A stretch of DNA of 64,000 nt from Candidatus Harrisonbacteria bacterium. GTDB taxonomy: Bacteria; Patescibacteriota; Minisyncoccia; UBA6257; 02-FULL-45-10c. This document shows, piece by piece, positions 1-64,000 of this stretch (its first letter is position 1; the number at the start of each line of letters is the position of its first letter). The DNA lies in contig JACROC010000007.1 of assembly GCA_016214655.1 (NCBI GenBank), positions 130,647-194,646 of the forward strand. The letters are read 5' to 3'. The notes under the pieces were generated by a model. It searched no databases. It was given only the letters and a program-made list of their open reading frames with translations, and had not been told where the DNA came from. A program made the translations under genes and the position numbers.

Positions 1-685
1 GATCATTTTCATAATTAACGATTGATTTTAAGATATTTCTTTTAACGGTTAAAAGCTCAATTTGTTTTTTGTGGATTGTTAATAGAGCGGGCGGAACGGG
101 TAGACTATAGATTTGATTTATGATGTCGGTGTAAATACCGGTGACGGCAATAAAATCATTTAAATTTAGTTCTTCAGAAAAGAACGTAAGAGGGATTTTA
201 TCCGCTCCGGCATTTACTATTTTTTGTAAATTTTGAAAATAGGTATTAAGTGCCGTTTTGTCATCCTCTTTAGAAATTTTTAAATCACTGTCTTTAACAA
301 CTGGCCTCAGGCTTTTCGGATCGAATTTTTGTGCCGCTTCTATTAGCAGGTTTTGCGATAACTCTTCCGGATCCGGGAGGTTAATTTTGTTTTGGCCGTT
401 GATATTCGGGCTGCCTCTGGGGTTAGTTTCTTGAATATTGCCGGCTATCCCTTTAATGAAGGATTCGGTAAAATTTTCTTTGGCTGCTGCGGACAAACTT
501 GACCGGTTATTTTCGGGTGAGGGCGTTTCTAAAAATGGCTTATTGGATACAAGGTTGTTCTGAGGCGACTTATTTTCTGGTGTTTGCGCTATTTTTGTTT
601 CGGTAGAAAGAGAATTTTCTAAAACAAAAAGAAACCCGGCGATAGCGAGTCCGATTATCGCGGAAGCCGTGAATTTTTTGATCAT
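1..685 (-). CDS. Hypothetical membrane-anchored or secreted protein. 5' end at ATG 685..683, 3' end runs off the window.
   Basis: Reverse-strand frame is open from the ATG (MIKKFTASAIIGLAIAGFLFVL...) to position 1 with no stop. N-terminal hydrophobic helix. Absent from the ORF table, consistent with an edge-truncated ORF. Confidence 0.45.
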   Translation of the reverse strand, partial: MIKKFTASAIIGLAIAGFLFVLENSLSTETKIAQTPENKSPQNNLVSNKPFLETPSPENNRSSLSAAAKENFTESFIKGIAGNIQETNPRGSPNINGQNKINLPDPEELSQNLLIEAAQKFDPKSLRPVVKDSDLKISKEDDKTALNTYFQNLQKIVNAGADKIPLTFFSEELNLNDFIAVTGIYTDIINQIYSLPVPPALLTIHKKQIELLTVKRNILKSIVNYEND

Positions 686-859
686 TTTTGTACGAGATTT
701 AGCCGGATTGTTGGCTAGATGCATACTCTATTATTATATAGGGTTTTAAGGAGGGGGTACAAATCTAAGGGTGAATAACTGCGGGCTATATAGATAATGT
801 GAAACTATGAATTTATGCGAATGCTGCGAATCTATTTTGTAAGGTGGATAAGCTGTGGA

Positions 860-1645
860 TTAAAACTGGATAAATTTAGCCATTTTCTCTATCTTCTCCA
901 GGCTTAGATCTTGCGGCCTGGATTTCGGGTCAACATTTAGAGGTTTTAGGATATTTTCTGTTTCGATGGCTGATAGATTTAACCCAGTTTTAAGGTTATT
1001 TAAGAGGGTTTTACGGGGTTGTTTGAAGATGATATGAAGCAATTTGTAATAAGTTTTAGGGTTTAGGGTATAGGGTTTAGGGTTGAGTTTTATTACAGCA
1101 GAGTCTATTTTGGGCGGCGGGCGGAAGTCTTTTGGTTTAAGGGTAAAAAGGATTTTTGGTTCTGCCCAGAATTGAACAGTTGCCGCTAATAGGTTCATCC
1201 GCGGCGGTTTTGCAACTATTCTTTCCGCTACCTCTTTTTGAATCATTAAAACAGTTAATTCGGGTTTATTTTCCAGTTCGCTTAGGGTCCGTAAAAGTTT
1301 TCCGGTGATGTAGTAAGGAATGTTGCCCACGACTTTGTAGGGTATAGGGTTTAGCGTATAGGGTTTAGTGATTTTAGGAATTTCTTTTAAAGCATCCCCG
1401 ATTATGATTTTTAAATTTTTGCTATCCCCTAACCCCTCGACCCTAGACCCTAATTGGGGGTCTTTCTCAATCCCGATAACTTTGCAATTTAATTTTCCGC
1501 ATTCTTTCAGGAGCGGAAAGGTTAAGGCGCCTTCTCCGGGGCCGATTTCAATAACTATCTCATTGGGTCCCAAACCTAGGGCCGCCACTATTTTTTTAAT
1601 GGCGGCTTTGTTTACAAGGAAATGCTGACCAAGCCGCTTATTCAT
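860..1645 (-). CDS. rsmA: 16S rRNA (adenine1518/1519-N6)-dimethyltransferase RsmA/KsgA
   Basis: QHFLVN motif near the N-terminus, SAM-binding IEIGPGEGALT, NIPYYIT (NLPY-type) motif. Start placed at the ATG that overlaps the helicase stop (TAATG); the alternative upstream start is at 1675. Contains PYTLNP peptide insertions encoded by GGGTTTA-type repeats. Confidence 0.85.
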   Translation of the reverse strand: MNKRLGQHFLVNKAAIKKIVAALGLGPNEIVIEIGPGEGALTFPLLKECGKLNCKVIGIEKDPQLGSRVEGLGDSKNLKIIIGDALKEIPKITKPYTLNPIPYKVVGNIPYYITGKLLRTLSELENKPELTVLMIQKEVAERIVAKPPRMNLLAATVQFWAEPKILFTLKPKDFRPPPKIDSAVIKLNPKPYTLNPKTYYKLLHIIFKQPRKTLLNNLKTGLNLSAIETENILKPLNVDPKSRPQDLSLEKIEKMAKFIQF

Positions 1646-3453
1646 TATTCTATATAAATTGTTTCGTCGTCCCAATCTTTTATCTCTTCACCATAACTTG
1701 ATATTTGCTTGAACTCAATCAGTTCCGGCGGCAGTTCGCCCAAGAATCTGGATGGGAGATCGTAAAAACTGATATGAAGATTATATTTGGCGCGGGTCAT
1801 GGCAACGTACATTAGCCGGCGTTCTTCTTCCAGTTCATCGGCTTTCAACATCGACCTCTCGTGCGGCAGTAACCCGTCGTTCGCGCCAACGATAAATATG
1901 TGGTCAAATTCCAGCCCCTTGGCAAGGTGAATGGTCATCAATTTAATTGCATTTTCTTCTAACTTTGGCCGGCCATCTAAGCTGGACATTAAAGCAACTT
2001 GTTCCAGGAATTCGTGAGCGTCCTGGAAGGTGGCCGCAAAATTAATTAATTCTTTAATGTTTTCCTGGCGTTCCTCTGGGTTTTTAAAATTTTTCTCTAA
2101 ATATTCTAAATAATCCGTATTTTCTAAGAAATAATTAATCAATTGGACTAGCGACAATTCATTGCTGAGGCGCGGCAGGTTTTCCAATAGGACCGCGTTT
2201 TTTGACCGGTTGAAATTTTTGGCCAGGCGTTCAATGCTGGCGGCATCATTCGGGTTAAAGGCGTAGCGGAGGCCGGCAATAATATCTTTAATTTCCTTGC
2301 GTGCGTAAAATTTCAATCCCCCGAAAATTTCATAAGGTATCCGGCTTTGGATTAACGTTTGTTCAATGGCGCGCGATTGCGCGTTGGTCCGGTAAAGAAT
2401 AGCGATATTTTTAAGCGATTCCCCGTTTTTCAATATTTCCGAAATTTTTTCCGCAATGCCCCAGGCCTCTTCTTCGTTATTCTGATAAGCTGTCAGATAA
2501 ATCGGCGAACCCTCCTGATTGTTGGTCCAAAGGGCTTTGGGTTTTTGGAATTTGTTATTCTTGATCAATTCAGAGGCGGCGCGGATGATGTTTTTGGTGG
2601 AGCGGTAATTTTCTTCCAGTTTAATAATGGCGGCGTTTTGCCAATCTTTTTCAAAGTTCAGGAAATTCCGGAAATCCGATCCCCTGAATGCGTAAATACT
2701 CTGCGCATCGTCGCCGATAACAAAAAGATTTTTATGTTTTTGCGCCAGCAGTTTTATTAAGAGATACTGGCTGGTATTTACGTCCTGGTATTCATCCACC
2801 AGAATTTGCTGCCAAGAGTTCTGATATTTTTCTAGCATTGCGGGATGAGTCTGGAAAATTTTAACCACTTTCTCAATCAGATCATCAAAATCAAAAGCAT
2901 TGCTTTTTTTAAGCAACTCCCCATATTTTTGGAAAACCGCCAGTATAATCTGTTCATAGCGGTCTCCGGATCCCAGTTCTCCGGCATCCAGAAGCTCATT
3001 TTTTATTTTGGAAATTTTGGCCATTACAGCAAGGGGATTAAATCGATCCTTAGATAGATTCATTTCCTCTAGAATTTTTTTAACCAGACTCAGGGAATCA
3101 TCCTCGTCAAAGATGGTAAAATTTCTCGTTCGTCCGACCAGTTTAGCCTCTTGTTTTAAAATTTGGACACCCAGGGAATGAAAAGTACCGATGAATGGCA
3201 TTCCATTATTCATTATTCCTGATTCATTATTCATAATTCTTGATTTCATTTCTTTCGCCGCCTTATTAGTAAATGTAACCGCAACGATATTTTCTGGTTT
3301 GATTCCGGATTTGAGTAAATATATCAGGCGGCTGGTCAGGGTCCGGGTTTTGCCGGAGCCGGCTCCGGCGGCAATTAAAAGAGGACCATTTCCGTGCGTG
3401 ACGGCTTTTCGCTGTACCTCGTTTAAATCTTTAAATAGATTTTTATCGGACAT
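1645..3453 (-). CDS. UvrD/PcrA/Rep-family ATP-dependent DNA helicase
   Basis: Walker A AAGAGSGKTRTLTSR, DEYQD motif (VDEYQDVN), helicase C-terminal motifs (VAMTRAK). Confidence 0.85.
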   Translation of the reverse strand: MSDKNLFKDLNEVQRKAVTHGNGPLLIAAGAGSGKTRTLTSRLIYLLKSGIKPENIVAVTFTNKAAKEMKSRIMNNESGIMNNGMPFIGTFHSLGVQILKQEAKLVGRTRNFTIFDEDDSLSLVKKILEEMNLSKDRFNPLAVMAKISKIKNELLDAGELGSGDRYEQIILAVFQKYGELLKKSNAFDFDDLIEKVVKIFQTHPAMLEKYQNSWQQILVDEYQDVNTSQYLLIKLLAQKHKNLFVIGDDAQSIYAFRGSDFRNFLNFEKDWQNAAIIKLEENYRSTKNIIRAASELIKNNKFQKPKALWTNNQEGSPIYLTAYQNNEEEAWGIAEKISEILKNGESLKNIAILYRTNAQSRAIEQTLIQSRIPYEIFGGLKFYARKEIKDIIAGLRYAFNPNDAASIERLAKNFNRSKNAVLLENLPRLSNELSLVQLINYFLENTDYLEYLEKNFKNPEERQENIKELINFAATFQDAHEFLEQVALMSSLDGRPKLEENAIKLMTIHLAKGLEFDHIFIVGANDGLLPHERSMLKADELEEERRLMYVAMTRAKYNLHISFYDLPSRFLGELPPELIEFKQISSYGEEIKDWDDETIYIE

Positions 3454-3658
3454 AGTTAAGTTCTAAGCACTAAACTCTAAACAATATTAAAATTCAAAGT
3501 ATCAAAATCTAAAACGTTTTATATTTAATATTTTAGATATTTGGATTTATTTAGGATTTAGATATTAGAGTTTTGGATTTTATAGCATAAAAGGAATTTT
3601 TATGCTATGTTAATGTATTATTACTATTCTAAGCAACCAACTTAATAGGATAAAGATC

Positions 3659-4690
3659 TTGTTACTGGATTTCTTGAAAGATTGGACAACCGCGATGACG
3701 GTTGTTTTTATTGCGGCCATGTCTGTATTTAATGTACTCTTTCTGGCTTACCTTAATCAATCCGGGGGATCGCCGAAAGATTTTTTAAGCAGGTCGCTGG
3801 ATTTTTGGGGCGCCGATTTTTTACAGGAAGTTTCTATTTATTCCGGTTTTGCCTCGGCTGAGGGCATAGGTTCGGTGGATATTGGTTTCGCTCCCGAAGG
3901 AAGAGAGACCAGATTTATTATTGTTGATAGCGCGGCGCTTTTAAATACCAATAATCCGATTAGTAATGTAGTGCCGACCCGTGAGGGCCTGATGATTTAT
4001 AAAGTCCAAAAAGGCGACAATCTTTCCAAGATTGCGGCTAATTTCGGAATTTCTTTAAATACCATTTTATGGGCGAATGAAAATTTGAAATCCCAATTAT
4101 TGCAGGCCGGGCAAGAGATTGTGATTTTGCCAGTGACCGGCGTACTGCACCGGGTTCAGGATGAAGAAACTTTGGAATCCATCTCCAATCAATATAATGT
4201 CCCGATTGAAAGAATTTTAAATGCCAATCCGACTTTGATACCGGCGAAACTTTCAGCCGGATTTACGATTATTATTCCAGATACCCGTCCGATGCGGAGC
4301 AGCCGGTTGGCGGGAGTTTCCAGTTTGCCGAGTATTCCGGGATATTTTTCCATACCGACTACCGGCTGGAATTGGGGGCAGCTGCATAATAATAACGCGG
4401 TGGACATTGCCAATGCCTGCGGTACGCCGATTTACGCGGCGGCCGAAGGTTTGGTGGTGGAGGCAGCCAGCGGCTGGAACGATGGATATGGAAACTATAT
4501 TTTAATTGAGCATCCGAATAATACCCAGACTAAATATGCGCATAATTCTAAAAATTTAGTTGCAGTCGGAGATTATGTGGTAAAAGGAGATTCAATTGCG
4601 ATTATTGGAAATACCGGCTTAACTCACGGACCAACCGGGTGCCATTTACACTTCGAAGTAAAAGGCGCCAGAAATCCCTTTGTTAAGTAA
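3659..4690 (+). CDS. LysM-domain M23 family metallopeptidase (peptidoglycan hydrolase)
   Basis: Two LysM-like segments (YKVQKGDNLSKIAANFGISLNTILWAN; HRVQDEETLESISNQYNVPIERIL). C-terminal M23 signature HLHFEV. N-terminal membrane helix. Start uncertain: TTG at 3659 or ATG at 3692. Confidence 0.75.
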   Translation: MLLDFLKDWTTAMTVVFIAAMSVFNVLFLAYLNQSGGSPKDFLSRSLDFWGADFLQEVSIYSGFASAEGIGSVDIGFAPEGRETRFIIVDSAALLNTNNPISNVVPTREGLMIYKVQKGDNLSKIAANFGISLNTILWANENLKSQLLQAGQEIVILPVTGVLHRVQDEETLESISNQYNVPIERILNANPTLIPAKLSAGFTIIIPDTRPMRSSRLAGVSSLPSIPGYFSIPTTGWNWGQLHNNNAVDIANACGTPIYAAAEGLVVEAASGWNDGYGNYILIEHPNNTQTKYAHNSKNLVAVGDYVVKGDSIAIIGNTGLTHGPTGCHLHFEVKGARNPFVK

Positions 4691-4696
4691 AATTTT

Positions 4697-4745
4697 ATTT
4701 AATTAAAAAAAGAAGGCCCCATTGCGCACGCGCGCCTTGGGGCCT
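4697..4745. terminator. Bidirectional intrinsic terminator between convergent genes
   Basis: GC hairpin aaggcccca...tggggcctt flanked by an A-run and T-run, between the M23 gene (+) and the MBL gene (-). Confidence 0.6.
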
Positions 4746-4750
4746 TTGAA

Positions 4751-6214
4751 TTATAGCTTAATCTTCTGCATGTGTTTGCCGTGAAAGACCGGGATATTCT
4801 GGTTCAGAGCCTGAACTCTTCGCTGGAATCCGGCGACGTTTTCCGCGTCGCCGTGATGAGCGATTATCGCTTCTACCAGGCAGAGCTCGCTCAGAAGTCG
4901 GACGCGCTCCACTAGTTTGTCGGCGGTGTCATGACCGGAAAGGCCGAACCGATAAACTTCGCAGCTCACCGGAACCGGCTTATCCACCTCTCGGCGCTTT
5001 TCTGAATCCCAAGTCCGTAACTTGACGGTGTCGCCCTTCTTCACTTTCAGCACAGCTTCGCCAATGCTGCCGGGGAACATGTAGCCAGTGAAGACTACCA
5101 GTCCCTTGCGATTCGGCAGAATATGCTCAGCGTGCTTGACGCTCATCCCTTTATCCATCATGGCAGAAGAGCTGATGATCGGCGAATAATTGATTCCGCA
5201 ACAGCTTCCTGAATCAGTTGCCAGACGGTGGCTTGCTTCGAGCTGATGCTCTTCAGGCAAGCTGTTCTTGTCCAGTTTCCGGTACAGGATCGCCATTTTA
5301 TTTTCGATCAGCTGATCAATTTCCAGCTTGATATCCTGTTCGCACCAGCGATAAGTATCTTGGGAATGAAGCAGGCAGAATTCCCGAGCCATTCCATCGA
5401 TATGCGTCGCGATGCCAAGGTCGCTCAGTTCCTTGACCAGGTTCGGGGCTCGGTCGGAAAATGAAGGCAGGAGGATTTGGTGCCGCTCCTGAATCATTTT
5501 CTTTACGAATCCGCCGAACTCTGACCAGAGCTCATTAAATGACTTTGGCATTTCGCGGTCGCCATAAGTTGCTTCCGTAATCATGACGATCTGCTTGCCA
5601 TCCAGGCGATTTCCGAAGAATTCGCGCGGAGGAAGCATTACGCCTTTGATGATCGGCTGGTCATGCGAACAGATGTCGCCGGTGATGAAATAAGCCGGGC
5701 CTTCCGGCGGAATGATGAAAATCATCATTGCTCCGCGTGTATGGCCGGCAGAATAAAATCCAAATGACCAGCCGGGCCAGATTTCGTACCAGCCAGGCTT
5801 GCCGATCGGATTGGTTCTTTGGAATAAATTCAAGATATCAGTTTGCGAATAAACGAATGGAGTCGGAGAGCCGCCGGCGCGCCGGACAGCTTTCTGCTCT
5901 GTTTCATAGATTTTCAGAGAATCTTTCAGCATGATTTCCGCGCCCATTGCCGTCGGCCGGGTCATGACGACCATAGCTTTGGGATTGTTGTGGACCAATG
6001 CCGGAAGATTTCCAGAGTGGTCCAGATGATGATGACTAAGCAGAATGAGATCGAGCTTGCCATCGTATTCGGTTTTGGCTGGGAAATAATTTCCGCCTAA
6101 TTTTGCATCGCGGATTCCCATTCCGGAATCAATCGCGATATATTTACCGCAGATATACTGAATATGCCCCGTTGCTCCCGGAGTTATCAACTGTTCGCCT
6201 GCCTGTATGTACAC
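4751..6214 (-). CDS. beta-CASP family MBL-fold nuclease (CPSF73/RNase J-like)
   Basis: MBL motifs HHHLDHSG (HxHxDH), SAGHTRGA, ITGDICS. beta-CASP motifs TEATYGD (A), LSGHDTA (B), IAHHGD (C). GTG start preceded by GGAGG. GC about 50% by eye, well above its neighbours. Confidence 0.7.
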   Translation of the reverse strand: MYIQAGEQLITPGATGHIQYICGKYIAIDSGMGIRDAKLGGNYFPAKTEYDGKLDLILLSHHHLDHSGNLPALVHNNPKAMVVMTRPTAMGAEIMLKDSLKIYETEQKAVRRAGGSPTPFVYSQTDILNLFQRTNPIGKPGWYEIWPGWSFGFYSAGHTRGAMMIFIIPPEGPAYFITGDICSHDQPIIKGVMLPPREFFGNRLDGKQIVMITEATYGDREMPKSFNELWSEFGGFVKKMIQERHQILLPSFSDRAPNLVKELSDLGIATHIDGMAREFCLLHSQDTYRWCEQDIKLEIDQLIENKMAILYRKLDKNSLPEEHQLEASHRLATDSGSCCGINYSPIISSSAMMDKGMSVKHAEHILPNRKGLVVFTGYMFPGSIGEAVLKVKKGDTVKLRTWDSEKRREVDKPVPVSCEVYRFGLSGHDTADKLVERVRLLSELCLVEAIIAHHGDAENVAGFQRRVQALNQNIPVFHGKHMQKIKL

Positions 6215-6447
6215 CTTGCCCTCCTTTTGTTCTTTTTACAAAGAACTCATCCCTCACTTCTATAGAACCAATCGGTCCTTAATTCTTTATATCCACTTTT
6301 ATAAATAGTGACTTTCTTACTTGGTCAACATATTCACAACTTTTTCCAAATTTATAAAAGTGAGGGATAAATTCTCTGTTTTTAGTTTTAAAAAATGAGC
6401 CCAGGGCCCGTGCATCCTTCCGGATGCACGGGCTCCCGGGCTTACTG

Positions 6448-7245
6448 TTAGCGGCGGTTGCCGCCCTTCTTCTTGCTGCCCGTTCCCGTCTGGGAGGCGG
6501 GAACCGCGGCAGGCACGGCTGGCGCCGGCGTCACGGCAGGCGTCGCGCTCGCGACGCTTTCCTTGAGCTGGTCCGCCGCTCCCGCAGGGAGCATCTGACC
6601 CAGCGTCACCGGTTTCGGACCACTGGCCCGCTCCTCGAGCCAGTCCCGAGGCGTCGCATCCTTCAGCTCGCGGTACAGCTTGCGGAACGACCCCGTGCTG
6701 AGCTGGACCGCCGGGGAGTTCTTCTTGTCGCCCCGGAACCGAACTTCCTTGTCCAGCCGTTCGAGGACGTCTTTCACGGCTCTCGCGTTCAGCCCGTGCT
6801 CGGGCTTGTAGTGGACCGCCGCCGCCGCGGGGATGAACTTCACCGTGGTGCGGATGCGCGAGTTGACGATCTTCATTCGATCGTCCTGGCACTCCTCCTC
6901 GGTCTTGAGGATGAAGGCGTGCTTCAGGGCGATGAGGCCGCGGGAGTACCGGTCCGAGAACTCCTTGTCCCACTGCCGCTTACCCTCTTCCCCGCTCATT
7001 GCGAGGATGAAGCCCACCTTCTGCATGTGCGAGGAGCACTCTCGGGCCTGGTCCGGCGTCCAGACGGAGACCGCCGTGCGCAGCTTGTCCGCTGCCGTGT
7101 CGTTCGCCTCACTGAGTGCGCCGAGCTCGGCTACGGGCTTGTTCTCCCGCTTGGCCTTGGCCAGGGCGCTGTACGCATCCGAGGCCGCCAGCGCGAGGTC
7201 GATCACCGCACGGTACTTCTGTTCCAGCTCCATCATTTTGTCCAT
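6448..7245 (-). CDS. Hypothetical protein in a very GC-rich segment, with an Ala/Pro-rich, Lys-rich C-terminal tail
   Basis: Chosen among many overlapping shadow ORFs in this roughly 66% GC segment because it is the longest frame and has an AAGGAG RBS 8 nt upstream of the ATG. No recognisable domain. Confidence 0.5.
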   Translation of the reverse strand: MDKMMELEQKYRAVIDLALAASDAYSALAKAKRENKPVAELGALSEANDTAADKLRTAVSVWTPDQARECSSHMQKVGFILAMSGEEGKRQWDKEFSDRYSRGLIALKHAFILKTEEECQDDRMKIVNSRIRTTVKFIPAAAAVHYKPEHGLNARAVKDVLERLDKEVRFRGDKKNSPAVQLSTGSFRKLYRELKDATPRDWLEERASGPKPVTLGQMLPAGAADQLKESVASATPAVTPAPAVPAAVPASQTGTGSKKKGGNRR

Positions 7246-7331
7246 GGTCTTCTTCTCCTTCCCCTTCTGGGGAAACGATCTGCTTTTTGATGTTGTACAA
7301 GGTACTGACTTTCGTAATTAAATACTAGCAT

Positions 7332-7380
7332 AAAAAAAGACCCTTGTCAATACCCTTTTTGGGGTTTAGTGACAAGGGTC
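7332..7380 (-). terminator. Intrinsic terminator for the 7391..8071 gene
   Basis: 11-bp stem gacccttgtca/tgacaagggtc followed, on the minus strand, by a T-run. Confidence 0.6.
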
Positions 7381-7390
7381 CATGGATGGA

Positions 7391-8071
7391 TTATCGCGGA
7401 AAAGTGGGGAAATTATTAAGTTCCGGCGGCACATTGCCGGCGCTGACCAGACTTACCGTGATGATTCCGCAGCTGCTTTCCAGTGCGGCGTCGATTTTGA
7501 GATATCCGAATTCTAAATTCTTTTCTGAAGGAACCACATTTAATCGGTATTTTACATAAAGCGGATTCCAGACCTCGGTTCTGGAAAAGAAATCCAGGTT
7601 TATGTAGCCAATCGGACTCTTCGGATCTTCGTCTTGGTGCTTGATGAAAAACGGACCATTCTCCGGATATTCCGGGAAAATCGTGAAGCGCTGACAGACT
7701 AATCCTTGAACGGATGCATCCGGCGTTTGCTTGAGATTGAGGCGCTGGAAAAGTTTGGTCAGGCCATCAGGCAACGCCGAGAAAGTGATGCGGAGCGTTG
7801 CACTTGAATTTAAAAGAAAAATTTCTTTTAAGAGGTCGGGATTGTTGGCTTCAGCAGTATGGACTAAGCTAACGGTTTGTGCTGTCGGATGTCCGGGAAT
7901 TCTCAACATGAAATGATCCCGAAGAGCCGGAGTTTCAGCAAAGAGCTTTCCGTAATCCCCGCCTAGGTAGGCGGAAAGTTCGTCCCTTCGGACCGTGGTT
8001 TCCAGGCCGACGCTCAATCCTCCTCCGAGAATGCCGGTGAAGCGAGTCAACTGCTTGACGGTGGTTTTCAC
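7391..8071 (-). CDS. Hypothetical protein, first gene of the GC-anomalous island
   Basis: 226-aa ORF. GTG start with GGAGG 5 nt upstream. No recognisable domain. Confidence 0.5.
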   Translation of the reverse strand: MKTTVKQLTRFTGILGGGLSVGLETTVRRDELSAYLGGDYGKLFAETPALRDHFMLRIPGHPTAQTVSLVHTAEANNPDLLKEIFLLNSSATLRITFSALPDGLTKLFQRLNLKQTPDASVQGLVCQRFTIFPEYPENGPFFIKHQDEDPKSPIGYINLDFFSRTEVWNPLYVKYRLNVVPSEKNLEFGYLKIDAALESSCGIITVSLVSAGNVPPELNNFPTFPR

Positions 8072-8146
8072 ATTTTCCTCCTTTTTACGGATTTTCGAAG
8101 AACTTGAGTCTGGCTATAGTATATAACAAAATTGGTTAATTGTAAA

Positions 8147-8295
8147 GAGCTCACTACCTATCTGTCTACCGGCACCGGAGTCCGTCCCGTCCAGCGCGGG
8201 ACGGCTCCTACGCCTCACCCCGAAAATTTTCGTTTCGCGAAAAACCAATCTTTTCGGGGTTCCGTAGTTGCCGCACGACAGATAGGTAGTTCACC
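8147..8295. repeat. Structured palindromic intergenic element, copy A (multi-hairpin; ends are inverted complements ACTACCTATCTGTC / GACAGATAGGTAGT)
   Basis: About 75% identical to copy B at 33813-33955. Differences between the copies are compensatory inside the hairpins (gtcccg..cgggac versus gccgac..gtcggc). Confidence 0.7.
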
Positions 8296-8334
8296 TTTAA
8301 ATTTGTTTGGGGGTAAGGGTGAATTCCGCTCAAT

Positions 8335-8362
8335 AAAAAATCCGCATACACGTGTATGCGGA
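8335..8362 (-). terminator. Intrinsic terminator of the flotillin-like gene
   Basis: Perfect palindrome tccgcatacacgtgtatgcgga followed, on the minus strand, by a T-run. Confidence 0.65.
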
Positions 8363-8386
8363 ATAGTTAATTACTAAAGTACTAAT

Positions 8387-10213
8387 TTATCCTTGTGCAG
8401 GAGGCTCCTTGTGGCCATTTCCATTCTTTAATCCATTTTGGATAAGACCAGCAAGTAGAACGTTGACGAGAGAGTTTCCCCCATCGCCATTGCCTGTTCC
8501 GCCAGCCATGATGTCCGGCACCAGTTTGATTTTGTTGTCAGCCAGCGCCCGTCCAACTTCCATAATGGCATAATTACTTTGGCCTACGGCATTAGTTTTC
8601 TTTTGGATAACTTCCGCTTCGGCCGTACCGACAGCGGTAGTTTTTTCAGCTTGAGCTTTACCGACAACGGTCAGAACTTCAGCATCAGCTTTAGCGTTAA
8701 CGGTTTTTGACGCTGCTTCACCTTCGGCCTGTTTGACTGCGGCTTGAGCAGTGAACTCGGCGATTGCCACGCTGCGTTCAGCATCAACGACTTTAGCTTG
8801 AGTAGCCGCTTGGGCTTTTGCCTGTTCTAATTCTTTGCGGGTTACCTCTGCGAGTCTTTGAGTTTCGTAAGTAACTTTTTCCTGCTCAGCCAGTTTTCTA
8901 TCGGTAAGTGTTTTCATCAGTTCGGCCGGAGGCACGATATCGCCGATAAGCGTATTCACTGCCCCGACGTTATATTCTTGAAGCGCTTCCGAGATACTCT
9001 TTCTGGCATCTTCCTGCCGTTGTCTTCGCGCTTTTAGGAATTCAATGACATCCGAACTCTGGGCGGCATTCCGGAAATAGTTTCCGATCGTTGGCTCCAG
9101 AACTTGAGTTACCAGATTTGCCACATTACCGAACCGCGCAATCACTAATGGCGCGTCATTCCGGGGAATATGAATTATCTGGCTGACGTCCAGGTTGAAT
9201 GAAAAGCCATCTGAAGACCTGACTGTGATAGTCGAAAGTTTTTCGTCCAGCTTGTGGGATTCGGTTTTGCCGGTTGCCCAGTTAAGGACAACGTTGGCAG
9301 TAGGCACGCACTCCAATTTGTGGGTATAGGGATTAATCGGATATTTCCCTGGATCAAGGGGGTCGGCCCAGACGCCTTTTTGTCCCCTGCTTACCAAGTT
9401 GCCGTGCTTGAATTCTTTGCCGCTGACATCAACGCCTTCTGCGCCGACATAGGCGATTACCACACCGACGTGGGCAATGGGAACCGTAGTCATTTCCTTA
9501 AGTTCCACGGTGGCGAAACGCGGGTTGATGAAATATCGTCCGGCCAGCATGACTTGTTCCTGTAAGCCTTTAAATCCGCCATTATCCAGGAAGGCTTGTC
9601 CGTCCTGGAACATGTTATGATTTTGGATTTCTCCGCCGGCAATCTCGCCGGTCTTAAGCGACTTTCCTTCTTTAGTGGTGACAACTCCGACCATATTATC
9701 GTCGATTTCGAGGACCGATTCTTCGGTCACAGAGAAAAGCGCCGTGTTGATCCGGTATGTCCCCGGAGGGATAACCGTAATTTGCGGACCGCGCTCACCG
9801 CCATTCTGGAGAAACGTTCTGGCATCTTGAAATGAATTACAGTCTACCTTTTTTGCAAGAACGCGACCCGCTGCGAGCGGACGGCCGTCGCTGGATTCAA
9901 CCACGCCAATTTTACCCTCTTGAATAGTGGTAAATTTTTGCAGAGTGACCAGATATTGCCATGGCCACAGCCAAAAGTGTACTCCTGGCGCGAGTGTATC
10001 TGCCTGGAGGCCAGCTTCGCCGTTTAAGGCGACGATAGCTCCATCGGGCAGAGTCCGGTTTTTGCCGATGATTACGAACTTCTTATTCACAACGCCCAAA
10101 GAGTCCTCGGGAATCAATACCACTCCGAATACGCGAAGCACCAATTTATAGCCAAATAAAAGCGCTACGATTGGTAATAGCCACAATAGACGCATTAATG
10201 TCTCTACGTTCAT
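8387..10213 (-). CDS. Flotillin-like SPFH/band-7 domain membrane protein (YqiK-like)
   Basis: N-terminal TM. SPFH-like core. Long Ala/Glu/Lys/Gln-rich coiled-coil segment (AEQEKV...AKAQAATQAKV...) typical of flotillins. AAAGGAGGTG RBS. Confidence 0.7.
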   Translation of the reverse strand: MNVETLMRLLWLLPIVALLFGYKLVLRVFGVVLIPEDSLGVVNKKFVIIGKNRTLPDGAIVALNGEAGLQADTLAPGVHFWLWPWQYLVTLQKFTTIQEGKIGVVESSDGRPLAAGRVLAKKVDCNSFQDARTFLQNGGERGPQITVIPPGTYRINTALFSVTEESVLEIDDNMVGVVTTKEGKSLKTGEIAGGEIQNHNMFQDGQAFLDNGGFKGLQEQVMLAGRYFINPRFATVELKEMTTVPIAHVGVVIAYVGAEGVDVSGKEFKHGNLVSRGQKGVWADPLDPGKYPINPYTHKLECVPTANVVLNWATGKTESHKLDEKLSTITVRSSDGFSFNLDVSQIIHIPRNDAPLVIARFGNVANLVTQVLEPTIGNYFRNAAQSSDVIEFLKARRQRQEDARKSISEALQEYNVGAVNTLIGDIVPPAELMKTLTDRKLAEQEKVTYETQRLAEVTRKELEQAKAQAATQAKVVDAERSVAIAEFTAQAAVKQAEGEAASKTVNAKADAEVLTVVGKAQAEKTTAVGTAEAEVIQKKTNAVGQSNYAIMEVGRALADNKIKLVPDIMAGGTGNGDGGNSLVNVLLAGLIQNGLKNGNGHKEPPAQG

Positions 10214-10334
10214 TTACCAACACCTCCTTTCCGTTTTTAGTTGTCGTGGCCAAAACAATCCGGCCACGAGCTTGTTGGAGAATACCATATCTATTTATTT
10301 AAGTCAATAAATTTTAAAGTCTTTACAAATACAG

Positions 10335-10700
10335 ATGGCGATATTACACTTTTATCATATGAAACATTTAACAGAAAAAGATTTACAGGCACTTAAAGAA
10401 CAATTAGAAAAAGAAGCCGGTGAGTTGGAGGCGCAGTTGACGGCAGCTAAAAAGGGTTCGGATTTCGGAAACGATGTGGAATCTGATTTTTCCGAAGAAG
10501 CGGATGAAGCTGAAGAGTTTGCGGCCAACCTAGGCATGCAAGATTCTCTTAAAGGCAGGATGCAAGATATTGAAAATGCCTTGGATAAAATGCTTCGCGG
10601 TGAATACGGGAAATGCGAGAAATGCGGGATGGATATTCCGATGGAAGTCCTGAAAGTGAATCCGGAATCGAGATTGTGTAAGGATTGCAAAGTAAAATAA
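10335..10700 (+). CDS. DksA/TraR-family C4-type zinc-finger protein
   Basis: C-terminal CEKCGMDIP...RLCKDC four-Cys finger preceded by a coiled-coil and acidic region. Start may be the internal M at 10359. Confidence 0.65.
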   Translation: MAILHFYHMKHLTEKDLQALKEQLEKEAGELEAQLTAAKKGSDFGNDVESDFSEEADEAEEFAANLGMQDSLKGRMQDIENALDKMLRGEYGKCEKCGMDIPMEVLKVNPESRLCKDCKVK

Positions 10701-10804
10701 TCAACGCGATCCAAAACTACAAATGCATACGAATCTACAAATATGAAAAAATTTTCGTAGATTCGGATCAATTCGCAGTTTCGTATCGGTTAAAGCGTAA
10801 GCAT

Positions 10805-12343
10805 ATGAATTTATCTAAAGTCTACTCTGCCGCGATTGAAGGCATAGAAGCAAAGCTAATAGAAATTGAGACCGACGTAAACGTCGGTCTTCATAGTTTT
10901 ACTATCGTCGGGTTGGCGGATAAATCACTTTCCGAGGCAAAAGAGCGGGTGAGCTCGGCGCTGAAAAACAGCGGCGTTAAGCCGCCGACCAAAGAAAATC
11001 GTAAAATATTGGTGAATTTGGCCCCGGCGGATTTAAAAAAGACCGGTTCGCAATATGATTTAGGAATTGCCATTGGTTATCTTTTGGCTACTAAGCAGTT
11101 AAAAGAATTTAACACCAAAGATAAAATTTTTGCCGGTGAATTGGCGCTGGATGGCGCGCTTCGTCCGGTAAGCGGAGTTTTGAATATTTCGCGAATGGCT
11201 AAAACGGAAAAGTTTAAGGAAGTTTTCGTGCCGAAAGAAAATGCCGCAGAAGCGGCAATTATTGACGGCGTAAAAGTTATTCCAGTTGGCAGTTTATCGG
11301 ATTTAATCAATCACCTGGAAGACAGAAGGATTATTGATTTACAGCCCAAAACTGAAATTGAGCCGTCGCTTTCTTCCGAGCATCAATTGGTGGATATTAC
11401 CGACATTAAAGGACAGGAGAATGCAAAACGCGCCCTAATGATTGCTGCGGCTGGAGGGCATAATTTATTGATGCAGGGAACTCCGGGTGCCGGAAAAACT
11501 ATGCTGGCGCAGGCTTTAGTTTCCATTCTGCCGCCGCCGAGCTTGGGAGAAATTATTGAGGTGACGCAGATTTATAGCTCTGCCGGATTACTTAAAGGAA
11601 ATTCTTTTATAAATTGGCGGCCATTTCGTTCGCCGCACCAAACTGCTTCGCCAGTTGCAGTTATCGGCGGAGGACAAAATCCAAAGCCGGGAGAAATAAG
11701 TTTAGCGCACCGCGGAGTTTTATTTCTGGATGAGTTGCCGGAATTCCGGCGAGATTTATTGGAAGCCCTCCGTCAGCCGATGGAAAGCGGCAAAGCGATA
11801 ATTTCTAGAATCAGGAATAATTTAGTTTTTCCGGCGAAATTTATTCTGGTGGCCGCGATGAATCCGTGTCCGTGCGGTTATTATGGCGATGAGGAAAAAG
11901 AATGCCGCTGTGGCGCCTACGAGGTAATTCGGTATCAGAAGAAAGTTTCCGGCCCGCTCCTGGATCGGATTGATCTTCAAATTAATGTTCCGCGGGTGAA
12001 GATTGAGCATCTGCAGAATAAAAATCGCGATCAAAAATCAGCAGGAGAAATGCGGGAAAAAATTCTGGCCGCCCGAGAACTTCAAGCCGCCAGATTCGCT
12101 CAATGGAAAGGGATTCTTACTAATTCGGAGATGACCTCTAAGATGTGCGATGAATCAATAGAGTTAGATAAAGCATCCAATCAATTTTTAAAGGATATTT
12201 TTGAAAAATCGCTTATTTCCGCCCGGGGATATTATCGGATTTTGAAAACTGCCCGGACTATCGCTGATTTAGAGAATTCAAATAATGTCAGAGAGGATCA
12301 CTTAGCGGAAGCGTTTCAGTACCGACTTCGGGAAAGCAATTAA
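10805..12343 (+). CDS. YifB/ComM-family Mg-chelatase-like AAA+ ATPase
   Basis: Lon-like N-terminus, Walker A GTPGAGKTMLAQ, ChlI-type motifs, C-terminal Cys cluster CPCGYYGDEEKECRCG. Start placed at MNLSKVYSAAIEGIEA. Confidence 0.8.
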   Translation: MNLSKVYSAAIEGIEAKLIEIETDVNVGLHSFTIVGLADKSLSEAKERVSSALKNSGVKPPTKENRKILVNLAPADLKKTGSQYDLGIAIGYLLATKQLKEFNTKDKIFAGELALDGALRPVSGVLNISRMAKTEKFKEVFVPKENAAEAAIIDGVKVIPVGSLSDLINHLEDRRIIDLQPKTEIEPSLSSEHQLVDITDIKGQENAKRALMIAAAGGHNLLMQGTPGAGKTMLAQALVSILPPPSLGEIIEVTQIYSSAGLLKGNSFINWRPFRSPHQTASPVAVIGGGQNPKPGEISLAHRGVLFLDELPEFRRDLLEALRQPMESGKAIISRIRNNLVFPAKFILVAAMNPCPCGYYGDEEKECRCGAYEVIRYQKKVSGPLLDRIDLQINVPRVKIEHLQNKNRDQKSAGEMREKILAARELQAARFAQWKGILTNSEMTSKMCDESIELDKASNQFLKDIFEKSLISARGYYRILKTARTIADLENSNNVREDHLAEAFQYRLRESN

Positions 12344-12372
12344 AAATATCCGCCTTGGCGGATATTTTTATT
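12341..12372. terminator. Bidirectional terminator
   Basis: Hairpin atatccgccttggcggatat flanked by an A-run and T-run, between convergent genes. Confidence 0.6.
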
Positions 12373-13591
12373 GAACAAGAGAACTGAGAATTTTCTTTAG
12401 GCCGTTGTAAGAGGTGCTGATTATTAGTTTGTCACCAGACCAGGCAAAGTTGAGTCCGGCGCCTTTTTTGGGATAAGTCAGGTAGCGGGTAGTTGCACCG
12501 TTTGCTTGCCCTTCTTTAAATCCGGCAGCCGGTGTTCCGGGCGAGGTGAGGAAAAGATTAACCAGGTTAGGAGAAGATTCTAATGAGGAAATTACGGCTT
12601 GCACTTCAGATTGGTTGGTTCCTAATCTAAGTCTTAATATGTAGGCCGGCCATATGCCATTGGCATCATAATAAAGCGCAGTAGTAAAATCTTCATCAAA
12701 ATTACTGGCTACGATTCCAGGTGTCAGTTCCGGCAATAATAAAGATAACGTCATTGAGGCTGGTATTTGTCCGTCGGCATCGCTTAAGGTAACCTCCGTT
12801 AGTGATCCGGATGGCAGAGATTTTAAGGCTTCTTGTCGTAAGGCGGCTGTTAAAGAATTTAAGTCAACATTAGCTAGGGATGCCGGTGAAATTGAGTCAG
12901 AAGTTTTCAGGAAAGTCTGGTGCGGTTTTAATGTTGGAGTTGGCTGAGGGACTGGTTCGGTAATTGGCAGTGATTCTTCGATTGGTTCTGGGGTGCCTTC
13001 TGGAATGGTAGCAATCGGAATTTCGGTAACAGGTGGTTGCTCGGTTACTGTTTTTGGCGCCGATGCTGGTCCCCCAAACAGGAACGGGAAAATGTAGAAA
13101 TATCCCAGAAAACCGAATCCGGCTATGACTAAAGCTGAACTGGACCATACCAATATTTTTTTAATTCCTCCTTTTTTGGATTCTTCTTCAATAATTGGCG
13201 GCGCGCCATAAGCTTTTAGTTCTTCTATGCGCGGGAGTTCGGTTCTTTGCGGCTCTCCGAATTTTGCCGAGGGGATTCTCGGCGGCATAGGCGGCAGAGG
13301 CGGAGGAGCGGCTGGCACCTGATACATTTCTTTTTTGAGTTCCGGCGGAGTAAATGGTTTGGGAGCAACATAAGTCCCGCCACTTTCTTTAAGCGATTCA
13401 AGGTCTGATGTCATAGTGCGAAGGACAATTTCTGGTGGCGGAGGCGGCAGTGGTTTTTGGCGCTCCGGTGGTGGCGGAGGCGGTGGTGAAGGCGGCATAG
13501 GAGGAATGGGCCGCGGAGGCGCTGCGGGCTCGGTCGGTTCTGAAGGAAAACTAGCCGGCGGAGTCAATTGTTTTTCATCGGGATCCATTTT
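12368..13591 (-). CDS. Proline-rich membrane-anchored hypothetical protein
   Basis: N-terminal poly-Pro tracts (PPRPIPPMPPSPPPPPPP), one TM helix, Ser/Thr/Pro-rich extracellular region. Start at MDPDEK; an upstream in-frame M at 13642 is also possible. Confidence 0.5.
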   Translation of the reverse strand, partial: KMDPDEKQLTPPASFPSEPTEPAAPPRPIPPMPPSPPPPPPPERQKPLPPPPPEIVLRTMTSDLESLKESGGTYVAPKPFTPPELKKEMYQVPAAPPPLPPMPPRIPSAKFGEPQRTELPRIEELKAYGAPPIIEEESKKGGIKKILVWSSSALVIAGFGFLGYFYIFPFLFGGPASAPKTVTEQPPVTEIPIATIPEGTPEPIEESLPITEPVPQPTPTLKPHQTFLKTSDSISPASLANVDLNSLTAALRQEALKSLPSGSLTEVTLSDADGQIPASMTLSLLLPELTPGIVASNFDEDFTTALYYDANGIWPAYILRLRLGTNQSEVQAVISSLESSPNLVNLFLTSPGTPAAGFKEGQANGATTRYLTYPKKGAGLNFAWSGDKLIISTSYNGLKKILSSLVQ

Positions 13592-13647
13592 TTTATTATA
13601 GCATATCCGAATTTTTGGCTTAAAATAAAGAAAAAGACTCAAACGTA

Positions 13648-14040
13648 TTAGTTTGAGTCTGTGGTTGATCGGTCTGGCGCTACCAGAGAAAATTTTTCTA
13701 TGACGATTCTTTCTATTTCTTCAATGGAATAGTGGGGCTCAATTTTGATGACCGGAACGGAGTTGCCGTACTTTTCAAGATGCTGCCTGACGCCGGTATC
13801 GGAACTTTTTACCTGGAACCAAATTTTTGAGCGGTTGGGAAGTATGATAAGTATGTCCCATTTCCTTACCCGATCATTAAAATCGTTATGCTTACTCCTG
13901 CCAGCATCGGCGACATAACCTTTTTCTTTCAAGGATTGGCAGGCCCGGAAAGTTTTTCCCTCGGTGATGTTTCCGCGTTCTATTTGGAGTCTCCTGACTA
14001 TACTAAGAATTCTCAATCGGCGTTGGCGCCATTTGCGCAT
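13648..14040 (-). CDS. Hypothetical small basic protein, possibly with a PD-(D/E)xK-like fold
   Basis: Segment KWDILIILPN...IWFQVKSS resembles the D...(E/Q)xK pattern of the YraN protein at 39516 (ELDIIAKDPEGTLVFVEVKA). Family assignment is speculative. Confidence 0.35.
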   Translation of the reverse strand: MRKWRQRRLRILSIVRRLQIERGNITEGKTFRACQSLKEKGYVADAGRSKHNDFNDRVRKWDILIILPNRSKIWFQVKSSDTGVRQHLEKYGNSVPVIKIEPHYSIEEIERIVIEKFSLVAPDRSTTDSN

Positions 14041-14101
14041 CTGGCGGCCTCCATTTAGAAAACTCTTAAGATGATATTATATTTTTATAAATTAGTCAAC
14101 C

Positions 14102-16210
14102 TTATTTACTTAATTGTTTGATTGAAAGACCAACTTTGCCGTTTTCCATTTTTACGATTTTTGCCCTGACAAAATCACCTAATTTTAAGACATCTTCTAC
14201 CTTTTTGACGTAGCCGTCTTTTAATTCGGATACATGAATCATGCCGTCTTTGCCGGGACTGAATTCAACTATGGCTCCGAATTCTAAAATTTTTATCACC
14301 GTCCCCTCTACTATGTCGCCAACTTTATATTCTTTGGCGATTCCTAAAACCTGATCGTAAGCTTTTTGGGCCGTATCTTTATCTGTGGCGGTAATGAAAA
14401 CTCTGCCGTCATCTTCTATGTCTATTGAAGTTACGCCAGTGGCTTCAATTATTGCATTGATTACTTTGCCTCCCGGACCGATGACCTCGCCGATAAGTTC
14501 CGGATTAATCTGCAGACTAAGAATTCTCGGAGCAAAGGCGGAAAGTTCAGCTCTTGGTTCTGGTAAAGCTTTAACTATAGTTTCTAAAATGTGCAACCGA
14601 GCTTCTTTGGCTTGAGCCAGGGTTTTGCTGAGCATTTCAGGGGTGACGCCAAGAATTTTTACATCCATTTGGATAGCGGTGACGCCATTTTTAGTGCCGG
14701 CCGCTTTAAAATCCATATCGCCGTGGTGGTCTTCCGGTCCTTGGATATCGGTCAGAACTTTAAAATCCTCCCCCTTTTTATCTAATATCAATCCCATGGC
14801 AATTCCGGCCGCCGGTCCTTTAATCGGCACTCCGGCGTCCATTAAGGATAAGCTGCCGGCGCAAACCGATGCCATTGAAGATGAGCCGTTAGACGATAAA
14901 ATTTCGGAAACTAATCTGATGGTGTACGGAAATTTATCTTGCGTGGGTATCAGGGCGCGCAGAGCTTTTTCTGCCAATGCGCCATGGCCGATTTCTCTTC
15001 TGCCAGGCCCCCTCATTGCGCCGACTTCTCCGGTAGAAAATGGCGGGAAATTATAGTGGAGCATAAACCGGCGCTTGCCGGAAAATTCAATAGTATCTAC
15101 TAACTGTTGGTCGCCTGGGGCGCCAAGAGTGGTAAGCGCCAGGGATTGGGTATTGCCGCGGACAAAGAGCGCTGAGCCGTGGACTCGTTTTAACAACCCC
15201 ACTTCGGCATAAAGATCCCGGACTTGATTTAGTTTGCGGCCATCCGGGCGTTTTTCTTCCGCAAGGATTTTTTCATGGAGTAATTCGTCAATTTCTTTAT
15301 CAAAAAGAGTTTCAGCACCGGCAATGTCTTTTTCCGAGTAATCTTTTTCAGCTAGAGCAGTCTTCATTTTACCCTTTAAGGATTCCAGATTTTCTTGCCT
15401 TTCTACCTTGGTTTGGGTATAGAGCGCAGACTCCAGTTTATTTTTCAAAAATTCTTTTACAAATTTTACGATTTCCTGATTGGGTTCAGCTAAATCAACT
15501 TTTTCTTTTTCTTTGCCAGTTTCTTTAATCATATTTTTTTGGAAATTTACCAGGCTAGCAATTTCTTTTTGCGCCATTTCAAAAGCGGCTACTACATCTT
15601 TTTCATTGGCTTCATCTCCGCCAAGTTCAACCATGTTGATCCGGCTGTTAGTGCCGGCAATTAAAGTTTCAAATTCTATTTCTTTATCTTTGAACTCGCT
15701 GGTTTTTGGATTAAGAAGCAGAGCTGGATCATTTTTCAATTTTACTATTTTTACTCCTGCCACCGGACCGTTCCAGGGGATAGAAGAAATCGCCAGCGCA
15801 GCGGAACTGGACAGCAGGCTGATAAAATCTAAATCATTTTCGCCGTCAAAAGATAGGACAGTTATTACCACTTGAACTTCCCTTCTGGTTGCCTGATTAA
15901 ATAATGGCCGTATAGTCCGGTCAACAATGCGGCCGGTCAGAATCGCCTCATCTGAAGACTTTCCTTCACGGCGCATAAAGCGGCTCCCGAGGATTTTCCC
16001 GGCCGCATAAAATTTTTCTTCATAGTTGACCATCAGCGGAAAATAATCTCCATCTTTATCTTCTTTGCTCATGACTGCGGTTGCAAGGACGGTGGTGTCT
16101 CCATAAGTTCCGATCACGGCGGCATTGGCCTGTTCGGCAATGCGGGAAACTTCCAAAGTCAGCGGTTTGCCAGCGAATTCCATTTTAAATTGTTTTCTTT
16201 GTAAATCCAT
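14102..16210 (-). CDS. pnp: Polyribonucleotide nucleotidyltransferase (PNPase)
   Basis: Two RNase PH-like domains, KH and C-terminal S1 domain. Classical rpsO-pnp arrangement. Confidence 0.9.
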   Translation of the reverse strand: MDLQRKQFKMEFAGKPLTLEVSRIAEQANAAVIGTYGDTTVLATAVMSKEDKDGDYFPLMVNYEEKFYAAGKILGSRFMRREGKSSDEAILTGRIVDRTIRPLFNQATRREVQVVITVLSFDGENDLDFISLLSSSAALAISSIPWNGPVAGVKIVKLKNDPALLLNPKTSEFKDKEIEFETLIAGTNSRINMVELGGDEANEKDVVAAFEMAQKEIASLVNFQKNMIKETGKEKEKVDLAEPNQEIVKFVKEFLKNKLESALYTQTKVERQENLESLKGKMKTALAEKDYSEKDIAGAETLFDKEIDELLHEKILAEEKRPDGRKLNQVRDLYAEVGLLKRVHGSALFVRGNTQSLALTTLGAPGDQQLVDTIEFSGKRRFMLHYNFPPFSTGEVGAMRGPGRREIGHGALAEKALRALIPTQDKFPYTIRLVSEILSSNGSSSMASVCAGSLSLMDAGVPIKGPAAGIAMGLILDKKGEDFKVLTDIQGPEDHHGDMDFKAAGTKNGVTAIQMDVKILGVTPEMLSKTLAQAKEARLHILETIVKALPEPRAELSAFAPRILSLQINPELIGEVIGPGGKVINAIIEATGVTSIDIEDDGRVFITATDKDTAQKAYDQVLGIAKEYKVGDIVEGTVIKILEFGAIVEFSPGKDGMIHVSELKDGYVKKVEDVLKLGDFVRAKIVKMENGKVGLSIKQLSK

Positions 16211-16318
16211 AAACTATGATACTAATATACTAATTCTACTAATGATACGAATAATACTAATTCTTTTTTATATTCGTATGATTGGTATCATTCGCATGCA
16301 TTCGTATATTGGTATCGC
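16205..16318 (-). repeat. AT-rich roughly 105-nt intergenic repeat, copy 1 (immediately upstream of pnp)
   Basis: Its reverse complement matches the copies at 46665-46760 and 56889-56992 (gcgataccaatatac.aatgcatgcgaatgatac ... attcgtatcattagta.aatt.gtatattagtatcatag). Contains internal direct sub-repeats ataccaata and attcgtat. Confidence 0.8.
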
Positions 16319-16319
16319 A

Positions 16320-16820
16320 TTACTTTTTTAATAATACTCTTGGCAATTTTTCTAAATCTACGAATTCGTCGGCCGCTTCCTTTATTTTGGCAGAAGTACT
16401 TCGGCCAAAAGCGGCGACTTCTACTGTCCGTCCGGCGCCCCATTTTAGATATTCTACCAGCGGTACAAAATCACCATCGCCGGTCACTAAGATGACTACG
16501 TCCAGGAGATTGGACATCCGAATGGCGTCTACTGCCATACCCACGTCCCAGTCGGCTTTTTTCATGCCGCCGGCGAAAATTTGTAAATCTTTACTTCTTA
16601 ACTCCAGCCCGCTTTTTATCAAAGCATCAAAAAATGCCGCTTCCCCTTCGGCGGTTTCACTTTTAACTACATAAGCGATGGCCGTAATTAATTTTCGGCC
16701 GCTAACCAATTCTTTTAAGAGTTCTTTATAGTTGACTCTGGCGTGGTATAAATTTTTTGCCGAGTGATAGAGATTTTGTATATCAATAAAAATACCAACT
16801 CGCTGATCCCTTCTTTTCAA
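16320..16820 (-). CDS. NYN/LabA-like (PIN-fold) domain protein
   Basis: VGIFIDIQNLYH N-terminus and LVTGDGDFVPLV motif typical of NYN/DUF88 proteins. Inserted between rpsO and pnp. Confidence 0.7.
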   Translation of the reverse strand: MKRRDQRVGIFIDIQNLYHSAKNLYHARVNYKELLKELVSGRKLITAIAYVVKSETAEGEAAFFDALIKSGLELRSKDLQIFAGGMKKADWDVGMAVDAIRMSNLLDVVILVTGDGDFVPLVEYLKWGAGRTVEVAAFGRSTSAKIKEAADEFVDLEKLPRVLLKK

Positions 16821-16837
16821 TTAATTTGCGCAGAACG

Positions 16838-16925
16838 CAAACGATGCGAACATATACGGATGCTGCTAATAATTTATTTTATTCGCGGCATTCGCATACA
16901 TTCGTAGGTTTGCATTATGCTTTAT
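16838..16925 (-). repeat. Degenerate partial copy of the AT-rich repeat (upstream of the NYN gene)
   Basis: Reverse complement contains acgaatgtatgcgaatgccgcgaata, matching the 5' core tac.aatgcatgcgaatgataccaata of the repeat family. Confidence 0.5.
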
Positions 16926-17192
16926 TTATTTTTTCAATCCCAACCTTTTAATTAAAGTATTATAGGATTTGTTATCTGTTTTTGAAAGATAATCCAATAA
17001 TCTTTTTCTTTTACCGACCATTTTTAATAATCCCCTGCGGGAAAGGTTGTCTTTGCGATGTTTTTTGAGATGAGCGGTTAATTCTTCGATTTGCTTGGTT
17101 AAAATCGCTACTTGAACTTGCGGAGAACCGGTATCGGTCTCGTGCTGACCATGCTCTTTTAGGACATTCAGTTTTTGTCTAGTAGTTAACAT
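16926..17192 (-). CDS. rpsO: 30S ribosomal protein S15
   Basis: MLTTRQK...GSPQVQVAILT...HRKDNLSRRGLLKMVGKRK is the characteristic S15 sequence. Start taken at the internal MLTT methionine. Confidence 0.9.
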   Translation of the reverse strand: MLTTRQKLNVLKEHGQHETDTGSPQVQVAILTKQIEELTAHLKKHRKDNLSRRGLLKMVGKRKRLLDYLSKTDNKSYNTLIKRLGLKK

Positions 17193-17274
17193 TGATTTAT
17201 ATATTACCTTACTTTTAAGAAAATTACAATAGCAATAACTGTCGCACAATATCTTTCCGGGGTATAATAAATTT

Positions 17275-18183
17275 ATGACAGAAATCGAAAAATTATTAAA
17301 AGAATATCTTGATTATCTGGAAATAGAAAAAAATCGTTCGCCGAAGACGCGGGAGAATTATGAGCGTTATCTAAGGGTTTTTATTAACTATTCAAAAGCT
17401 AAAAATGTAGAGGATATTACTACTGAACGGGTTAAAGAGTTTAGGGTGTATCTTGCCAGGCAAGAGGATTTAAAGAAAATTACCCAGACGTATTACGCGA
17501 TTGCTCTCCGGAATTTTTTAAAGTATTTAGTAAAAAATGATTATGATGTTTTGTCGCCGGATAAGATTGAACTCCCGAAGATTCCTAAGCGGCAGATTGA
17601 CATTATTGAGTATGCTGATTTGGAGAGATTTTTAAGCGCGCCGCTGCAAAATACGCTCCGAGGTTTGCGCGACCGCGCTATTTTGGAAACGTTTTTTTCC
17701 ACCGGACTCCGTATTTCCGAGCTTTGCAATCTAGACCGGTATATAAATTTGGACCGAGGGGAGGTATCGGTGCGCGGGAAAGGAGAAAAACTCCGAGTAG
17801 TGTTTTTATCTGACCGGGCGCGGGCGGCTCTTAAAAATTGGCTGGAAAAACGCACTGACACTTTAGAACATTTGTTTGTCAGTTTGTCCAAAAGCTCAAA
17901 GCTAAAAACTCAAAGCTCGCCCAAGGTAATCGGGAAAATTACTCCGCGCGCAGTGCAGCGGCTGGTGGAATTTTATCGCCGCAAAGCCGGCATTGCCAAG
18001 AAGATTACTCCCCACCAGATCCGGCATCAGTTCGCTACTGATTTATTGGTAAATGGCGCCGATCTCCGTTCGGTCCAGGAGCTTCTGGGGCATAGCAATA
18101 TTTCCACCACGCAGATTTATACTCACCTAACCAACAAAGAGCTTCGGGAGGTGCATAAATCGTTCCATGCCCGGAGACGATAG
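17275..18183 (+). CDS. Tyrosine site-specific recombinase, XerC/XerD family
   Basis: N-terminal SAM-like core-binding domain. C-terminal catalytic motifs R...HQFATDLL...LLGHSNISTTQIYTHL with the terminal Tyr. Confidence 0.8.
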   Translation: MTEIEKLLKEYLDYLEIEKNRSPKTRENYERYLRVFINYSKAKNVEDITTERVKEFRVYLARQEDLKKITQTYYAIALRNFLKYLVKNDYDVLSPDKIELPKIPKRQIDIIEYADLERFLSAPLQNTLRGLRDRAILETFFSTGLRISELCNLDRYINLDRGEVSVRGKGEKLRVVFLSDRARAALKNWLEKRTDTLEHLFVSLSKSSKLKTQSSPKVIGKITPRAVQRLVEFYRRKAGIAKKITPHQIRHQFATDLLVNGADLRSVQELLGHSNISTTQIYTHLTNKELREVHKSFHARRR

Positions 18184-18186
18184 CTA

Positions 18187-18215
18187 TTGACAGAAAATTT
18201 ATTATATGCTATATT
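18187..18215 (+). promoter_or_regulatory. Consensus sigma70-type promoter (TTGACA-17-TATATT)
   Basis: Exact -35 TTGACA, 17-nt spacer, -10 TATATT. Sits immediately after the recombinase stop and upstream of the small GC-rich ORF. Confidence 0.55.
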
Positions 18216-18273
18216 ATAAATATGATCAGGCCGATGCGTTTTGGTCTGACACAACAGTTCTTTGGGGGGTTAC

Positions 18274-18396
18274 ATGGAAGACAATAAGCCGCAGCAGACG
18301 GGAACGAGAGTCGTGCCAGGACTCGCGTTCATCGGGGGCGTGTTTTTGACCCAAGCTGAGCTCAAGGAGGAGCTCGCGCGGAGGCGGGGCGAGTAA
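18274..18396 (+). CDS. Small GC-rich ORF (40 aa, single hydrophobic segment)
   Basis: MEDNKPQQTGTRVVPGLAFIGGVFLTQAELKEELARRRGE. GC content is far above its surroundings. G-rich SD-like stretch upstream, consensus promoter before it, hairpin terminator after it. Below the ORF-table length cutoff. Confidence 0.4.
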   Translation: MEDNKPQQTGTRVVPGLAFIGGVFLTQAELKEELARRRGE

Positions 18397-18431
18397 GCCC
18401 CAAAGCCCAACCGAAAGGTTGGGCTTGTTTT
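18397..18431 (+). terminator. Intrinsic terminator
   Basis: Hairpin aagcccaacc-gaaa-ggttgggctt followed by a T-run. Confidence 0.65.
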
Positions 18432-18677
18432 TTATTTCAATTTTTTATATAAATCTTGAAATACGTCCATTAAGGACACTAAGGCCCAGACAGAGTTGAG
18501 GATGAGAAATGGATAAGTTTTTAGAAGGAATGCATAGGTAACCAATAATAACCCGCCGATTAGATTAAATAAATCATAAATAACATCATCGTCTTTCCAG
18601 CGATGAGTTTGGTTGAAAATAAATGCGATGAGGATGAAGATTGCTCCGGTGGTTCCAACGAGTAGTTCGGTTTCCAT
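18432..18677 (-). CDS. Small hypothetical membrane protein (2 TM)
   Basis: 81-aa ORF with two hydrophobic helices. Confidence 0.4.
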   Translation of the reverse strand: METELLVGTTGAIFILIAFIFNQTHRWKDDDVIYDLFNLIGGLLLVTYAFLLKTYPFLILNSVWALVSLMDVFQDLYKKLK

Positions 18678-18761
18678 GCGTTTATAATTTTAGTATGCGG
18701 GAAATTTTACACGAAGGCAATTTCTAAAAAGAAACCCCGCCATTTGAGACGGGGAATTTTG

Positions 18762-19439
18762 TTAACTGAGAAATATTCTCCAAATCGTGTCTACGGATCC
18801 GTGGATGAAAATCGGCACCAGGATATTTCTGGATTTCATATAGGAAATTCCATAGACCAGTCCGGCAATGAACGCCATTCCGACGTACTGCCAGTTCGGG
18901 AAAGTGCTATTTCCAGAGAGGTGGGTATAAATAACTGCAAAAAGCGCAGTGCTGGTAAAAAGCGCGGGCCATTTATTAAAGTGTCTTTCCAGTAAATTAA
19001 AGATAATGCCGCGGAAAATTAATTCTTCGCTAGGGGCGACAAAAAGATAATATCCGATAGCGGTGGAAATTATGTGGTTCGGTTCAAGCCGGGGGTTGAA
19101 TTTTAAAAATCCAAGCAATAATCCTGCCGGAATCAGAATCTTAGTCAGGATTCCTAGCGAAAGTATCGCGATCAGCGCGCTTTTTTTAGAAAATTCAACT
19201 TTGCCAAGATTGATTTTTCGGCGGTGTATAAACCAAATGGAGAGCAGAATCAGGATTACTGCCGCTATATTATACGGATTTGCGACGGCGGTAGTGGCGA
19301 GATATTTTTGCCAATATCCCAAGTTGAATACCTGCCAGGAACTTAAAAGAAAAAGCGCATCCCAGTGATTAATTTTATAGGTGTCTTTAGATTTAAAAAT
19401 GGCAAAGACTGATATGGCAATACTTACCCAGAAGACCAT
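18762..19439 (-). CDS. CPBP-family intramembrane metalloprotease (CAAX protease / Abi-like)
   Basis: Motifs EELIFRG (EExxxR), FxxxH and a HGSVD-type motif within a polytopic membrane protein. Confidence 0.7.
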   Translation of the reverse strand: MVFWVSIAISVFAIFKSKDTYKINHWDALFLLSSWQVFNLGYWQKYLATTAVANPYNIAAVILILLSIWFIHRRKINLGKVEFSKKSALIAILSLGILTKILIPAGLLLGFLKFNPRLEPNHIISTAIGYYLFVAPSEELIFRGIIFNLLERHFNKWPALFTSTALFAVIYTHLSGNSTFPNWQYVGMAFIAGLVYGISYMKSRNILVPIFIHGSVDTIWRIFLS

Positions 19440-19515
19440 TTATTACCATTTCAAAGAGCGAATTCTTAAAAAGAGCTTAACTCAAGCAAGATGTTTTTTA
19501 CAAGTTAAAGCCGGG

Positions 19516-19600
19516 TGGTGCCCTCGAGAGGATTTGAACCTCTACTCCTTGCGGAACCAGCTCCTAAAGCTGGCGTGTCTGCCAATTTCACCACGAGGGC
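19516..19600 (-). tRNA. tRNA-Leu (anticodon UAG) with long variable arm and encoded 3' CCA
   Basis: Manual fold: acceptor gccctcg/cgagggc, anticodon stem ccagc/gctgg with loop ttTAGga, extra arm, T-stem agagg/cctct, then discriminator a + cca. Confidence 0.8.
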
Positions 19601-19748
19601 GTATACATATACTATTTATATTAAAAGAAAACGTCACCTTTGACAACACCATCATTTTATGCTATTTTATGGATAGTGTAAACTCCTGTTAATTCGCCTA
19701 AAGCGAATGCGGGATGAGCTTGAAATCTAAACAAAGGAGGTGGAAAGT

Positions 19749-20567
19749 ATGACTTGGTTGCTAGTGGTTGTGATTCTGGCGCTGATAGCCTGTTCGGTGG
19801 TTTCAACCCTTATGCAGGTGCCGGCATATACGGCTGTTTTATTGGAAAATAGAATTTCTGGATCAGTCCGTTCTATCGGACCGGGGATTCACTTCATATT
19901 TCCCTGGGAAAAGATTGTTCCAAATTCAGAAACGGTTATTAAAAAAAGCAGCCATTTGTTCCCGGCTGATTTTGAGACTAAGAATCACAAAGTCATTTCG
20001 TTGAAGGTTGCTTTTGATCTGATACCGGACGTGAATAATCTCAGAGGTTATATTGCTTTTGATGAAAGAACCAGAATAGCTGGAATTACAGAGAGAATAA
20101 AGTCTATTTTGAGCAACCTGATTAGGGAAATGAAGGATCGCGAAGAGGTTATGGCGAAGTTTAAGGAAATTGGTCCGAGGGTTAAAGATATTTTCGAGCA
20201 GACTTTATCCGAGGATGGGAAAAGACTGGAGTACTATTACGGGATTGATTTGAAGGTTCTGATGATTCCAGATGTTGAGCTTCCTAAGGAGTTGAAGGAG
20301 GCAAGCATTCGGCAGGAAGCTACAAAGAAAGATAACGAGACTCGAAAATTAGAGATGACTAATATGAAAAAGATGGCCATGGATTTAGTGAAGGCGTCTG
20401 GTGGCACGATGCCGCTTGAGGTTGCTATGGAAATTATGCAGTTGCAGTTTGGCAAGGGCAACGTGAAGAAAGAGCTTCATCGGTTCGGTTTGGATCGCGG
20501 AACGCAAGAGATGGTTCTGAAGTTTCTGGAAAAGATTCCGGAGCTGATCAATGCCTTCCGATCCTAA
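19749..20567 (+). CDS. SPFH/band-7 domain protein
   Basis: N-terminal TM then IGPGIHFIFPWEKI, which resembles the SPFH/HflK core. AAAGGAGGTG RBS 6 nt before the ATG at 19749. Confidence 0.55.
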   Translation: MTWLLVVVILALIACSVVSTLMQVPAYTAVLLENRISGSVRSIGPGIHFIFPWEKIVPNSETVIKKSSHLFPADFETKNHKVISLKVAFDLIPDVNNLRGYIAFDERTRIAGITERIKSILSNLIREMKDREEVMAKFKEIGPRVKDIFEQTLSEDGKRLEYYYGIDLKVLMIPDVELPKELKEASIRQEATKKDNETRKLEMTNMKKMAMDLVKASGGTMPLEVAMEIMQLQFGKGNVKKELHRFGLDRGTQEMVLKFLEKIPELINAFRS

Positions 20568-21003
20568 GCCGGTTTCGTCGATTAAGCCCTTTCGGGAAAG
20601 CCCGACTTTAAAGCTGGTTATAGCAATCTTGGTGGCTTTGCTGGTTATCTGCATATCCCGAGGACTGATATTTAATTGCGTTTCCGGGCTGACAACGAAT
20701 TTTGATCCATCAGTCTGTTCCGGCGCAGAAAATGTTAGGTTAGACGCCAATTTCAAAGAAAGAGAGATGCTAGTCCGAAAAGATTGTTTATCCGGTGAAA
20801 TCAGCTGGATTCAGCCGGAAGGATTTTCTTTGATGATTGATAAGCGCGGAGACATCCGGTATTATGTTTCGGCTGGAGGCAGATTGCTTGGACCGTTTAA
20901 GTCCCTTAAGGATGCCGACAATCATTATAAGATTGGTCCAGCTGACAATCTTAGGATTATTGGCTATGACGGAACAGCTACTTTGAGATTAGAGAAGATT
21001 TGA
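20551..21003 (+). CDS. Hypothetical membrane-anchored protein, overlapping and probably translationally coupled to the SPFH gene
   Basis: 150-aa ORF whose start overlaps the SPFH stop. N-terminal TM helix. Confidence 0.45.
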   Translation: MPSDPKPVSSIKPFRESPTLKLVIAILVALLVICISRGLIFNCVSGLTTNFDPSVCSGAENVRLDANFKEREMLVRKDCLSGEISWIQPEGFSLMIDKRGDIRYYVSAGGRLLGPFKSLKDADNHYKIGPADNLRIIGYDGTATLRLEKI

Positions 21004-21007
21004 TTAT

Positions 21008-21050
21008 TTAAAAAAACAAAAACCCGCGAAGTAATTCGCGGGTTTTTTCA
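21008..21050. terminator. Bidirectional intrinsic terminator
   Basis: Hairpin cccgcgaagtaattcgcggg flanked by an A-run and T-run, between convergent genes. Confidence 0.65.
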
Positions 21051-21051
21051 T

Positions 21052-21435
21052 TTATCTTCCACTTGTTTGTAAGAAATTTGCTATGATAGCGGTGGCGCTA
21101 TAAGCCGCTAAGCCAATTACAATAGCGATAATTGAGTAGATTAATTGATTTTTGGCTTTACTAACCTGTTCAGCTTCTCCGCCCGCAGTCAGGTAAAGAT
21201 AGCCCGCATACAACATGAAGACAATTGCTAGACTGAAAAATACTATTCCAGCCGTATTGGTAAATTGTCTAACAATATTCTCAACTGTCGTGAAAGAAAT
21301 TGCACTCGGAGGTAATTGTCCTGTTCCCGCTTCACCGGGCACCTGAAATCCTCCTCCTCCTACTGCCAATGCAGTGCTAACCAAGGCCAGATTTAATAGA
21401 GTTACGCCCGAGACCATTTTTATTAAATTTTTCAT
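21052..21435 (-). CDS. Pilin-like small secreted protein with VirB2/TrbC-type topology, paralog 1
   Basis: Signal peptide, then two hydrophobic helices separated by a conserved charged loop TAGGEAEQVSKAKNQ. This is one of four tandem paralogs. Confidence 0.5.
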   Translation of the reverse strand: MKNLIKMVSGVTLLNLALVSTALAVGGGGFQVPGEAGTGQLPPSAISFTTVENIVRQFTNTAGIVFFSLAIVFMLYAGYLYLTAGGEAEQVSKAKNQLIYSIIAIVIGLAAYSATAIIANFLQTSGR

Positions 21436-21553
21436 ATTTTTTTTAAAACAATTAAGTAATTACGTATTTTACTGAATTGCTTATTATTTTATTTTTTGAT
21501 GCTTCGACCTTTCCGGAACTTATTTTAATTATATAATAATTATAACACAATCA

Positions 21554-21868
21554 TTATACACCAAGTAAATTCCTGACAATATATATTATGCCGGTAGCAG
21601 AAAGTAAAAGTACGGCAGCAATGATGGTCCAAGTGACAATGCGCCTTCCTTTAGTGATTTTTTCCGTATCGCCGCCCGCAGACATAATCTGAAAAGCTCC
21701 CCAAAGAAGCATTAGGGTAATGATGGGCGTCCCGATTCTTAATAGCCAGCCGCTGATTTGGTTTATAATTTGGCTGACATCTTCGGTGCCAAGCGGATTT
21801 TTAACTGTAAAACTTACTGAAGAAAATAATAAAGTTTGAAATGAAATTTTTTTAAAAATATTTTTCAT
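21554..21868 (-). CDS. Pilin-like small protein (VirB2/TrbC-type topology), paralog 2
   Basis: Signal peptide; loop motif SAGGDTEKITKGRR between two TM helices. Confidence 0.5.
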   Translation of the reverse strand: MKNIFKKISFQTLLFSSVSFTVKNPLGTEDVSQIINQISGWLLRIGTPIITLMLLWGAFQIMSAGGDTEKITKGRRIVTWTIIAAVLLLSATGIIYIVRNLLGV

Positions 21869-21876
21869 AAAATCTC

Positions 21877-22278
21877 TTATTTGCCGCTCAGCACGTTTTT
21901 AATGATTAAATTTATGCCAGCCGCCACCAGCAAAAGGAGGTAGCCGACAATGGCCCAGGTGATAGTGCGCCGGCCTTTGGAAATTTGCTCTTCATTGCCG
22001 GCGGCGGTCAGGATTTGCAACGCGCCCCAAATAATCATTAAGGTCAGCATGGCGGTTCCCAGCCAGAGCAGAAATTCGCCGATTCTGGCGAAAAGTTTGG
22101 TGATGTCGGTTCCGGTACCGAGCGGATTTGGAAGGTCGTATGTCCTATTTGCGTCCCTTGTTAATATATCAGTCCCCCCGGCAGTTTTTTGAATCGTATC
22201 TCCATTAACTTCTAACGGATTTATTAAAAGCGGAGCTAGTAGTAACAACAGAAAAATTGTAAATATTTTTTTACTCAT
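21877..22278 (-). CDS. Pilin-like small protein (VirB2/TrbC-type topology), paralog 3
   Basis: Signal peptide; loop motif TAAGNEEQISKGRR between two TM helices. Confidence 0.5.
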   Translation of the reverse strand: MSKKIFTIFLLLLLAPLLINPLEVNGDTIQKTAGGTDILTRDANRTYDLPNPLGTGTDITKLFARIGEFLLWLGTAMLTLMIIWGALQILTAAGNEEQISKGRRTITWAIVGYLLLLVAAGINLIIKNVLSGK

Positions 22279-22283
22279 TTATT

Positions 22284-22700
22284 TTAAGATGATTCTACTT
22301 GGCAGGTTATTTGGCTCCAGGGCCTGATTGATTTTGAGTCGGTTAAGTAGCGGAGTAGTCCGCCGACAAAGATCCAGGATACTAACATGATAATCAGTCC
22401 GGTTACGGTAATGGTAATAACCTGCTTCCCTTTGGTTATTCTTTCTTCTGATCCGCCGGCAGTCATAATCAGGAATCCGCCCCAGGCAAAAAATACTCCG
22501 CCGAGCGCTATGGCCAGATCCCTCATTAGTTCCGTAATATTATTAGCTAAGACTAGAAGCTGGCAGAGGTCGCATTCCGGCACTGGCCGGCCGGGACCGC
22601 AGGGAACCAGCGGTTCTCTTGCCAGAACAAAGTCGTTGGAAATTATTAATAAAAAAATGGAAATTATCACCCAATAATATATTTTGTTTTTCGTATTCAC
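22284..22700 (-). CDS. Pilin-like small protein (VirB2/TrbC-type topology), paralog 4, with a Cys-rich insert
   Basis: Signal peptide, CGPGRPVPECDLC segment, loop motif TAGGSEERITKGKQ between two TM helices. Confidence 0.5.
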   Translation of the reverse strand: MNTKNKIYYWVIISIFLLIISNDFVLAREPLVPCGPGRPVPECDLCQLLVLANNITELMRDLAIALGGVFFAWGGFLIMTAGGSEERITKGKQVITITVTGLIIMLVSWIFVGGLLRYLTDSKSIRPWSQITCQVESS

Positions 22701-22704
22701 ACCT

Positions 22705-24015
22705 TTATTTCCCTCGTTGCATTAATTCGGTGACCTGTTTTTCTCCTTGTGATAATGCCTCCAGTGGTTTTAATTTGCCGGATACCACTGCCCCGATCAT
22801 TCCGGAAAAGATTTGGTCTATTGGTTCTTTATCTATGCGCGGCCAGGATTTGGCGGACAGAGCTTGTTTTACAAAAACTCCCAGTTCTGGATGATTTGCG
22901 TATTTTTGAATTAGAGATCGGAGCGCCGGCGGATTATCAGAGGCAATAAGATAATCTTCAGCCGCTTTTTCATAAGTAGTCAAAAATAGTACCAGATTCC
23001 AGGCCCAATCTGGATTTTGGCTGTTGTTAGTTACGGCCAGTCCCCAATAATCCGGATAGTTCACCGCTTTTTCGGTAGTAGAAGGCTGCGGCATAGCGGC
23101 TACCCGGAAATTTAAAAATGGATTTTTGGCCAGGATAGTTTTTCTTTGGGAAGCATAATTGAAAATCATCGCTAGGTTGCCCTTGGCAAAGCTGTTCAAT
23201 GAATATTCCTGATCATCGTTCCAGGTATAAGCCAGATCCTTGGAGTTGCTGAATTTAGTATAGAAATTCAAGCCGTCTAAACCGGCGTTGCGTCCCTCAA
23301 CATTGCCAGTGAAAGTTGCCTCGGTAAATTCTTCATTGGTCATTTTAGTTCCGGCTTGTAAGAGAAGAAGCATCAGCAGGTCCGAAGCTTTATCCATGGA
23401 ATTATTTGAACCGCCAATGGCTGCGGCCGGTTTGACCAGGTTTCCAAGGGAGTCCAGGCGCCTTAATTTATCAACGATATTCTGAAAATCCAGCCAATCC
23501 TGCGGTTCCAGCGCTATGCCATTTTTATCAAAAATGTCTCTGTTATAAAATAGCGCCAAGGTATCTATATATAATGGAAGCGCGTATATTTTCCCCAATG
23601 AGGAAAAATCCTCTTTTATAACTCCCGGAAATAGGTTATCTAGATCGATGACGGAAATTTGATCTTCTTTGGCTGGAATAATTTTGTCAGAATGTTTTGG
23701 CAGCCAGGAGCTGTGAAATGAGACAATATCCGGACCTTTTTTGGTGGCGAGGGCGTTAATTAGGTCGATTTCCAGGGTTTCGGGATCTACTTTTTTGTAA
23801 TCAACTGTGATATTGGGCTGAAATTGCTTATAAAGTTTGAAATTATTTTCAAACCAGCTTGGGTCATCAACCCCCCAAATAGTTAAAGTAATTCTGGGCG
23901 GCGCTTCTGGAATCACCTTAAGTCCCGGGATAATGCCGGTGAAAACTCCGACAAAAAATAAAACTACAACGAGAACGGCGGCTATAACTACAAGTTGCGG
24001 GCGGGAAAGTTCCAT
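22705..24015 (-). CDS. Extracellular solute-binding protein (ABC-type SBP family 1, MalE-like), membrane-anchored
   Basis: N-terminal TM anchor and sugar-type SBP fold features. No permease or ATPase genes adjacent. Confidence 0.6.
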   Translation of the reverse strand: MELSRPQLVVIAAVLVVVLFFVGVFTGIIPGLKVIPEAPPRITLTIWGVDDPSWFENNFKLYKQFQPNITVDYKKVDPETLEIDLINALATKKGPDIVSFHSSWLPKHSDKIIPAKEDQISVIDLDNLFPGVIKEDFSSLGKIYALPLYIDTLALFYNRDIFDKNGIALEPQDWLDFQNIVDKLRRLDSLGNLVKPAAAIGGSNNSMDKASDLLMLLLLQAGTKMTNEEFTEATFTGNVEGRNAGLDGLNFYTKFSNSKDLAYTWNDDQEYSLNSFAKGNLAMIFNYASQRKTILAKNPFLNFRVAAMPQPSTTEKAVNYPDYWGLAVTNNSQNPDWAWNLVLFLTTYEKAAEDYLIASDNPPALRSLIQKYANHPELGVFVKQALSAKSWPRIDKEPIDQIFSGMIGAVVSGKLKPLEALSQGEKQVTELMQRGK

Positions 24016-24046
24016 AATTTAATTATACAACAATAAGTCTTATTGG

Positions 24047-26503
24047 TTATAAACAGATCACTCCCATTACTTTGTCGCCGGAAGCGACGTTCATGATGCG
24101 GACGCCTTGAGTGGCGCGACCGCTTGAGCGGATACTTTCCAATTGGGTCCGGATAATTTGTCCTTTAGCAGAAAGAGCTAAAACCTCTTTTTCTTCGTTG
24201 ATTATTAAAGAGGCGATGACTGATCCGGTTTTCGGCGTAACTTTAGCAGTTTTGATGCCTGATCCGCCCCGTCCTTGCACTTTATATTCCGAAAGCGGAG
24301 TTTTCTTTCCGAAGCCGTTGGCCATGACCGCCAGAAGCTGGCCCTTTTCATTTTCTTTAGTGACGATATTGAGGGCGACTACGGAATCGCTTTTTTTAAG
24401 CCGGATGCCCCGGACGCCGGAGGCAGTCCGGCCCATCGGGCGTATTTGTGATTCTTTAAAGCGGATGGCTTGGCCGTTGGCAGTGGAAAGGGCGATTTGA
24501 TCATTGCCTGAAGAAAGCCGAACCCACTGGAGCGAATCCCCCTTTTTGAGTTTGATGGCGATGATGCCGCTGCGGCGGACATTGGAAAAATCTCCCAGAG
24601 CGGTTTTTTTAATGACGCCATTTTTTGTAACCATAACCAGATATCCCGGGAGTGATTTTTTTTCGCCTGGATAAGCAATAATGGCATTTACTTTTTCTTC
24701 AAGAGGAATTTCCAGGAAATTATGGAAAGCCTTGCCTTTAGCGATTCGGCTGGCTTCCGGGATTTCGTAAACTTTAGTCTGGAAAACCCGCCCGCGTTCA
24801 GTGAAGAACAGTATATTGTCATGAGTGTTGGATGTCATGAAGTGGCTGAGAAAGTCTTCCTCGCCAACATCGGAACCAATTAATCCCTTCCCGCCTCTTT
24901 TTTGGGATTTAAAACTGGACGGCGGGACTCTTTTGATGTAGCCGCTCCGGGACATGGTAATAATGGTTTCTTCTTTTGGTACCAGATCTTCTTCTTTAAA
25001 TTCTTTGAGACCGCCGGAAACTAATTTGGTTTTTCTCTGATCGCCGTATTTTTCTTTCATTTCTTTCAGTTCGTCTCTGATGACTTTCAGAATTTTCGCC
25101 GGGCTCTTCAGTAGGGCCTGCAACTCCTCAATTAATTTTTTCTTTTCTTTAAGTTCGTCCTCGATTTTTTGTCTTTCCAGTGAAGCGAGGGTTTGCAGTT
25201 TCATTTCCAAAATCGCAGTGGCCTGGATATCGGTGAATTTGAATTTAGCAACTAAGTTTTTGTGGGCATCTTCACGGTCTTTAGATTTTTTGATGGCAGT
25301 GATTACCGCATCGATGTTGCCGAGCGCTTTATGTAAACCCATTAAAATATGAGCGCGTTCCTCGGCTTTTTTCAGGTCGAACTCCGCCCGTCGGCGGACA
25401 ATCTCTTTCCGGTGTTCAATATAGGCGAGCAGAATATCTTTCAGGGACATTACTTCCGGCTGAAGGCCGTTTCTAGTCAGGGCAATCATATTCAGATTAA
25501 AATTTTTCTGAAGATCAGTGAATTGGAATAATTGGTTTAGAACTTTTTGCGGCGCCGCGTCATTTTTAAGTTCAATGACAATGCGCAGGCCATCTTTATC
25601 GGATTCATCACGCACGTCGCGCACGCCTTGAATTTTTTTCTCAGTTATCAGTTCGGCGATTCTGATAATTAACTCTGATTTATTAACCTGATACGGAATT
25701 TCAGTTATTTCGACGTCGTATTGATCTTTTTTTCTTTCGGTCACTTCGGTTCTGGCCCGGCAGGTGATAGCTCCGTGGCCAGAAGCGTAAGCTTCGTTAA
25801 TAGCTTTTTTGTCATAGATAATGCCGCCAGTCGGAAAATCCGGACCTTGAATTAATTCCATTATTTCTTCGGTGGTGGCTTTTGGATCCTCGATTAATTT
25901 CGCAGTTGCATCAACTAATTCGCTTAAATTGTGGGGCGGAATATTGGTAGCCATACCAACGGCAATGCCAACAGTGCCATTGAGTAAAAGATTGGGAACT
26001 TTGGCTGGTAAAACTTTGGGCTCCTGGCGGCTGCCGTCGTAGTTCGGAGACCAGTCCACGGTTTCTTTTTCGCTATCCACCAGCATTTCTTCGGCGATTT
26101 TGGAAAGCCGGGCTTCGGTGTACCGGTAAGCGGCCGCGGAATCGCCGTCAATACTGCCGAAGTTTCCTTGTCCGTCAACCAGCGGATAACGGAGCGAAAA
26201 TTCCTGGGCCATGCGCACCATGGCTTCGTATACCGAAGAATCGCCGTGCGGGTGGTATTTACCAAGCACTTCACCGACGATATTAGCTGATTTTTTGAAT
26301 TTAGCCGCGTGGGTAAGCCCGCTGTCCCACATTGCCCAAAGGATTCTTCTTTGCACCGGCTTTAATCCATCGCGGACATCCGGGAGGGCGCGGGAAACAA
26401 TGACTGACATTGCGTAGTCCAGGTAGGATTCTTGAAGTTCTTCGGTTATTTCCCTTTTTTCCAAGCCGCTATCATTAAGTTTGAGTTTTTCTTCTTTGGC
26501 CAT
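24047..26503 (-). CDS. gyrA: DNA gyrase subunit A
   Basis: N-terminal [19 protein letters not shown], catalytic-Tyr region, C-terminal beta-pinwheel repeats. 818 aa. Confidence 0.9.
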
Positions 26504-26513
26504 GGTTGATTAT

Positions 26514-26849
26514 CTATTTATTTTTATTAGTCGCCGGACTTGCTCCTTGGATGGTGATAGAATTAGTCTGGTTGGCTAGTTCTTGAAGCGAGGCCATTAA
26601 TTCACTGAATTTTGACCCCACTTCTTTGGAAGTTATTTCCAGGCCGTTTTTCATAGTTTCCATAAATCCTGGCCCGTTATTATTTTTTTCTTTTTCGTTG
26701 AGGCCCCGGACGGTGAGATTAATATAAACGATCCAAAGCGGAATTATTATTAACATAGTCCCGGAGCTTAAGATCATTAGCCAGCGTTTTTTAGCGGTCT
26801 CGTCTTTTTGCCGAAGATCGAGAAAAAAATTTTGGATTTTTTGTAACAT
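26514..26849 (-). CDS. Hypothetical small membrane protein
   Basis: 111-aa ORF with one TM helix. Confidence 0.4.
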   Translation of the reverse strand: MLQKIQNFFLDLRQKDETAKKRWLMILSSGTMLIIIPLWIVYINLTVRGLNEKEKNNNGPGFMETMKNGLEITSKEVGSKFSELMASLQELANQTNSITIQGASPATNKNK

Positions 26850-26883
26850 ATAAGTCTAATAAGTCCTATTAATCCGATGGAAT

Positions 26884-27504
26884 TTATATTTTGAGTACGA
26901 CTAGCTTCGTCCCTTTTTGTTCCATCACCTCTTTTTTTCTAATGGTCAACTTTTCTGATACTTCCGGTTTTTGTCCCATTTCTTCGGCTAGAGATTTCCA
27001 ATCCGGACCCGTTCTTTTCAGGCCGGGAACTTTGAAAAAGGCGGCCATGACAATTTTCGGGCCGAGCTGTTTTATGAGCTTCGCCGCTTTTTCTTGTGAA
27101 ATAAAAGGTTTTCCGCCGCCAGGAATAAAAATTATATCCGCGCCTTGAAGATTCTGCATTGCTTCGGCAGAAAGTTCATCGCTAAGGTGCCCCAGCAGGC
27201 CTAGCTTGATATCTTCGGCGGTAATTTTGTAAGCAGTTTTAAAAAATTTTTCAGAGGATTCTTTTTGCTGGGGAAAGCCAGTGATTTCTATGCTTTGAAT
27301 TTCGTATTCGCCGGCACCAGAGATATATTGGCTTTCGTCGGATTTTTCTATTTCCATTGGCCAAGGAGTCAGAGTCCTCAAAACCACTTCATTTTTGCCG
27401 CGGGCTGGAGTAAGTCCGGTGCTGGATTCAAACGGATCTGTTAATAAAGTAAGGCCGCCTGTTTGAATCTTGAAGCAGCCTTCTCCGTACCAATTTATAA
27501 TCAT
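26884..27504 (-). CDS. MBL-fold metal-dependent hydrolase-like protein (UPF0173-like)
   Basis: MIINWYGEGCFKIQTGGLTLLTDPF resembles the N-terminus of small MBL-fold hydrolases. Canonical His motifs are not clear. Confidence 0.45.
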   Translation of the reverse strand: MIINWYGEGCFKIQTGGLTLLTDPFESSTGLTPARGKNEVVLRTLTPWPMEIEKSDESQYISGAGEYEIQSIEITGFPQQKESSEKFFKTAYKITAEDIKLGLLGHLSDELSAEAMQNLQGADIIFIPGGGKPFISQEKAAKLIKQLGPKIVMAAFFKVPGLKRTGPDWKSLAEEMGQKPEVSEKLTIRKKEVMEQKGTKLVVLKI

Positions 27505-27628
27505 ACCTAATAAATTTTAGCAGTTTTAGGGTCTATATTCAATAGCAGTTGCAAATTTTTTTATCGTAGATTATCATTTTATGATGTTGCTGGTTATTAA
27601 TCGCTAGTGGCTAGTCGCTGATAATTAT

Positions 27629-27771
27629 GCCCGGTAGCTACAACTGCGATAGGATTAACCCAAGTTATCATGGCTAATTAGAAAATTATGTATAATCTAA
27701 AGGTCAAAATTAAACTTTACTGCGGCGAGTTAATCAATAACTTGCAATCGCAGTTGTAGCACCGGGTATGC
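27629..27771 (+). promoter_or_regulatory. Long-range inverted repeat (about 22-25 bp stem, about 90-nt loop) whose 3' arm contains the rpsA start codon
   Basis: gcccggtagctacaactgcgat (27629-27650) pairs with atcgcagttgtagcaccgggtatgc (27747-27771) with one bulge. The ATG of the S1 gene lies inside the 3' arm. Confidence 0.5.
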
Positions 27772-28859
27772 TAAATAGCTTTCAAAAAACTGATTCAGTA
27801 GTTGCCCAGCTAATGAAATCTTCTCCGGATTTAGCGGCTATGCTTAAGGAGGGAGATTTAGCAAATGGCAGGTTATTGATAAGAATGCCGCGGGCAGTTT
27901 ATTTTGATCTGGGTAAATTTGGAACCGGCGTGGTGTATGGTGTTGAGCTTTTAAATGCAAGAGAGGTTTTAAAGAATTTAAAGGAGGGAGATGAGGTTAC
28001 CGCCAAGGTTCTGGAAACCGAGAATGATGACGGTTATGTCGAGTTGTCTTTAGCAGAAGCCGGAAAGCAAAAATCCTGGCAAAGAATAAAAGAGCTATAT
28101 GAGAAAGGAGAAGATTTTTCAGTTAAGATTACCGGAGCGAATTCCGGCGGATTAATGGCGGATGTTGAGGGTCTGAAAGCTTTTCTTCCGGTTTCCCAGC
28201 TGGCCAGTGAGCATTATCCCCGGGTGGAAGAGGGAGATAAATCCAAAATTTTGGACGAACTCAAAAAATTTGTCGGTCAGGAGCTGCGGGTTAAGGTTTT
28301 GGATTTTAATTTGCGTTCCGATAAGTTGATTCTTTCCGAGCGGGAAACTGTGGTTAAAAACGTCCAGGAGAAGCTTAATAAGTATAAAACCGGCGATGTT
28401 ATTGACGGCATTATTTCCGGAGTGGCGGATTTTGGCGCCTTTATCAAATTTGCCGATGATCCGGAAATAGAGGGATTGATCCATATCTCCGAGCTTGATC
28501 ATCGGTTAATTGAAAATCCGAAAGACGTAGTTAAGGTGAACGATGCGGTAAAAGCGAAAATTTTGGAAATCAAAGATGGCCGGGTTACCTTATCTCTTAA
28601 GGCTTTAAGGGAAGATCCCTGGCTTAAAGTTGAAGAAAAATATAAAGCCGGGACAGATGTGCAAGGGAAAGTTCTTCGTTTTAACCCATTCGGAGCGTTC
28701 GTTTCTTTGGATCCGGAGATTCAGGGATTGATTCACGTTTCGGAATTCGGCGGCGTAGATGAAATGAAAGCTAAACTAAAAGAAGGCGAGACTTATACTT
28801 TTCATATTGACTCGGTAAAGCCGCAAGAAAAGAGAATTACTTTGAAGTTGAAGAAATAA
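27768..28859 (+). CDS. rpsA: 30S ribosomal protein S1-like protein (four S1 RNA-binding domains)
   Basis: Repeated S1 domain signatures (GxV.G.V....FGAFV/I). Short four-domain form. Confidence 0.7.
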   Translation: MLNSFQKTDSVVAQLMKSSPDLAAMLKEGDLANGRLLIRMPRAVYFDLGKFGTGVVYGVELLNAREVLKNLKEGDEVTAKVLETENDDGYVELSLAEAGKQKSWQRIKELYEKGEDFSVKITGANSGGLMADVEGLKAFLPVSQLASEHYPRVEEGDKSKILDELKKFVGQELRVKVLDFNLRSDKLILSERETVVKNVQEKLNKYKTGDVIDGIISGVADFGAFIKFADDPEIEGLIHISELDHRLIENPKDVVKVNDAVKAKILEIKDGRVTLSLKALREDPWLKVEEKYKAGTDVQGKVLRFNPFGAFVSLDPEIQGLIHVSEFGGVDEMKAKLKEGETYTFHIDSVKPQEKRITLKLKK

Positions 28860-28885
28860 AAAACGCCCTAAGGCGTTTTTTGTTG
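28860..28885 (+). terminator. Intrinsic terminator
   Basis: Hairpin aaaacgccctaaggcgtttt followed by a T-run. Confidence 0.65.
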
Positions 28886-28972
28886 ACTTTTGCCTTATTT
28901 TATTATATTATGTAATCAGTAAAGTTGTGCTTGGAAATTGACAACAAAAGATGGAAAGTGAGGTGAGAAAAG

Positions 28973-30664
28973 ATGAAATCGGGCGCGTTCCGGAAGTTAA
29001 GCGATGAAGAGATTGACTCAGCCTTTCTTGGAGAAGGAGAGAGATCTTCAATTTCAAGATCGGCCGATCCTACCGAGTCACAGATTGATATATCTGCCCC
29101 ACAAGGCGGACAGACACCCTGTGCGGTTAAGCTGGCGAATCAGGTTCTGGAGATAGCGCGAAAGCGTTTTTCGGATAACCAGGTTTTGGCCGGTTTGATT
29201 TCTTTTTATGATCAGCTGGATAATTTACTTAAGTCATTTTTCAATCCGGTAGTGCGCCAGACCTGGTGTCGGGATAATTATGAGAATTTTGACCGGGAGA
29301 TTAATTCACTTCGCGGCCAGCTGAATCAGTTCGGGTTTGCGAATTTGGAAGAGATAAATGAGTTGCGTTGCCAGTTCCGTGAAATACAACAGGAACTGCA
29401 GGGACCTGATAAGTGTTTGGAATGTGGTCACGATGTAGAGGATGAGGATGACGCGGAAGACAGAAAACTAATTTCTGGATTATTATTCACTCCACAGTTT
29501 AGTTTTTTGGTTTATACCAGGGAGCAGGATGGGCATGTTCCGGGCGAAATCCGGGAACGCGGCGGAAGGCCCATTCGAAAAGGATCTTTTGTAGCTGTGG
29601 ACGTTGATGAGCGGATTTGTTTTCATAAGATCCCGTTGCTCCTGGGTTTGGATAAGGGTTTTCATATTTTAGCGGCTACTCCGGAAAATATTTCCGAACT
29701 GCAAAATGTTCGGTTAAAGACGGAGTGGAAGGAAGATCGATATATTGATCAGCTAAGGTTGAGATTGAAAACTCTGTATGCCCAGCCCTATGAAGATGCG
29801 GCCTTAAGAGTTAAGGAGCTAATTAAGTATTTGGTTGAGCGTGAGGCGGAGCGGGAAAAACATAAGGATGCTGACCAGCATCTGGAGATTATTGACGTGG
29901 ATCGTGATTACGCGGTTGGCCAGGATCAATCCATGTTTGGCATCGGTCTGAGCTGTTTTACGGATGAACTGGATGCCTTGGTTTCCAAATCCGGCTTGAG
30001 CGAGACGCAAGTGATGGGTCTCGTGGTTGAGTGGATTAATCGAAGCGGGTCTTTAGATGATATTGAGACATACTTTGTGAAGAATCGCGGCGATGCCGAT
30101 GATCTTGGTAAACATAAGGTCAAGCGTTCAACTAAGCGTTTTGGTAAGCCCGGCGGGCTTGGTTTTCCTGGCGGAGGCGTTGAACCGGATTGCTGGAGCA
30201 AGGCCACTGAGGATTATTTGAAAAAGATATTGCCTCCGGTGCTTTGGCAAAAGACGCGCGGAAATTCTCTACAGAGTTCATTTTTTTACAGAAAAATCAC
30301 CAATCTTTGCCGGGAAATCTATGGCGAAAGCGGCCGTTGGCCAATCAAGATCTATGGCCGGGTTGCCAGAATCGTTAAGAATCAAACTCACCTTACCGAG
30401 TTTTGGCTGGTGCGCTTAGAAAGAAGCGCCAGCGGCGGCGTGAGAGAGCTGAATGAAATTGATTGCAATCAGACTAAGGATTGGCTGAAGCTGGGAGAGG
30501 TTTTTCAGATGCGGGTTGGCGGCCTGGATGTCCAGGGAAAGCGCCAGCGGAAAGATCTTCCCTATTGCAGCCATCTCCGCGTATTGGTTGAGAATTTTCT
30601 GGAAAGACAGAACATCCCGCTTACCGATGGCATGAAGAGCTTTAAGGGCAGGCTGAAGAAATAA
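28973..30664 (+). CDS. Hypothetical 563-aa protein, moderately GC-rich, with a short Cys motif (KCLECGHD) and an acidic tract
   Basis: Long uninterrupted ORF with GAGGTGA SD 6 nt upstream and a terminator downstream. GC is higher than its neighbours. No recognisable domain. Confidence 0.5.
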   Translation: MKSGAFRKLSDEEIDSAFLGEGERSSISRSADPTESQIDISAPQGGQTPCAVKLANQVLEIARKRFSDNQVLAGLISFYDQLDNLLKSFFNPVVRQTWCRDNYENFDREINSLRGQLNQFGFANLEEINELRCQFREIQQELQGPDKCLECGHDVEDEDDAEDRKLISGLLFTPQFSFLVYTREQDGHVPGEIRERGGRPIRKGSFVAVDVDERICFHKIPLLLGLDKGFHILAATPENISELQNVRLKTEWKEDRYIDQLRLRLKTLYAQPYEDAALRVKELIKYLVEREAEREKHKDADQHLEIIDVDRDYAVGQDQSMFGIGLSCFTDELDALVSKSGLSETQVMGLVVEWINRSGSLDDIETYFVKNRGDADDLGKHKVKRSTKRFGKPGGLGFPGGGVEPDCWSKATEDYLKKILPPVLWQKTRGNSLQSSFFYRKITNLCREIYGESGRWPIKIYGRVARIVKNQTHLTEFWLVRLERSASGGVRELNEIDCNQTKDWLKLGEVFQMRVGGLDVQGKRQRKDLPYCSHLRVLVENFLERQNIPLTDGMKSFKGRLKK

Positions 30665-30667
30665 AAA

Positions 30668-30700
30668 ATTATTGGCCCCTATCAAACGGGGCCTTTTTTG
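30668..30700 (+). terminator. Intrinsic terminator
   Basis: Hairpin ggcccctatcaaacggggcc followed by a T-run. Confidence 0.65.
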
Positions 30701-30714
30701 TTTATAATAGGAAA

Positions 30715-32565
30715 ATGAAGAACAATATTAATAATCTGCTTTATAAAAATATTTTGTGGGCGACTATGACTCTATTGATATTGGCGATAGCCTTTTCTTT
30801 TTTATTCACGCAAAGCAAAGCCCCAACTGAATTAACCATCAGCGCTTTGGCGGAAAAAATTAATAAAGGCGAGGTGGAAAAAATTATTGTCAGCGGCAAT
30901 AATCTGGCTATTGATTTAAAGAACGGAGAAAAAGCAGTAGCTAAAAAAGAAACCGAACTCGGGCTTTCCCAGACTTTAAATAATTACGGCGTTAATTATT
31001 CGGCGCTTCAGGCGGTGGCTTTGGAAGTTAAAGATGAATCCGGATTTCAGTTTTGGGTAGGAATATTGCTTCCCACTATTTTGCCTTTAATAGTTATCGG
31101 CGTAATGTTTTGGCTGATTTTCCGGCAGGCGAAATCCGGAGCGGCGCAGGCGTTCAGTTTTGGCCGCGCTAACATTAAAATGTTCCATTCTTTTAAGGAT
31201 CGCATAACTTTTAAGGATGTCGCCGGACTTAAAGAAGCTAAACAAGAACTGGAAGAGGTGGTGGATTTTTTGAAAAATCCGAAAAAATTTTTGGAAATGG
31301 GCGCCAGGATTCCGCGCGGAGTTTTACTGATGGGCGCGCCTGGAACAGGTAAGACTTTACTCGCACGGGCAGTGGCCGGAGAAGCTAATGTTCCCTTTTT
31401 CCATCTTTCCGCTTCAGAATTTGTGGAGATGTTTGTTGGTGTGGGCGCTTCCAGGACTCGGGATGCTTTTGCAACTGCAAAAAAAGCCGCGCCATCTATC
31501 TTATTTATAGATGAAATTGACGCGGTTGGCAGAGAACGCGGCGCCGGGCTTGGCGGGGGGCATGACGAGCGCGAACAGACTTTAAATCAGATTTTGGTGG
31601 AGATGGATGGTTTTGATCGCGATACTAATGTAATCGTGCTGGCGGCAACTAATCGTCCGGATATTTTAGATCGCGCGCTTCTCCGTCCGGGAAGGTTCGA
31701 TCGGAGAGTATTTTTAGATTTACCAGACATTAAAGACAGAGAAGAGATTCTAAAGCTTCATGCCGAGGAAAAACCGCTTGCTAAAGATGTGGATTTAAAA
31801 AAAGTAGCAGTGCGTACCCCGGGATTTTCCGGCGCTGATTTGGCTAATTTAATGAATGAATCGGCAATTTTGGCGGCTAGGCATAATCATAAATTAGTTG
31901 CACAGGAAGATCTTTATAATTCTATTGAAAAAGTTCTTCTCGGGCCGGAACGGAAAAACCGCGTAATTACGGAAAAAGAAAAAGAAATTACTGCCTATCA
32001 TGAGGCTGGACATGCTTTGGTAGCGGCCAGCTTAAAAGACGCTGACCCGGTTCATAAAGTTTCGATTGTCAGCCGCGGACGCGCCGGCGGTTACACTTTA
32101 AAATTGCCGGTTGAAGAATTGCACCTGCGAAGCCGGACCCAGTTTTTGACTGATATTGCGGTAGCGCTCGGCGGTTTTGTAGCGGAAAAATTTGTTTTCG
32201 GCGATATCAGCACCGGCGCTTCTAATGATATAAAAGAAGCTTCAAAATTAGCCCGGGCTTTAGTGACTCAATATGGGATGAGCGAAGAATTAGGACCGCA
32301 GACTTTCGGTGAGTCGCATGAACTTATCTTTTTAGGCAAGGAATTGGGAGGCGAGAAAAATTATTCGGAAACTGTGGCAACTAAGATTGATGAAGAGGTG
32401 AAGAATTTTATTGACCGGGGGTTTGAGTCGGCGAAAAAAATAATCAGCAGCCGGAAAAAAGTTTTGGATGCGATTGCCAAGACTTTAATAGAAAAAGAAA
32501 CTTTGGAGAGGGAGGAATTTGATAAGTTGGTTGGTGGATTTAAGTTGAAGCCGCTCGCTATATAA
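30715..32565 (+). CDS. ftsH: ATP-dependent zinc metalloprotease FtsH
   Basis: N-terminal TM helices, AAA Walker A GAPGTGKT, second region of homology, zinc-binding HEAGHAL. Confidence 0.9.
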
Positions 32566-32602
32566 TTTTTATCTTTTTTAAAACCAGCCAGCATATTTCT
32601 AT

Positions 32603-32710
32603 GAGCACCGATGTCGCTCCGCTCTAGCTGCGGAGCGCATCTACGCCTCAGCAGAAAAAATCCCGCTGCGCGGGATAACAAGCTTTTTCTGCCTCCGTAG
32701 TTGCTCTACG
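32603..32710. repeat. Structured palindromic intergenic element, shorter copy C (core CTACGCCTC...CCGTAGTT)
   Basis: Shares the outer motifs catctacgcctcagc ... ctccgtagttgctctacg with copies A and B. Internal hairpins cgctccgc..gcggagcg and tcccgctgcgcggga. Confidence 0.55.
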
Positions 32711-32842
32711 AAACATACTGGCTGTTTTTATTTAAAAATTATACAACTCGCTTATATTGTTATTTTAAAAAGCAAAAGCCCCGCCTATGTAAGCGCGGGG
32801 CTGTGAGGAGATAAAGCTCTCCTCGGGCTTTGTTCTACCCTC

Positions 32843-33271
32843 TTACCGCATGGTATAAGGGAATGGCGCGTCGCTGCTGAGGTTTTCGATGGGCCGAACC
32901 AGTATCTTGCCGGCTTTGGAGGCTTCGCAGTCAAAGGTGCAATCTGCCACCTTGCCTTGATCGAAACCAACATCGCGGTAAAGGAAGCTGATTCTGATTT
33001 TGGCCCACTGTCGACTTATCGACATGATGCCCTCGGCCTTGATCAGTCCCTCCACCCAGTTCTTTTTTTCATCGCCAGGCGAATAGACGCGGATCTTCAT
33101 CGAGAGGCGACGCTGATCCTGGTACTCCAGCCCTTCCCGGCTTTCGATGTTGAGGTCTGATTCCACCCAGCGTCCATTGACCTGCGCCATCGAGCAGAGT
33201 CCTCGATGTTGAAGGATCGCCCTCACCATTTCAATGGCGAGGCTAGTCGTCTGACTGTGGCTGATTTTCAT
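32843..33271 (-). CDS. Hypothetical protein in a GC-rich islet next to tRNA-Ile
   Basis: ORF trimmed to MKISHSQTT... where an AGGAG RBS lies upstream. GC is noticeably higher than the flanks. No recognisable domain. Confidence 0.45.
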   Translation of the reverse strand: MKISHSQTTSLAIEMVRAILQHRGLCSMAQVNGRWVESDLNIESREGLEYQDQRRLSMKIRVYSPGDEKKNWVEGLIKAEGIMSISRQWAKIRISFLYRDVGFDQGKVADCTFDCEASKAGKILVRPIENLSSDAPFPYTMR

Positions 33272-33472
33272 TGTTTTTTCTCCTGTCGTAGGATTCGTCA
33301 GCCGAAGGCTGGCGCGCTGTTGTCTCAACAGCGATTTAGCAAGAAGTTTTCCGACCAAATCGCTGCTGAGAAGATTTTAAAAGAGCTTTATTCTTATAAA
33401 TATATTATACCATATTGGAGTAATTTGTCAATAGTTGGAAAAAGTGTTACTTTAGAGTAAAATATTTTTAAT

Positions 33473-33545
33473 GGGTGCGTAGCTCAGCGGTTAGAGCTTT
33501 CGTCTTATACACGAATGGCCCCTGGTTCGAATCCAGGCGCACCCA
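33473..33545 (+). tRNA. tRNA-Ile (anticodon UAU as encoded), no encoded CCA
   Basis: Manual fold: acceptor gggtgcg/cgcaccc, D-stem gctc/gagc, anticodon stem ttcgt/acgaa with loop ctTATac, T-stem cctgg/ccagg, discriminator a followed by caaaa. Confidence 0.7.
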
Positions 33546-33552
33546 CAAAATT

Positions 33553-33804
33553 ATGTTAAAGTCTCCGGAATTACAAAAATCAAAAAAAGAAAATAAAGGC
33601 GAAAGCGAATTAGAATTTACCAATCAGGCACAGATGGAATTAATGAAGCGGTCATCTTTAAAGTCGCAAGAATGGGTTGAAAAATATGCTAAAGATTTCC
33701 GCGATCTTTATGAGAAAAATAAAGAACAATTTTCAGAAATTTATGATCGTGACCCGGAAGAATTATACGTGCTTTTGAATTTTATCCTTACTAGTAAACA
33801 ATAA
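33553..33804 (+). CDS. Small hypothetical charged protein (83 aa)
   Basis: ORF beginning MLKSPELQKSKKENKG immediately after the tRNA. The longer table ORF overlaps the tRNA, so it is trimmed. Confidence 0.35.
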   Translation: MLKSPELQKSKKENKGESELEFTNQAQMELMKRSSLKSQEWVEKYAKDFRDLYEKNKEQFSEIYDRDPEELYVLLNFILTSKQ

Positions 33805-33812
33805 ATTTTGCG

Positions 33813-33955
33813 TTCGCTACCTATTTGCCTACCGGTACCGGCGTTCGCCGACTCCTGCGGTCGGCGTCGCCTACGCCTCGCCGCGATTTTTTGCTTCGCA
33901 AAACCAAGCAAATCGCGGCTCCGTAGTTACCGCACGACAGACAGGTAGCTCACTT
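33813..33955. repeat. Structured palindromic intergenic element, copy B
   Basis: Homologous to copy A (8147-8295) along its full length with compensatory substitutions in the hairpins. Ends are inverted complements GCTACCTATTTGCCTACCGG / CCGCACGACAGACAGGTAGC. Confidence 0.7.
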
Positions 33956-34138
33956 GTTGTATGATAACCAAAAATTCTGTGAGGCTGATTCGGGCTGGCG
34001 GTGGGATCAATTTAGCTCCCTTTAGGGAGCTTTATAAATATAGGCGTTCAGCCGAAGAGAGTTTTTGGTTTTATTGACTTTGCAGTCGTTTTTAAATAAA
34101 GTTTGTTGGTAAATTGAAAACTAGAAAAAGAATAGTTT

Positions 34139-34576
34139 GTGGCAGAGAAAAATTCCCGGCAGAGAATTGATGTAGTTAAGCAATGGTTTGATAATCACCC
34201 GTTTGTCCGATGGTTTGAGTTGTCGCTTACGCATATTGATAATCAGTCTACGGTTGTAGAGATGCCTATCTGCGTTAAACATTGCACTGGAAATGGCATT
34301 GTGACTGGCGGAGTGCATGCGGTTCTCGGTAATGCGGCTGGTGTGGCTCTGGCAATGATGCATTCGGAAAATTTTACTCCGCTGGCAGAAATAAATAGTT
34401 TGAAATTCTGCCGCCCGGTTAAATTGAGCGACGAAAGACTTTTGGCCGAAGCGCAATTTCTGGGAATCGAGCAAAATAGAATTCTAATTAAAGTATTAAT
34501 TAAAAATTCTGTTGGTGAATTAAAAGCTGAAGGAATTTTTGAATACGCGCTTCTGGATAAGCCATACAATTCCTGA
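34139..34576 (+). CDS. Hotdog-fold thioesterase (PaaI/YigI-like)
   Basis: NGIVTGGVHAVLGNAAGVALAMM is the typical PaaI-family active-site region. GTG start. Confidence 0.6.
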   Translation: MAEKNSRQRIDVVKQWFDNHPFVRWFELSLTHIDNQSTVVEMPICVKHCTGNGIVTGGVHAVLGNAAGVALAMMHSENFTPLAEINSLKFCRPVKLSDERLLAEAQFLGIEQNRILIKVLIKNSVGELKAEGIFEYALLDKPYNS

Positions 34577-34623
34577 CGGTAATAATAAAAACACCACGGT
34601 TGTAACACCGTGGTTTATTATTT

Positions 34624-35625
34624 TTATTTTGCTGCGTAACTTTTTGGAGCAATGCAGTCTTCTGGCTTTTTGTCAGTTCGGAAATCGACCAGTTTGGCAT
34701 CATTAAGTTTTCCACTTTTGAATCTGCCTTCAAACTTCAGTTGGATTACTAATGGTAATTTTGCGCTTAATAATTCTTTCCGCATTTGCACAGTGAATAG
34801 GCCGAATTTCCCGCAGGAGAATTCTTTGCCAGTTTTCGGATCTACTTGCGAAAGACAAACTTCCTTTACTAATCCAGTTTTGTCATTAAGCACTAAGCTT
34901 CTTACAACGAAATCATCCTCATAAATAGGCTTCCATTTGTAACAGCCTTTTGGTCTGGCAGGACTTTTGCCGTCTAAACGATAGGAACCGGTAAAATCCT
35001 TTGCATAGAGCACCAATCCTTCCCATGCATGTTCGTTAACTGCCTTATTCTTTTTGACTAACGCCTTAGCTTCGTCATAAGTCATATTCATTACTGGAAC
35101 TGGAATGATATGTTGAGGCTTAGTCCTTTGGAGTATCTGACTGATTAATTCCAGCTGTTTTTCATAAGGATCCGTGAGCCGGCACTGGCCGCCCAAGAAT
35201 ATTACTTGGAAAATCATTAATCTCATGTATCCATTTTCCAATTGGAAGCGGAGAGCCTTTTCTTTATCAGATTGCATGATGCTGATTACCTTTCCGCGGT
35301 CATCACCGTTTTCCAAATCTACGATTCCTTCGCCAACTAACATAGTCTGGTTGGGAAGATTAAGCTTCTGTAGTTCTGCCTTGATATGGTCTAGGCAATC
35401 AACTTCATTAATGCCATCGGTATAAATTTTCCATTTGCCATTGGCTTTTACCGCGAATAGTTTCCAACCATCGCGTTTTCTGGTGATAATTAGCCTTCTT
35501 TCGCGTTCTAATTGATAAACAACTTCTTCTTTGAAGGTTCCCTGCTGTAATGGTTTAGACATAACTAAGCCCTTTGGCAGCGGATCAAAACACGGCTTCG
35601 GAACAACTCCCCTTTCAGTTTTCAA
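34624..35625 (-). CDS. Small ATP-dependent DNA (or RNA) ligase of the covalent nucleotidyltransferase superfamily (phage-sized, about 330 aa)
   Basis: Motif I KRDGWK (KxDGxR-like), motif III-like MLVGEGIV, motif IV EGLVLYAKD, motif V GCYKWKP. TTG start with AGGAGG RBS. Confidence 0.55.
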   Translation of the reverse strand: MKTERGVVPKPCFDPLPKGLVMSKPLQQGTFKEEVVYQLERERRLIITRKRDGWKLFAVKANGKWKIYTDGINEVDCLDHIKAELQKLNLPNQTMLVGEGIVDLENGDDRGKVISIMQSDKEKALRFQLENGYMRLMIFQVIFLGGQCRLTDPYEKQLELISQILQRTKPQHIIPVPVMNMTYDEAKALVKKNKAVNEHAWEGLVLYAKDFTGSYRLDGKSPARPKGCYKWKPIYEDDFVVRSLVLNDKTGLVKEVCLSQVDPKTGKEFSCGKFGLFTVQMRKELLSAKLPLVIQLKFEGRFKSGKLNDAKLVDFRTDKKPEDCIAPKSYAAK

Positions 35626-35746
35626 CGAACGTCCTCCTGCTATCTCTGCTTACACAAAGATAGCATAGTAATATAATCGCTGTTGATAATTTTGTCAATA
35701 GCCGATAAGATAGTCAATATCGGCGTGTTCGCTGTTGCAATTTTTT

Positions 35747-35819
35747 GGGCGCTTAACTCAGTGGCCAGAGTGCTTCCTTTACACGGAAGAAGTCGGGGGT
35801 TCAAATCCCTCAGCGCCCA
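35747..35819 (+). tRNA. tRNA-Val (anticodon UAC), no encoded CCA
   Basis: Manual fold: acceptor gggcgct/agcgccc, D-stem actc/gagt, anticodon stem cttcc/ggaag with loop ttTACac, T-stem ggggg/ccctc, discriminator a then cag. Confidence 0.7.
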
Positions 35820-35879
35820 CAGTGTAAATTTTGCACCAAAACGAACCCGTATGTTATTATTAACATAAGGTATTATTTT

Positions 35880-36560
35880 GTGTTTCGTTTTATGAAATTT
35901 GAGGAAAAGAAATTAGCAAAAGAATTGCGTACCAGAGGAGATTCCATTAAGGAGATAGCTAAAAAATTAGCAGTTTCAAAAAGCTCTGTAAGTTTATGGG
36001 TGCGTGATATTCAATTGACTAAAGCTCAAAAACAAATCTTGTCTGAAAAAGGAGTTAGAAAAGAAATTATAGAAAAGAGAAGGGTAACCCGCTTAATAAA
36101 TGAATCTATTCGCAGACGCGTCATTATTGATAGCGCTAAACAGGATATTTCGGGGTTATCTAAATTAGAGTTATTACTTATCGGATCGGCATTGTATTGG
36201 GCCGAGGGAAGTAAGAGAAGCAAGGGAACTGTAATATTGTCTAATGGCGACCCCCTAATGATCAAATTGATGATGAGATTCTTTAGAGAAAATTGTGGGG
36301 TTCCAGAAAGTAAGTTTAGAGGATATATTCATATTCATCCTCATTTAGATTTTAAAAAAGCAGAAATTTATTGGGCAGATATTTCTGGGATTCCACTAAA
36401 TCAATTTTATAAAACTTATCGTAAACCAAATATATCTAGCAAAAATAAGAAAGATACGCTCCCATTCGGAACCTTTGATATCACAATTTGTGATACTGTT
36501 TTGTTGCTTAAAATCAAGGGCTGGATAGAAAAACTTAGTGAGATTGCCAAATTAGATTGA
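35880..36560 (+). CDS. HTH-domain protein, possibly with a degenerate homing-endonuclease-like C-terminal region
   Basis: N-terminal HTH (IKEIAKKLAVSKSSVSLWVRD). Segment LLIGSALYWAEGSK faintly resembles a LAGLIDADG block; that part is speculative. Confidence 0.35.
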   Translation: MFRFMKFEEKKLAKELRTRGDSIKEIAKKLAVSKSSVSLWVRDIQLTKAQKQILSEKGVRKEIIEKRRVTRLINESIRRRVIIDSAKQDISGLSKLELLLIGSALYWAEGSKRSKGTVILSNGDPLMIKLMMRFFRENCGVPESKFRGYIHIHPHLDFKKAEIYWADISGIPLNQFYKTYRKPNISSKNKKDTLPFGTFDITICDTVLLLKIKGWIEKLSEIAKLD

Positions 36561-36654
36561 TACGAAGTTCAATTCCCTCGGCGCACAAAAAATCTCGCCT
36601 CACAGCGAGTTTTTTATTGAGTTCCTTTAAAAATGAAAGGCCCCAAGTGGTATG

Positions 36655-37284
36655 CTACCACAAGGGGCCTGGTACTGACTCTTTTTCCTGCATTCTACGT
36701 TTGATCCGGACGATGATGTAGATCATGAGGCTTGTTGAAGGCACTGCGCGGGCGAGATAGATCCATGCGAAAAGATCGTTTTTCACCCACGCCGGATAGA
36801 TCGCGCACAGACTTGCTAGGAGTGCTGCTACCCAGACGAAGACTGGCTCAGTGCTGCGTTCCGCTCGCCATAGTCGCTTGATCGTTGCGAGGTAAGCGAA
36901 GAGCGCAATACATTGAACCAATACGTAGGAGATGAGCGGCTGATCGGTTAACGACCAGAATACTGCTATCACCGCTCCACCAGCAAGGCACCAGCATTGG
37001 ACTTTATCGAATGCCACCCGCAGAGTGCCATAGCGGACGTTGGTCGCGATTACTCCCGTGAGAATCATCGCGATGTTTATCGCTGCGGCAGCCAGCCCGA
37101 TGTTGCCGGTCAAGGACTTTCTGGGACTTTCCCAGTACATCCAGAACGACAGACCCATGACGGTCGTCATTAGGATCCAGGTTGCCGGAACCGGGCTGGT
37201 TTCTCTGATCCAAGCTCGGCGTACATAGTCTATTGCGGATACGATCATCAGAATGACGGTTCCCAGAACTGCGACTTCGTACAT
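36655..37284 (-). CDS. Polytopic membrane protein, GC-rich, paralog 1 of a tandem pair
   Basis: About 6 TM helices. N-terminus is similar to its neighbour (IDYVRRAWIRETSPVPATWIL... versus VPYIRAILLGETKPAKSSWLI...). AAAGGAGG RBS. GC well above the genome background. Confidence 0.5.
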   Translation of the reverse strand: MYEVAVLGTVILMIVSAIDYVRRAWIRETSPVPATWILMTTVMGLSFWMYWESPRKSLTGNIGLAAAAINIAMILTGVIATNVRYGTLRVAFDKVQCWCLAGGAVIAVFWSLTDQPLISYVLVQCIALFAYLATIKRLWRAERSTEPVFVWVAALLASLCAIYPAWVKNDLFAWIYLARAVPSTSLMIYIIVRIKRRMQEKESVPGPLW

Positions 37285-37296
37285 TGTGCGCCTCCT

Positions 37297-37869
37297 TTAT
37301 TGTTTGGTAGTAGTTGGTGAGTGTGGACGAACGTACAGGATGTACATCATGATGGTTTCGATCGCGAAGAACGTAACCGGCTGGGCAGCATCTGCCAGGG
37401 TCCACTGCGGGATTGCGATGACCGCGCACACGCAGGAAACCCAGAAGATCGTCCAGGCCAACTTGTCTTCGCGACTTGGATCTGTCCATGCCGACATGAA
37501 CGTCGGAATGGAGCCGAGGAATACTACACTGAGACTTGTCATGATACCGAGCACTGGATTGCTGAATGCTTGCCAGAGCACGATGCCGAGAACGGCACCG
37601 GCGAGGCAGAACTTGTCCAACTTCGTCCAGCCCGGAGTCCCATACTTCAGGGCGAGAGCGACAACCACCCAAGCTCCAATGACGGCGCCGAGGATTTGAC
37701 CGTTGACCGTATCCTTAGCGTACATCCCAGCGAGGGTGATCGTATCCAGACTTGCCCAGATGAGCCATGACGACTTTGCCGGCTTCGTCTCCCCTAGCAG
37801 AATGGCGCGGATGTAGGGAACGAAAGCGGCGATGAATAGTAGGCCGGCAACGGCGGATAGAGCTTTCAT
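37297..37869 (-). CDS. Polytopic membrane protein, GC-rich, paralog 2 of a tandem pair
   Basis: About 6 TM helices. Paralogous to 36655..37284. AAAGGAGGG RBS. Confidence 0.5.
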   Translation of the reverse strand: MKALSAVAGLLFIAAFVPYIRAILLGETKPAKSSWLIWASLDTITLAGMYAKDTVNGQILGAVIGAWVVVALALKYGTPGWTKLDKFCLAGAVLGIVLWQAFSNPVLGIMTSLSVVFLGSIPTFMSAWTDPSREDKLAWTIFWVSCVCAVIAIPQWTLADAAQPVTFFAIETIMMYILYVRPHSPTTTKQ

Positions 37870-38026
37870 TACACCCTCCTTTATGAAAATTTTAAGGTAC
37901 TGCCCTTATAAAAATATAATAGCATATTTAATCTGTATTGTCAAGGTAAATCTATATAGGGATTGCAAAATAACTGGTAAACAGTTATTTTTTTATTAGT
38001 TGCTGAAAATTGCATAGGAGATTTAG

Positions 38027-38794
38027 GTGGCAAATCGTGTCTGGGTTTTTGATTTGGACGGTACGCTGATGGATACCTTGGATTTATATCGTAAACCAGC
38101 TGAAGAGGCATATACCCTAATTATGAGAAAACTTGGCGATCACTCCCCTTCTTTTAATGAGATTAAGGAGCGCCATAGTATTCTTGATAAGGAAATGATT
38201 TATCAAAAAGATCCGGATACCGGAAAGTTATATTTGTTTACAAAGAAACGATTTCCTACTTCGCTGGTGAAAATATATGAAATACTTTGCAAGGAAGCGG
38301 GAATTGAACCGAGTTTCTTGGTTATGCGTAAGATTTATCGGATTGGACTTAAGGCATTTAATCAGGAGCGCTACCGTCGTAAGATTAAACCCCAGGCCTT
38401 TATGATTGCTCAATTTTTGAAGAAACGAGGAGATATTCTTTTCATTTTAACTAAAGGGGATAGGCGTATTCAGGGAGATAAGCGGAGGGCACTCAAAGAG
38501 GCGGGGCTGCTTAAATTCTTTAAGGCATTTATTATTGTACCGGATGATAAGGGGCCGGCTCTTAAGTCGATTAAGGAAACATATCCCGACAATGAGCGTT
38601 ATTGCATCGGCGACACTTATAAGGCAGATATCATGCCGGGTATTAAATGGGGGTTTTTCGGTGTTTATATACCCTCAAACGCAAACTGGATGGAGGTTGG
38701 AAGGTTGAAGTGGATTGAACAACAGCGAAGCAAGAGACGCTCTAATAGGTACGCCAATTTAATGGAAATAGCCGAAAAATACGATTATCTGTGA
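38027..38794 (+). CDS. HAD-superfamily hydrolase
   Basis: Motif I VWVFDLDGTLMDT (DxDGT). GTG start with GGAG upstream. Confidence 0.65.
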   Translation: MANRVWVFDLDGTLMDTLDLYRKPAEEAYTLIMRKLGDHSPSFNEIKERHSILDKEMIYQKDPDTGKLYLFTKKRFPTSLVKIYEILCKEAGIEPSFLVMRKIYRIGLKAFNQERYRRKIKPQAFMIAQFLKKRGDILFILTKGDRRIQGDKRRALKEAGLLKFFKAFIIVPDDKGPALKSIKETYPDNERYCIGDTYKADIMPGIKWGFFGVYIPSNANWMEVGRLKWIEQQRSKRRSNRYANLMEIAEKYDYL

Positions 38795-39015
38795 AACAAT
38801 GTTTAACAGCGCCATAGGCGCTGTTTATTATTTTCTAAGCGTGAAACAATTTTGTGAAACATTGGTAAGGATTTTGTGCTTAAAGTGACGATGGTACCGT
38901 TACATGAAACAATTTCATTAGATCAATTTTAACGAAAATAATGTTTCACAATTATTTTGTGAAACATTGATATTAGATTTGTGCTTAAATTTAGAAAATT
39001 GTTTGCGGTGAAACA
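38795..39015. repeat. Cluster of GTGAAACA(A/T)T octamer repeats and a roughly 45-nt imperfect direct repeat flanking the homing-endonuclease gene
   Basis: GTGAAACA or its reverse complement occurs at about 38797, 38833, 38846, 38914, 38942(rc), 38958, 39008 and again at 39444(rc). The unit ..ttttgtgaaacattg..a..atttgtgcttaaa is repeated at about 38838-38888 and about 38951-38996. Confidence 0.6.
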
Positions 39016-39443
39016 CTTTTAGCTTCGAAATGACCACGTTTGTATAGGCTATAGAGAACTTTATAATCTGGATGAATATCCGGATCTTGGCCGATTTTCT
39101 CAAGCCATTCTAATAATTGTTTTCCTTTATAACCAATAAGTTTCTTATAGAAAAATGGAATTATTATATCTCTAAGCTCTCCAAAATCTCTTACGATTAA
39201 TCTTGCTGTTTTGCCTCTCTTAAATCCGTCCAAGCTATATGGTTTAAGGATATAAATTTTATTTTTAATATTTAAGCGTCGCTTAACTTGTTCAATTAAT
39301 TCTTTATCCCGTTCATGCATACTAAGAACAAATGCAGGTATTTTTATTTTATTGCCATGCTTATTCTTCTGGGGTATATTACAAAAGGAAAAACAGCCTT
39401 CGCCATCTATTAATCCTCTAATATAGTTGTCAGTTATATTCAT
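38991..39443 (-). CDS. LAGLIDADG-family homing endonuclease (free-standing)
   Basis: N-terminal YIRGLIDGEGCF is the canonical LAGLIDADG motif. 150 aa, single-motif type. Confidence 0.75.
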   Translation of the reverse strand: MNITDNYIRGLIDGEGCFSFCNIPQKNKHGNKIKIPAFVLSMHERDKELIEQVKRRLNIKNKIYILKPYSLDGFKRGKTARLIVRDFGELRDIIIPFFYKKLIGYKGKQLLEWLEKIGQDPDIHPDYKVLYSLYKRGHFEAKSVSPQTIF

Positions 39444-39515
39444 ATAGTTTCACAATAAACTTTCTTAATTTGTTATCGCGATAACAAATTATATCATGTA
39501 ATTCAACAAACATCT

Positions 39516-39983
39516 ATGACTAAAAAATCTGAAACAGGAAAACTGGGTGAAGATATTGCCTGCCAATATCTTTTAAACAAAGGATTTAGTATTATTGAGC
39601 GAAATTATAGGAAGCTATGGGGCGAGTTAGATATTATTGCGAAAGATCCGGAGGGAACTTTAGTTTTTGTAGAGGTAAAGGCAATTCGGCAATTCGGCAA
39701 TTATAAAAATGCGGCAATTTTGCCGGAAGAAAATTTAACTGCCGCAAAATTAAAGAAATTAAAAAGAACCGCATCTTTATATGCTGGATTTAATGAAAAT
39801 TTAATTGATGACGAAAGGGGATGGAGGATTGATCTCGTTGCAATCATGATTCCGGATGTTTTACATGAAACATTGATCCCGTTAGAGACAGAGGCACGCT
39901 GTGAGCCCTCGCGGTCTCTAACGGGATTGACAGAATTATTAAAATATTGTGATATAAAACATTTTGAAAATGTGGAAATGTAA
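39516..39983 (+). CDS. YraN-family (UPF0102) endonuclease-like protein
   Basis: GEDIACQYLLNKGFSIIERNYR...GELDIIAKDPEGTLVFVEVKA matches the UPF0102/YraN PD-(D/E)xK pattern. Has a C-terminal extension. Confidence 0.65.
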   Translation: MTKKSETGKLGEDIACQYLLNKGFSIIERNYRKLWGELDIIAKDPEGTLVFVEVKAIRQFGNYKNAAILPEENLTAAKLKKLKRTASLYAGFNENLIDDERGWRIDLVAIMIPDVLHETLIPLETEARCEPSRSLTGLTELLKYCDIKHFENVEM

Positions 39984-40013
39984 AATGCCGCTCTGAAGAG
40001 CGGCATTTGGATA

Positions 40014-41366
40014 TTAAAAACTGAAAACTAAAGAGGTAGCAATCTGATTGATGTTGGTTTGGCGCGCGTTATCAACTGGAGGAACGTTAATGGTCCAATA
40101 AGAATATTCGGTTTTTAAGATTAAATTGTTATTAATTGGGAAATTCAGGCCGCCGGTGTATTTATCAATTTTGGTAGTAATTTGGTTTCCTTGATTGGGA
40201 AATGCGCTTATTGGCAGGCCCGTTTTTGGTTCGGCATTTCTTGAAAAAATTAGTTTTGGGCCGGAGCGTTCTATCCGGTTAAAGGCCAGAATGCCAAGTA
40301 ATTTTTTACCATTTCCTTTTACTTGCCAAATCGGAAAAGAAGATTGAAAATAAAATCCACGATTAATTTCTATCTTACTCGGAAGATTATCCGTATTTTG
40401 GGCGAAATCCACATTATCATTGGCATCGGCTTGTGCAAGACTAAAATCGGTTTCGCTGTAGACATATTCTCCGCTGAAACTGAAATTTTTATATTGGAAC
40501 AATAAATCAGTTCCGCAAATTCTATAATCTTGGCCGAAGACAGCCTCTTCCAAATCATAGCGTCCATACATGCCGGATAATCCGACTCTGACTCCTTTTA
40601 ATTCGAGCCCCTCTTCAACTGGGAAAGGAATTTTTAAATCACCCAAGGCAAAGGCTATCCTACCGCCTGGAGCTTTGTTGTTGTTGTTGTCGGCAAGGTT
40701 ATTGTTTAGATGTCCGAAGTCCATATTGACACCGCTGATCGGCCGGCCTTGCACGTTAAGCTTTCCAGTATAGGGAAAGGTCCGCAATCGATTGCCGACT
40801 TCGCCAAATCCATTTACCAAATAAGCGGTTAGTTCGCTTGGCAGCCATCGATATGAATTTGGATAGTAGCTTGCCCTTGCTCCGATATCAGTATAACCAG
40901 CGCTGAATGGCGGACGGGGAGAATTTAGCCTAAGAACAAGGTCTAAGTTGTCGGGAGAGGCATAAATTAGCGGCTTGGTGATGGATAGAAATTTATCTGC
41001 TCGATAGAGTTCATTATAGTGGCCGAAGGGAACCAGAAATTTACCCAATTCTAACTTTAATTTCTCATCCCAATAACGGAAATTAGTCGAGAAGCGATAG
41101 AGATTGATTTGTCCCTGGGAGGCAGTTGGAATTTGAAATTCCAGTAAGAAGGGATATTTTTCGCTGATTTTTCCATCCATTCCGAAAAATATATCAGACA
41201 GATAAACTTGTGTCTGGATTTGATATTCATAGCCGGGCCTTCTGGGACCGACGGTTCGGAAGTTAAGGGACATGCTGCCGTTAAGATTGAGATTCTTGGT
41301 GATTTCTTTGGGGTGGGCGAGGGGGGTGATTTGCAGTAAGGACAGAAGCAGAAAAGTCTTTTTCAT
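40014..41366 (-). CDS. Putative outer-membrane beta-barrel (porin-like) protein
   Basis: Signal peptide, alternating amphipathic pattern, C-terminal ...TSLVFSF ending in Phe (beta-barrel C-terminal signature). AAAGGAGGAAAA RBS. Confidence 0.4.
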   Translation of the reverse strand: MKKTFLLLSLLQITPLAHPKEITKNLNLNGSMSLNFRTVGPRRPGYEYQIQTQVYLSDIFFGMDGKISEKYPFLLEFQIPTASQGQINLYRFSTNFRYWDEKLKLELGKFLVPFGHYNELYRADKFLSITKPLIYASPDNLDLVLRLNSPRPPFSAGYTDIGARASYYPNSYRWLPSELTAYLVNGFGEVGNRLRTFPYTGKLNVQGRPISGVNMDFGHLNNNLADNNNNKAPGGRIAFALGDLKIPFPVEEGLELKGVRVGLSGMYGRYDLEEAVFGQDYRICGTDLLFQYKNFSFSGEYVYSETDFSLAQADANDNVDFAQNTDNLPSKIEINRGFYFQSSFPIWQVKGNGKKLLGILAFNRIERSGPKLIFSRNAEPKTGLPISAFPNQGNQITTKIDKYTGGLNFPINNNLILKTEYSYWTINVPPVDNARQTNINQIATSLVFSF

Positions 41367-41495
41367 TTTTCCTCCTTTCAGTTCTTAATCTACTGGTCAT
41401 AGTTTACAAGATCTTCTGGGAAAAGTCAAATGACTGTACCAGAAAGATTGTAAAGCAATTTTTAATTTAAATGGCTATATATTATAATTAATCTA

Positions 41496-44400
41496 ATGAG
41501 AAAATTTTTCGCGGGTTCGTTATTTGTTTTATTATTCACTTTTTTATTTAGTAATATAGCCTTTGCTGTCCAGCCGTATTGTCTTGGTCCATGGATTACT
41601 GAATACAGATATAGAGACTCGGGTGGGCTTAGTGCGGATCAGTGTTATAACCTTGTAAATATTCAAAATTCTGGAGCTACGATAGTCGGCGGATATGCGT
41701 TGCAAAGTTATAGTGTAGATAGAGCCAGTCCACATTGCGAGACCGGTGCATTTTCTCGGGTTGCGGTTTTGGATCCGGGCGGCGAAAGCGGAACTTTATA
41801 TTGCCCGAAATTAAGCGATTCGGTTCAATTAAGCGCTAGCGGCGCAAATTTGGTTTCTGGAAATACTTATCAAATTAACCAGTTTGGCAGCTTTGCAGTT
41901 TCTTGGAATGCTCCTTTTGCGCTTAGCTGTAATTTGTCTGGGAATGCTCCATTTGGCAAATCGTTCGGCGGTGAGTTTGACGGGAGAAGGTCGTCTATTA
42001 TCGGCACCAGCGAAACTTATCGGGATGTGCCTAAGGGAATCTACAGATTTGAATTTGCTTGCAGTGGTTATAAAGATAATCAAATTTCCCCGGATATTGT
42101 AGAAACTAGAAAAGGCGTTACGGTTTTTTCCGGACCAGTGACCTATCCTCAAGTTTCTTTTTCAATAGAACCAACTGCGGTAATCAGGGGTGAGCCGACT
42201 AAATTAATTTGGACATCGGAAAATGTTAAGCGGTTGACTCTTGATGGAGCATCGGTCGCTTTAAGTGGGGAAAAGACTGTAACTAAAACTACAGAAGGAA
42301 CTTTTACTTTTAAAATGGTTGGCTATGGAGAATCGGAGCTGCCTCCTGTTACGGTGGAGAAAACACTGACGGTTTTACCATATCCCCGGCCACAGATTAA
42401 TTTTTTTAAAGTGATACCAGGATCAATCAATAAAGAAAAAGGCGAGAGCGCAATTTTGCAATGGGAAACCGAAAATACTAATTCAGTTACTATTATTCCG
42501 GATCCCGATCCTAGTAAATCCGAAGGGACAAGCGGCTTTGTAGAGATTTCTCCCAGGTTATCAACTAATTACCGGCTTACTGCTTATAGTAAATTCGCTG
42601 ATTTAAAAGAGGCTAGCGCCACTGCATATTTAGAAACTATTTATCCGAAGCTGGAAATTCTTTCATTTGATATTGACCGGGATTCTATTTTTATGGGAGA
42701 GGGCGCGTTTTTAAGCTGGCGCACAAAAAATGTTACCGCCGCATCTTTAAAAGATAGCGACGGAAGGACGATTTCAAATCAGTTGAACGGTTCGGTTACT
42801 GTAAATCCCCTAAAGAAAACCACTTATACTTTATTTGGTACCGGAAAATTTGATGAATCAGGTGAGATAGAGGAATCAAAAGTTTTGAATGTTAGCGCAC
42901 CAGTATTAGAAATTAGTTCCTTTGCCGCTGGTCCATCCCCGGTCATTAGGGGCGAAAAGGTGACTTTTGCTTGGGTAACTAAAAATATCAAGTTTTTAGC
43001 CATCCGCGATGAGACCAGGGGAAGAATTATTGCCTCTAATATAGATCCGGCTTTGGGTAAATATACTCTGGACATTTCCCCATCTAGTGATACGGAGTAC
43101 ATTCTTATCGGCACCGGTGAATTTTTAGAATCGGGATCAACTAGAAAATCCTTTAACTTGAAGGTTAATTTGCCTCCGGCGCCAATTATTAAGTTATTTG
43201 AAATTACTCCACAGACTATTGTCAGGGGTAGAGAGCAAAAAATCACTATTAAATGGGAAACGGAAAATGCGGAATTTTTAACTATTAAAGATGGAAGCGG
43301 CAGGACTATTAATTTAGGAACAGATTTTGATAAAAGAGCCGATCAAGTAGATATTGTTCCGCCGCCCACCATTGATACCTCTTATACTATTATTGTTAGG
43401 GGGAAATTTATTGAACAAGGTGAGGCAAAACAAACAAAAACAGTAGAGGTTAATCTTCCGGGAGCTCCTAACATCAGCTCCTTTACCGCTAATCCACCGG
43501 CTATTATCAAGGGCGGAAAGTCAATTTTGAGATGGAGCGCTGAAAATGCGGTTTCTTTAACCATCAGAGATGATCGCGGCATAATTATTGCCGATAAATT
43601 AGATCCAGGAATTAACGAGATTGAAGTAAGACCGGACGTGAAGACGCAATATTCTTTAACCGCTTATCCGCAATTTACCGAACAAGGGACGGATCGAAAA
43701 TTCGCAACCGTGGATGTATCGTTGCCATCTGGCCCGCAGATTACTTCTTTTACCAGCGAGCCATCGGCAATTGTCCGCGGGACTATTGCCAAGGTTATTT
43801 TAAAATGGCAAGCGCAGAATGTTTCCTCGATTATTATCAGGGATCAGACCAGAAGTATAACTTTGGAAGATAATTTGGATCCTAAGCTGGGACAATTAGA
43901 AGTCAATGCTCCGACTTCTGATACTACTTACGCTATTACCGGCCTTGGGCTCTTGCCGGAATTGCCATCGGCAAAAAGCTCTTTTACTTTAAAGGTTTTT
44001 TTGCCGCAGATTCAGGTTAATTTCAGCTTAGATAAGAATTTAATTACTCGCGGGGATAAGGTGAATTTAAAATGGGATACGGTTAACGCCGAATCAATTT
44101 TAATTAAGGATAATATCGGCAGAATCATCGGCAGAGATCTGAACCCGGCAGCTGGAGAAATTTTAGACCGGCCGGCTACGGATGTAACTTCTTATACTTT
44201 AACCGCTACCGGAGAATTTTTGGAATCTAAGCCGATTGCTAAATCAGTTGCTATCAAGGTTAATCCGCCGCAGAAGCCAACTATTACTTTATTAGAGCTT
44301 AATCCGCCAAAGATCATCCGCGGGCAAAAATCAATTTTGAAATGGGAGTCGGTAAATGCAATTGTTCTTGATATAAAAGATGATCACGGACAGTCGTTAG

Positions 44401-46565
44401 CGAAGGGCTTGGATCCGCAGAAGGGAGAAATAGAAGTCGCGCCGAAGGCGGATACTGTTTATACAATTACGGTTAGCGGGGCATTGGCGGAAGCCGGTTC
44501 AGATCAAGAAACTATTTTGTTAGATGTAAGGCCGCCAACTCCGGAAATAACTTATTTTAAGGTTGAGCCAGGAACTATTGTGAAAGGAGAACAAAAAGCG
44601 ATGCTGAAGTGGCAAACCAAAAATACCTCTAGTGTCAGCGTTAAAGATGGCGCTGGAAAATCGGTAGGGTATTTTTTGGATGCGGCTATGGACGAAGTAG
44701 AGGTGGTTCCGGATCTCACCACTAAATATACACTGACGGCCAAAGGTGAAACTTTGGAAGCGGGCGAGGCCAGACAAACTGTTATTTTAAATGTTGCTTT
44801 GCCGGGCAGCCCTCAAATTACGTCTTTTTCCGTAAATCCGGAATCAGTTTTAAGAGGAAATGGCGCTACTTTATCTTGGGAAACCAAGGACGGAATTTCG
44901 GCATCTTTAAGCCCGGAAATTGGCAGAGTAGATTTAAGTGGATCGGTTGATGTGAAGCCAATAGCTACGACTGAATATATTTTGACGGTTGCCGGTAAAT
45001 TTGAAGAGCAGGGGGTAGCTAAAGAATCCGTCATACTCAGCGTTACACTTCCAGACGGGCCAAGAATCACCTCATTTAAAATTGAGCCGGAAAAAATTAA
45101 AAAGGGAGAAAGCGCCACTTTGAATTGGTCTACAGAGAACGCGACCTCTGTATTGATTTCTCCGGGGATTGGTCCGGTAAGAACTACTGGAACAATGAAA
45201 GTTTCTCCATCCATCACTACTCGTTATACCATTACGGCCCAAGGTAAGTTTAAAGAATCCGGAGAGGATAAAAGATTTATGCTTTTAAAAGTTGAAGAGG
45301 CCCTGCCATTTACTCCTGTAAAACTTCCGGAAATTATAGAAGAAGAGAAGGAGAAGGAAGCTGAGGCCTCAAAGCCAGCGGCGAAACCGGTGATTGATTT
45401 GAAGGTTAATGGCCAAGACGGACCACTGACAATCGCGGCGCCGGCCACACTTAATTTGTCTTGGAATTTAGACGCGTATTGTTTGGTTTACGGTTCTTGG
45501 ATCGGTGTTAAAAATAGGGCTGGCCAGGATCGCCGCGTGGAAAGTAAGCCCGGCACTTATACATATAAGATTTATTGTCCGACTATAGGATCCGATGAGG
45601 TTTCGGTGAATGTTGTGAGATCCAGAAGAGGCGGGGCGGGGGTTGGGGGTGAGGGCGAGGTAGCTTTGCCGTTTGCCGAAGCCAGTGTCAGTAAGGATTC
45701 TAAGAATTTTCAGAAAAGAATCAGCGTGATACACGGCGAGCCTGTTGGGTTTTGGTTTGGCGCCGCTTACGATACTGACGGCGATAATTTAGCCTCACGG
45801 GACGAAACTGATGGCTGGACAAGGCTGATGTCTTCTGGCGGGCGTTGCGATTGGAATACTGACCTAAATCAAGGAGAGGCGACCTTTGAAATAACCGGTA
45901 GCAGTCCTAAGAATCCGGAGCAATGCACCTATTATCTTGGGGAATTAACCTTTAATGACGAGCCCGGCATTTATAGTTATGAAGTTTTGCGATTAGTGCA
46001 AAATGATGGCAAAGTTTCCAATATTGCATCAGTAGAAGTAGAAGTTTTGCCGACTTTGCTGCCACCTGGCCCGCCGGAAATTGATTTAAGAATTAACAAT
46101 CTAGAAGGACCAGTTACTTTGGGCGCACCAGCCGATTATAATGTTACTTGGAATGTTAAAAATGCGGATTCTTGCACCTCTTCCGGTTCATGGGGTGGAG
46201 ATAAGTCTGTCGGCGGGTCGCAGCATTTTGTATCATCAGAGAAAAAAGATTTTATTTATACGCTTACTTGTACTGGGAAACTCGGAACAACTTCCAAGAG
46301 TATCTCTCTGAAAGTCGCAGAGCTTCCGGTTTGTGATTTTTCCGCTTTACCAACGGTTATCAGTTTATCTTCATTTGAACGTCAATCAGTTCTTACCTGG
46401 AAGTGCCAATTCGCAAATTCCTGTTCTATCTCTCCCGGCGTAGATATCGACGGCAAAACTTTCGGGTCCATTAGGGTTTCTCCGGCGGAAACTACAAAAT
46501 ATACTTTAGTTTGCCAGAATTTTGAAGGTAGTAGCGGTTTTGGTGCCTCAGTTGAGGTGAGGTAA
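41496..46565 (+). CDS. Giant secreted repeat protein (1689 aa) with about 12 tandem roughly 90-aa Ig-like repeats; putative surface adhesin
   Basis: Signal peptide MRKFFAGSLFVLLFTFLFSNIAFA. Recurring repeat signature (I/L)xWx(T/S)xNAxSxxI(K/R)D about every 90 aa. Divergent Cys-containing C-terminal domains. Confidence 0.7.
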   Translation: MRKFFAGSLFVLLFTFLFSNIAFAVQPYCLGPWITEYRYRDSGGLSADQCYNLVNIQNSGATIVGGYALQSYSVDRASPHCETGAFSRVAVLDPGGESGTLYCPKLSDSVQLSASGANLVSGNTYQINQFGSFAVSWNAPFALSCNLSGNAPFGKSFGGEFDGRRSSIIGTSETYRDVPKGIYRFEFACSGYKDNQISPDIVETRKGVTVFSGPVTYPQVSFSIEPTAVIRGEPTKLIWTSENVKRLTLDGASVALSGEKTVTKTTEGTFTFKMVGYGESELPPVTVEKTLTVLPYPRPQINFFKVIPGSINKEKGESAILQWETENTNSVTIIPDPDPSKSEGTSGFVEISPRLSTNYRLTAYSKFADLKEASATAYLETIYPKLEILSFDIDRDSIFMGEGAFLSWRTKNVTAASLKDSDGRTISNQLNGSVTVNPLKKTTYTLFGTGKFDESGEIEESKVLNVSAPVLEISSFAAGPSPVIRGEKVTFAWVTKNIKFLAIRDETRGRIIASNIDPALGKYTLDISPSSDTEYILIGTGEFLESGSTRKSFNLKVNLPPAPIIKLFEITPQTIVRGREQKITIKWETENAEFLTIKDGSGRTINLGTDFDKRADQVDIVPPPTIDTSYTIIVRGKFIEQGEAKQTKTVEVNLPGAPNISSFTANPPAIIKGGKSILRWSAENAVSLTIRDDRGIIIADKLDPGINEIEVRPDVKTQYSLTAYPQFTEQGTDRKFATVDVSLPSGPQITSFTSEPSAIVRGTIAKVILKWQAQNVSSIIIRDQTRSITLEDNLDPKLGQLEVNAPTSDTTYAITGLGLLPELPSAKSSFTLKVFLPQIQVNFSLDKNLITRGDKVNLKWDTVNAESILIKDNIGRIIGRDLNPAAGEILDRPATDVTSYTLTATGEFLESKPIAKSVAIKVNPPQKPTITLLELNPPKIIRGQKSILKWESVNAIVLDIKDDHGQSLAKGLDPQKGEIEVAPKADTVYTITVSGALAEAGSDQETILLDVRPPTPEITYFKVEPGTIVKGEQKAMLKWQTKNTSSVSVKDGAGKSVGYFLDAAMDEVEVVPDLTTKYTLTAKGETLEAGEARQTVILNVALPGSPQITSFSVNPESVLRGNGATLSWETKDGISASLSPEIGRVDLSGSVDVKPIATTEYILTVAGKFEEQGVAKESVILSVTLPDGPRITSFKIEPEKIKKGESATLNWSTENATSVLISPGIGPVRTTGTMKVSPSITTRYTITAQGKFKESGEDKRFMLLKVEEALPFTPVKLPEIIEEEKEKEAEASKPAAKPVIDLKVNGQDGPLTIAAPATLNLSWNLDAYCLVYGSWIGVKNRAGQDRRVESKPGTYTYKIYCPTIGSDEVSVNVVRSRRGGAGVGGEGEVALPFAEASVSKDSKNFQKRISVIHGEPVGFWFGAAYDTDGDNLASRDETDGWTRLMSSGGRCDWNTDLNQGEATFEITGSSPKNPEQCTYYLGELTFNDEPGIYSYEVLRLVQNDGKVSNIASVEVEVLPTLLPPGPPEIDLRINNLEGPVTLGAPADYNVTWNVKNADSCTSSGSWGGDKSVGGSQHFVSSEKKDFIYTLTCTGKLGTTSKSISLKVAELPVCDFSALPTVISLSSFERQSVLTWKCQFANSCSISPGVDIDGKTFGSIRVSPAETTKYTLVCQNFEGSSGFGASVEVR

Positions 46566-46664
46566 TCAGCGGAGCTTTAGGATCTTGACAAATCCTACTT
46601 TGTTGTCTATTATTATTGTAATGATTGATTGTCCGCCGAGAGCGGACATTTTATTAAAAACAAT

Positions 46665-46760
46665 CGCGATACCAATATACTAATGCATGCGAATGATACC
46701 AATAATACAAATTCGCATTTATTCGTATCATTAGTACAATTCGTATATTAGTATCATAGT
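46665..46760 (+). repeat. AT-rich intergenic repeat, copy 2 (immediately upstream of nusA; has a central deletion relative to copies 1 and 3)
   Basis: cgcgataccaatatactaatgcatgcgaatgataccaata...attcgtatcattagtacaattcgtatattagtatcatag ends 3 nt before the nusA ATG. Confidence 0.8.
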
Positions 46761-46763
46761 TTT

Positions 46764-47996
46764 ATGTTTAATTTAAAAGAATTAAAAAAAGCCGTGGATC
46801 AGATTGCTCAGGAGAAGGGCGTGGACGCGCAGAAAGTTTTTGAAGCCCTGGAAGCTTCTATTGCTGCCGCTTATAAAAAGGAATACTGCCAGAGGGGCGA
46901 GGTGGTTAAATCAAAATTTGACCAGAAAACCGGCGCGTTAGAGTTTTGGAAGATAAAAACTGTTGTAGATGAAACTACGGTGAGAATCGTGGAAGAGGGA
47001 GAGGTCGTCGAAGGCGAGCCTCGTTTAGAAATTTCTGGGCGGGAGGGGGCTTTATCAGAAGAGGGCCTTTTACCACGTTATAATCCGGACCGCCATTTAT
47101 TTTTGGCGGAAGCGCGCGTTATCAAACCGGATGTACAACTAGGCGAAGAGTTGATATTTCCGCTGGAGACCCATGAAGATTTTGGCCGGATTGCGGCCCA
47201 GACCGCTAAACAGGTCATTCTTCAAAAATTACGCGAGGTTGAAAGGAATTCTATTATTAATGAATTTCAAAACAAGGTTGGCGAGATTATCAGTGGTGTT
47301 GTTCAAAGATATGATCGAGGGAATGTTTTTGTGGATTTAGGCCGGGCTACCGGAATCGTGTTTTATAATGAATCCATTCCCGGTGAACATTATTCTACCG
47401 GATCCAGGATGCGTTTTTATATATTAGCTGTTCAGGAAGAATCTCGGGTTCCAGGTATCATTTTATCTCGTTCCCATCCTAAATTTGTCAGCCGGCTTTT
47501 TGAATTAGAAGTCCCGGAAATCAGCGACGGAGTTGTTGAGATTAAAACCATTGCCAGAGAACCAGGAAGTAGGACTAAAATTGCGGTTACTTCTAAAGTA
47601 GAGGGAATTGATCCGGTCGGATCTTGTGTTGGCCAGAGAGGGACTAGGGTTATGGCGGTCAGCAATGAATTGGGTCAGGAAAAAATTGATATTATTCAAT
47701 GGTCTGAAGACACGGAAAAATTCATTTCCAATTCGCTTTCTCCGGCTAGGGTTACACGAGTTGAAATTTCACCGAGACGGGAAGCTAAGGTTTTTGTCCC
47801 GGATGACCAATTGAGTTTGGCTATTGGAAAGGGTGGTCAGAATGTCCGTTTGGCTGCTAAGCTTACCAGCTGGAAAATAGATGTCCGTTCGCAGGCGAAG
47901 CCGGATGAGGTGCAGGAAGGCGGTATAGCGGCGGCTTTGGAAGAATCCGTTTCTGCTCAAATTGCTGCGGATGAAGAAAAAAAGTCGGAAGAATAG
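46764..47996 (+). CDS. nusA: Transcription termination/antitermination factor NusA
   Basis: N-terminal domain, S1 domain, two KH domains (GxxGxxV, GKGGQNVRLA). Confidence 0.85.
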   Translation: MFNLKELKKAVDQIAQEKGVDAQKVFEALEASIAAAYKKEYCQRGEVVKSKFDQKTGALEFWKIKTVVDETTVRIVEEGEVVEGEPRLEISGREGALSEEGLLPRYNPDRHLFLAEARVIKPDVQLGEELIFPLETHEDFGRIAAQTAKQVILQKLREVERNSIINEFQNKVGEIISGVVQRYDRGNVFVDLGRATGIVFYNESIPGEHYSTGSRMRFYILAVQEESRVPGIILSRSHPKFVSRLFELEVPEISDGVVEIKTIAREPGSRTKIAVTSKVEGIDPVGSCVGQRGTRVMAVSNELGQEKIDIIQWSEDTEKFISNSLSPARVTRVEISPRREAKVFVPDDQLSLAIGKGGQNVRLAAKLTSWKIDVRSQAKPDEVQEGGIAAALEESVSAQIAADEEKKSEE

Positions 47997-48040
47997 TTAA
48001 TAGACTTTTAGCTTCTAGTTTTGAGCTTTTAGAAAATTTC

Positions 48041-48071
48041 TAACAGCTGAGAGCTAACAGCTAACAGCTAG
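48041..48071 (+). repeat. Short tandem repeat (AGCTAAC)n upstream of the pyrophosphatase gene
   Basis: taacagctgagagctaacagctaacagctag is seen directly in the sequence. Confidence 0.5.
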
Positions 48072-48072
48072 G

Positions 48073-50052
48073 GTGATGTTATATTTATTAATTTTTATTC
48101 CAATTGCATTAGCAGTCGCCTATAGCATTTATATTGTGCTTTGGCTTGGCAAACAGCCGCGCGGCAATGCTAAGATGGTAGAAATTTCCGAAGCGATTCA
48201 AGAAGGATCTAGCGCTTTTTTAAATCGTCAGTATCGCAGTGTGGCGGTAGTCGCCGTAATTTTGCTGGTAGCTGTTTATTATTTTTCAGGCTCTCTGTCT
48301 GCTGCTGGATTTTTGGTTGGCGCAGTAGCTTCGGCGGTAGCTGGTTATATCGGGATGAATGTAGCAGTCCGTTCTAATTCCCGGACTGCGGAAGCTGCCA
48401 GCCAAGGTTTAAATGCGGCGCTCTCCCTTGCTTTTAAAGCCGGTTCAGTAACTGGATTTTTAGTAGTGGCGCTGGGACTTTTATCCATTGCTGGATTTTA
48501 TCTTTTGACTCAAGATGTACGGGCTTTAGTCGGCCTCGGTTTTGGCGCAAGTTTAATTTCAATATTTGCCAGACTTGGCGGCGGAATTTATACCAAAGCT
48601 GCCGACGTCGGCACTGACCTGGTTGGTAAGGTTGAAGCTGGTATTCCGGAAGATGATGTCCGTAATCCTGGCGTGGTAGCAGATAATGTCGGTGATAATG
48701 TTGGCGATTGCGCTGGTATGGCGGCTGATTTATTTGAAACTTATGCGGTGACGTTAGTAGCCTCCATGCTTTTGGGATTTTTGATTGATAAAGATTTAGC
48801 CAGTCCGCTGGTCATTTTTCCAATGGTTTTAGGAGGGCTGGCCATTGCCGCATCTTTAATCGGCACTTTATTCGTAAGAGTCGGCGAGGGCGGAACAATT
48901 ATGGGCGCGTTATATAAGGGATTATCCGCCACATTAGTGGTTTCGGCTTTCGCTTTCTATCCGGTGATGCGATTATATTTTGGTGATGGTTACTGGAATT
49001 TTTATCTGAGCGCTTTAGTCGGTTTAGTAGTTACCGTTTTAATGGTGATAGTAACAGATTATTATACGGCGAAAAGTTATCGTCCGGTAAAATCCATTGC
49101 CGAGGCTTCCAATTCCGGCCACGGCACTAATATCATTATCGGACTTTCGGTGGGTATGGAATCTACTTTTGTTCCGGTTTTAATTATTGTCGGGGCGATA
49201 CTCGCCAGTTTTGCGTTAGCTGGTCTTTACGGGGTTTCACTCGCTGCTACTGCCATGCTTTCGGTTGCCGGAATTATTATTGCTATTGATTCTTTTGGTC
49301 CGGTTACGGATAATGCTGGCGGTATTGCGGAAATGAGCGGGGCGTCGTCTGATGTCAGGAAAATCACCGATGCTTTGGATGCGGTCGGTAATACTACTAA
49401 AGCAGTTACTAAAGGTTATGCAATCGCTTCTGCCGGGCTTGCCGCACTGGTGCTTTTTGCCGGTTATGTGGAGGAATTTGCCAGCCGCGCCAGAGATTTA
49501 GTTTTTGAATTAGAAGATCCTTATGTGGTAGTCGGGCTTCTACTTGGCGCGGCAGTTCCGTATCTTTTTGCTTCGATTGCTATGAAGTCCGTCGGCCGGG
49601 CAGCCGGCGCGGTGGTAGAAGAAATCCGGAGACAATTCCGGGAAATTCCAGGAATCATGGAATTTAAGGCTAAGCCGGATTATGGCCGGGCAGTGGATAT
49701 TGTTACCAAAGCCGCGCTTAAAGAGATGGTGGTGCCGGCGCTAATCCCAGTTCTTTCAGTGGTATTAGTCGGATTTCTGCTTGGCGCAAAAGCACTGGGC
49801 GGATTTTTGGTGGGCACGATCGTGGCCGGTCTTTTTCTGGGAATTTCTATGACTACTGGTGGCGCCGCTTGGGACAATGCGAAGAAATATATTGAATCCG
49901 GCAATTACGGCGGTAAGGGTTCTGACGCGCATAAAGCCGCAGTAACCGGCGACACGGTCGGTGACCCTTACAAAGATACCGCCGGTCCAGCAATCAACCC
50001 GCTGATCAAAGTTATAAATATTGTTGCGCTGCTCCTGGTTCCGTTTTTATAA
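48073..50052 (+). CDS. hppA: Membrane-bound proton- or sodium-translocating pyrophosphatase
   Basis: Polytopic. Signature [19 protein letters not shown] and [19 protein letters not shown]. Confidence 0.85.
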
Positions 50053-50058
50053 GATCTG

Positions 50059-51327
50059 ATGAAATATACATCTAAAAAATTACCAAACTCAATAGTTGAG
50101 GCGGAGGTGATTTTGGGCCATCAGGAGTTTTTGAATTATTATCAGCCAGTTTATGATCAGGCGCTTTCAGTTGTGCATTTGAAGGGTTTCCGGCCGGGAA
50201 CCGCGCCAAAAGATTTAGCAGATAAAGCAGTAGATAAAGAAAAAGTTTTTAATGAGGCGGTGAATAAAGCAGTCCGGGATGCGCTTCAAGAAATTAATGC
50301 CGAAAATAATTGGCAATTAATTGATCAGCCGAAGGTTGAAGTTTTGGAAAGCGAGCCGGCGAAAGATATAGGCTTGAAATTCAAAATCACCTTGACCGTT
50401 TTTCCGGAAGTTAAGTTGGGAAATTATCAAAAATTAGTCAAAAAAATTTTACACGAGGATCCCAAAGAAATATTTGTTAGCGAGGACGAGTTAAATAAAA
50501 GTATTAATTGGGTTTTAAATTCCAGAGCTAAATTAACCAGGGTGAATAGAGAAGCTAAGAAGGGCGATGTGGTAGATATCGATTTTTCCGGTTTTTTGGA
50601 TGGAAAGGCTTTGGATGGCGCTTCTGGCAAGGCGGATAATTTCGTTCTTGGCGAAGGAAAATTTATTCCTGGATTTGAAGATAATATTGTGAACCATAAA
50701 GAGGGAGAAAATTTGGAGTTTTCAGTAAATTTCCCGACTGATTATTGGAAAGAAGATTTGCGCGATAAAAAAATTGGTTTCAAAGTAAGCTTGAAAGGAG
50801 TTTTTGAGAAGCAAATGCCGGAATTAACGGATGAATTTATAAAAGGATTAGGAAATTTTCAGACGGTTGAAGAGTTTAAAAACAGTATTCGTGAAGGAAT
50901 GAAAAAAGAAAAAGAGGGCCGGGAAAAAGAACGCGTCCGGCTAAAAATTATGAACGAGATGGTTAAGAATTCCCAGATTGATTCCCCTCAAATCATGATA
51001 GATAAGACGCTGGATAATCTTGTTAACGAATATCGTGCCACGATGCAGCCTCCCAGTGGCGGAAAATTAGAAGACGACGCATCTTTGCGTAAACGTTTCG
51101 AAGAGAGAGCTAAGCACGATGTTGCCGCCAATTTAGTGGCGTATCAAATCGCCAAGGATCAGAAAATTGAACCAACTCCCGATGAAGTTGAAGCGGAAGT
51201 CAATAAATTCTTGACACATTCTCAGTTTTCAAAACGCCCGAAAATTGACCCTCAGCGACTTTATGATTATAGTTATGGTGTAGTTCAAAATCGCAAGGTT
51301 TTTGAATACCTTGAATCGTTGAAATGA
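50059..51327 (+). CDS. tig: Trigger factor
   Basis: N-terminal ribosome-binding domain with the GFRPGxxP signature (KGFRPGTAPK), FKBP-like middle domain, C-terminal arm domain. Confidence 0.8.
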   Translation: MKYTSKKLPNSIVEAEVILGHQEFLNYYQPVYDQALSVVHLKGFRPGTAPKDLADKAVDKEKVFNEAVNKAVRDALQEINAENNWQLIDQPKVEVLESEPAKDIGLKFKITLTVFPEVKLGNYQKLVKKILHEDPKEIFVSEDELNKSINWVLNSRAKLTRVNREAKKGDVVDIDFSGFLDGKALDGASGKADNFVLGEGKFIPGFEDNIVNHKEGENLEFSVNFPTDYWKEDLRDKKIGFKVSLKGVFEKQMPELTDEFIKGLGNFQTVEEFKNSIREGMKKEKEGREKERVRLKIMNEMVKNSQIDSPQIMIDKTLDNLVNEYRATMQPPSGGKLEDDASLRKRFEERAKHDVAANLVAYQIAKDQKIEPTPDEVEAEVNKFLTHSQFSKRPKIDPQRLYDYSYGVVQNRKVFEYLESLK

Positions 51328-51400
51328 GCGCGTAGTTCGTAGAACGTAGGGCGTAGGATTTTTATAATTTTCTACTTACTACGGGCTACTGCCTACGCAC
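51328..51400. repeat. Inverted arrays of NNCGTAG heptamers flanking an AT-rich spacer (tig-clpP intergenic)
   Basis: Left: cgtag ttcgtag aacgtag ggcgtag. Right (reverse complement): cgtag gcagtag cccgtag taagtag. The arrays are separated by gatttttataattttcta. Confidence 0.55.
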
Positions 51401-51402
51401 TT

Positions 51403-52008
51403 TTGATTATGGAAAACGAATATTTAATTCCTACAGTTATCGAAAAAACTCAAATGGGTGAGCGCGCTTATGATATTTATTCTCGTTTATTGAAAGAACG
51501 GATTATTTTTCTTGGCGGTCCGATTAATGATGGGGTAGCCAACACAGTAATCGCCCAGCTTTTATTTTTAGAGCACGAAGACCCGAAAAGGGATATTAAA
51601 TTGTATATTAATTCACCTGGCGGATCGGTGACTGCCGGCTTTGCGATTTATGACACTATTCAATATATTAAGCCAGATGTTTCTACTATTTGCGTTGGTA
51701 TTGCCGCTTCTATGGCGGCCGTTCTTCTTGGTGCCGGTAAGAAGGGGAAGCGGATCGCTTTGCCGAATTCGGAGGTGCTTTTGCACCAAGTTATGGGCGG
51801 AGTTGAGGGTCAGGCAGTGGAAATTGAAATTACCGCTAAGCATATTGTGCGCATGAAGGAGCAGCTTAATCAGGTTCTCGCTAAACACACCGGACAATCC
51901 CTTTCTAAAATCGAGAAGGATACTGACAGGGATTTCTGGCTTACGGCGGCGGAAGCAAAGGAATATGGAGTAGTAGATGAGATTATAAAAAACCGGAATA
52001 TTAAGTAA
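51403..52008 (+). CDS. clpP: ATP-dependent Clp protease proteolytic subunit
   Basis: Active-site Ser region [13 protein letters not shown], His in LLHQVMGG, and the catalytic Asp region. Confidence 0.9.
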
Positions 52009-52099
52009 AAAAATTCCTGCCAAGTGGCGGGAATTTTATTGCAAACATTTATTTTTTCGTTTATTCTGGTGATAGGATTTTTGATGAGTAGGATATGAC

Positions 52100-52390
52100 A
52101 TGGACTCTGATCGGCTCAATGTCCGGTGGAAGTCTTTTATTCTTGTGAACCTTAGGAACCAGCAAATTCATCTTACGGAATTCCTTAGGCAATCGCTTGG
52201 CAGGCATAAAGGCGGAGTGCTTTTTGTGGGGTGCGGCACGGAAAATGGTAATAATATTATTTTAAAAACTGATGAAGAGGATAACTGCTACCGAAAAGTT
52301 TCAGATACCGATGACGATGAGCGAGATTGGGAGTTGATCGGATATTTAGTTGATAAAAATGCCGGGCCGGATTTACCTCCTTATACATAA
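52100..52390 (+). CDS. Hypothetical small acidic protein
   Basis: 96-aa ORF followed by an intrinsic terminator (gctcgtttaataacgagc then a T-run). Confidence 0.35.
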   Translation: MDSDRLNVRWKSFILVNLRNQQIHLTEFLRQSLGRHKGGVLFVGCGTENGNNIILKTDEEDNCYRKVSDTDDDERDWELIGYLVDKNAGPDLPPYT

Positions 52391-52415
52391 GCTCGTTTAA
52401 TAACGAGCCTTTTTG

Positions 52416-52444
52416 TTGACTTTTTAATTTGAATATATTAATAT
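52416..52444 (+). promoter_or_regulatory. sigma70-type promoter (TTGACT-17-TAATAT)
   Basis: Exact spacing of near-consensus hexamers upstream of the 52481 ORF. Confidence 0.5.
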
Positions 52445-52480
52445 AATTTTAATTCTTTAATAATATAAACAGGAAAAAAG

Positions 52481-52774
52481 ATGACTTTTTGCAAAGAAGT
52501 TGTTATAACTAGGCTTAACGGAAGGACAAAATTTGCACTTGTGGATTTAGTTAAGATACCCAAAACACCTGAAGAAAAAAAATTTGAAGACGTTAAATAT
52601 CGTAAACTATTTACGACCAATAAAGGATTATTGCTTCGAGGTATTTGGCAAGTTGCAAAGCAAATTTTGGAATTTCAAAATTCCAAACATTGTACCCCCG
52701 AGCTTCGAATGAAATTAGAGAAAGATTTAGAAAAATTGGCCAGAAAGCTTGATAAAACAATGAGTCTCTCGTAA
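52481..52774 (+). CDS. Hypothetical small basic protein
   Basis: 97-aa Lys-rich ORF with its own promoter and a downstream terminator (acgggag hairpin then a T-run). Confidence 0.4.
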   Translation: MTFCKEVVITRLNGRTKFALVDLVKIPKTPEEKKFEDVKYRKLFTTNKGLLLRGIWQVAKQILEFQNSKHCTPELRMKLEKDLEKLARKLDKTMSLS

Positions 52775-52803
52775 AACGGGAGATTTTTATTTATAATATA
52801 AAA

Positions 52804-53967
52804 ATGGTTAAAAATGATTTATTAACCCGCGGTGTAGTGGAGGTGATTGAAAAAGATCATCTAGAAAAATCTCTTCAAAGCGGCAAGAAGCTGCGGGTGA
52901 AGTTTGGTATTGATCCGACAGCGCCGGATTTGCATTTAGGGCATACTGTCCCGCTTCGGAAATTGCGGCAATTTCAAGACGCCGGCCACCAAGCGGTTTT
53001 GATTATTGGCGATTTTACTGCCGGAATTGGTGATCCCTCTGGAAGAGATAAAGCCCGTCCCCCGCTTTCGGAGAAAGATATAAAAAATAATTTAAAAACT
53101 TATCTGAATCAAGCAAAAAAAGTTTTAGATATGAAAAAAGTTGAAGTTCATTACAATAGTAAGTGGCTTCGTAAAATGGACTTTGGAGAATTAGCTAGAT
53201 TATTTACTGATTTTACCGTGCAACAAATGATAGAGCGTGAAGATTTTAGCGCTAGGATTAAAAATCAAAAGCCGGTGTGGATGCATGAATTAACTTACCC
53301 CGCCCTTCAAGCATATGATTCAGTCATGGTTAATGCGGATTTAGAAATTGGCGGAACCGATCAAAAGTTTAATCTTTTGGCTGGTAGGAATTTGATGGAA
53401 AAGCGTGGTATGAAACCGCAGGATGTTTTGACTTTACCTCTTTTGGAGGGTACAGATGGAGTTAAAAAAATGAGCAAAAGTCTCGGTAATTATATTGCGC
53501 TTAATGATGGGCCTAATGATATGTATGGGAAAATTATGTCTATTTCTGATGCGCTTATTGTGAAATATGCAGAATTATTGACTGATTTGCCGTTAGAAGA
53601 AATGGCAGAAAAAGTTAAAAAAGATCCGCGTGCCGTAAAGATGAAGCTTGCACAAATTATTGTGGCAATGTATCACGACAATAAAATGGCCCAAAAGGCT
53701 GAAGAAGAATTTGTGCGTGTAGTTTCTCATAAAGAAGCGCCGTCAGAGTTGGAAAGTATAAAGTTAAAGGTTAAAAAGTTAACCTTAGTAAATCTATTGG
53801 TGGAAACTAAGATGGCTCCGAGTAAAAGTGAAGCAAGACGATTAGTTGAGCAGGGCGGCGTAAAATTAGATGAAGAGAAGCAAAACGATCCGAATAAAAG
53901 TATTGAATTGGAAAGAGAAATTTTACTTCAGGTGGGTAAAAGGAAGTACTTGCGAGTTTCTTCATAG
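52804..53967 (+). CDS. tyrS: Tyrosine--tRNA ligase
   Basis: HIGH-type motif PDLHLGHTVP, KMSKS motif KKMSKSLGN, C-terminal S4-like domain. Confidence 0.9.
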   Translation: MVKNDLLTRGVVEVIEKDHLEKSLQSGKKLRVKFGIDPTAPDLHLGHTVPLRKLRQFQDAGHQAVLIIGDFTAGIGDPSGRDKARPPLSEKDIKNNLKTYLNQAKKVLDMKKVEVHYNSKWLRKMDFGELARLFTDFTVQQMIEREDFSARIKNQKPVWMHELTYPALQAYDSVMVNADLEIGGTDQKFNLLAGRNLMEKRGMKPQDVLTLPLLEGTDGVKKMSKSLGNYIALNDGPNDMYGKIMSISDALIVKYAELLTDLPLEEMAEKVKKDPRAVKMKLAQIIVAMYHDNKMAQKAEEEFVRVVSHKEAPSELESIKLKVKKLTLVNLLVETKMAPSKSEARRLVEQGGVKLDEEKQNDPNKSIELEREILLQVGKRKYLRVSS

Positions 53968-54014
53968 TTTTGTAATATCTAATCAGCTCCAGAAAATACA
54001 AAGGAGGGGAAACG

Positions 54015-54248
54015 ATGCCTAATCGGAGACGGTTGAACACGGGACAGAAAGTACGGGAAATGAGATTCGCCTTGGGCGGCAGAAGGGCCGTAATCGAGGT
54101 TATGGAATCTGGATCTGTTTCCAGCTTAAAACGCTGGGAGAGGCGTGAATGCTCCCCGATTTCTGCTCATGTAAAGGTGGTTGGCGATGCCTATGACATG
54201 TGGCTATTGATGAAAAAAGCGGTTCGTAAGAGATTGCAGAGACACTGA
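54015..54248 (+). CDS. Small basic GC-rich hypothetical protein (77 aa)
   Basis: Perfect SD AAAGGAGGGG 5 nt before the ATG. Hairpin terminator ctgaccatcttggtcag then a T-run follows. GC is clearly above its flanks. Confidence 0.45.
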   Translation: MPNRRRLNTGQKVREMRFALGGRRAVIEVMESGSVSSLKRWERRECSPISAHVKVVGDAYDMWLLMKKAVRKRLQRH

Positions 54249-54296
54249 CCATCTTGGTCAGTTTTTTGTTTTTACGAGATGTGTTATAGTTATTCT

Positions 54297-54359
54297 ATGA
54301 AATTAGTTTTTGCTATTATCACTACCACAACTACCCGATTTCCTGCTGGGGAGTTTTAG
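54297..54359 (+). promoter_or_regulatory. thrL: thr-operon-type leader peptide ORF (MKLVFAIITTTTTRFPAGEF)
   Basis: 20-codon ORF with five consecutive Thr codons and two Ile codons, located about 95 nt upstream of thrA. The classical Thr/Ile attenuation control region. Confidence 0.6.
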
Positions 54360-54384
54360 TGGTTTATCAAAAATAAAGACACTA

Positions 54385-54415
54385 AACCGGCCTCAACGGG
54401 GTCGGTTTTCATTTT
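54385..54415 (+). terminator. Attenuator terminator between the leader peptide and thrA
   Basis: Stem aaccggcc/ggtcggtt (one G-U pair), loop tcaacgg, followed by ttttcatttt. Confidence 0.55.
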
Positions 54416-54452
54416 AAAAGTTAAGTGATAAAGTATTAACAATCAAAAATAT

Positions 54453-56888
54453 ATGAAAATAACTAAAGTTCTTAAATTCGGAGGTTCGTCGGTGGGCACG
54501 CCAAAGATGATCAAGGGGGTTGGTGAAATTGTGAAAGCTGCATCTAAAAGAGATAGAGTGGCGGTCGTGGTGTCAGCTTTTCAGGGAGTTACCGATCAGC
54601 TTTTAAAATGCGTGCGCTTGACCGCGAAAAATGATAAACGGTTATTCGATGAGCTAAAAAATTTGAAAGAGCGCCACTTAAAAGCAGTTAAATTATTAGT
54701 TCGTAAACCTAAATATTTGCGAAATAATGTTCTAGCGCACGTTGAATCATTGTTTATTGAGCTTGTTGCGGTATTAGAAAAAATTGCCAAAGAAAAAGGA
54801 GTTTCCAATAAAAATTTGGACTGGGTAGCGAGTTTCGGTGAGCGGCTTTCGGCGTATATTATTGCGGCGTCGACGAAGAATGCATATTTCGTAGATGCTC
54901 GCGAATTGGTTAGGACTGATAATAATTTTGTGAATGCGGCTGTGGATTTTAATGCAACCAACCGTAAAATTATACATTTTTTCACTGAGAAACAGAGAGG
55001 CAAAGAAACGAAAAATAAAATCCCGATTATTACCGGATTTTTAGGTTCCACCAGTAAAAGAGAAATCACTACACTTGGACGAGGGGGTTCGGACTATTCC
55101 GCTGCGATTTTTGGTGCTGCGCTTGGTGTAAAAGTAGTGGAAATCTGGACTGATGTAGATGGGGTGATGAGCGCGGACCCTCGCCTGGTAAAACGGGCAG
55201 TGGTGCTCTCGCAGATAAGTTACGAAGAAGCGATCGAGATGGCTTATTTCGGCGCCAAAGTGATTCATCCGGCGACCATGCTCCCAGCGATTAAAAAAGG
55301 AATACCGATTTTGATTAAAAATACATTTAATCCCATTACGCCCGGAACTTGGATCCAGAAAAAAATGGTGCTCGAGCCATTTGTAAAAGGCATCACCGCT
55401 ATTGACGACATTGTTTTAGTTAATATAGGGGGCGTAAGTTTGGGCGGAATCCCAGGGAGCGCCGCCAGGGTATTTGAGGCAACTGCGCGGGCAAAAGCAA
55501 ACGTAATTCTAATTTCTCAGGCTTCTTCAGAATATACTATTTGTTTTGCGCTTAAATCGGCAGAGCTTTCGGCCGCGCTTAAAGTATTGCGGGAGGAGTT
55601 TAGGAAAGAAATAAAATCCGGCCAGGTAAGTATTTCAACCGTACCTTCGCAAGCTATTATTGCGCTGGTTGGCGATGGCATGCGCGGCGTGCCGGGCATT
55701 GCCGGGAAATTATTCAAAGCGATAGGTGATAATGGGGTGAATATTTCCGCAATTGCGCAGGGCGGATCGGAACGGAATATTTCTTTTGTTGTGGATTTGG
55801 CAGATAAGGCGAAAGCATTAAATGTGGCACATGATGAATTTTTCCTAGGCGCAACCAAAAATATTTTTTTGATCGGCACCGGTAATATTGGCGGTACCCT
55901 GCTTGATCAAATTCACAATCTATCGAAGTCCGACTTCAATAGATTGAGGGTATGCGGGATTATTAACGCTTTTAATATGCTTACCAGTGAATCGGGTATT
56001 AATTTAGGCGGTTGGCAAAAGAAATTGGAAAAGGGTGAAAAGCCTGATTTTGAGAAATGGCTCAATTGGGCTAAAGAATTGCCACTTGGCAATAAAGTCT
56101 TTGTGGATTGTACTGCCAGTGATGGGGTTGCCAGAAAATACATTGAAATTGCCGAGGTGGGATTTAACATTGTGACTCCGAATAAGAAATTTAATGTCCG
56201 GCCGATGAAGGAATATAAAAAATTGCGGGAAGTAATGGCAAAAAATAAAAATCAGTTTTTGTATGAAACTAATGTCGGCGCCGCGCTTCCGATTATCGCG
56301 CCGCTTCAGGATTTATTAAAAACAGGTGATAGGATTACAAAAATCGAAGGAGTGTTTTCCGGAACATTAAGCTATATTTTTAATAATTTTGACGGAACTA
56401 AACCATTTAGTAAGGTGGTGGAGGAAGCAAAAAAACTTGGCTACACCGAGCCGGATCCGCGGGAAGATTTAAGTGGGCAGGACGTTGGAAGGAAGTTATT
56501 GGTTCTAGCGCGGGAGATTGGTTACGAGTTGGAATTTAAGGATATTGAAATTGAAAATCTGGTACCGGCAGCGCTTCAACGCGTTAAAGTGCCGGGAGAA
56601 TTTTTGAAGCGATTAAAGGAATTTGACGGATATTTCAAGAAACTTTTAGAAAAAGCATATTCGCAAAATAAGGTTCTGAGATATGTGGCGCGACTAGAAA
56701 GAGGTAGGGCGGTTGCGTCGCTTCAGGCGGTGCCGTTAGATAATCCACTTGCAAGCAATCGCGGCGCAGATAATATATTTGCCTTTTGGACTAAGAGATA
56801 TAAGGAAAGGCCTTTAGTCGTACAAGGACCGGGAGCGGGAAGAGAAGTAACTGCGGCTGGAGTGTTGGCGGATATATTACGAATATAA
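54453..56888 (+). CDS. thrA: Bifunctional aspartokinase / homoserine dehydrogenase
   Basis: N-terminal aspartokinase (KFGGSSVG), ACT domains, C-terminal homoserine dehydrogenase (GTGNIGG Rossmann motif). 811 aa. Confidence 0.85.
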   Translation: MKITKVLKFGGSSVGTPKMIKGVGEIVKAASKRDRVAVVVSAFQGVTDQLLKCVRLTAKNDKRLFDELKNLKERHLKAVKLLVRKPKYLRNNVLAHVESLFIELVAVLEKIAKEKGVSNKNLDWVASFGERLSAYIIAASTKNAYFVDARELVRTDNNFVNAAVDFNATNRKIIHFFTEKQRGKETKNKIPIITGFLGSTSKREITTLGRGGSDYSAAIFGAALGVKVVEIWTDVDGVMSADPRLVKRAVVLSQISYEEAIEMAYFGAKVIHPATMLPAIKKGIPILIKNTFNPITPGTWIQKKMVLEPFVKGITAIDDIVLVNIGGVSLGGIPGSAARVFEATARAKANVILISQASSEYTICFALKSAELSAALKVLREEFRKEIKSGQVSISTVPSQAIIALVGDGMRGVPGIAGKLFKAIGDNGVNISAIAQGGSERNISFVVDLADKAKALNVAHDEFFLGATKNIFLIGTGNIGGTLLDQIHNLSKSDFNRLRVCGIINAFNMLTSESGINLGGWQKKLEKGEKPDFEKWLNWAKELPLGNKVFVDCTASDGVARKYIEIAEVGFNIVTPNKKFNVRPMKEYKKLREVMAKNKNQFLYETNVGAALPIIAPLQDLLKTGDRITKIEGVFSGTLSYIFNNFDGTKPFSKVVEEAKKLGYTEPDPREDLSGQDVGRKLLVLAREIGYELEFKDIEIENLVPAALQRVKVPGEFLKRLKEFDGYFKKLLEKAYSQNKVLRYVARLERGRAVASLQAVPLDNPLASNRGADNIFAFWTKRYKERPLVVQGPGAGREVTAAGVLADILRI

Positions 56889-56992
56889 CGCGATACCAAT
56901 ATACTAATGCATGCGAATGATACTAATTATGCGAATATTTTAAAATTAGTATTATTCGTATCATTAGTACAATTCGTATATTAGTATCATAG
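56889..56992 (+). repeat. AT-rich intergenic repeat, copy 3 (full-length, downstream of thrA)
   Basis: Near-identical to the reverse complement of copy 1 and to copy 2 over about 100 nt. Confidence 0.8.
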
Positions 56993-57053
56993 TTAGCGTC
57001 AGCGATAAAAAAGAAAAGCGCCCCGATGGTTAATCGAGGCGCCGGTGATGAAG

Positions 57054-57203
57054 TTATCTCTTTTTGAGTTCTTCCAAGATTCCCTTTAGGAGACTGTTAG
57101 TTTCATTTAAGGGCTCTAGAAAAAATACGCACAAGATCAATACTGCTAAGATTGGGCTAAACATTATTCCCAATCCCATGAGGGCTAGACAGGCTGTATA
57201 CAT
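57054..57203 (-). CDS. Small hydrophobic protein (49 aa)
   Basis: MYTACLALMGLGIMFSPILAVLILCVFFLEPLNETNSLLKGILEELKKR. AAAGGAGGA RBS 6 nt upstream. Below the ORF-table length cutoff. Confidence 0.45.
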   Translation of the reverse strand: MYTACLALMGLGIMFSPILAVLILCVFFLEPLNETNSLLKGILEELKKR

Positions 57204-57263
57204 TTGATCCTCCTTTGGCGAAAACTTTACGATTTAAATATAATATAGCATATAATTATAAAT

Positions 57264-58331
57264 ATGTCAAGTATAAATAAAAAATTGAGAGTTGGGATTT
57301 TGGGTGCCACCGGAATGGTTGGCCAGCGGTTTATCTCGCTTTTGGAAAATCATCCGTGGTTTGAAGTGGTGTGTTTAGCAGCTTCTCCGCAATCAGCTGG
57401 AAAATCGTATCAAGAAGCAGCTGGGGGGCGATGGAGTATGAAAAACCCTATTCCCGAAAAAAATCGTGATATGAAATTACAAGCCGTAGAAGAAGATTTT
57501 AATGAAATTATAAAAAAGGTTGATTTAGTTTTTTCCGCGATTGATATGGATAAAGAAAAAATTAAAGAAATTGAAGCGCGATACGCTGCGGCGGGTGCGG
57601 CAGTTATTTCCAATAATTCTGCGCATCGGTGGACCGAGGACGTGCCAATGGTGATACCCGAAATTAATGCTCATCATTTATCTTTGATCGACATTCAAAG
57701 GAAAAATCGCAGCTGGAAAAGTGGATTGCTAGTGGTAAAGCCGAATTGTTCTTTGCAGTCATATCTTCCAGTGGTGTATGCGCTTAAAGAATTTAAGCCG
57801 AAATATGTTTTGGTCACAACTTTACAGGCAATATCCGGCGCTGGTAAAACTTTTGAATCATGGCCGGAAATGGTAGATAACTGCACCCCTTTTATAAAAG
57901 GCGAGGAGGAAAAGACAGAAAAGGAACCGATGAAAATTTGGGGCGAAGATTGCCCGGTTATTTCCGCAACTTGCATCCGGGTTGCGGCCTCAGATGGCCA
58001 TATGGCTAGCGTTTCAGTGGAGTTTGAGAATAAACCAACGCTGGAGCAGATACGTAATGCGATTGATAATTTCTCAAATCCGCTTAACGAGTTAAATCTT
58101 CCTTCCGCGCCCGAAAAATTCATTAAATATTTTACCGAAGATGATCGTCCGCAGACTAAGTTAGACCGCGATTATGCTGGCGGTATGGGAATTACTTGCG
58201 GGAGATTTCGGGAAGATGGCAAATATGGGTGGAAATTTGTTGCACTTTCCCATAATACGATCCGTGGCGCAGCTGGTGGAGCGGTGCTGATTGCGGAATT
58301 GCTTCATAAAAAAGGATATTTAAATATTTAG
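57264..58331 (+). CDS. asd: Aspartate-semialdehyde dehydrogenase
   Basis: N-terminal NAD(P)-binding LGATGMVGQRF and the active-site Cys region. Confidence 0.85.
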   Translation: MSSINKKLRVGILGATGMVGQRFISLLENHPWFEVVCLAASPQSAGKSYQEAAGGRWSMKNPIPEKNRDMKLQAVEEDFNEIIKKVDLVFSAIDMDKEKIKEIEARYAAAGAAVISNNSAHRWTEDVPMVIPEINAHHLSLIDIQRKNRSWKSGLLVVKPNCSLQSYLPVVYALKEFKPKYVLVTTLQAISGAGKTFESWPEMVDNCTPFIKGEEEKTEKEPMKIWGEDCPVISATCIRVAASDGHMASVSVEFENKPTLEQIRNAIDNFSNPLNELNLPSAPEKFIKYFTEDDRPQTKLDRDYAGGMGITCGRFREDGKYGWKFVALSHNTIRGAAGGAVLIAELLHKKGYLNI

Positions 58332-58378
58332 TGATTAGCGACTAGCCATTAGCGACTGGAATTTGTATCATAAGAGAT

Positions 58379-58876
58379 ATGAAGGGTGTTACCTTAATTG
58401 GTATGCCAGGCTCGGGTAAGTCTACGGTCGGTAAATTACTTGCTAGCAGGCTTAATTTGAATTTTGTTGACTTAGACCTTTTGATTAAAGAAAAAACCGG
58501 TAAAACTCATCAGGAAATCTTGGAAAAAAGCGGAGATAAAGAATTACTAAAATTAGAAGAGCAATATACGCTTCAGTTAAACTTTGCCAATACCGTATTT
58601 TCTCCCGGCGGGAGCATTATTTATTCTCCGGCGGCGATGGCAAAATTGATCCGAGAAACAAATATTTTTTATTTAAATTTGCCGTTGGAAGAAATCAAGA
58701 AGCGTTTAGGAGAAAATATCGATTATCGCGGAATTGTCGGTCTGAAAGAAAAAGGCATTGAGGGGCTTTTTGAAGAACGCGTGCCGGCGTACCAATCTTG
58801 CGCGCATTATACGCTGGATTGCCACGGTTTTGATGAAAAAAGAATAGCGGAAGGAATTTTATGGCTGCTCAATTAA
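58379..58876 (+). CDS. aroK: Shikimate kinase
   Basis: P-loop GMPGSGKSTVGKLLA and a small NMP-kinase fold. Confidence 0.7.
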   Translation: MKGVTLIGMPGSGKSTVGKLLASRLNLNFVDLDLLIKEKTGKTHQEILEKSGDKELLKLEEQYTLQLNFANTVFSPGGSIIYSPAAMAKLIRETNIFYLNLPLEEIKKRLGENIDYRGIVGLKEKGIEGLFEERVPAYQSCAHYTLDCHGFDEKRIAEGILWLLN

Positions 58877-60192
58877 AGTTTTATAGTACAAATAAAAAAT
58901 CGCCTCGTGCTGATTTTAAACAAGTACTTATGCAAGGACTCGCCTCAGATGGCGGTCTTTTTGTGCCGGAGTTTTTCCCAAAATTGGAAAAGGGGTTTCT
59001 AGCCAATATCCGGGAAAAAGAATTTTGGGAGATTGCCTTAGAAATCAGCCAAAAGTTTATTCAGGATATTCCGCCAAAAGAATTAAAAAAAATCATCAAA
59101 GACTCTTTTAATTTTGAGGTACCACTGAAGCAATTAGATAATAATCTGTATATTTTAGAGTTATTTCATGGGCCAACATTAGCTTTTAAAGATTTTGGAG
59201 CGCGGTTTATGTCCCGGCTCATGAATTATTATTTGCGCCGCGAAAAGGAAAAATTAAACATCATCGTCGCTACTTCCGGGGATACCGGAAGTGCAGTTGC
59301 GCAAGGATTTTACGGATTATCTAATATTAAAGTTTTTATATTATACCCAAGCAAGCGTATTACCCCGCTGCAAGAAAAACAAATGACTACGCTCGGTAAA
59401 AATATTATTGCATTAGAAGTAAAAGGAAATTTTGATGATTGCCAAAAATTAGCTAAGCAAATACTTACTGATGGAGAATTAAAAAAGAAAATTAATTTGT
59501 CCTCTGCCAATTCCATTAATTTCGGCCGCCTACTCCCCCAATCTTTTTATTATTTTTACGGTTTTGCTCAATATGGTGGTCATTGCAAGACTTTAAAATT
59601 AAGGTCTTGCGATGACCTTATATTTGCTGTTCCAAGTGGGAATTTTGGTAATTTAACTGCCGGCTTGATGGCAAAACGCATGGGGCTCCCGGTGAGACAA
59701 TTTATAGCCGCCACTAATGCAAATGATATTGTGCCGCGTTATCTTAAGACTGGCAAATTTGTTTCACGCGTTTCCCGCAAAACAATTTCTAATGCTATGG
59801 ACGTTGGAAATCCGAGTAATTTTGTGAGGATGTTGGAAATGTATAGTCATGATTATAAAAAGATGGCTAAGGATATTATCGGGGTAAGTATTGGCGATCA
59901 ACAAACCCGTGAAACAATCAAAAATGTTTATCGCAAAATCGGATATATATTAGATCCGCATACTGCAGTTGGTGTTGCGGCGGCGCAAAAAAGTAATGTT
60001 TCACAGCCCATTATTGTTTTGAGTACTGCCCACCCGGCTAAATTTAAGGAGATAGTTGAACCCGTTATCGGCAAGAAAATTCTGTTGCCCGATCAACTAA
60101 AAGCGGTGATGAATAAAAAGAAAAGATCTATCATCATTAAAAATGATTTAGCTTCTGTGAGAAAGATTATTTTGGAGAAAAATTCGGCTTGA
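58861..60192 (+). CDS. thrC: Threonine synthase
   Basis: PLP-lysine region GPTLAFKDFG and the PLP-fold II layout. Start overlaps the aroK end. Confidence 0.8.
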   Translation: MAAQLKFYSTNKKSPRADFKQVLMQGLASDGGLFVPEFFPKLEKGFLANIREKEFWEIALEISQKFIQDIPPKELKKIIKDSFNFEVPLKQLDNNLYILELFHGPTLAFKDFGARFMSRLMNYYLRREKEKLNIIVATSGDTGSAVAQGFYGLSNIKVFILYPSKRITPLQEKQMTTLGKNIIALEVKGNFDDCQKLAKQILTDGELKKKINLSSANSINFGRLLPQSFYYFYGFAQYGGHCKTLKLRSCDDLIFAVPSGNFGNLTAGLMAKRMGLPVRQFIAATNANDIVPRYLKTGKFVSRVSRKTISNAMDVGNPSNFVRMLEMYSHDYKKMAKDIIGVSIGDQQTRETIKNVYRKIGYILDPHTAVGVAAAQKSNVSQPIIVLSTAHPAKFKEIVEPVIGKKILLPDQLKAVMNKKKRSIIIKNDLASVRKIILEKNSA

Positions 60193-60251
60193 CCTTTGAC
60201 CTTATTTTGCCCTAGTCTTTAATCATTGTTCTTTGAAATTGGGATCAAGAA

Positions 60252-61832
60252 ATGACCTTGAATCAGGTTTTTGACCGTGCTGTTAAAGAATATCCCAACA
60301 ATGCTGCCTTGATATTTTATGGAAAGAGAATTAGTTATCAGGATTTGCAAAAGCAAGTCGATCGGCTGGCGGCCGCGCTCCAGAATGCCGGTGTCAAAAA
60401 GGGTGATCGGGTGGCAATCATGCTCCCAAATTGTCCGCAAAACGTAATTTCCTATTTCGCTACTTTAAAAGCCGGCGGTATCGTGGCTCAATTTAATCCG
60501 CAGTACACCGCAGAAGAAGTTGCTGCACAATTGAAGGATTCCGGCGCTAAAATTTTAATCGGCTTGGATCTTTTTTCTGACCGATATTCAAAACTTGAAG
60601 GTGTCAATCTAGATGTTTTGGTTCTTGCTTCAATTGGTGAATACCTGCCATTTCCGTTGAATTGGCTATATTGGTTTAAAGAAAGACGGGATATACCGAA
60701 AAAGCCGGAAAACTTCATCGTTTCTCCGTTTAATAAATTTTTAAAATCCGGAGATGTTAGGAGACTTAGGAAAGCACATGTTTATTTTCCGGATGTGGCG
60801 GTTCTGCAATATACCGGCGGAACTACTGGTGTTCCGAAGGCCGCCGTACTTACGCACTCAAATCTAGTTTGGAACCTTATGCAAGTTGAAGAATTTTTTC
60901 CGGGATTGCAAAAGGAGAAAGAAATTATGCTGGCCGCGCCTCCGCTCTTTCATGTTTTTGCGATGACAGTTTGCCAGAACTTAATGGTAAGTTTAGGCGG
61001 CACTATTGTATTAGTTCCTAATCCGAGAGACTTAGGGTCCGTGATGAAAGCGATTCAAGAATACCGGCCAACAATTTTTCCCGGAGTGCCGCGGCTTTTC
61101 GCGGCAGTGAACGCTTATTTGGGGAAAAGAAAAGATGTTGATATGTCTTCAATTAAATATTGCATTTCCGGATCTGCTAAGCTGCCGGTTGAAGTTTTAG
61201 AAAGATTTGAGGAATTAACTGGCGCGCTTTTGGTAGAGGGCTATGGCCTTTCGGAGACGTCGCCGGTCGCGATTTGTAATCCGTTGGATCGTAATAAGCG
61301 CAGGAAGGGATCAATCGGTGTGCTGGTGCCAAATACGAAGGCTAAAATTATTGATGAATCCGGCGAGTTGGCGCTTAGTGGTCCACAGGTAATGAGGGGA
61401 TATTGGAATAAGCCGGAAGAAACAGAAAAAGTGCTGAAAATTATTGATGGTGAGCGATGGTTTTATACCGGTGATGTGGCAAAAAAAGATGGAGATGGCT
61501 ATTACTATATAGTTGATCGCATTAAAGATATGATTAATGTCGGAGGAGAGAAGGTTTTCTCGTTAGAAGTGGAAGAAGTATTAAGTAAGTGCCCCGGAGT
61601 TCAGGAAGTCGCAGTGGTCGGCATTAAAAATAGCCGAGGCAGCGAAGAGGTAAGAGGCTTTATTGTGAAAAAGGATTCTTCAATAAATGATGAAGAAATG
61701 GCAAGCCAACTTAAAGAGTTTGGCCGAGATAAACTTGCACCATACAAGATTCCAGTGAAGTTCGTATTTTTGGCCGAAATTCCAAAGACTGCGATAGGCA
61801 AAACTGATAAGAAAAAACTGAGACAAACGTAA
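60252..61832 (+). CDS. AMP-dependent synthetase/ligase (long-chain fatty-acid--CoA ligase-like)
   Basis: AMP-binding motif YTGGTTGVPKAA and C-terminal domain motifs. Confidence 0.8.
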   Translation: MTLNQVFDRAVKEYPNNAALIFYGKRISYQDLQKQVDRLAAALQNAGVKKGDRVAIMLPNCPQNVISYFATLKAGGIVAQFNPQYTAEEVAAQLKDSGAKILIGLDLFSDRYSKLEGVNLDVLVLASIGEYLPFPLNWLYWFKERRDIPKKPENFIVSPFNKFLKSGDVRRLRKAHVYFPDVAVLQYTGGTTGVPKAAVLTHSNLVWNLMQVEEFFPGLQKEKEIMLAAPPLFHVFAMTVCQNLMVSLGGTIVLVPNPRDLGSVMKAIQEYRPTIFPGVPRLFAAVNAYLGKRKDVDMSSIKYCISGSAKLPVEVLERFEELTGALLVEGYGLSETSPVAICNPLDRNKRRKGSIGVLVPNTKAKIIDESGELALSGPQVMRGYWNKPEETEKVLKIIDGERWFYTGDVAKKDGDGYYYIVDRIKDMINVGGEKVFSLEVEEVLSKCPGVQEVAVVGIKNSRGSEEVRGFIVKKDSSINDEEMASQLKEFGRDKLAPYKIPVKFVFLAEIPKTAIGKTDKKKLRQT

Positions 61833-61860
61833 GACCGCCTAACGGCGGTTTTTGATTTAA
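61833..61860 (+). terminator. Intrinsic terminator
   Basis: Hairpin gaccgcctaacggcggt followed by a T-run. Confidence 0.6.
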
Positions 61861-61866
61861 GTCTTC

Positions 61867-61941
61867 TGGAGCGGGTAACGGGAGTCGAACCCGTATCTTA
61901 ACCTTGGCAAGGTTACATAATAGCCGCTATACGATACCCGC
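61867..61941 (-). tRNA. tRNA-Gly (anticodon GCC) with encoded CCA
   Basis: Manual fold of the reverse strand: acceptor gcgggta/tacccgc, anticodon stem taacc/ggtta with loop ttGCCaa, T-stem acggg/cccgt, then t + cca. Confidence 0.75.
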
Positions 61942-61979
61942 AGTTGTTTATTATTTTATCAGCGATTATCTGTATTTTC

Positions 61980-62012
61980 AAGTAATAAAAAAATCCCCCA
62001 CATAAGTACTTT
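61980..62012 (-). terminator. Intrinsic terminator downstream of the minus-strand tRNA-Arg
   Basis: Hairpin cccccacataagtacttttgtggggg with a minus-strand T-run. Confidence 0.6.
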
Positions 62013-62051
62013 TGTGGGGGAGGCGTACCTTGATTTATTGACATTTCCGAA

Positions 62052-62126
62052 CTGGTGCGCTCGCGAGGAATCGAACCTCGATTACAAGATCCGCAATCTT
62101 GTGTCCTATCCGTTGAACGACGAGCG
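62052..62126 (-). tRNA. tRNA-Arg (anticodon GCG as encoded) with encoded CCA
   Basis: Manual fold of the reverse strand: acceptor gcgctcg/cgagcgc, D-stem gttc/ggac, anticodon stem caaga/tcttg with loop ttGCGga, T-stem cgagg/cctcg, then a + cca. Confidence 0.7.
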
Positions 62127-62198
62127 CAGCTAATAAATTATTGTAAACTATGATTTTGTCGCGGTAAAGGATCCACCTTTTAATTTAGAGATGACTCT

Positions 62199-62678
62199 TT
62201 AAAATCCGATCATTTTGGAAATCGCATCAGTCAGCGATTCTTCATATTCTATTTCTGGCAGATATTTTTTTAATAACTCTTTTATTTCCGGGATTTCCGC
62301 ATCCTCTAATAGAATTTTTAAGTAAGGATGTAATTTTGTTTTGGTTTTTAAGATCAGCTCCGTTCTATCGTGGCTTTCCAAAATATGGAATCCGGACAGT
62401 TCTTCATAGCCGTAAAATTTTATTTTTCCGATCTGCAGCCCCTTCCTATTAAGTTTGAATTCAATATTTTTCGGAAATTCTTTCGCCCACATGATAGTCA
62501 TGGCTTCGGCAATGACAATAAACATCGCGAAAAGCAGGTTTCTTTGCCAGAGGGCGATTAGAAATATAATCCCGGCTGCTATGAGAGTCAGCCAATACCA
62601 CCCTACGTCTTTGTGAACGTATCTAAATTCCGGAGCGGTCCAGGATATTTCTTTTTTTTCATCGAGTGTCGGGTCCAT
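62199..62678 (-). CDS. Hypothetical membrane protein (2 TM)
   Basis: 159-aa ORF overlapping the 3' end of ddl, consistent with an operon. Confidence 0.4.
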   Translation of the reverse strand: MDPTLDEKKEISWTAPEFRYVHKDVGWYWLTLIAAGIIFLIALWQRNLLFAMFIVIAEAMTIMWAKEFPKNIEFKLNRKGLQIGKIKFYGYEELSGFHILESHDRTELILKTKTKLHPYLKILLEDAEIPEIKELLKKYLPEIEYEESLTDAISKMIGF

Positions 62679-63633
62679 GTTTTTGGAGGGCGGATCTGAT
62701 TATTAATTCCAATAATTGAGGGAATTCAATCCCCATTGCTTTAGTTTGCTGCGGCAAAAGACTTGCTTCAGTCATGCCCGGGATAGTGTTCACCTCCAGG
62801 ATATGAAGATTATCTCCTTGTAATATCATATCAGTTCGGGACATGCCGGAACAGTTAAGGAGTTTATGGGCTTTAAGCGCTGCCATTTGAATTTGGCGGA
62901 TAGTTCTGTCTGGAAGTCTGGGCGGGGTTATTTCTTCGGAGCCATTTGTGTTATATTTCGCGTAATAATCAAAGTATTCGCTGGTTTTCGGTGTTATTTC
63001 CGTCGGTACCAGCGGGATCGGATTTCCATTAATTTCTAAAACTCCACAAGTCAGTTCTTTCCCTTGAATATAGTTTTGCGCGATCGCGGTGTTTGAATAT
63101 TGAAAGGCGTTGGTCAACGCTTTTTTAAGCTCCTGATTTTTTCGGACAATACTGATTCCGACGCTGGATCCCCGGTCAGCCGGTTTTATTACGAAAGGGG
63201 TTTTGAAATTTTTATTAATAACCCAATCAAGATAAGGATCGGTTTTTGATAGGGAGATGGATTTTGGAGTTAGAAGGCCGTTCTTGGTTAAAAGCAGCGC
63301 AGTTTTTTGTTTATTCATCGCCAGGGCGCTGGCAATCGGATCAGATCCGGTATAGGGAATTTGAAAAGTTTCTAAGGTTCCTTGTAATTGCCCGTCTTCG
63401 CCGTATTCCCCGTGCATGGCTATAAAAGCGACACCGCATTTTTCTTTGAGATCTGCCAAGGATATCGGCCAGGTTCCATCTTTTTCTATTTTTATCGGAA
63501 AGGCAGTAAACTTCCGCTTATCTAAATTTTTTATTACCATTTCTCCGGTTTTCAAAGAAACCTCATACTCGGAGGATGGTCCGCCCATTAAGACCGCAAC
63601 TCTTATTTTCTTATTCTTAACCATTACCTTCAT
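62659..63633 (-). CDS. ddl: D-alanine--D-alanine ligase
   Basis: N-terminal VAVLMGGPSSEYEVSLKTG, ATP-grasp domain, C-terminal conserved motifs. Confidence 0.85.
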   Translation of the reverse strand: MKVMVKNKKIRVAVLMGGPSSEYEVSLKTGEMVIKNLDKRKFTAFPIKIEKDGTWPISLADLKEKCGVAFIAMHGEYGEDGQLQGTLETFQIPYTGSDPIASALAMNKQKTALLLTKNGLLTPKSISLSKTDPYLDWVINKNFKTPFVIKPADRGSSVGISIVRKNQELKKALTNAFQYSNTAIAQNYIQGKELTCGVLEINGNPIPLVPTEITPKTSEYFDYYAKYNTNGSEEITPPRLPDRTIRQIQMAALKAHKLLNCSGMSRTDMILQGDNLHILEVNTIPGMTEASLLPQQTKAMGIEFPQLLELIIRSALQKHGPDTR

Positions 63634-63702
63634 TATAGCTTTTTAGAACTTATTTCAATAATGATTTTGTGATAAAAACGCCCAAGTGATTTTGGGCGTA
63701 AA

Positions 63703-64000
63703 TTAATACTCAGTTTCTTTTCTTAATTTCTTTTTTTTCGACTGGCGGTGCTTTTCTCCGAGTCTTTGCTCTTTGGCGGATTTCGGAACTTTGGTCGGCC
63801 TTCTTTCCGGGACGACTTCTAGAGAGTTATCCACCAGATCGTGCAGGATTTCAACGGCCGTGGTGCGATTAGCGGCTTGAGTTCTCTCGGTTTGCGAATA
63901 AACCATCAGGTCGCCTTCATCGTTAATGCGATTCTTTAATTTTTCACGGAGTAGTGTCCTTTGATCGTTAGTAAGAGCCGGAGAGTTTTCAAAATTCCAT
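63703..64000 (-). CDS. Hypothetical protein with a Lys-rich C-terminal tail; stop at 63703, upstream end runs off the window
   Basis: Frame stays open upstream of the tabulated Met to the window end (...LLREKLKNRINDEGDLMVYSQTERTQAANRTT...KKKKLRKETEY). Confidence 0.35.
   Translation of the reverse strand, partial: WNFENSPALTNDQRTLLREKLKNRINDEGDLMVYSQTERTQAANRTTAVEILHDLVDNSLEVVPERRPTKVPKSAKEQRLGEKHRQSKKKKLRKETEY

Follow-up and report, generated by a model that had tools for sequence, protein, structure and literature searches.

Does a short run of genes whose composition departs from that of its surroundings mark a recent acquisition, or can such a deviation be held at a fixed chromosomal site, and by what? 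The question is raised by three neighbouring minus-strand genes in a 64,000-nucleotide stretch of DNA (hereafter the window, the whole stretch that was analysed) from a Candidatus Harrisonbacteria MAG; the host group consists of tiny groundwater bacteria of the CPR (Candidate Phyla Radiation). An initial annotation regarded these genes as a horizontally acquired island and a plausible candidate for an undescribed defence or RNA-processing system. The three open reading frames (ORFs) were confirmed at 4751-6214, 6448-7245 and 7391-8071, within the following arrangement, where GC3 is the GC content of third codon positions and z compares it with the 47 other ORFs of the window:

4697-4745, no strand assigned: terminator hairpin common to the convergent beta-CASP and M23 peptidase genes.
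4751-6214, minus strand: slot-3 gene, a 487-aa MBL/beta-CASP nuclease with neither KH nor C-terminal extra domains; GC 0.51, GC3 0.59, z 2.7.
6215-6447, minus strand: p265 terminator (about 6390-6443), then the promoter and leader of slot 3.
6448-7245, minus strand: p265, 265 aa, with an all-helical domain (residues 1-205), a disordered Ala/Pro-rich linker and, at the C-terminus, a basic tail; GC 0.65, GC3 0.87, z 7.0.
7246-7390, minus strand: p226-p265 intergenic unit, with conserved terminator, promoter, leader and SD.
7391-8071, minus strand: p226, 226 aa, GTG start; GC 0.49, GC3 0.53, z 1.8.
8072-8131, minus strand: p226 promoter and leader, with promoter-like hexamers reaching 8168.
8132-10370, minus strand: lineage-specific insertion of 2.2 kb, outside the module, holding a structured element and a flotillin gene.
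8147-8295, within the insertion: Y-shaped structured palindromic element (fold z -9.4 on one strand, -10.1 on the other).
8387-10213, within the insertion: SPFH/flotillin gene, 608 aa, Band_7 domain (5.5e-27).

The compositional anomaly of the three genes, already remarked in the initial annotation, was borne out when GC3 was scored against the 47 other ORFs of the window (0.413 ± 0.065, maximum 0.63). Direct reading likewise supported its description of the translation signals, with a strong SD at all three genes (AAAAGGAGGG upstream of the 487-aa gene, GAAGGAGAAG upstream of the 265-aa gene and AAAAAGGAGG upstream of the 226-aa gene, with AAGGAGG at 8083-8077) and a GTG start in two, the 265-aa gene starting with ATG. 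SD matches of at least 5 nt precede all four genes of the GC-elevated stretch versus 7 of the 47 others; the contrast is thus real, but to say that native genes almost never carry an SD was slightly overstated. Each gene is followed on its 3' side by a hairpin and T-run (about 4697-4745, 6390-6443 and 7332-7380). The elevated GC runs on to 10213, through the flotillin gene, and steps abruptly at 6448 and 7245, which are the stop and start codons of p265. Such abrupt changes are what a high-GC fragment joined into a low-GC contig during assembly would produce; however, independent assemblies made from different samples by different pipelines (ENA, JGI, Logan, NCBI) show the same junctions and conserved flanking UTRs, with the GC-rich gene in an identical position, and an assembly chimera was rejected as having a negligible chance of being correct.

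The right-hand boundary had been set at the palindromic element, which turned out not to be an edge of the gene set and belongs to the insertion at 8132-10370, absent from every related locus in which this junction is visible. One related locus (L002) has about 60 nt in place of these 2.2 kb, and at the other related loci showing the junction DksA is directly divergent from p226.

Searches with p226 or p265 retrieved about 13 independently assembled related loci sharing the order ComM-DksA<>p226->p265->nuclease<-M23-UvrD. This order was found in L001/L010, L007/8, L009, L011/5, L012, L018 and L021, and part of it can be seen on L002, L006, L014 and L017, whose contigs are shorter. Homologues of p226 (35-83% identity) occupy the same DksA-adjoining position in 10 other lineages, the gene being absent from L017. 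The flanks of the about 13 lineages are at or near synonymous saturation (dS from about 1 up to not computable), and a search of 3659-10700 for an integrase, transposase, tRNA or direct repeat flanking the genes found none. The locus is hence chromosomally fixed and clade-specific in Harrisonbacteria-like CPR bacteria, and is not a recent island. It shares with classical genomic islands a deviant composition (GC3 z 7.0, 2.7 and 1.8) and deviant translation signals, and differs from them in its fixed position in all relatives found, in the lack of mobility genes, tRNA and repeats, and in an anomaly that does not decay. Absence from the same site in relatives was not observed, although relatives without p226 and p265 would have gone unseen, as these two served as search queries. 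A foreign gene would normally be expected to converge on the composition of its host, whereas here the GC anomaly is conserved. The composition and SD usage unlike the rest of the window do favour a recently acquired defence island, yet with a single site kept in about 13 lineages this reading is very unlikely, and deviant GC with strong SD sites is by itself no sign of a recent island.

What, then, do the genes encode? In the slot-3 product, the MBL motifs HHHLDHSG, AGHTRGA and ITGD (Lactamase_B 22.9 bits, cut-off 22.7) and the beta-CASP motifs A-C, TEATYG, SGHD and AHHGD (Pfam Beta-Casp 37.1 bits, 5e-9, cut-off 27.7), are present in the translation as first described. Its PDB matches are TTHA0252 (2.8e-17), Ysh1 (1.3e-16), CPSF73 and Cas14, and its NCBIfam matches include aCPSF1 (9e-29) and cas14 (3e-27), both far under their cut-offs. 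RNase J was rejected, no such model being among the NCBIfam or Pfam matches and the 487-aa protein stopping right after motif C. So was aCPSF1/FttA (100 bits against a cut-off of 580), for which the match begins at model position 226 of 631 and the KH region is missing. With Cas14 the protein shares detectable sequence similarity and the notion of a beta-CASP nuclease as an interchangeable defence effector, but its score of 95 bits (cut-off 800), the lack of a CRISPR-like array in the repeat scan and the lack of a cas family match (cas7/cas5) among the window ORFs covered by a non-exhaustive scan set it apart from type VII CRISPR-Cas. TTHA0252 from T. thermophilus and Ysh1/CPSF73, the best solved-structure matches, likewise possess only MBL and beta-CASP domains, with the metal-binding motifs and motifs A-C; similarity to TTHA0252 is nevertheless remote (E 1e-17) with half-length coverage, and the nuclease described here is encoded downstream of the genes for two clade-specific proteins, at a position where some lineages have a TRAX-like nuclease instead. 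To our knowledge, no such partner proteins have been described for TTHA0252.

Slot 3 holds a beta-CASP nuclease in seven lineages, with orthologues in L009 (58%), L011 (91%), L012 (74%), L018 (71%), L014 (45%) and L021, and a TRAX/C3PO-like nuclease in four (L001/L010, L006, L007/8 and L017); the latter gene is absent from the window. The TRAX-like protein (239-261 aa) matches NCBIfam PRK14562 (7e-11) and no Pfam family, and its only PDB profile matches with E < 0.1 are NEQ131 and AfTRAX (E about 0.06). Residues E104, E107, D148 and E152, invariant in the alignment, form an E-x-x-E...D-x-x-x-E metal-binding tetrad and correspond to the catalytic tetrad of C3PO/TRAX (PMC5100593). The alternative slot-3 protein can accordingly be placed among the Translin/TRAX (C3PO) nucleases and is a predicted nuclease. 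It shares the PRK14562 match and the tetrad with NEQ131 of N. equitans and AfTRAX of A. fulgidus, although the similarity is weak. The prokaryotic C3PO/TRAX-like examples that we know of are homo-octamers without dedicated neighbouring partners. As judged from the alignments, either nuclease type keeps its predicted catalytic residues intact, and a nuclease gene lies downstream of the p265 homologue in 11 of the 11 distinct loci whose downstream gene is visible, in agreement with the nuclease association first proposed.

The intergenic regions are organized as separate control units. The terminator at 4697-4745, correctly recognized in the initial annotation, can be read directly on the minus strand as a stem AAGGCCCC...GGGGCCTT and a T-run after it. 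The slot-3 leader contains TTGACC (6328-6323), a small hairpin ahead of the SD and an 11-bp inverted repeat (6368-6358 with 6259-6249), and lies in a segment (window 6464-5529) that blastn aligns to L011 at 86% identity. Positions 6443-6278 match L010 at 69% although L010 has the TRAX-like gene, and by eye two stem positions of the inverted repeat are changed there on both sides with pairing kept. Between p226 and p265, the 3' arm of the terminator hairpin (7380-7339) holds the -35 hexamer TTGACA (7350-7345), followed by the T-run; the -10 is TAGTAT (7327-7322), the promoter scan giving 10 of 12 matches with a TG extension. The leader of about 75 nt bears an ACAACA motif, a hairpin CCCCAGAAGGGG at 7272-7261 and the SD AAGGAG at 7260-7255. 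The core TTGACA..TTTTTTTATG.TA.T is invariant in seven loci whose flanking coding sequences are only 25-45% identical, and both arms of the leader hairpin vary with pairing kept (CCCC/GGGG, GCCC/GGGC, GCC/GGC). Promoter-like sites also stand 5' of p226 (8146-8118 and 8168-8139); window positions 8131-7089 align with L002, as do positions 8150-8089 with L011 (about 84%). These features indicate that p226, p265 and the nuclease slot are separately transcribed, their promoter-like sites and SDs all being strong and each gene ending in a terminator of its own, and that the putative promoter and leader stay conserved across the nuclease swap.

This organization bears on a toxin-antitoxin-like reading, in which the nuclease would be the toxin, p265, with its helical domain and disordered tail, the labile antitoxin, and p226 a third component. 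A small helical protein with a disordered C-terminus encoded upstream of an RNase does recall a type II layout, and toxin swapping is known in toxin-antitoxin systems. Type II systems are bicistronic operons of small genes, however, and here p265 ends in a strong terminator and the nuclease has a promoter of its own, which precludes co-transcription and translational coupling. Moreover, the nucleases are large (487 aa), housekeeping-type enzymes, and the locus is single-copy, fixed and non-mobile with no PADLOC match; this reading is improbable.

Neither partner had a recognisable domain in the initial annotation, and this remains so. For p226, no match was found in Pfam, NCBIfam, PHROGs, PADLOC or PDB, and the AF2 model (pLDDT 42) is unusable; its invariant residues include E24, H71, C126, R128, E137 and D160, as well as WNPL and a C-terminal TFP motif. 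For p265, no specific or informative fold match, no PADLOC match, and neither signal peptide nor surface features were found, and the family alignment reveals a conserved T-L-G-E/D-x-L motif. The only match in PADLOC-DB 2.0 for the three proteins is PDC-M48B (E = 0.012), to the MBL N-terminus of the nuclease, and no p226 homologue was found on viral contigs; both results count against the defence island. In its favour, defence systems typically contain rapidly evolving proteins and nuclease effectors that can be exchanged, and the beta-CASP protein is about as close to the type VII CRISPR effector Cas14 as to aCPSF1. The wider description as a defence or RNA-processing system may apply.

Divergence of the p226 and p265 coding sequences far outpaces that of the flanks. 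Between the window and L011, flank dN is about 0.055 and dS about 1.05, against dN of 0.56 for p226 and 1.03 for p265; in close pairs, dN/dS is about 0.13 for p226 and about 0.4 for p265. Allele relationships also contradict the flank phylogeny in these comparisons, the p265 of the window being 46% identical to the allele of L012, whose flanks are more distant, and 25% identical to that of L011, whose flanks are 90% identical. Such rapid allele turnover would favour a conflict-type role (response to phage or foreign RNA, or self versus non-self), a housekeeping role fitting less well. Since p265 allele classes do not follow nuclease type, the case for a specific p265-nuclease interface is weakened.

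Every p265 allele nonetheless keeps an extreme preference for G/C-ending codons. At each locus with comparable neighbours p265 is the top GC3 gene (0.67-0.97), and the range across all alleles is 0.60-0.97, with two single-gene contigs at 0.60 and 0.73. Protein identity between alleles falls to 23-30%, so that a GC richness kept over this divergence is a conserved property, not a transfer scar. Even in the 58%-GC relative L021, p265 reaches a GC3 of 0.97 against a background of about 0.7. A and T are both avoided at third positions, with G3 roughly equal to C3; for lysine, AAG makes up 78% of the codons in p265 versus 78% AAA in native genes. In close pairs third-position change is lower in p265 than in p226. 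The p265 mRNAs fold more stably than synonymous-codon shuffles (mean z -3.9, n=10) when compared with neighbouring genes (-2.0 ± 0.94, n=21), a modest excess given that this test returns a negative bias in every gene.

We know of few comparable cases of one gene at a GC3 near 0.9 in genomes near 0.4 with alleles near protein saturation. In Borrelia, the vls hypervariable coding region is far more GC-rich than the AT-rich genome across divergent lineages, and is recombination-associated. The p265 gene resembles it in all three respects, but the window contains neither silent cassettes nor paralogues, there is no marked GC skew, and p265 lacks a signal peptide or surface features.

The composition of p265 might also be constrained by a second, hidden function of its DNA, either as an antisense gene overlapping it or as a structured non-coding RNA. 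The codon-aligned antisense frame is fully open in 8 of 11 alleles, and the folding excess points the same way. This frame is, however, interrupted by one to five stops in L013, L014 and L017; CTA, TCA and TTA, which create antisense-frame stops, are avoided no more than other A-ending codons, making the open frame a by-product; no Rfam match was obtained; and SD, start codon and terminator accompany the conserved sense protein at every locus. We consider such a function highly improbable.

A simpler account holds that p226, p265 and the nuclease are functionally unrelated neighbours kept adjacent by descent in a stable small-genome region, p265 being, for example, an abundant structural or nucleoid-type protein whose GC would stem from biased gene conversion, the site being a recombination hotspot, or from alleles entering from relatives of higher GC. 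All genes of the region are equally syntenic among the relatives found and each of the three has its own promoter and terminator, so their linkage could be inherited rather than functional. The independence of nuclease type and p265 allele class, the 38-58% GC range of the clade, the recombination evident from allele incongruence, and the near equality of G3 and C3, as biased gene conversion predicts, all agree with it. Against it, two unrelated nuclease families alternate in one slot behind the same conserved leader, suggesting that a nuclease is required at this position; the GC rise is bounded sharply by the start and stop codons of p265, which conversion tracts have no reason to respect; and in the high-GC relative, too, the GC3 of p265 lies above background. 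Descent alone is somewhat unlikely as an explanation.

The best explanation, which we hold tentatively, is a clade-specific nuclease module combining the fixed locus, a joint function of its genes and a force that holds GC. The three proteins would act jointly as a module cleaving single-stranded nucleic acid, most likely RNA, in which p265 may be the nucleic-acid-binding partner or gatekeeper of the downstream nuclease, through its helical domain and basic disordered tail, and p226 an accessory factor. The GC richness of p265 would be held by a force on the nucleotide sequence itself, the preferred candidate being selection for a GC-rich, strongly folded mRNA able to survive an active nuclease in an AU-rich transcriptome; GC-biased gene conversion may also play a part, as may alleles received from relatives with higher GC, L021 for example. 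In its strictest form, the composition of p265 would be locked by selection at GC3 0.85-0.97 in genomes at GC3 0.35-0.7, even as the protein turns over to 23% identity, because the folded mRNA escapes an adjoining AU-preferring single-strand nuclease of either type (beta-CASP or C3PO-like); the partner or regulator could then be produced even during clearance of AU-rich RNA, self or invading, by that nuclease. We regard this specific version as distinctly unlikely. If true, it would mean that an RNA-targeting conflict system protects itself by a principle not yet described.

The locus isolates a force on nucleotide composition, which might be biased gene conversion, a directional flow of alleles, or selection acting on the mRNA or the DNA, and the set of natural p265 alleles could tell these forces apart. 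Little is known about RNA metabolism and the defence repertoire in CPR bacteria, where a swap of two unrelated single-strand nucleases behind one control region, beside two hypervariable clade-only proteins, points to an uncharacterised nuclease-based function.

The three open reading frames (ORFs) of the initial annotation were recovered at the same coordinates, all in the same direction:

4751-6214, minus strand, beta-CASP gene, 487 aa, GTG start
6448-7245, minus strand, p265 gene, 265 aa, ATG start
7391-8071, minus strand, p226 gene, 226 aa, GTG start

The strong ribosome-binding sites (SDs) AAAAGGAGGG, GAAGGAGAAG and AAAAAGGAGG precede the 487-aa, p265 and p226 genes, respectively, a hairpin followed by a T-run lies 3' of each gene, and a promoter scan located, 5' of p265, an extended (TG) promoter close to consensus, TTGACA-17-TAGTAT. 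The compositional anomaly ascribed to these genes is real: GC content at third codon positions (GC3) reaches 0.59 in the 487-aa gene (z 2.7), 0.87 in p265 (z 7.0) and 0.53 in p226 (z 1.8), relative to the 47 other ORFs of the window (0.413 ± 0.065, maximum 0.63). SD matches of at least 5 nt precede 4/4 genes of the GC-elevated stretch versus 7/47 other ORFs, so that the proposed SD contrast stands, although native genes carry an SD more often than the 'almost never' initially stated. The two partner genes of the nuclease correspond to HZB99_04395 and HZB99_04400 in a Candidatus Harrisonbacteria metagenome-assembled genome.

Many native genes (e.g. 22705-24015, 52804, 57264, 30715) display a TATAAT-like box 6-12 nt 5' of the ATG and no SD, which suggests that leaderless or very short-leader mRNAs are common in this genome. 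A repeat of ATTCGTATCATTAGTA... type, AT-rich and some 50-110 nt in length, occurs in three copies (16211-16333, 46656-46762 and 56875-56994), at least two of which abut the ATG of a gene (14102-16210, minus strand; 46764, plus strand), and may represent a shared promoter or leader element. Imperfect repeats of TAGGGTTTAGGGTATAGGG type are found 288 nt apart at 1050-1080 and 1338-1368, in or near ORF 860-1675. Further raised-GC ORFs without a Pfam match are located at 32843-33358 and 37004-37672 (minus) (GC3 0.63; GC 0.55).

Related loci were searched for in protein collections, metagenome contigs and GTDB genomes with p226 and p265 as queries, and the encoding contigs were then looked up. About 13 distinct lineages were recovered (labelled L001/L004/L010, L002, L003, L005/L011, L006, L007/L008, L009, L012, L013, L014-16, L017, L018/19, L020 and L021), lineages lacking p226/p265 being invisible to such a search since one or the other served as query. 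On all sufficiently long contigs the gene order is ComM and a divergent DksA/TraR gene, then p226, p265 and a nuclease gene, then a converging M23/LysM peptidase gene and UvrD; p226 is missing in L017. The flanks are at or near synonymous saturation between lineages (dS about 1 in the closest informative pair), and the arrangement is therefore old. The GC-rich gene occurs in the same context in independent assemblies from four sources, which rules out an assembly chimera. In the window, the three genes are not bordered by any integrase or transposase gene, tRNA or flanking repeat. The locus is old and fixed, and its initial interpretation as a recent horizontal acquisition is wrong. No relatives of p226 were found among the viral contigs of IMG/VR, the beta-CASP protein had two phage matches, both weak, and neither paralogues or silent cassettes within the window nor a defence-family match for the locus were detected.

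The original sighting concerned a real and unusual locus, whose boundaries need adjusting. The palindromic element at 8147-8295 had been taken as the island edge; raised GC extends to 10213, through an SPFH/flotillin gene, and the element belongs to a separate insertion. DksA and p226 are immediate, divergent neighbours in L002, L011, L001, L009, L007, L018 and L021. The window instead has, in place of about 60 nt of this spacer, 2.2 kb (8132-10370) that are lacking in the related loci showing the DksA-p226 junction. This lineage-specific insertion, separate from the three-gene set, contains the structured element, a terminator and the SPFH gene with its promoter. The latter gene encodes a 608-aa SPFH/Band-7 (flotillin-like) protein, has about 50% GC and is preceded by a very strong SD, AAAGGAGGTG; a second SPFH/Band-7 gene, with an SD-like site, is found at 19740-20567 (1.8e-6).

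The structured element folds into a Y-shaped three-way junction (MFE -77.5 and -87.9 kcal/mol, z about -9.4 and -10.1 for the two strands). This element of about 150 nt has a second copy in the same orientation at 33808-33953, the 3' 57 nt being 82% identical between copies; the first sits at one end of the flotillin insertion and the second comes after a tRNA-Ile(TAT) gene and a small ORF. Rfam has no match for the element, which may represent an sRNA gene or else be of MITE- or att-like nature; no known RNA family was found in the three-gene region. The tRNA-Ile (33473-33546), with its TAT anticodon, reads AUA directly; bacteria mostly read AUA with a modified CAT tRNA, and a TAT anticodon is unusual. 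A gene with an ATP-dependent DNA ligase domain (6e-8) and an SD-like site is found at 34624-35625. Four tandem paralogous type IV secretion pilin genes (PF18895, VirB2/TrbC-like, E 1e-8 to 1e-13) occupy 21052-22700 on the minus strand, and the adjoining large ORFs (22705-26503) may encode the rest of the secretion system.

High GC is a conserved property of p265 across lineages.

GC3 of p265 homologues at related loci
L021: 0.97 (genome about 58% GC, background GC3 about 0.7)
L012: 0.95
L011: 0.89
L010: 0.88
L017: 0.88
L018: 0.87
L009: 0.83
L007: 0.79
L006: 0.76
L020: 0.73 (single-gene contig)
L014: 0.67 (short contig)
L013: 0.60 (single-gene contig)

GC3 exceeds 0.75 in 9 of the 12 homologues, and p265 is the top GC3 gene at every locus whose neighbouring genes permit a comparison; the nuclease (0.46-0.72) and p226 (0.43-0.85) usually come next. 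Both A and T are avoided at its third positions (A3 about 0.07, T3 about 0.05, G3 similar to C3), and codon choice is inverted relative to native genes, with AAG at 78% versus AAA at 78% in the latter. Foreign composition is expected to drift towards that of the host over time; since that of p265 has been kept across alleles with a protein identity of only 23-30%, some force must maintain it. Close pairs show fewer third-position changes in p265 than in p226, with dS of 0.13 versus 0.27 between L006 and L007, and of 0.27 versus 0.71 between the window and L002 (51 codons only).

An overlapping antisense gene was rejected as the cause: the antisense frame is open in 8/11 alleles and interrupted by stops in L013, L014 and L017, and avoidance of the sense codons that would create antisense stops (CTA, TCA and TTA) is no stronger than for the remaining A-ending codons. 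Against synonymous-codon shuffles, the folding of p265 mRNA gave z of -1.5 to -6.5 (mean -3.9, n=10) versus -2.0 ± 0.94 (n=21) for neighbouring-gene mRNAs, which is only suggestive of extra mRNA structure as the reason. Alternatively, the GC richness may stem from biased gene conversion or from alleles flowing in from relatives of higher GC, but the GC step falls at the start and stop codons of p265.

Both p226 and p265 are fast-evolving and subject to exchange through recombination, while the control regions of the locus are conserved.

Divergence between the window and L011
ComM: dN 0.053, dS 1.12
DksA: dN 0.060, dS 1.02
beta-CASP: dN 0.058, dS 0.43
p226: dN 0.56, dS -
p265: dN 1.03, dS -

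Given the dN/dS of close pairs (about 0.13 for p226 and 0.4 for p265), clock-like divergence underpredicts the p226 and p265 distances between the window and L011 2.5- to 4-fold. The p265 protein of the window is only 25% identical to the L011 allele, though the flanks are 90% identical, and 46% identical to the L012 allele, though the flanks are distant (M23 59%); this affinity, at odds with the flanks, indicates that alleles are exchanged or that allele classes are of long standing. Between the window and L011, the promoter, terminator and leader segments of the intergenic regions retain 83-86% DNA identity. The spacer between p226 and p265 (7246-7390) is a compact unit, invariant in seven loci (window, L002, L006, L007, L009, L010 and L011), that comprises the p226 terminator, a T-run, the -10 box and the p265 leader with a small hairpin. 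Terminator and promoter overlap: the p226 terminator hairpin includes the -35 TTGACA in its 3' (descending) arm. In the leader of p265 (about 75 nt) are an ACAACA motif and, just 5' of the SD, a short GC hairpin in which bases are altered on both sides with pairing retained.

The nuclease of the locus is interchangeable. A nuclease gene follows p265 in 11/11 lineages with a visible downstream gene, in agreement with the association initially suspected, but beta-CASP alternates with a second family. Beta-CASP proteins occupy this third slot in the window, L011 (91% amino acid identity to the window), L012 (74%), L018 (71%), L009 (58%), L014 (45%) and L021, and a family of 239-261 aa occupies it in L001/L010, L006, L007/8 and L017. 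The latter is matched by PRK14562 (NCBIfam) at 7e-11, and NEQ131 and AfTRAX are its only PDB profile matches at E < 0.1. The E-x-x-E...D-x-x-x-E pattern is the metal-binding tetrad of HsTrax and NeC3PO (PMC5100593), which the invariant E104, E107, D148 and E152 reproduce, and on these sequence grounds the family is TRAX/C3PO-like, with predicted nuclease activity. The window protein was correctly recognised as a beta-CASP MBL nuclease, with the full set of motifs and a Pfam Beta-Casp match above cut-off; among solved structures, the closest to it in sequence are TTHA0252, Ysh1, CPSF73 and Cas14. RNase J, aCPSF1 and Cas14 identities were each rejected on the features defining them, and the protein is an ordinary new beta-CASP family member. 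Searches of the literature on beta-CASP in Patescibacteria and on TRAX in bacterial defence returned nothing relevant.

The nuclease promoter and leader are kept across the swap (69% match between window 6443-6278 and L010) and lie within a segment 86% identical to L011; p265 allele class does not correlate with nuclease type. An 11-bp inverted repeat (arms 6368-6358 and 6259-6249; span 6249-6368) flanks the promoter-like stretch ahead of the nuclease gene; in L010, where this gene is TRAX-like, two stem positions are altered on both sides with pairing retained, and the repeat could be an operator pair or a read-through-transcript structure. In L021, an additional gene (8362-9531, 389 aa) lies between beta-CASP and M23; its 'DHHG' motif prompted a guess of DHH phosphoesterase, dropped as Pfam gave no match.

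No match to p226 was found in Pfam, NCBIfam, PHROGs, PADLOC or PDB, and its AlphaFold2 model (4-sequence alignment) was unusable (pLDDT 42). For p265, Pfam, NCBIfam, PHROGs and PADLOC gave only phrog_35287 (E = 0.0013), nothing useful, and the family profiles of both proteins yielded only noise against PDB sequences. A cryptic translin identity for p265 was rejected (hhalign against the TRAX-like family, probability 0.1), and no claim is made for p226 as a caspase-like protease (invariant His71...Cys126 order, 'LVCQRF' motif), an idea without model or profile support.

We infer, with moderate to low confidence, that the three genes would form one single-strand nucleic-acid cleavage module, in which p265 would act as a nucleic-acid-binding partner or gatekeeper of the nuclease and its GC richness may protect or structure its mRNA; the rapid turnover of alleles is suggestive of a conflict-type role. 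The main rival explanation holds that p226, p265 and the nuclease are neighbours by shared ancestry only, with GC richness stemming from biased gene conversion or introgression. The locus is of interest for the extreme composition that one of its genes has conserved, and because two nuclease families replace each other behind a leader that stays conserved.

Follow-up and report, generated by a model that had tools for sequence, protein, structure and literature searches.

The gene starts of a 64-kb stretch of DNA from one Candidatus Harrisonbacteria (Parcubacteria/CPR) MAG, hereafter the window, fall into two classes. We judge with a probability of roughly three in four that these represent two architectures, in which core genes are leaderless and leadered genes headed by a Shine-Dalgarno (SD) sequence belong mostly to the flexible genome. 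This reading draws on the motifs observed, with their positions and statistics, on how far relatives retain them, and on the insertion of a flotillin-like gene. The data covered the window and about 85 kb of relatives, giving a sample of 56 genes in the window and 81 in the relatives, many of which are orthologous, so that replication is partly non-independent.

Two classes of gene start

A strong SD was found in 15 of the 56 genes (27%), with a GGAGG core in 11, mostly as AAAGGAGG, 4-9 nt from the start (Table 1). AAGGAGG or AGGAGG precedes the start by 4-9 nt in 10 genes and TGGAGG occurs in hyp13648, while the sites of the genes at 6448-7245 (AAGGAG), 28973 (GAGGTGA), and 32843-33271 and 38027 (both AGGAG) are weaker. 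The duplex energy with the anti-SD, which an earlier, sequence-only reading of this DNA had proposed calculating for the full genome, was computed for the 56 window starts and was <= -9 kcal/mol at 13 of them (23%) versus 1.2% of 820 internal ATGs (binomial p=1.5e-13). SD strength was bimodal, the median being -0.4 at the remaining starts and -2.7 in the background, and in the other 41 of the 56 genes anti-SD pairing was weaker than at random internal ATGs. The motif is complementary to the canonical 16S tail, properly spaced and enriched over background, and the two classes of start proposed by the sequence-only reading are real. Its list of strong-SD genes also held on re-examination, as did its list of genes lacking an SD (nusA, gyrA, pnp, rpsO, tig, clpP, tyrS, thrA, asd, aroK, ddl, xerC, the pilins and the giant protein). 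Native SDs that had been overlooked would have spoken against that reading, and the SD-like matches at alternative in-frame starts turned out to be coding, the GGAGG of thrA encoding a conserved KFGG motif. Moreover, all eight AAAGGAGG octamers on the minus strand lie at or adjoin ORF starts except one, which is inside coding sequence. SD genes run against the local gene direction (Fisher p=0.013), and four of the 15 start with GTG or TTG.

Full TTGAC[AT]-N17-TAnnnT promoters, top-ranked in an independent scan, are located 31-133 nt 5' of 10 SD genes, which indicates that the SD genes are leadered. The form of both promoter and SD is uniform whatever the GC of the gene, and we argue that uniform sigma70 promoters combined with one SD consensus point to signals tuned to the host's own machinery.

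The sequence-only reading had considered the host to be SD-independent, a view that was not supported in the Bacteroidetes sense of the term, since the non-SD genes are either coupled to an upstream gene or directly preceded by a -10 box at the ATG. A Pribnow box (TATAAT, TATCAT or TAAAAT; at least 5/6 match) ends 5-9 nt before the start of 15 genes, and this start is ATG in every case. Perfect TATAAT boxes before the ATG of ORFs of at least 80 aa had a gap of 6-8 nt in 9 of 10 cases (binomial p=6.8e-9), and none was found at a gap of 0-5 or 9-18 nt from the ATG of such ORFs. Among boxes with at least a 5/6 match, 16 of 37 were 5-9 nt from the start in non-SD genes (p=2.4e-6); SD-gene starts had no such box within 0-18 nt. 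The motif is restricted to unit-initial genes, internal genes being devoid of it, and these promoters have no -35 consensus. The same peak was observed in Harrisonbacteria relatives; other CPR loci, totalling 370 kb, showed it more weakly, and 961 kb of non-CPR loci lacked it. A terminator hairpin (30674-30693) lies directly 5' of the ftsH -10 box.

Eight to nine further non-SD genes overlap or adjoin the upstream gene, and operon-internal or closely spaced genes mostly lack an SD (among them ksgA, thrC, pil2-4 and tig). About 12 genes (uvrD, dksA, comM, NYN, CAAX, pil1, S1, HTH, UPF0102, hppA, clpP and AMP-binding) have neither an SD, a nearby -10 box nor coupling and are thus unexplained by the two-mode model.

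Table 1. Start signals of SD-led and leaderless-type genes in the window (gap, distance from signal to start codon).
Feature	Coordinates	Strand	Start	Start signal	Promoter or remark
SD-led
bCASP, beta-CASP/MBL gene	4751-6214	-	GTG 6214	SD AAGGAGG 6220..6226, gap 5 nt	NCBI MBI4992428.1 identical
isl2a	6448-7245	-	ATG 7245	SD AAGGAG 7255..7260, gap 9 nt	TTGACA-N17-TAGTAT from 7350
isl3	7391-8071	-	GTG 8071	SD AAGGAGG 8077..8083, gap 5 nt	
flot, flotillin-like SPFH gene	8387-10213	-		SD AAGGAGG 10223-10229	TTGACT-N17-TATTCT from 10307
hyp13648	13648-14040	-	ATG 14040	SD (T)GGAGG 14048..14052, gap 7 nt	TTGACT-N17-TATCAT from 14099
SPFH gene	19749-20567	+	ATG 19749	SD AAGGAGG 19734..19740, gap 8 nt	TTGACA-N17-TATTTT at 19640
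563-aa hypothetical		+	ATG 28973	SD GAGGTGA 28960..28966, gap 6 nt	TTGACT-N17-TATTAT at 28883
hyp32843	32843-33271	-	ATG 33271	SD AGGAG 33280..33284, gap 8 nt	GC3 0.67
hyp32843 promoter	33431-33404	-			TTGACA-N16-TATAAT, 12/12 match
ATP-dependent ligase-like gene	34624-35625	-	TTG 35625	SD AGGAGG 35633..35638, gap 7 nt	TTGACA-N17-TATATT from 35698
mem1, GC-rich membrane paralogue	36655-37284	-		SD 37291-37297	
mem2, GC-rich membrane paralogue	37297-37869	-		SD 37875-37881	
mem1 and mem2 common promoter	37944-37916	-			TTGACA-N17-TATTAT
HAD hydrolase		+	GTG 38027	SD AGGAG 38016..38020, gap 6 nt	moderate SD
Porin-like gene	40014-41366	-	ATG 41366	SD AAGGAGG 41371-41377, gap 4 nt	TTGACT-N17-TAAACT from 41429
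77-aa ORF	54015-54248	+	ATG 54015	SD AAGGAGG 54001..54007, gap 7 nt	NCBI-annotated
49-aa hydrophobic ORF	57054-57203	-	ATG 57203	SD AAGGAGG 57209-57215, gap 5 nt	no NCBI annotation
49-aa ORF promoter	from 57270	-			TTGACA-N17-TATATT
Leaderless-type
Gene 2-724	2-724	-	ATG 724	-10 TATAAT 733..738, gap 8 nt	
hyp12368		-	ATG 13588	-10 TATAAT 13595..13600, gap 6 nt	NCBI start differs
pnp		-	ATG 16210	-10 TATCAT 16216..16221, gap 5 nt	
xerC		+	ATG 17275	-10 TATAAT 17263..17268, gap 6 nt	kept in L161, L164, L165
Solute-binding protein		-	ATG 24015	-10 TATAAT 24022..24027, gap 6 nt	
gyrA		-	ATG 26503	-10 GATAAT 26509..26514, gap 5 nt	
ftsH		+	ATG 30715	-10 TATAAT 30703..30708, gap 6 nt	NCBI start differs
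1689-aa giant protein		+	ATG 41496	-10 TATAAT 41483..41488, gap 7 nt	
nusA		+	ATG 46764	-10 TATCAT 46752..46757, gap 6 nt	
tyrS		+	ATG 52804	-10 TATAAT 52792..52797, gap 6 nt	same design in L161
asd		+	ATG 57264	-10 TATAAT 57251..57256, gap 7 nt	
aroK		+	ATG 58379	-10 TATCAT 58366..58371, gap 7 nt	
ddl		-	ATG 63624	-10 TATAAT 63632..63637, gap 7 nt	

Composition, conservation and gene origin

The two classes could also arise if the host ribosome made no use of SDs and the SD genes were recent imports that kept the ribosome-binding sites of their donors, an explanation that we consider unlikely. It agrees with the higher GC3 of SD genes (0.541 versus 0.400 in the others; MWU p=5.8e-6), a gap that survives removal of the island (p=2.4e-4), also without mem1, mem2 and hyp32843 (p=0.004), and that is repeated in relatives (p=0.004). 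The GC content is atypical at 4751-10213 (0.49-0.66), in mem1 and mem2 (0.53-0.56) and in hyp32843 (0.54), the overall value being about 0.42, and isl2a reaches a GC of 0.66 and a GC3 of 0.87 in this 42% GC genome; the porin-like, ligase, HAD and SPFH genes, also SD-led, have native composition. Besides, the median identity in four related Harrisonbacteria loci was 25% for SD genes versus 66% for the rest (p=0.0026).

The flotillin-like gene flot is absent at this locus in three close relatives (L164, L165 and L166), and its homologues occur in contigs of 36-70% GC (66-78% identity) and on Ralstonia plasmids (58-59%); it is therefore a genuine horizontal insertion specific to the window. A 140-nt structured repeat adjoins flot (8150-8292), a partial and a full copy of the same repeat bracket hyp32843 and tRNA-Ile(UAU), and the GC-rich mem1, mem2 and hyp32843 adjoin tRNA genes; at the borders of flot and the island, neither an integrase or transposase gene nor a clear att repeat was found. 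Recent import would also fit the lack of mem1, mem2 and the ligase-like gene in L161, the sole relative covering that region, and the porin-like gene, whose homologues are mostly from Elusimicrobia but, at 43-59% identity, suggest only an old link. Additionally, of the Parcubacteria 16S genes in a published survey, the anti-SD motif was detected in only 48%, leaving about half without it (PMC9297842).

However, in four Harrisonbacteria relatives whose core proteins are 63-91% identical, individual genes keep their SD or leaderless state, which argues that most SD genes are not recent. L161, L164 and L165 have xerC, tyrS, rpsO, ddl and the giant protein as leaderless-type genes and SPFH, isl2, isl3, bCASP and hyp13648 as SD-led ones, and L167 has the same split. 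The GGAGG core is kept 5' of the homologues of these five SD-led genes (L164, L165 and L167) at protein identities of 23-58%; the SD of SPFH persists in both L164 and L165, and the positional homologue of hyp13648 in L165 is SD-led. Retention of the core before SPFH and isl2 despite a protein identity of about 23-25% points to selection in the clade. In relatives, too, the bCASP, isl2 and isl3 genes are found in this slot, beside LysM-M23, as a hyperdivergent cassette (bCASP 58% and 24%, isl2 25%) among core proteins that are 70-84% identical. The porin-like and HAD genes keep their synteny and share 63-65% identity with a relative, on par with core genes; the HAD orthologue in L161 (65% identical, syntenic) has no SD. 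Furthermore, a single SD consensus with uniform TTGAC[AT]-N17 promoters would not be expected from diverse donors, and the non-SD genes carry a specific signal, the -10 box next to their ATG, in place of a generic SD-free leader.

Altogether, the class to which a gene belongs is stable and gene-specific throughout the clade and not a transient mark of recency, and SD presence marks leadered, mostly flexible-genome genes. The link that the sequence-only reading drew between initiation signals and gene origin is thus retained as far as higher GC3 and low conservation are concerned and is weakened by the conserved SD state and the long residence of the porin-like and HAD genes. Recent acquisition applies to flot and fails for most SD genes, in view of the SD state kept in relatives and the shared island slot, and the SD, suggested as a criterion for foreign genes, offers an enrichment and not a diagnosis.

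A proposed two-mode model of initiation

In the model of leaderless core genes and leadered SD genes, transcription of the former from the Pribnow box (modal gap 6-7 nt) would, as deduced from motif position, begin on or beside the first base of the ATG, and the 5'-terminal AUG would be bound by the ribosome together with initiator tRNA. Because such genes would have no leader, an SD would be neither possible nor needed, and the genes behind them in the operon overlap or are at most 10 nt apart, which suggests termination-reinitiation. The leadered mode, comprising about a quarter of the genes, would combine a sigma70-type promoter, a leader and a near-perfect SD before ATG, GTG or TTG. The AAAGGAGG motif would pair with the canonical ...CCUCCUUU 16S tail, presumably also in this organism; rRNA was searched for, and none was found in the 64-kb window or in any relative or comparison locus examined. 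The leadered class includes mostly hypotheticals (all nine SD genes looked up in the NCBI annotation are named 'hypothetical protein'), SPFH/flotillin and membrane proteins and the hypervariable beta-CASP cassette, and shows atypical composition and rapid evolution or turnover. The bS1 protein of CPR has 3-4 domains (PMC9297842), and the S1 homologue in the window is short (363 aa, three S1 matches); a protein of this kind may favour an all-or-nothing arrangement with either a strong SD or no leader at all.

A functional or regulatory partition would account for the classes differently, with SD-led mRNAs serving post-transcriptional control or expression level for membrane/SPFH proteins, small proteins or conditionally needed enzymes, and with GC3 reflecting mRNA selection and not foreignness. 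Many SD genes are indeed membrane or envelope genes (two SPFH, mem1, mem2, porin-like and the 49-aa hydrophobic peptide), a hairpin adjoins the SD in the ligase leader, and the SD state is conserved. The isl2 family also retains its high GC3 across four genomes of 40-44% GC at about 25% protein identity, for which simple amelioration is an inadequate explanation. Nevertheless, we regard it as improbable, given that leaderless-type starts occur in many genes for membrane proteins (ftsH, the solute-binding protein and the giant protein), no SD precedes the pilins, a search for regulatory RNA families detected none, and the absence of flot in relatives and the hyperdivergence of the cassette are left unexplained. 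That the pattern is an artefact of mis-chosen starts or chance matches in AT-rich upstream DNA is scarcely credible and largely refuted: start codons were picked in this analysis, two leaderless-type starts (hyp12368 and ftsH) differ from NCBI, and SD-like motifs occur at alternative in-frame starts of thrA (54492) and tig (50113), but 17 of the 20 starts tested against the NCBI annotation of the same MAG are identical (SD-type 9/10, leaderless-type 8/10), orthologue lengths are consistent with the chosen starts, the alternative matches encode conserved residues, and the pattern is strong against background and repeated in relatives.

Comparison with known systems

The flot insertion, the hypervariable beta-CASP cassette and the position of mem1, mem2 and hyp32843 by tRNA genes resemble genomic islands, from which the present case differs in having no integrase or transposase genes and no clear att repeats at the flot and island borders, a slot shared by relatives and several SD genes that are native and vertical. 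In Firmicutes, dependence on strong SDs is linked to a short or non-functional S1. The near-perfect AAAGGAGG SDs, the canonical -35/-10 promoters and the short S1 homologue are reminiscent of that phylum, where, unlike here, such SDs precede nearly all genes and leaderless mRNAs are few. Bacteroidota (GeneMarkS-2 group B) initiate independently of SDs, the anti-SD being sequestered on the ribosome. Most housekeeping genes without an SD and A/T-rich upstream regions are common to both, but in Bacteroidota one non-SD motif occurs on all genes, internal ones too, mRNAs are leadered and strong SDs are rare, whereas in the window a -10 box at fixed distance is confined to unit-initial genes and 27% of genes have very strong SDs. 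The TATAAT at promoter distance and the 13 of 56 starts at or below -9 kcal/mol argue against Bacteroidota-type initiation.

As a long shot, the lineage may lack the CCUCCU anti-SD, in which case the conserved AAAGGAGG would be read by something other than SD/anti-SD pairing, such as specialised or heterogeneous ribosomes, a protein factor or state-specific translation. A milder version is better supported, in which flexible genes travel as cassettes of -35/-10 promoter, leader and strong SD while the core is leaderless clade-wide; the initiation signal would then be an inherited sign of the gene pool to which a gene belongs.

Among known patterns, the GeneMarkS-2 group C genome type comes nearest, with frequent leaderless transcription and SD ribosome-binding sites, described in Mycobacterium tuberculosis, Actinobacteria and Deinococcus-Thermus and named also in a few Proteobacteria and Firmicutes (Lomsadze et al., 2018; PMC6028130). 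As in group C, a Pribnow box lies 6-8 nt before operon-first starts, a second gene set has an SD at the same distance, and the mixture of both signals hides any single ribosome-binding motif. Unlike group C, whose internal genes carry SDs, operon-internal genes of this Parcubacteria/CPR member mostly lack them, the SD is concentrated in poorly conserved, GC3-rich genes with a -35, and leaderless promoters are without a -35 consensus. Taken together, the window displays a known two-mode layout in a new lineage.

Shine-Dalgarno signals at the start codons

A sequence-only reading of the window, which has a GC content of about 42%, five tRNAs and CPR-typical content such as four tandem T4SS-type pilins and a NYN gene adjoining pnp, had assigned strong Shine-Dalgarno (SD) elements to GC-anomalous or accessory genes and none to housekeeping genes. 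For each of the 56 genes analyzed, the energy of the duplex between the start region and the canonical anti-SD tail was computed with ViennaRNA, with 820 internal ATGs as background. The energies were bimodal: 13 of 56 starts reached -9 kcal/mol or lower compared to 1.2% of the internal ATGs (binomial p=1.5e-13), 15 starts reached -7 or lower compared to 3.5% (binomial p=7e-10), and anti-SD pairing at the starts outside the strong-SD set was weaker than background (median -0.4 vs -2.7). A GGAGG core was found 4-9 nt upstream of the start in eleven genes, nine of which have the form AAAGGAGG, and four further SD genes carry AAGGAG, AGGAG or GAGGTGA. The combined energy and motif scan recovered the same strong-SD genes that had been listed by eye, and the genes listed as lacking an SD (nusA, gyrA, pnp, rpsO, tig, clpP, tyrS, thrA, asd, aroK, ddl, xerC, the pilins and the gene of the 1689-aa giant protein) were also correctly assigned. 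Candidate SDs at alternative in-frame starts of thrA (54492), tig (50113) and the pilin gene pil1 (21342) proved to be coding sequence, the GGAGG of thrA encoding a conserved KFGG motif, and the occurrences of AAAGGAGG at 13174(-), 21933(+) and 27980(+) and of TAAGGAGGT at 52383(-) have no usable start and fall inside coding regions or on the strand opposite to them.

The start codons were compared with the NCBI annotation of the same MAG (locus tags HZB99_, proteins MBI49924xx), whose accession numbering differs from the order and number of the 56 genes by no more than two or three small ORFs. NCBI proteins were identical for 9/10 of the SD-type starts tested, including one GTG and one TTG, and for 8/10 of the non-SD starts tested. 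No rRNA was found in the 64-kb window and no 16S 3' motif in the 169 loci fetched, and among Parcubacteria, the CCTCCT motif has been detected in only 48% of the 16S genes (Tsurumaki et al., PMC9297842). From the SD consensus we predict a canonical ...CACCUCCUUU tail for the 16S rRNA; should this prediction fail, another account of the conserved AAAGGAGG elements would be required.

Promoter position and leaders

Perfect TATAAT boxes ending 6-8 nt before the ATG were found at xerC, ftsH, tyrS, hyp12368, the solute-binding protein gene, the giant protein gene, asd, ddl and the gene at 2-724. Considering all TATAAT boxes in the window with an ATG at most 30 nt downstream that opens an ORF of at least 80 codons (n=10), nine had a gap of 6-8 nt and none a gap of 0-5 or 9-18 nt (p=6.8e-9). 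When one mismatch was allowed, TATCAT was found at pnp, nusA and aroK, GATAAT at gyrA and TAAAAT at two more genes. Of the 37 such boxes upstream of non-SD genes, 16 ended 5-9 nt before the start (p=2.4e-6), and no such box occurred within 18 nt of the SD-gene starts. A -10 hexamer ending 6-7 nt ahead of the A of the ATG puts the transcription start on the start codon, and from this motif geometry we infer that these genes bear the signature of leaderless mRNAs. Leaderless translation requires an ATG start; all of the 15 starts led by a -10 box were ATG, compared to 4/15 GTG or TTG starts among the SD genes. No -35 consensus was found at the promoters of the leaderless-type genes, several of which (e.g., those of ftsH and tyrS) are directly preceded by a terminator hairpin. 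Eight or nine other non-SD genes overlap the upstream gene or start within 10 nt of it (ksgA, hyp20551, thrC, DUF5673, pil2-4 and tig), a layout compatible with coupling to that gene, and about twelve genes show neither SD, -10 box at the ATG nor coupling.

Besides, a complete sigma70-type promoter (TTGAC[AT]-N16/17-TAnnnT) ending 31-133 nt before the start was identified at 10/15 SD genes, the others being second genes or having slightly weaker boxes. In a separate consensus scan of 28-48 kb, the promoters of the hypothetical gene hyp32843, the membrane paralog mem2 and the ligase-like gene were the top three of four matches. These full promoters indicate that the true dichotomy is between leaderless genes and leadered genes with a strong SD. 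The SD genes between 27.7 and 64 kb were also more often opposed to the prevailing gene direction (6/9 vs 3/19, p=0.013).

Some elements in these upstream regions deserve mention (see the table). The near-identical modules of about 40 nt ahead of pnp and nusA, each with two TATCAT boxes, may represent a common promoter or regulatory module of two RNA-metabolism genes, and the short tandem AGCTAA(C) repeats that directly precede the start of some leadered genes lacking an SD might serve in regulation or in initiation by a route other than the SD. Of three full promoters without an annotated SD gene downstream, those past xerC and before nusA possibly belong to small RNAs or attenuators. A hydrophobic 49-aa ORF divergent from asd has a promoter and SD among the best of the window; it is absent from the NCBI annotation, which may have missed a small membrane protein or toxin-like peptide here.

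Composition, conservation and origin of the SD genes

Third-position GC content (GC3) was compared between the SD genes and the rest of the 56 genes of the window and was higher in the SD genes (0.541 vs 0.400, Mann-Whitney p=5.8e-6). This difference held without the region 4751-10213 (p=2.4e-4) and also without mem1, mem2 and hyp32843 (p=0.004). Related Harrisonbacteria loci were available from L161 (GCA_016192685.1, core proteins 63-91% identical), L164 (GCA_030646915.1), L165 and L166 (ComM 83-84% identical) and a fourth relative, L167 (GCA_001818675.1), found through a protein search with the LAGLIDADG ORF. Across syntenic blocks, the median best identity to these relatives was 25% for SD genes and 66% for non-SD genes (p=0.0026), and 15/81 genes of the relatives were SD-led, again with an excess of GC3 (p=0.004). 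By GC3 and by conservation, initiation signal and gene class are thus indeed linked, but the SD marks flexible genes by enrichment rather than foreign ones.

The SD or leaderless state is kept gene by gene across the relatives: homologues of the SPFH gene, of the beta-CASP nuclease gene bCASP, its two partners isl2 and isl3, and of hyp13648 are SD-led (AAAAAGGAGGC, GAAGAAGGAGGA, GAAAGGAGGT and similar), and the -10 box at the ATG is retained for xerC, tyrS, rpsO, ddl and the homologue of the giant protein. The CAAX protease gene, without an SD in the window, is SD-led in L161 and L165 (ATGGAGGATAA-ATG and CAGGGGGGAGA-ATG), one case in which an SD was gained or lost inside the clade. The SD-led porin-like and HAD genes keep their synteny in L161 and, with 63-65% identity, resemble core genes; they are long-resident. 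An old transfer of the porin-like gene, whose family at large is mostly from Elusimicrobia, is possible. CPR bacteria are generally considered to lack an outer membrane, and an outer-membrane-porin-like protein is unexpected there.

In a PNPase-centred scan of GTDB representatives, the backbone xerC-rpsO-NYN-pnp-...-dksA-comM-LysM-uvrD-ksgA was found in at least 10 CPR lineages, and against it the block 4751-10213 looks inserted. Recent insertion of its first three genes, as suggested by comparison with Microgenomates and other CPR, did not survive comparison with closer relatives, which keep the slot; only the flotillin-like gene (flot) is new. The latter was missing in 3/3 relative genomes covering its site, and its homologues are dispersed over contigs of 36 to 70% GC (66-78% identical), Ralstonia megaplasmids (58-59%) and a 642-kb phage (53%), which makes flot a genuine horizontal insertion specific to the window. 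The claim of recent acquisition into an SD-independent host is therefore only partly right: recent acquisition fits flot, but not SD genes whose state is kept in relatives or for the porin-like and HAD genes, and the SD cannot serve as a simple criterion for foreign genes.

In L164 and L165, bCASP and the two small genes accompanying it are likewise found in the slot adjoining LysM-M23, and L167 has only the two small genes. They are hyperdivergent (bCASP 58% and 24%, isl2 25% and isl3 41% identical, vs 70-84% for pnp, uvrD and xerC), and form a variable cassette at a fixed site rather than a recent one-off island. The two small proteins had no Pfam match. A defence system was considered, but there were no PADLOC matches, and the NCBIfam matches were to beta-CASP families only (aCPSF1, Cas14) and far below cut-off; by its layout, the cassette is a candidate variable or defence-like locus. 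The GC3 of isl2 stays high in genomes of 40-44% GC even at a protein identity of only about 25%; simple transfer that has not yet ameliorated does not explain its retention across four genomes, for which repeated replacement of the cassette or a selective preference for GC-rich codons is possible.

An intergenic element of about 140 nt occurs in several copies and has a long closing stem (CTACCTATCTGTC / GACAGATAGGTAG) that encloses hairpins. One copy adjoins the flot insertion, and hyp32843 and a tRNA-Ile(UAU) lie between a partial copy and a full one. RNAalifold analysis of four copies predicted 52 pairs, 20 of which have compensatory double changes, and the sole match in an Rfam search was at chance level. 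This Harrisonbacteria element is a candidate for a new structured RNA or for a structured MITE. The anticodon UAU is an uncommon bacterial way of reading AUA. Additionally, the spacer between the very AT-rich LAGLIDADG and UPF0102 genes holds a perfect palindrome kept almost base for base in L161. The LAGLIDADG family is not an rRNA-intron gene in the loci fetched, as it was a free-standing UPF0102 neighbour in every one, with no rRNA.

Coordinates of features in the window and in related Harrisonbacteria loci
Feature	Locus	Position (strand)	Detail
SD-led cassette	window	4751-8071(-)	between LysM-M23 and dksA/comM; beta-CASP/MBL nuclease and two small proteins
bCASP	window	4751-6214(-)	
isl2	window	6448-7245(-)	GC3 0.87
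isl2	L164	7862-8575(-)	GC3 0.85
isl2	L165	8207-8893(-)	GC3 0.68
isl2	L167	4903-5589(-)	GC3 0.76
isl3	window	7391-8071(-)	
140-nt element	window	8150-8292(+)	
140-nt element	window	32593-32649(+)	partial
140-nt element	window	33812-33950(+)	
140-nt element	L161	7563-7709(-)	
140-nt element	L161	3895-4022(-)	
flot	window	8387-10213(-)	
pnp module	window	16211-16250(-)	CGTATCATTAGTA.AATT.GTATATTAGTATCATAGTTT-ATG
nusA module	window	46724-46763(+)	CGTATCATTAGTA.AATT.GTATATTAGTATCATAGTTT-ATG
Promoter past xerC	window	18187-18430(+)	TTGACA-N17-TATATT, then GC-rich ~200 nt without ORF
Promoter before nusA	window	46585-46648(+)	TTGACA-N17-TATTAT, 150 nt upstream; terminator-like hairpin directly after
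Promoter in clpP-tyrS gap	window	52416-52774(+)	TTGACT-N17-TAATAT in 800-nt gap; upstream of 97-aa ORF 52482-52774
CAAX protease start	window	19427-19439	ATGGTAATAA-ATG
hyp32843	window	32843-33271(-)	GC-rich, SD-led; adjoins tRNA-Ile
tRNA-Ile(UAU)	window	33473-33546(+)	
LAGLIDADG	window	38991-39443(-)	GC3 0.24
Divergent spacer	window	39444-39515	palindrome TTGTTATCGCGATAACAA
Divergent spacer	L161	11778-11848	palindrome
UPF0102	window	39516-39983(+)	GC3 0.30
Porin-like	window	40014-41366(-)	450 aa; some homologues with PF07396 (Porin_O_P); synteny kept in another Harrisonbacteria
hppA upstream	window	48040-48075(+)	GAGCTAACAGCTAACAGCTAGG-GTG-ATG; AGCTAA(C) repeats
pnp upstream	L164	about 14951-15000	AAGCTAATAAGCTAAAACCTAAGAAGCTAAAATT-ATG; AGCTAA(C) repeats
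49-aa ORF	window	57054-57203(-)	

Expression architectures in Harrisonbacteria and other CPR

Taken together, these observations suggest a host with two stable expression architectures, in which conserved genes would be leaderless or coupled and flexible, fast-turnover genes would be leadered, with full promoters and near-perfect SDs. SD consensus, SD spacing and promoters are all uniform, and GGAGG is retained at about 25% protein identity; we argue from this that these signals are probably read by the RNA polymerase and ribosome of the clade itself, and they do not look like relics of assorted donors. Ribosomes with weak S1 function handle weak-SD leaders poorly, as known from the classical literature. 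The S1 homologue in the window has 363 aa and three S1 matches, and CPR S1 is described as short (PMC9297842); together with the classical literature, this offers a possible rationale for an all-or-nothing choice of leader, since with a short S1, leaders would be expected to be either absent or equipped with a very strong SD.

The Harrisonbacteria relatives showed the TATAAT-to-ATG spacing peak too (in 64 kb, 8 boxes at a gap of 6 or 8 nt), and it was weaker in other CPR loci (14 boxes at a gap of 6-7 nt in 370 kb). Non-CPR loci retrieved by the same query (961 kb) lacked the peak, and leaderless initiation may therefore be widespread in CPR. A literature search found no paper tying leaderless initiation or SD usage to Patescibacteria, which, in a limited collection, is no proof of novelty. 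The CPR/Patescibacteria are a very large uncultured group, and the gene finders and start calls applied to their MAGs assume a ribosome binding site, so that a leaderless-dominated layout alters start, promoter and operon prediction. Moreover, a pattern on the mRNA side now joins the published traits of CPR ribosomes, namely short S1, frequent loss of bS21 and an anti-SD often undetected in Parcubacteria, and suggests a rule for such genomes in which conserved genes would be leaderless and flexible genes would carry portable, complete expression signals. Overall, the best description of the pattern is a group-C-like system of dual initiation in a Harrisonbacteria genome, in which SDs are concentrated in flexible genes. 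A Pribnow box abutting the start is the pattern by which GeneMarkS-2 defines "group C" genomes, which, like the window, have the -10 hexamer at leaderless distance from the start (PMC6028130).

Follow-up and report, generated by a model that had tools for sequence, protein, structure and literature searches.

The stretch analysed here (the window; 64,000 nucleotides of Candidatus Harrisonbacteria DNA) carries FtsH, GyrA, PNPase and NusA-like genes as well as scattered tRNAs, and its FtsH is 100% identical to the FtsH of a Candidatus Harrisonbacteria MAG, which places the host among the Patescibacteria (Candidate Phyla Radiation). Three copies of an intergenic repeat lie among these housekeeping genes, 1–25 kb apart and not arrayed. 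The GC content of the element is 51–59%, that of the genome about 42%. The original prediction had described a structured repeat in two copies, A and B; both are real and align end to end as claimed (82% column identity), but a third copy, C, was missed. The termini of copy A, ACTACCTATCTGTC and GACAGATAGGTAGT, are perfect 14-nt inverted complements, as had been stated. The features are listed below; the parts of copy A are given in plus-strand coordinates, the strand that probably folds being the minus strand, and bit scores refer to the covariance model introduced further on.

8118–8146, minus strand: predicted sigma-70-like promoter (TTTACA-17-TATACT) for the gene at 7391–8071 (minus strand), directly after copy A in the folding orientation
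8150–8295 (8147–8295 in the widest reading), minus strand: copy A, whole element, 163.4 bits
8150–8154: flank CTCAC of copy A
8153–8166: 5' arm of stem P1 of copy A, ACTACCTATCTGTC
8167–8169: internal loop TAC of copy A
8170–8174: 5' strand of stem P2 of copy A, CGGCA
8176–8208: hairpin P3 of copy A, loop TCCAG
8209–8266: domain P4 of copy A, with TACG/CGTA, the internal loop CCTC/TC and a long hairpin with the bulge ACCAATC
8269–8273: 3' strand of P2 of copy A, TGCCG
8274–8276: loop CAC of copy A
8277–8290: 3' arm of P1 of copy A, GACAGATAGGTAGT
8290–8294: flank TTCAC of copy A
8296–8308, minus strand: T-rich tail 3' of copy A, TTTAAATTTGTTT, a member of the semi-conserved CTCRC-TT-N-TTGTT motif
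8341–8362, minus strand: intrinsic terminator of the SPFH/Band_7 gene (8387–10213, minus strand), upstream of copy A in the folding orientation and not part of the element
32554–32586, plus strand: left direct repeat of copy C, CTCGCTATATAATTTTTATCTTTTTTAAAACCA, about 30 nt and imperfect; a candidate target duplication that overlaps the FtsH end
32580–32729, minus strand: copy C, 100.9 bits, E = 2e-26 with the covariance model from other copies
32580–32599 paired with 32710–32729: P1 of copy C
32603–32607 (GAGCA) paired with 32702–32706 (TGCTC): P2 of copy C
32747–32775, plus strand: right direct repeat of copy C, CTCGCTTATATTGTTATTTTAAAAAGCA
33813–33953 (to 33955 in the widest reading), minus strand: copy B, 162.4 bits
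33813–33817 (TTCGC) and 33949–33953 (CTCAC): flanks of copy B
33816–33829 paired with 33936–33949: P1 of copy B
33833–33837 (CGGTA) paired with 33928–33932 (TACCG): P2 of copy B

Copy B begins 9 nt after the stop codon (33802–33804) of a small plus-strand ORF and copy C 15 nt after that of FtsH (32563–32565). Copy C belongs to a diverged subfamily and is without CTCRC flanks. All three are more stably folded than shuffled sequence, with z = -10.0 for copy A and -5.6 for copy B (none of 200 shuffles as stable) and z = -7.9 on the plus and -8.1 on the minus strand for copy C. The conserved end motifs occur two to three times in the window, compared with 0.00–0.02 expected occurrences, and scoring of the whole window with all filters off returned only copies A, B and C, their reverse-strand echoes and matches of at most 15 bits, judged too short for copies. 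The proposal that both A and B sit beside GC-anomalous islets was only weakly true: an islet of 66–69% GC lies about 950 nt from copy A, but the 400-nt windows neighbouring copy B have 34–51% GC. The islet (6400–7200), which is the only real one near a copy, corresponds to an ORF at 6448–7245 (minus strand, 265 aa), and neither this ORF nor its neighbour at 7391–8071 (minus strand) has a Pfam or NCBIfam match. Elsewhere in the window, an ORF directly after tRNA-Val (35747–35820), at 35880–36560 (plus strand, 226 aa), has an N-terminal helix-turn-helix (HTH_23, with a weak match to the helix-turn-helix of IS630 transposases) and an unmatched C-terminal part.

The repeat belongs to a family of 22 copies, i.e. 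the three in the window and 19 further ones (E <= 5e-30 with covariance model R1) from two Candidatus Harrisonbacteria MAGs and from groundwater and sediment metagenome contigs, so that the concern that A and B might have no relatives does not apply. A scan of a genome collection for the 3' junction motif identified true copies in the Harrisonbacteria MAGs L003 and L004 and two chance matches inside unrelated sequence. The metagenomes yielded 19 loci with a two-part junction pattern; 15 of them contain the element and, as L013 repeats L005 and L022 repeats L004, give 13 new sequences. A covariance model built from 17 copies then recovered copy C in the window, a second copy in L003, one in L028 and two in L061 (L061a and L061b). 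The pattern matches L001, L002, L006, L010, L018 and L021 are due to chance and represent ordinary non-repeat sequence without the fold of the element; nothing was found when L006, L010, L018 and L021 were scanned with the covariance model. The phage, plasmid and viral collections contain no copy, all 28 viral pattern matches being chance matches and none matching the model. No Rfam family corresponds to the element: at the gathering thresholds of Rfam 15 the whole window contains five tRNAs only, and permissive scans (E <= 10) of 8050–8400 and 33700–34100 returned only matches far below threshold, which are unrelated families or a neighbouring terminator. Nor is the element described in the literature searched for repeats and non-coding RNA motifs of the Candidate Phyla Radiation (CPR). 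Hence, this intergenic repeat family of about 150 bases in Candidatus Harrisonbacteria genomes is apparently previously undescribed, and it is so far restricted to Candidatus Harrisonbacteria and close relatives.

All copies share a common fold with a core of about 145 nt, a three-way junction in which a closing stem (P1), a 3x3 internal loop and a second stem (P2) lead to two hairpin domains, P3 and P4. On the plus strand of the window, P1 comprises 14–21 bp, the conserved internal loop between P1 and P2 reads TAC/CAC, and the 5-bp stem P2 is CGGCA/TGCCG with the variants CGGTA/TACCG, GAGCA/TGCTC and TAGCA/TGCTA. The P3 hairpin has the loop TCCWGCG, and the P4 domain combines TACG/CGTA with an asymmetric CCTC/TC internal loop, the P4b stem, the bulge ACCRAKC, which is conserved, and an apical hairpin, which varies. 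The base-pair-preserving differences between copies A and B that had been pointed out, gtcccg/cgggac versus gccgac/gtcggc and ccccgaaaa/ttttcgggg versus cgcgattt/aaatcgcg, are both borne out and fall into P3 and P4b, respectively, and P2 covaries as well (CGGCA/TGCCG in A versus CGGTA/TACCG in B). In the 22-copy alignment, which was fitted to the model and leans towards structure, standard pairs fill 96.3% of the pair cells, both-sided changes are seen in 29 of 42 pairs and the covariation score is 0.623, versus 0.164 for shuffles, none of 500 of which reaches the observed value; slid controls, with the partners shifted by one to three columns, give at most 0.131. The covarying stems are P1 (8 of 12 pairs), P2, P3 and P4b. 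The outer half of P1 varies from copy to copy (GCTACC, CCTGCC, TTTTGTTT, TAAAGC, CATACC, GATCTGC and AACCAGCC), with complementarity kept throughout. An independent analysis of 17 copies with MAFFT and RNAalifold gave identical helices, 26 of the 42 pairs covarying. The suggestion of selection on RNA or DNA secondary structure, made from two copies, holds in this larger alignment.

The bases of the junction, the internal loops and the bulge are invariant in the 17-copy alignment, an invariance that is partly imposed by the search patterns used to find the copies. The copy in L028 and the two in L061, which were found by the model in FtsH-anchored contigs and with no role for the patterns, deviate at a few of the otherwise invariant positions. 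Junction and loop bases are nearly invariant across the family. The fold is branched and no U-run directly follows the closing stem in the main subfamily, so that the element is truly structured in its own right, as opposed to a terminator pair. The types of P1, P3 and P4b combine differently among the copies. For instance, L061a (1624–1770) and L061b (3654–3800) have P3 and P4b types that are common to both and to L009, and L061a is orthologous in position to the copy in L023 (9899–10043), yet the stems of these two differ. This reassortment of stems suggests either exchange between the copies in a genome or repeated insertion at hot spots.

The original prediction was right about the fold but missed that the opposite strand forms it better. 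As aligned on the plus strand, mismatches of the A.C or C.A kind occupy 37 cells in 15 pair columns, compared with five G.T cells in five columns. Since A.C cells become G.U pairs on the reverse complement, the latter is probably the folding strand. At two P1 positions, for instance, U-A alternates with C.A on the plus strand and thus A-U with G.U on the opposite strand, and with wobble pairs counted, pairing rises from 94.6% as aligned to 98.0% for the reverse complement. G makes up 34% of the latter, a G-rich strand, and purines predominate in its conserved loops GUG/GUA, GA/GAGG and CGCWGGA. The minimum free energy is also lower on the reverse complement in 20 of 20 copies, by a mean of 10.5 kcal/mol; however, this gap is discounted as strand evidence because shuffled sequences show an equal offset and the z-scores are equal, and only the position-specific count of A.C versus G.U cells is retained. 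With moderate confidence, the asymmetry of the mismatches indicates that the complement of the window's plus strand is the strand under selection.

The surroundings of the copies are not random with respect to transcription units. Read in the plus orientation, 11 of the 17 main-family copies are preceded by a same-strand ORF that ends 0–12 nt away, and L061b begins 9 nt after FtsH, as copy C does at 15 nt. The next gene starts only 25–28 nt after the element in L009 and L012, so these copies must be transcribed in the plus orientation. Copy A and the copy shared in position by L023 and L061a are located between a terminator and the next promoter of opposite-strand genes; in the case of copy A, this follows from the terminator of the SPFH/Band_7 gene on one side and the predicted promoter on the other. 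In L028, the copy is inserted between tRNA-Ile, which follows after 6 nt, and the -10 box of this gene, and it therefore belongs to the leader of the pre-tRNA, in the folding orientation. These contexts imply co-transcription in the plus orientation for copies abutting stop codons and in the opposite orientation for the copy in the tRNA-Ile leader. About ten copies have an intrinsic terminator 15–40 nt upstream, read in the folding orientation; these terminators all differ in sequence and are separate from the element. Terminator scans matched only such separate neighbouring hairpins and one inner hairpin of copy C. Directly after P1, main-subfamily copies have CTCRC and no U-run in either orientation.

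No neighbouring gene family recurs, the flanking genes differing at every site, and no promoter or terminator is consistent among the copies. An outward extended -10 promoter in the tail was not adopted, the TGnTAnnnT box being present in 5 of 20 tails. A link between orientation and replication strand was likewise ruled out: the GC skew of the element strand is positive in 9 and negative in 11 of 20 cases and tracks the local gene strand.

A second conserved structured element, of about 110 nt, is present 15–25 nt downstream of copy B (33966–34078, plus strand) and of the copy in L008 (1817–1921, plus strand). Its closing stem, AACCAAAAATTCT/AGAGTTTTTGGTT, shows a compensated change from A-T to G-C in L008, and its inner hairpin differs in sequence. 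It occurs once in the window and matches no Rfam family; as the flanking genes differ between the window and L008, it may be a small RNA gene.

Direct repeats of 5 nt, with the sequence CTCRC or a near variant such as TTCGC, flank most copies of the main subfamily but are missing from copy C, L003b, L028 and L061b. In most of them a T-rich tail, TT-N-TTGTT, follows CTCRC on the 3' side of P1 to give the semi-conserved motif CTCRC-TT-N-TTGTT. CTCRC-TT-TTGTT as a general genomic signal or target was ruled out, with three occurrences in the window compared with seven expected. On the question of target duplications, long flanking direct repeats are significant at two independent sites, but the rest of the 20 copies tested show no clear duplication. 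In L023, a 21-nt repeat flanks the copy and consists of the 3' half of the upstream terminator together with its T-run; this same 21-nt repeat is readable by eye around L061a, but was not scored there. The CTCRC motifs of L023 lie inside this 21-nt duplication, and hence CTCRC may be part of the element. At the second site, the imperfect repeat of about 30 nt around copy C has a local alignment score of 14, versus a shuffle mean of 8.1, and a fraction of 0.01 of the shuffles reach 14; in L023, FtsH ends as in the window with no element after it. The long repeats at these two sites are unrelated in sequence to each other. A long target duplication of variable length is unusual for MITEs of the DDE type.

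A syntenic block comprising S1, gene X, FtsH, a 170-aa gene, tRNA-Ile and a small ORF is common to the window, L023, L024, L025–L028 and L057–L061, and four different sites within it are filled in some relatives and empty in others:

Spacer between gene X and FtsH: filled in L023 and L061; empty in the window, which has a terminator only (30665–30714)
After the FtsH stop codon: filled in the window (copy C) and in L061 (different subfamily); empty in L023 and L028; an unrelated 180-nt palindrome in L024
tRNA-Ile leader: filled in L028; truly empty in the window, L024 and L057 (-10 box, 9 nt, tRNA); a 24-nt remnant in L061
After the small ORF: filled in the window (copy B); not filled in L028

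The 24-nt sequence in L061 (4215–4238; AGGAAGATAGGCAGATCAGAAAAA) lies between the tRNA-Ile promoter and the tRNA and corresponds by homology to the P1 3' arm of the full copy that L028 has at this site. Since the empty sites in the window, L024 and L057 are without these 24 nt, the L061 sequence is a remnant, and derivation of the P1 arms from the target, considered for the L028/L061 pair, was ruled out. Short direct repeats in L028 (AGAAGAT/AGAAAGAT) could have mediated the deletion that formed the remnant. In L008 (~1638–1653), an inverted fragment of the element, ctgtcgtgcggcaa, is found in truncated form a few bases upstream of the complete copy and is probably what is left of a previous insertion there. 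No copy is present in the FtsH-anchored contigs of relatives (L024–L027 and L057–L060; about 152 kb), several of them loci near-identical in gene content. An orthologue in L025 of the gene downstream of the SPFH gene, sought as an empty site for copy A, turned out not to be orthologous. Copies have thus been gained, lost and degraded in the way of a mobile repeat, which is at odds with an RNA gene conserved by vertical descent.

Other palindromic repeats were observed in these relatives, at sites of the type that the element uses. The 180-nt palindrome of L024 (5101–5281; z = -7.7) lies right after the FtsH stop codon, and an unrelated 100-nt inverted repeat (3149–3249) is located in the spacer between gene X and FtsH of the same contig. 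L023 carries an unrelated 150-nt element with 21-bp terminal repeats (2058–2205) in a spacer that is occupied by the present element in L012 and is empty in the window. Intergenic palindromic repeats of several families seem to be present in these genomes.

The original prediction proposed a candidate non-coding RNA or MITE-like element, and it is the second, mobile option that the evidence favours, because occupancy differs at orthologous sites. We consider the element to be, more likely than not, a structure-dependent, non-autonomous mobile intergenic repeat of Harrisonbacteria. A single strand would fold into the three-way junction, and its near-invariant junction and loop bases would most likely form the surface recognised by a mobilising protein encoded in trans, which may act on a single-stranded intermediate, either ssDNA or RNA. 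The stems would need only to pair and could drift and covary. Insertion would take place at the ends of transcription units, directly behind a stop codon or an intrinsic terminator, with one case in a tRNA leader, and inserted copies would be carried passively in transcripts of either polarity and eventually be deleted. The fold would serve the element's own propagation, with the reverse-complement strand as the presumed active strand.

Several observations count against a mobile repeat. The ORFs scanned in the window include no transposase, reverse transcriptase or integron integrase, the only recombinase being a XerC/XerD-like protein, and no Y1_Tnp match was found among the ORFs scanned in these 64 kb, the contig as a whole being at least 200 kb long. 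No longer or autonomous element with the same ends was found in the window or in the CPR loci analysed. The copies within the genome are old and diverged, copy C being much less than the 82% identical that A and B are, which fits maintained, functional copies better than a recent burst. The orientation bias towards stop codons argues against a purely selfish element without target or strand rules, and we also count against mobility that clear target duplications are found at only two sites of 20 copies, that the CTCRC repeat is missing from the diverged copies and that the best-folding strand is antisense to the upstream gene.

As the main alternative, it is conceivable, if unlikely, that the element is a host-functional RNA module that acts within transcripts, for instance by stabilising 3' ends, providing a processing site or serving as a decoy for a binding protein, and that has spread or been exapted from a mobile ancestor and binds a host protein through its purine-rich loops. 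An invariant junction, internal loops and bulge combined with covarying stems is the conservation pattern of a folded RNA, the folding strand is G-rich with purine-rich loops, and diverged copies within a genome all still fold. The non-random position relative to the ends of same-strand genes (0–12 nt, 11 of 17) points in the same direction, as do the L028 copy, which must be transcribed in the folding orientation, and copy B and the L008 copy, which differ by compensated changes upstream of one conserved structured element. However, co-transcription with the neighbouring gene would in most copies yield the strand with the A.C mismatches and not the better-folding one, and the 25–28 nt between the element and the next gene in L009 and L012 leave no room for a promoter of its own on the folding strand. 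Also, close relatives differ in occupancy, only a remnant is left of one copy, the neighbouring genes are unrelated in function, and promoters and terminators are inconsistent, including the TGnTAnnnT box with its 5 of 20 tails.

A variant of mobility in which the element moves at the RNA level, as a bacterial counterpart of a SINE or retrozyme, appears very unlikely. The conserved, purine-rich junction would then be a new self-processing ribozyme or a fold recognised by a reverse transcriptase, target-primed insertion would leave the long variable duplications (21 and about 30 nt), and the stem mosaics would stem from template switching.

A folded single-stranded DNA recombination site, comparable to the attC sites of integrons or to phage attP sites in folded form and used by a tyrosine recombinase such as the Xer-like protein of the window, seems highly improbable. 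The architecture is similar in that an unpaired spacer in the centre separates the basal stem from a second stem and that the tip is variable and, in attC sites, sometimes branched; the element is found directly 3' of ORFs, its better-folding strand is the bottom strand relative to the upstream ORF, and structure is kept while sequence varies, as in attC sites. A candidate tyrosine recombinase is encoded at 17275–18183 (plus strand, 302 aa) and is the only recombinase among the window ORFs scanned. But it scores as XerC/XerD, albeit below the XerC and XerD equivalog cut-offs, and reaches 123 bits with the integron-integrase model, the cut-off of which is 265. No RYYYAAC or GTTRRRY core sites and no conserved AAC/GTT at the base of P1 are present; P1, with its 14–21 bp and variable outer sequence, is much longer than the basal stem of attC; the copies are scattered, follow housekeeping genes such as FtsH and form no cassette arrays; and the two long flanking repeats are unrelated, hence there is no common att core. 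Finally, that the repeat is no distinct entity, and that convergent terminators overlap or GC-rich intergenic DNA happens to form palindromes, is refuted: ordinary terminator hairpins do accompany about ten copies and the GC content does exceed that of the surroundings, but the branched fold and the invariant junction bases are common to 22 homologous copies, the main subfamily is without the U-run in either orientation, the neighbouring terminators differ in sequence and are separate, and pattern matches are far above chance.

Among known systems, the non-autonomous mobile repeat that we favour appears closest in kind to the bcr1 repeats, the best match, and to REPINs. The bcr1 repeat of the Bacillus cereus group is an intergenic repeat of about 155 bp, the distribution of which is not conserved between close relatives; its predicted 'cruciform-like' fold, in which a closing stem bears two independent stem-loops, is maintained through compensatory changes, and it is flanked by 5-bp direct repeats with the fixed sequence TTTAT and has no transposase of its own (PMC3184786). 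The Harrisonbacteria element resembles it in its length of about 150 bp, the stem with two stem-loops, the compensatory changes, the patchy distribution and, in the main subfamily, the 5-bp repeats, a likeness judged from the description of bcr1 only and denoting a functional class and not a homology family. In contrast, the host phylum of bcr1 is unrelated to Harrisonbacteria, the repeat is TTTAT instead of the CTCRC seen here in the main subfamily only, the Harrisonbacteria element has a strongly conserved junction and a variable terminal stem as well as two insertions with duplications of 21–30 nt, and transcription of the repeat, a trait of bcr1, is implied for the present element by context.

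REPINs are doublets of REP sequences that form hairpins and are mobilised by RAYT transposases (Bertels and Rainey 2011, PMC3116915). Their hairpins are predicted to form 'in ssDNA or mRNA', compensatory changes are common, diverged copies persist and solo remnants occur (PMC3116915). The element shares with them that it is a short non-autonomous intergenic repeat with compensated hairpins, diverged copies within a genome and solo remnants. However, a REPIN is one long hairpin made of symmetric, conserved REP 16-mers and a variable spacer, whereas the Harrisonbacteria element is an asymmetric three-way junction with the most conserved part in the centre and the least conserved at the ends; it has no conserved tetranucleotide of the GTAG type, and no RAYT was found among the ORFs scanned in these 64 kb of the genome. 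With classical bacterial MITEs such as the Correia/nemis, RUP and ERIC elements it shares a size of 100–170 bp, terminal inverted repeats, intergenic insertion at gene ends, probable co-transcription with neighbours and possible effects on neighbouring transcripts. The terminal repeats of MITEs are conserved in sequence because a DDE transposase binds duplex DNA, and their target duplication is short and fixed. In the Harrisonbacteria element, by contrast, conservation is found in the internal junction, the outer arms change in a covarying manner and the strand asymmetry of the mismatches points to a single-stranded form; a P1 outer half that differs among copies does not fit a classical MITE.

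The genomes of the Candidate Phyla Radiation are small and tightly packed and, to our knowledge, their non-coding content is almost unexplored. The family described here stands out by its unusually clean covariation and its conserved branched core, and it is new with respect to Rfam, the phage, plasmid and viral collections and the literature searched. The covariance model is ready for use in annotating Harrisonbacteria genomes, in which the element marks insertion hot spots at gene ends. The conflict between the transcribed and the better-folding strand poses a concrete, testable puzzle, and if a partner enzyme were found by co-occurrence, the family would offer a tractable case of mobilisation that is guided by structure and not by sequence.
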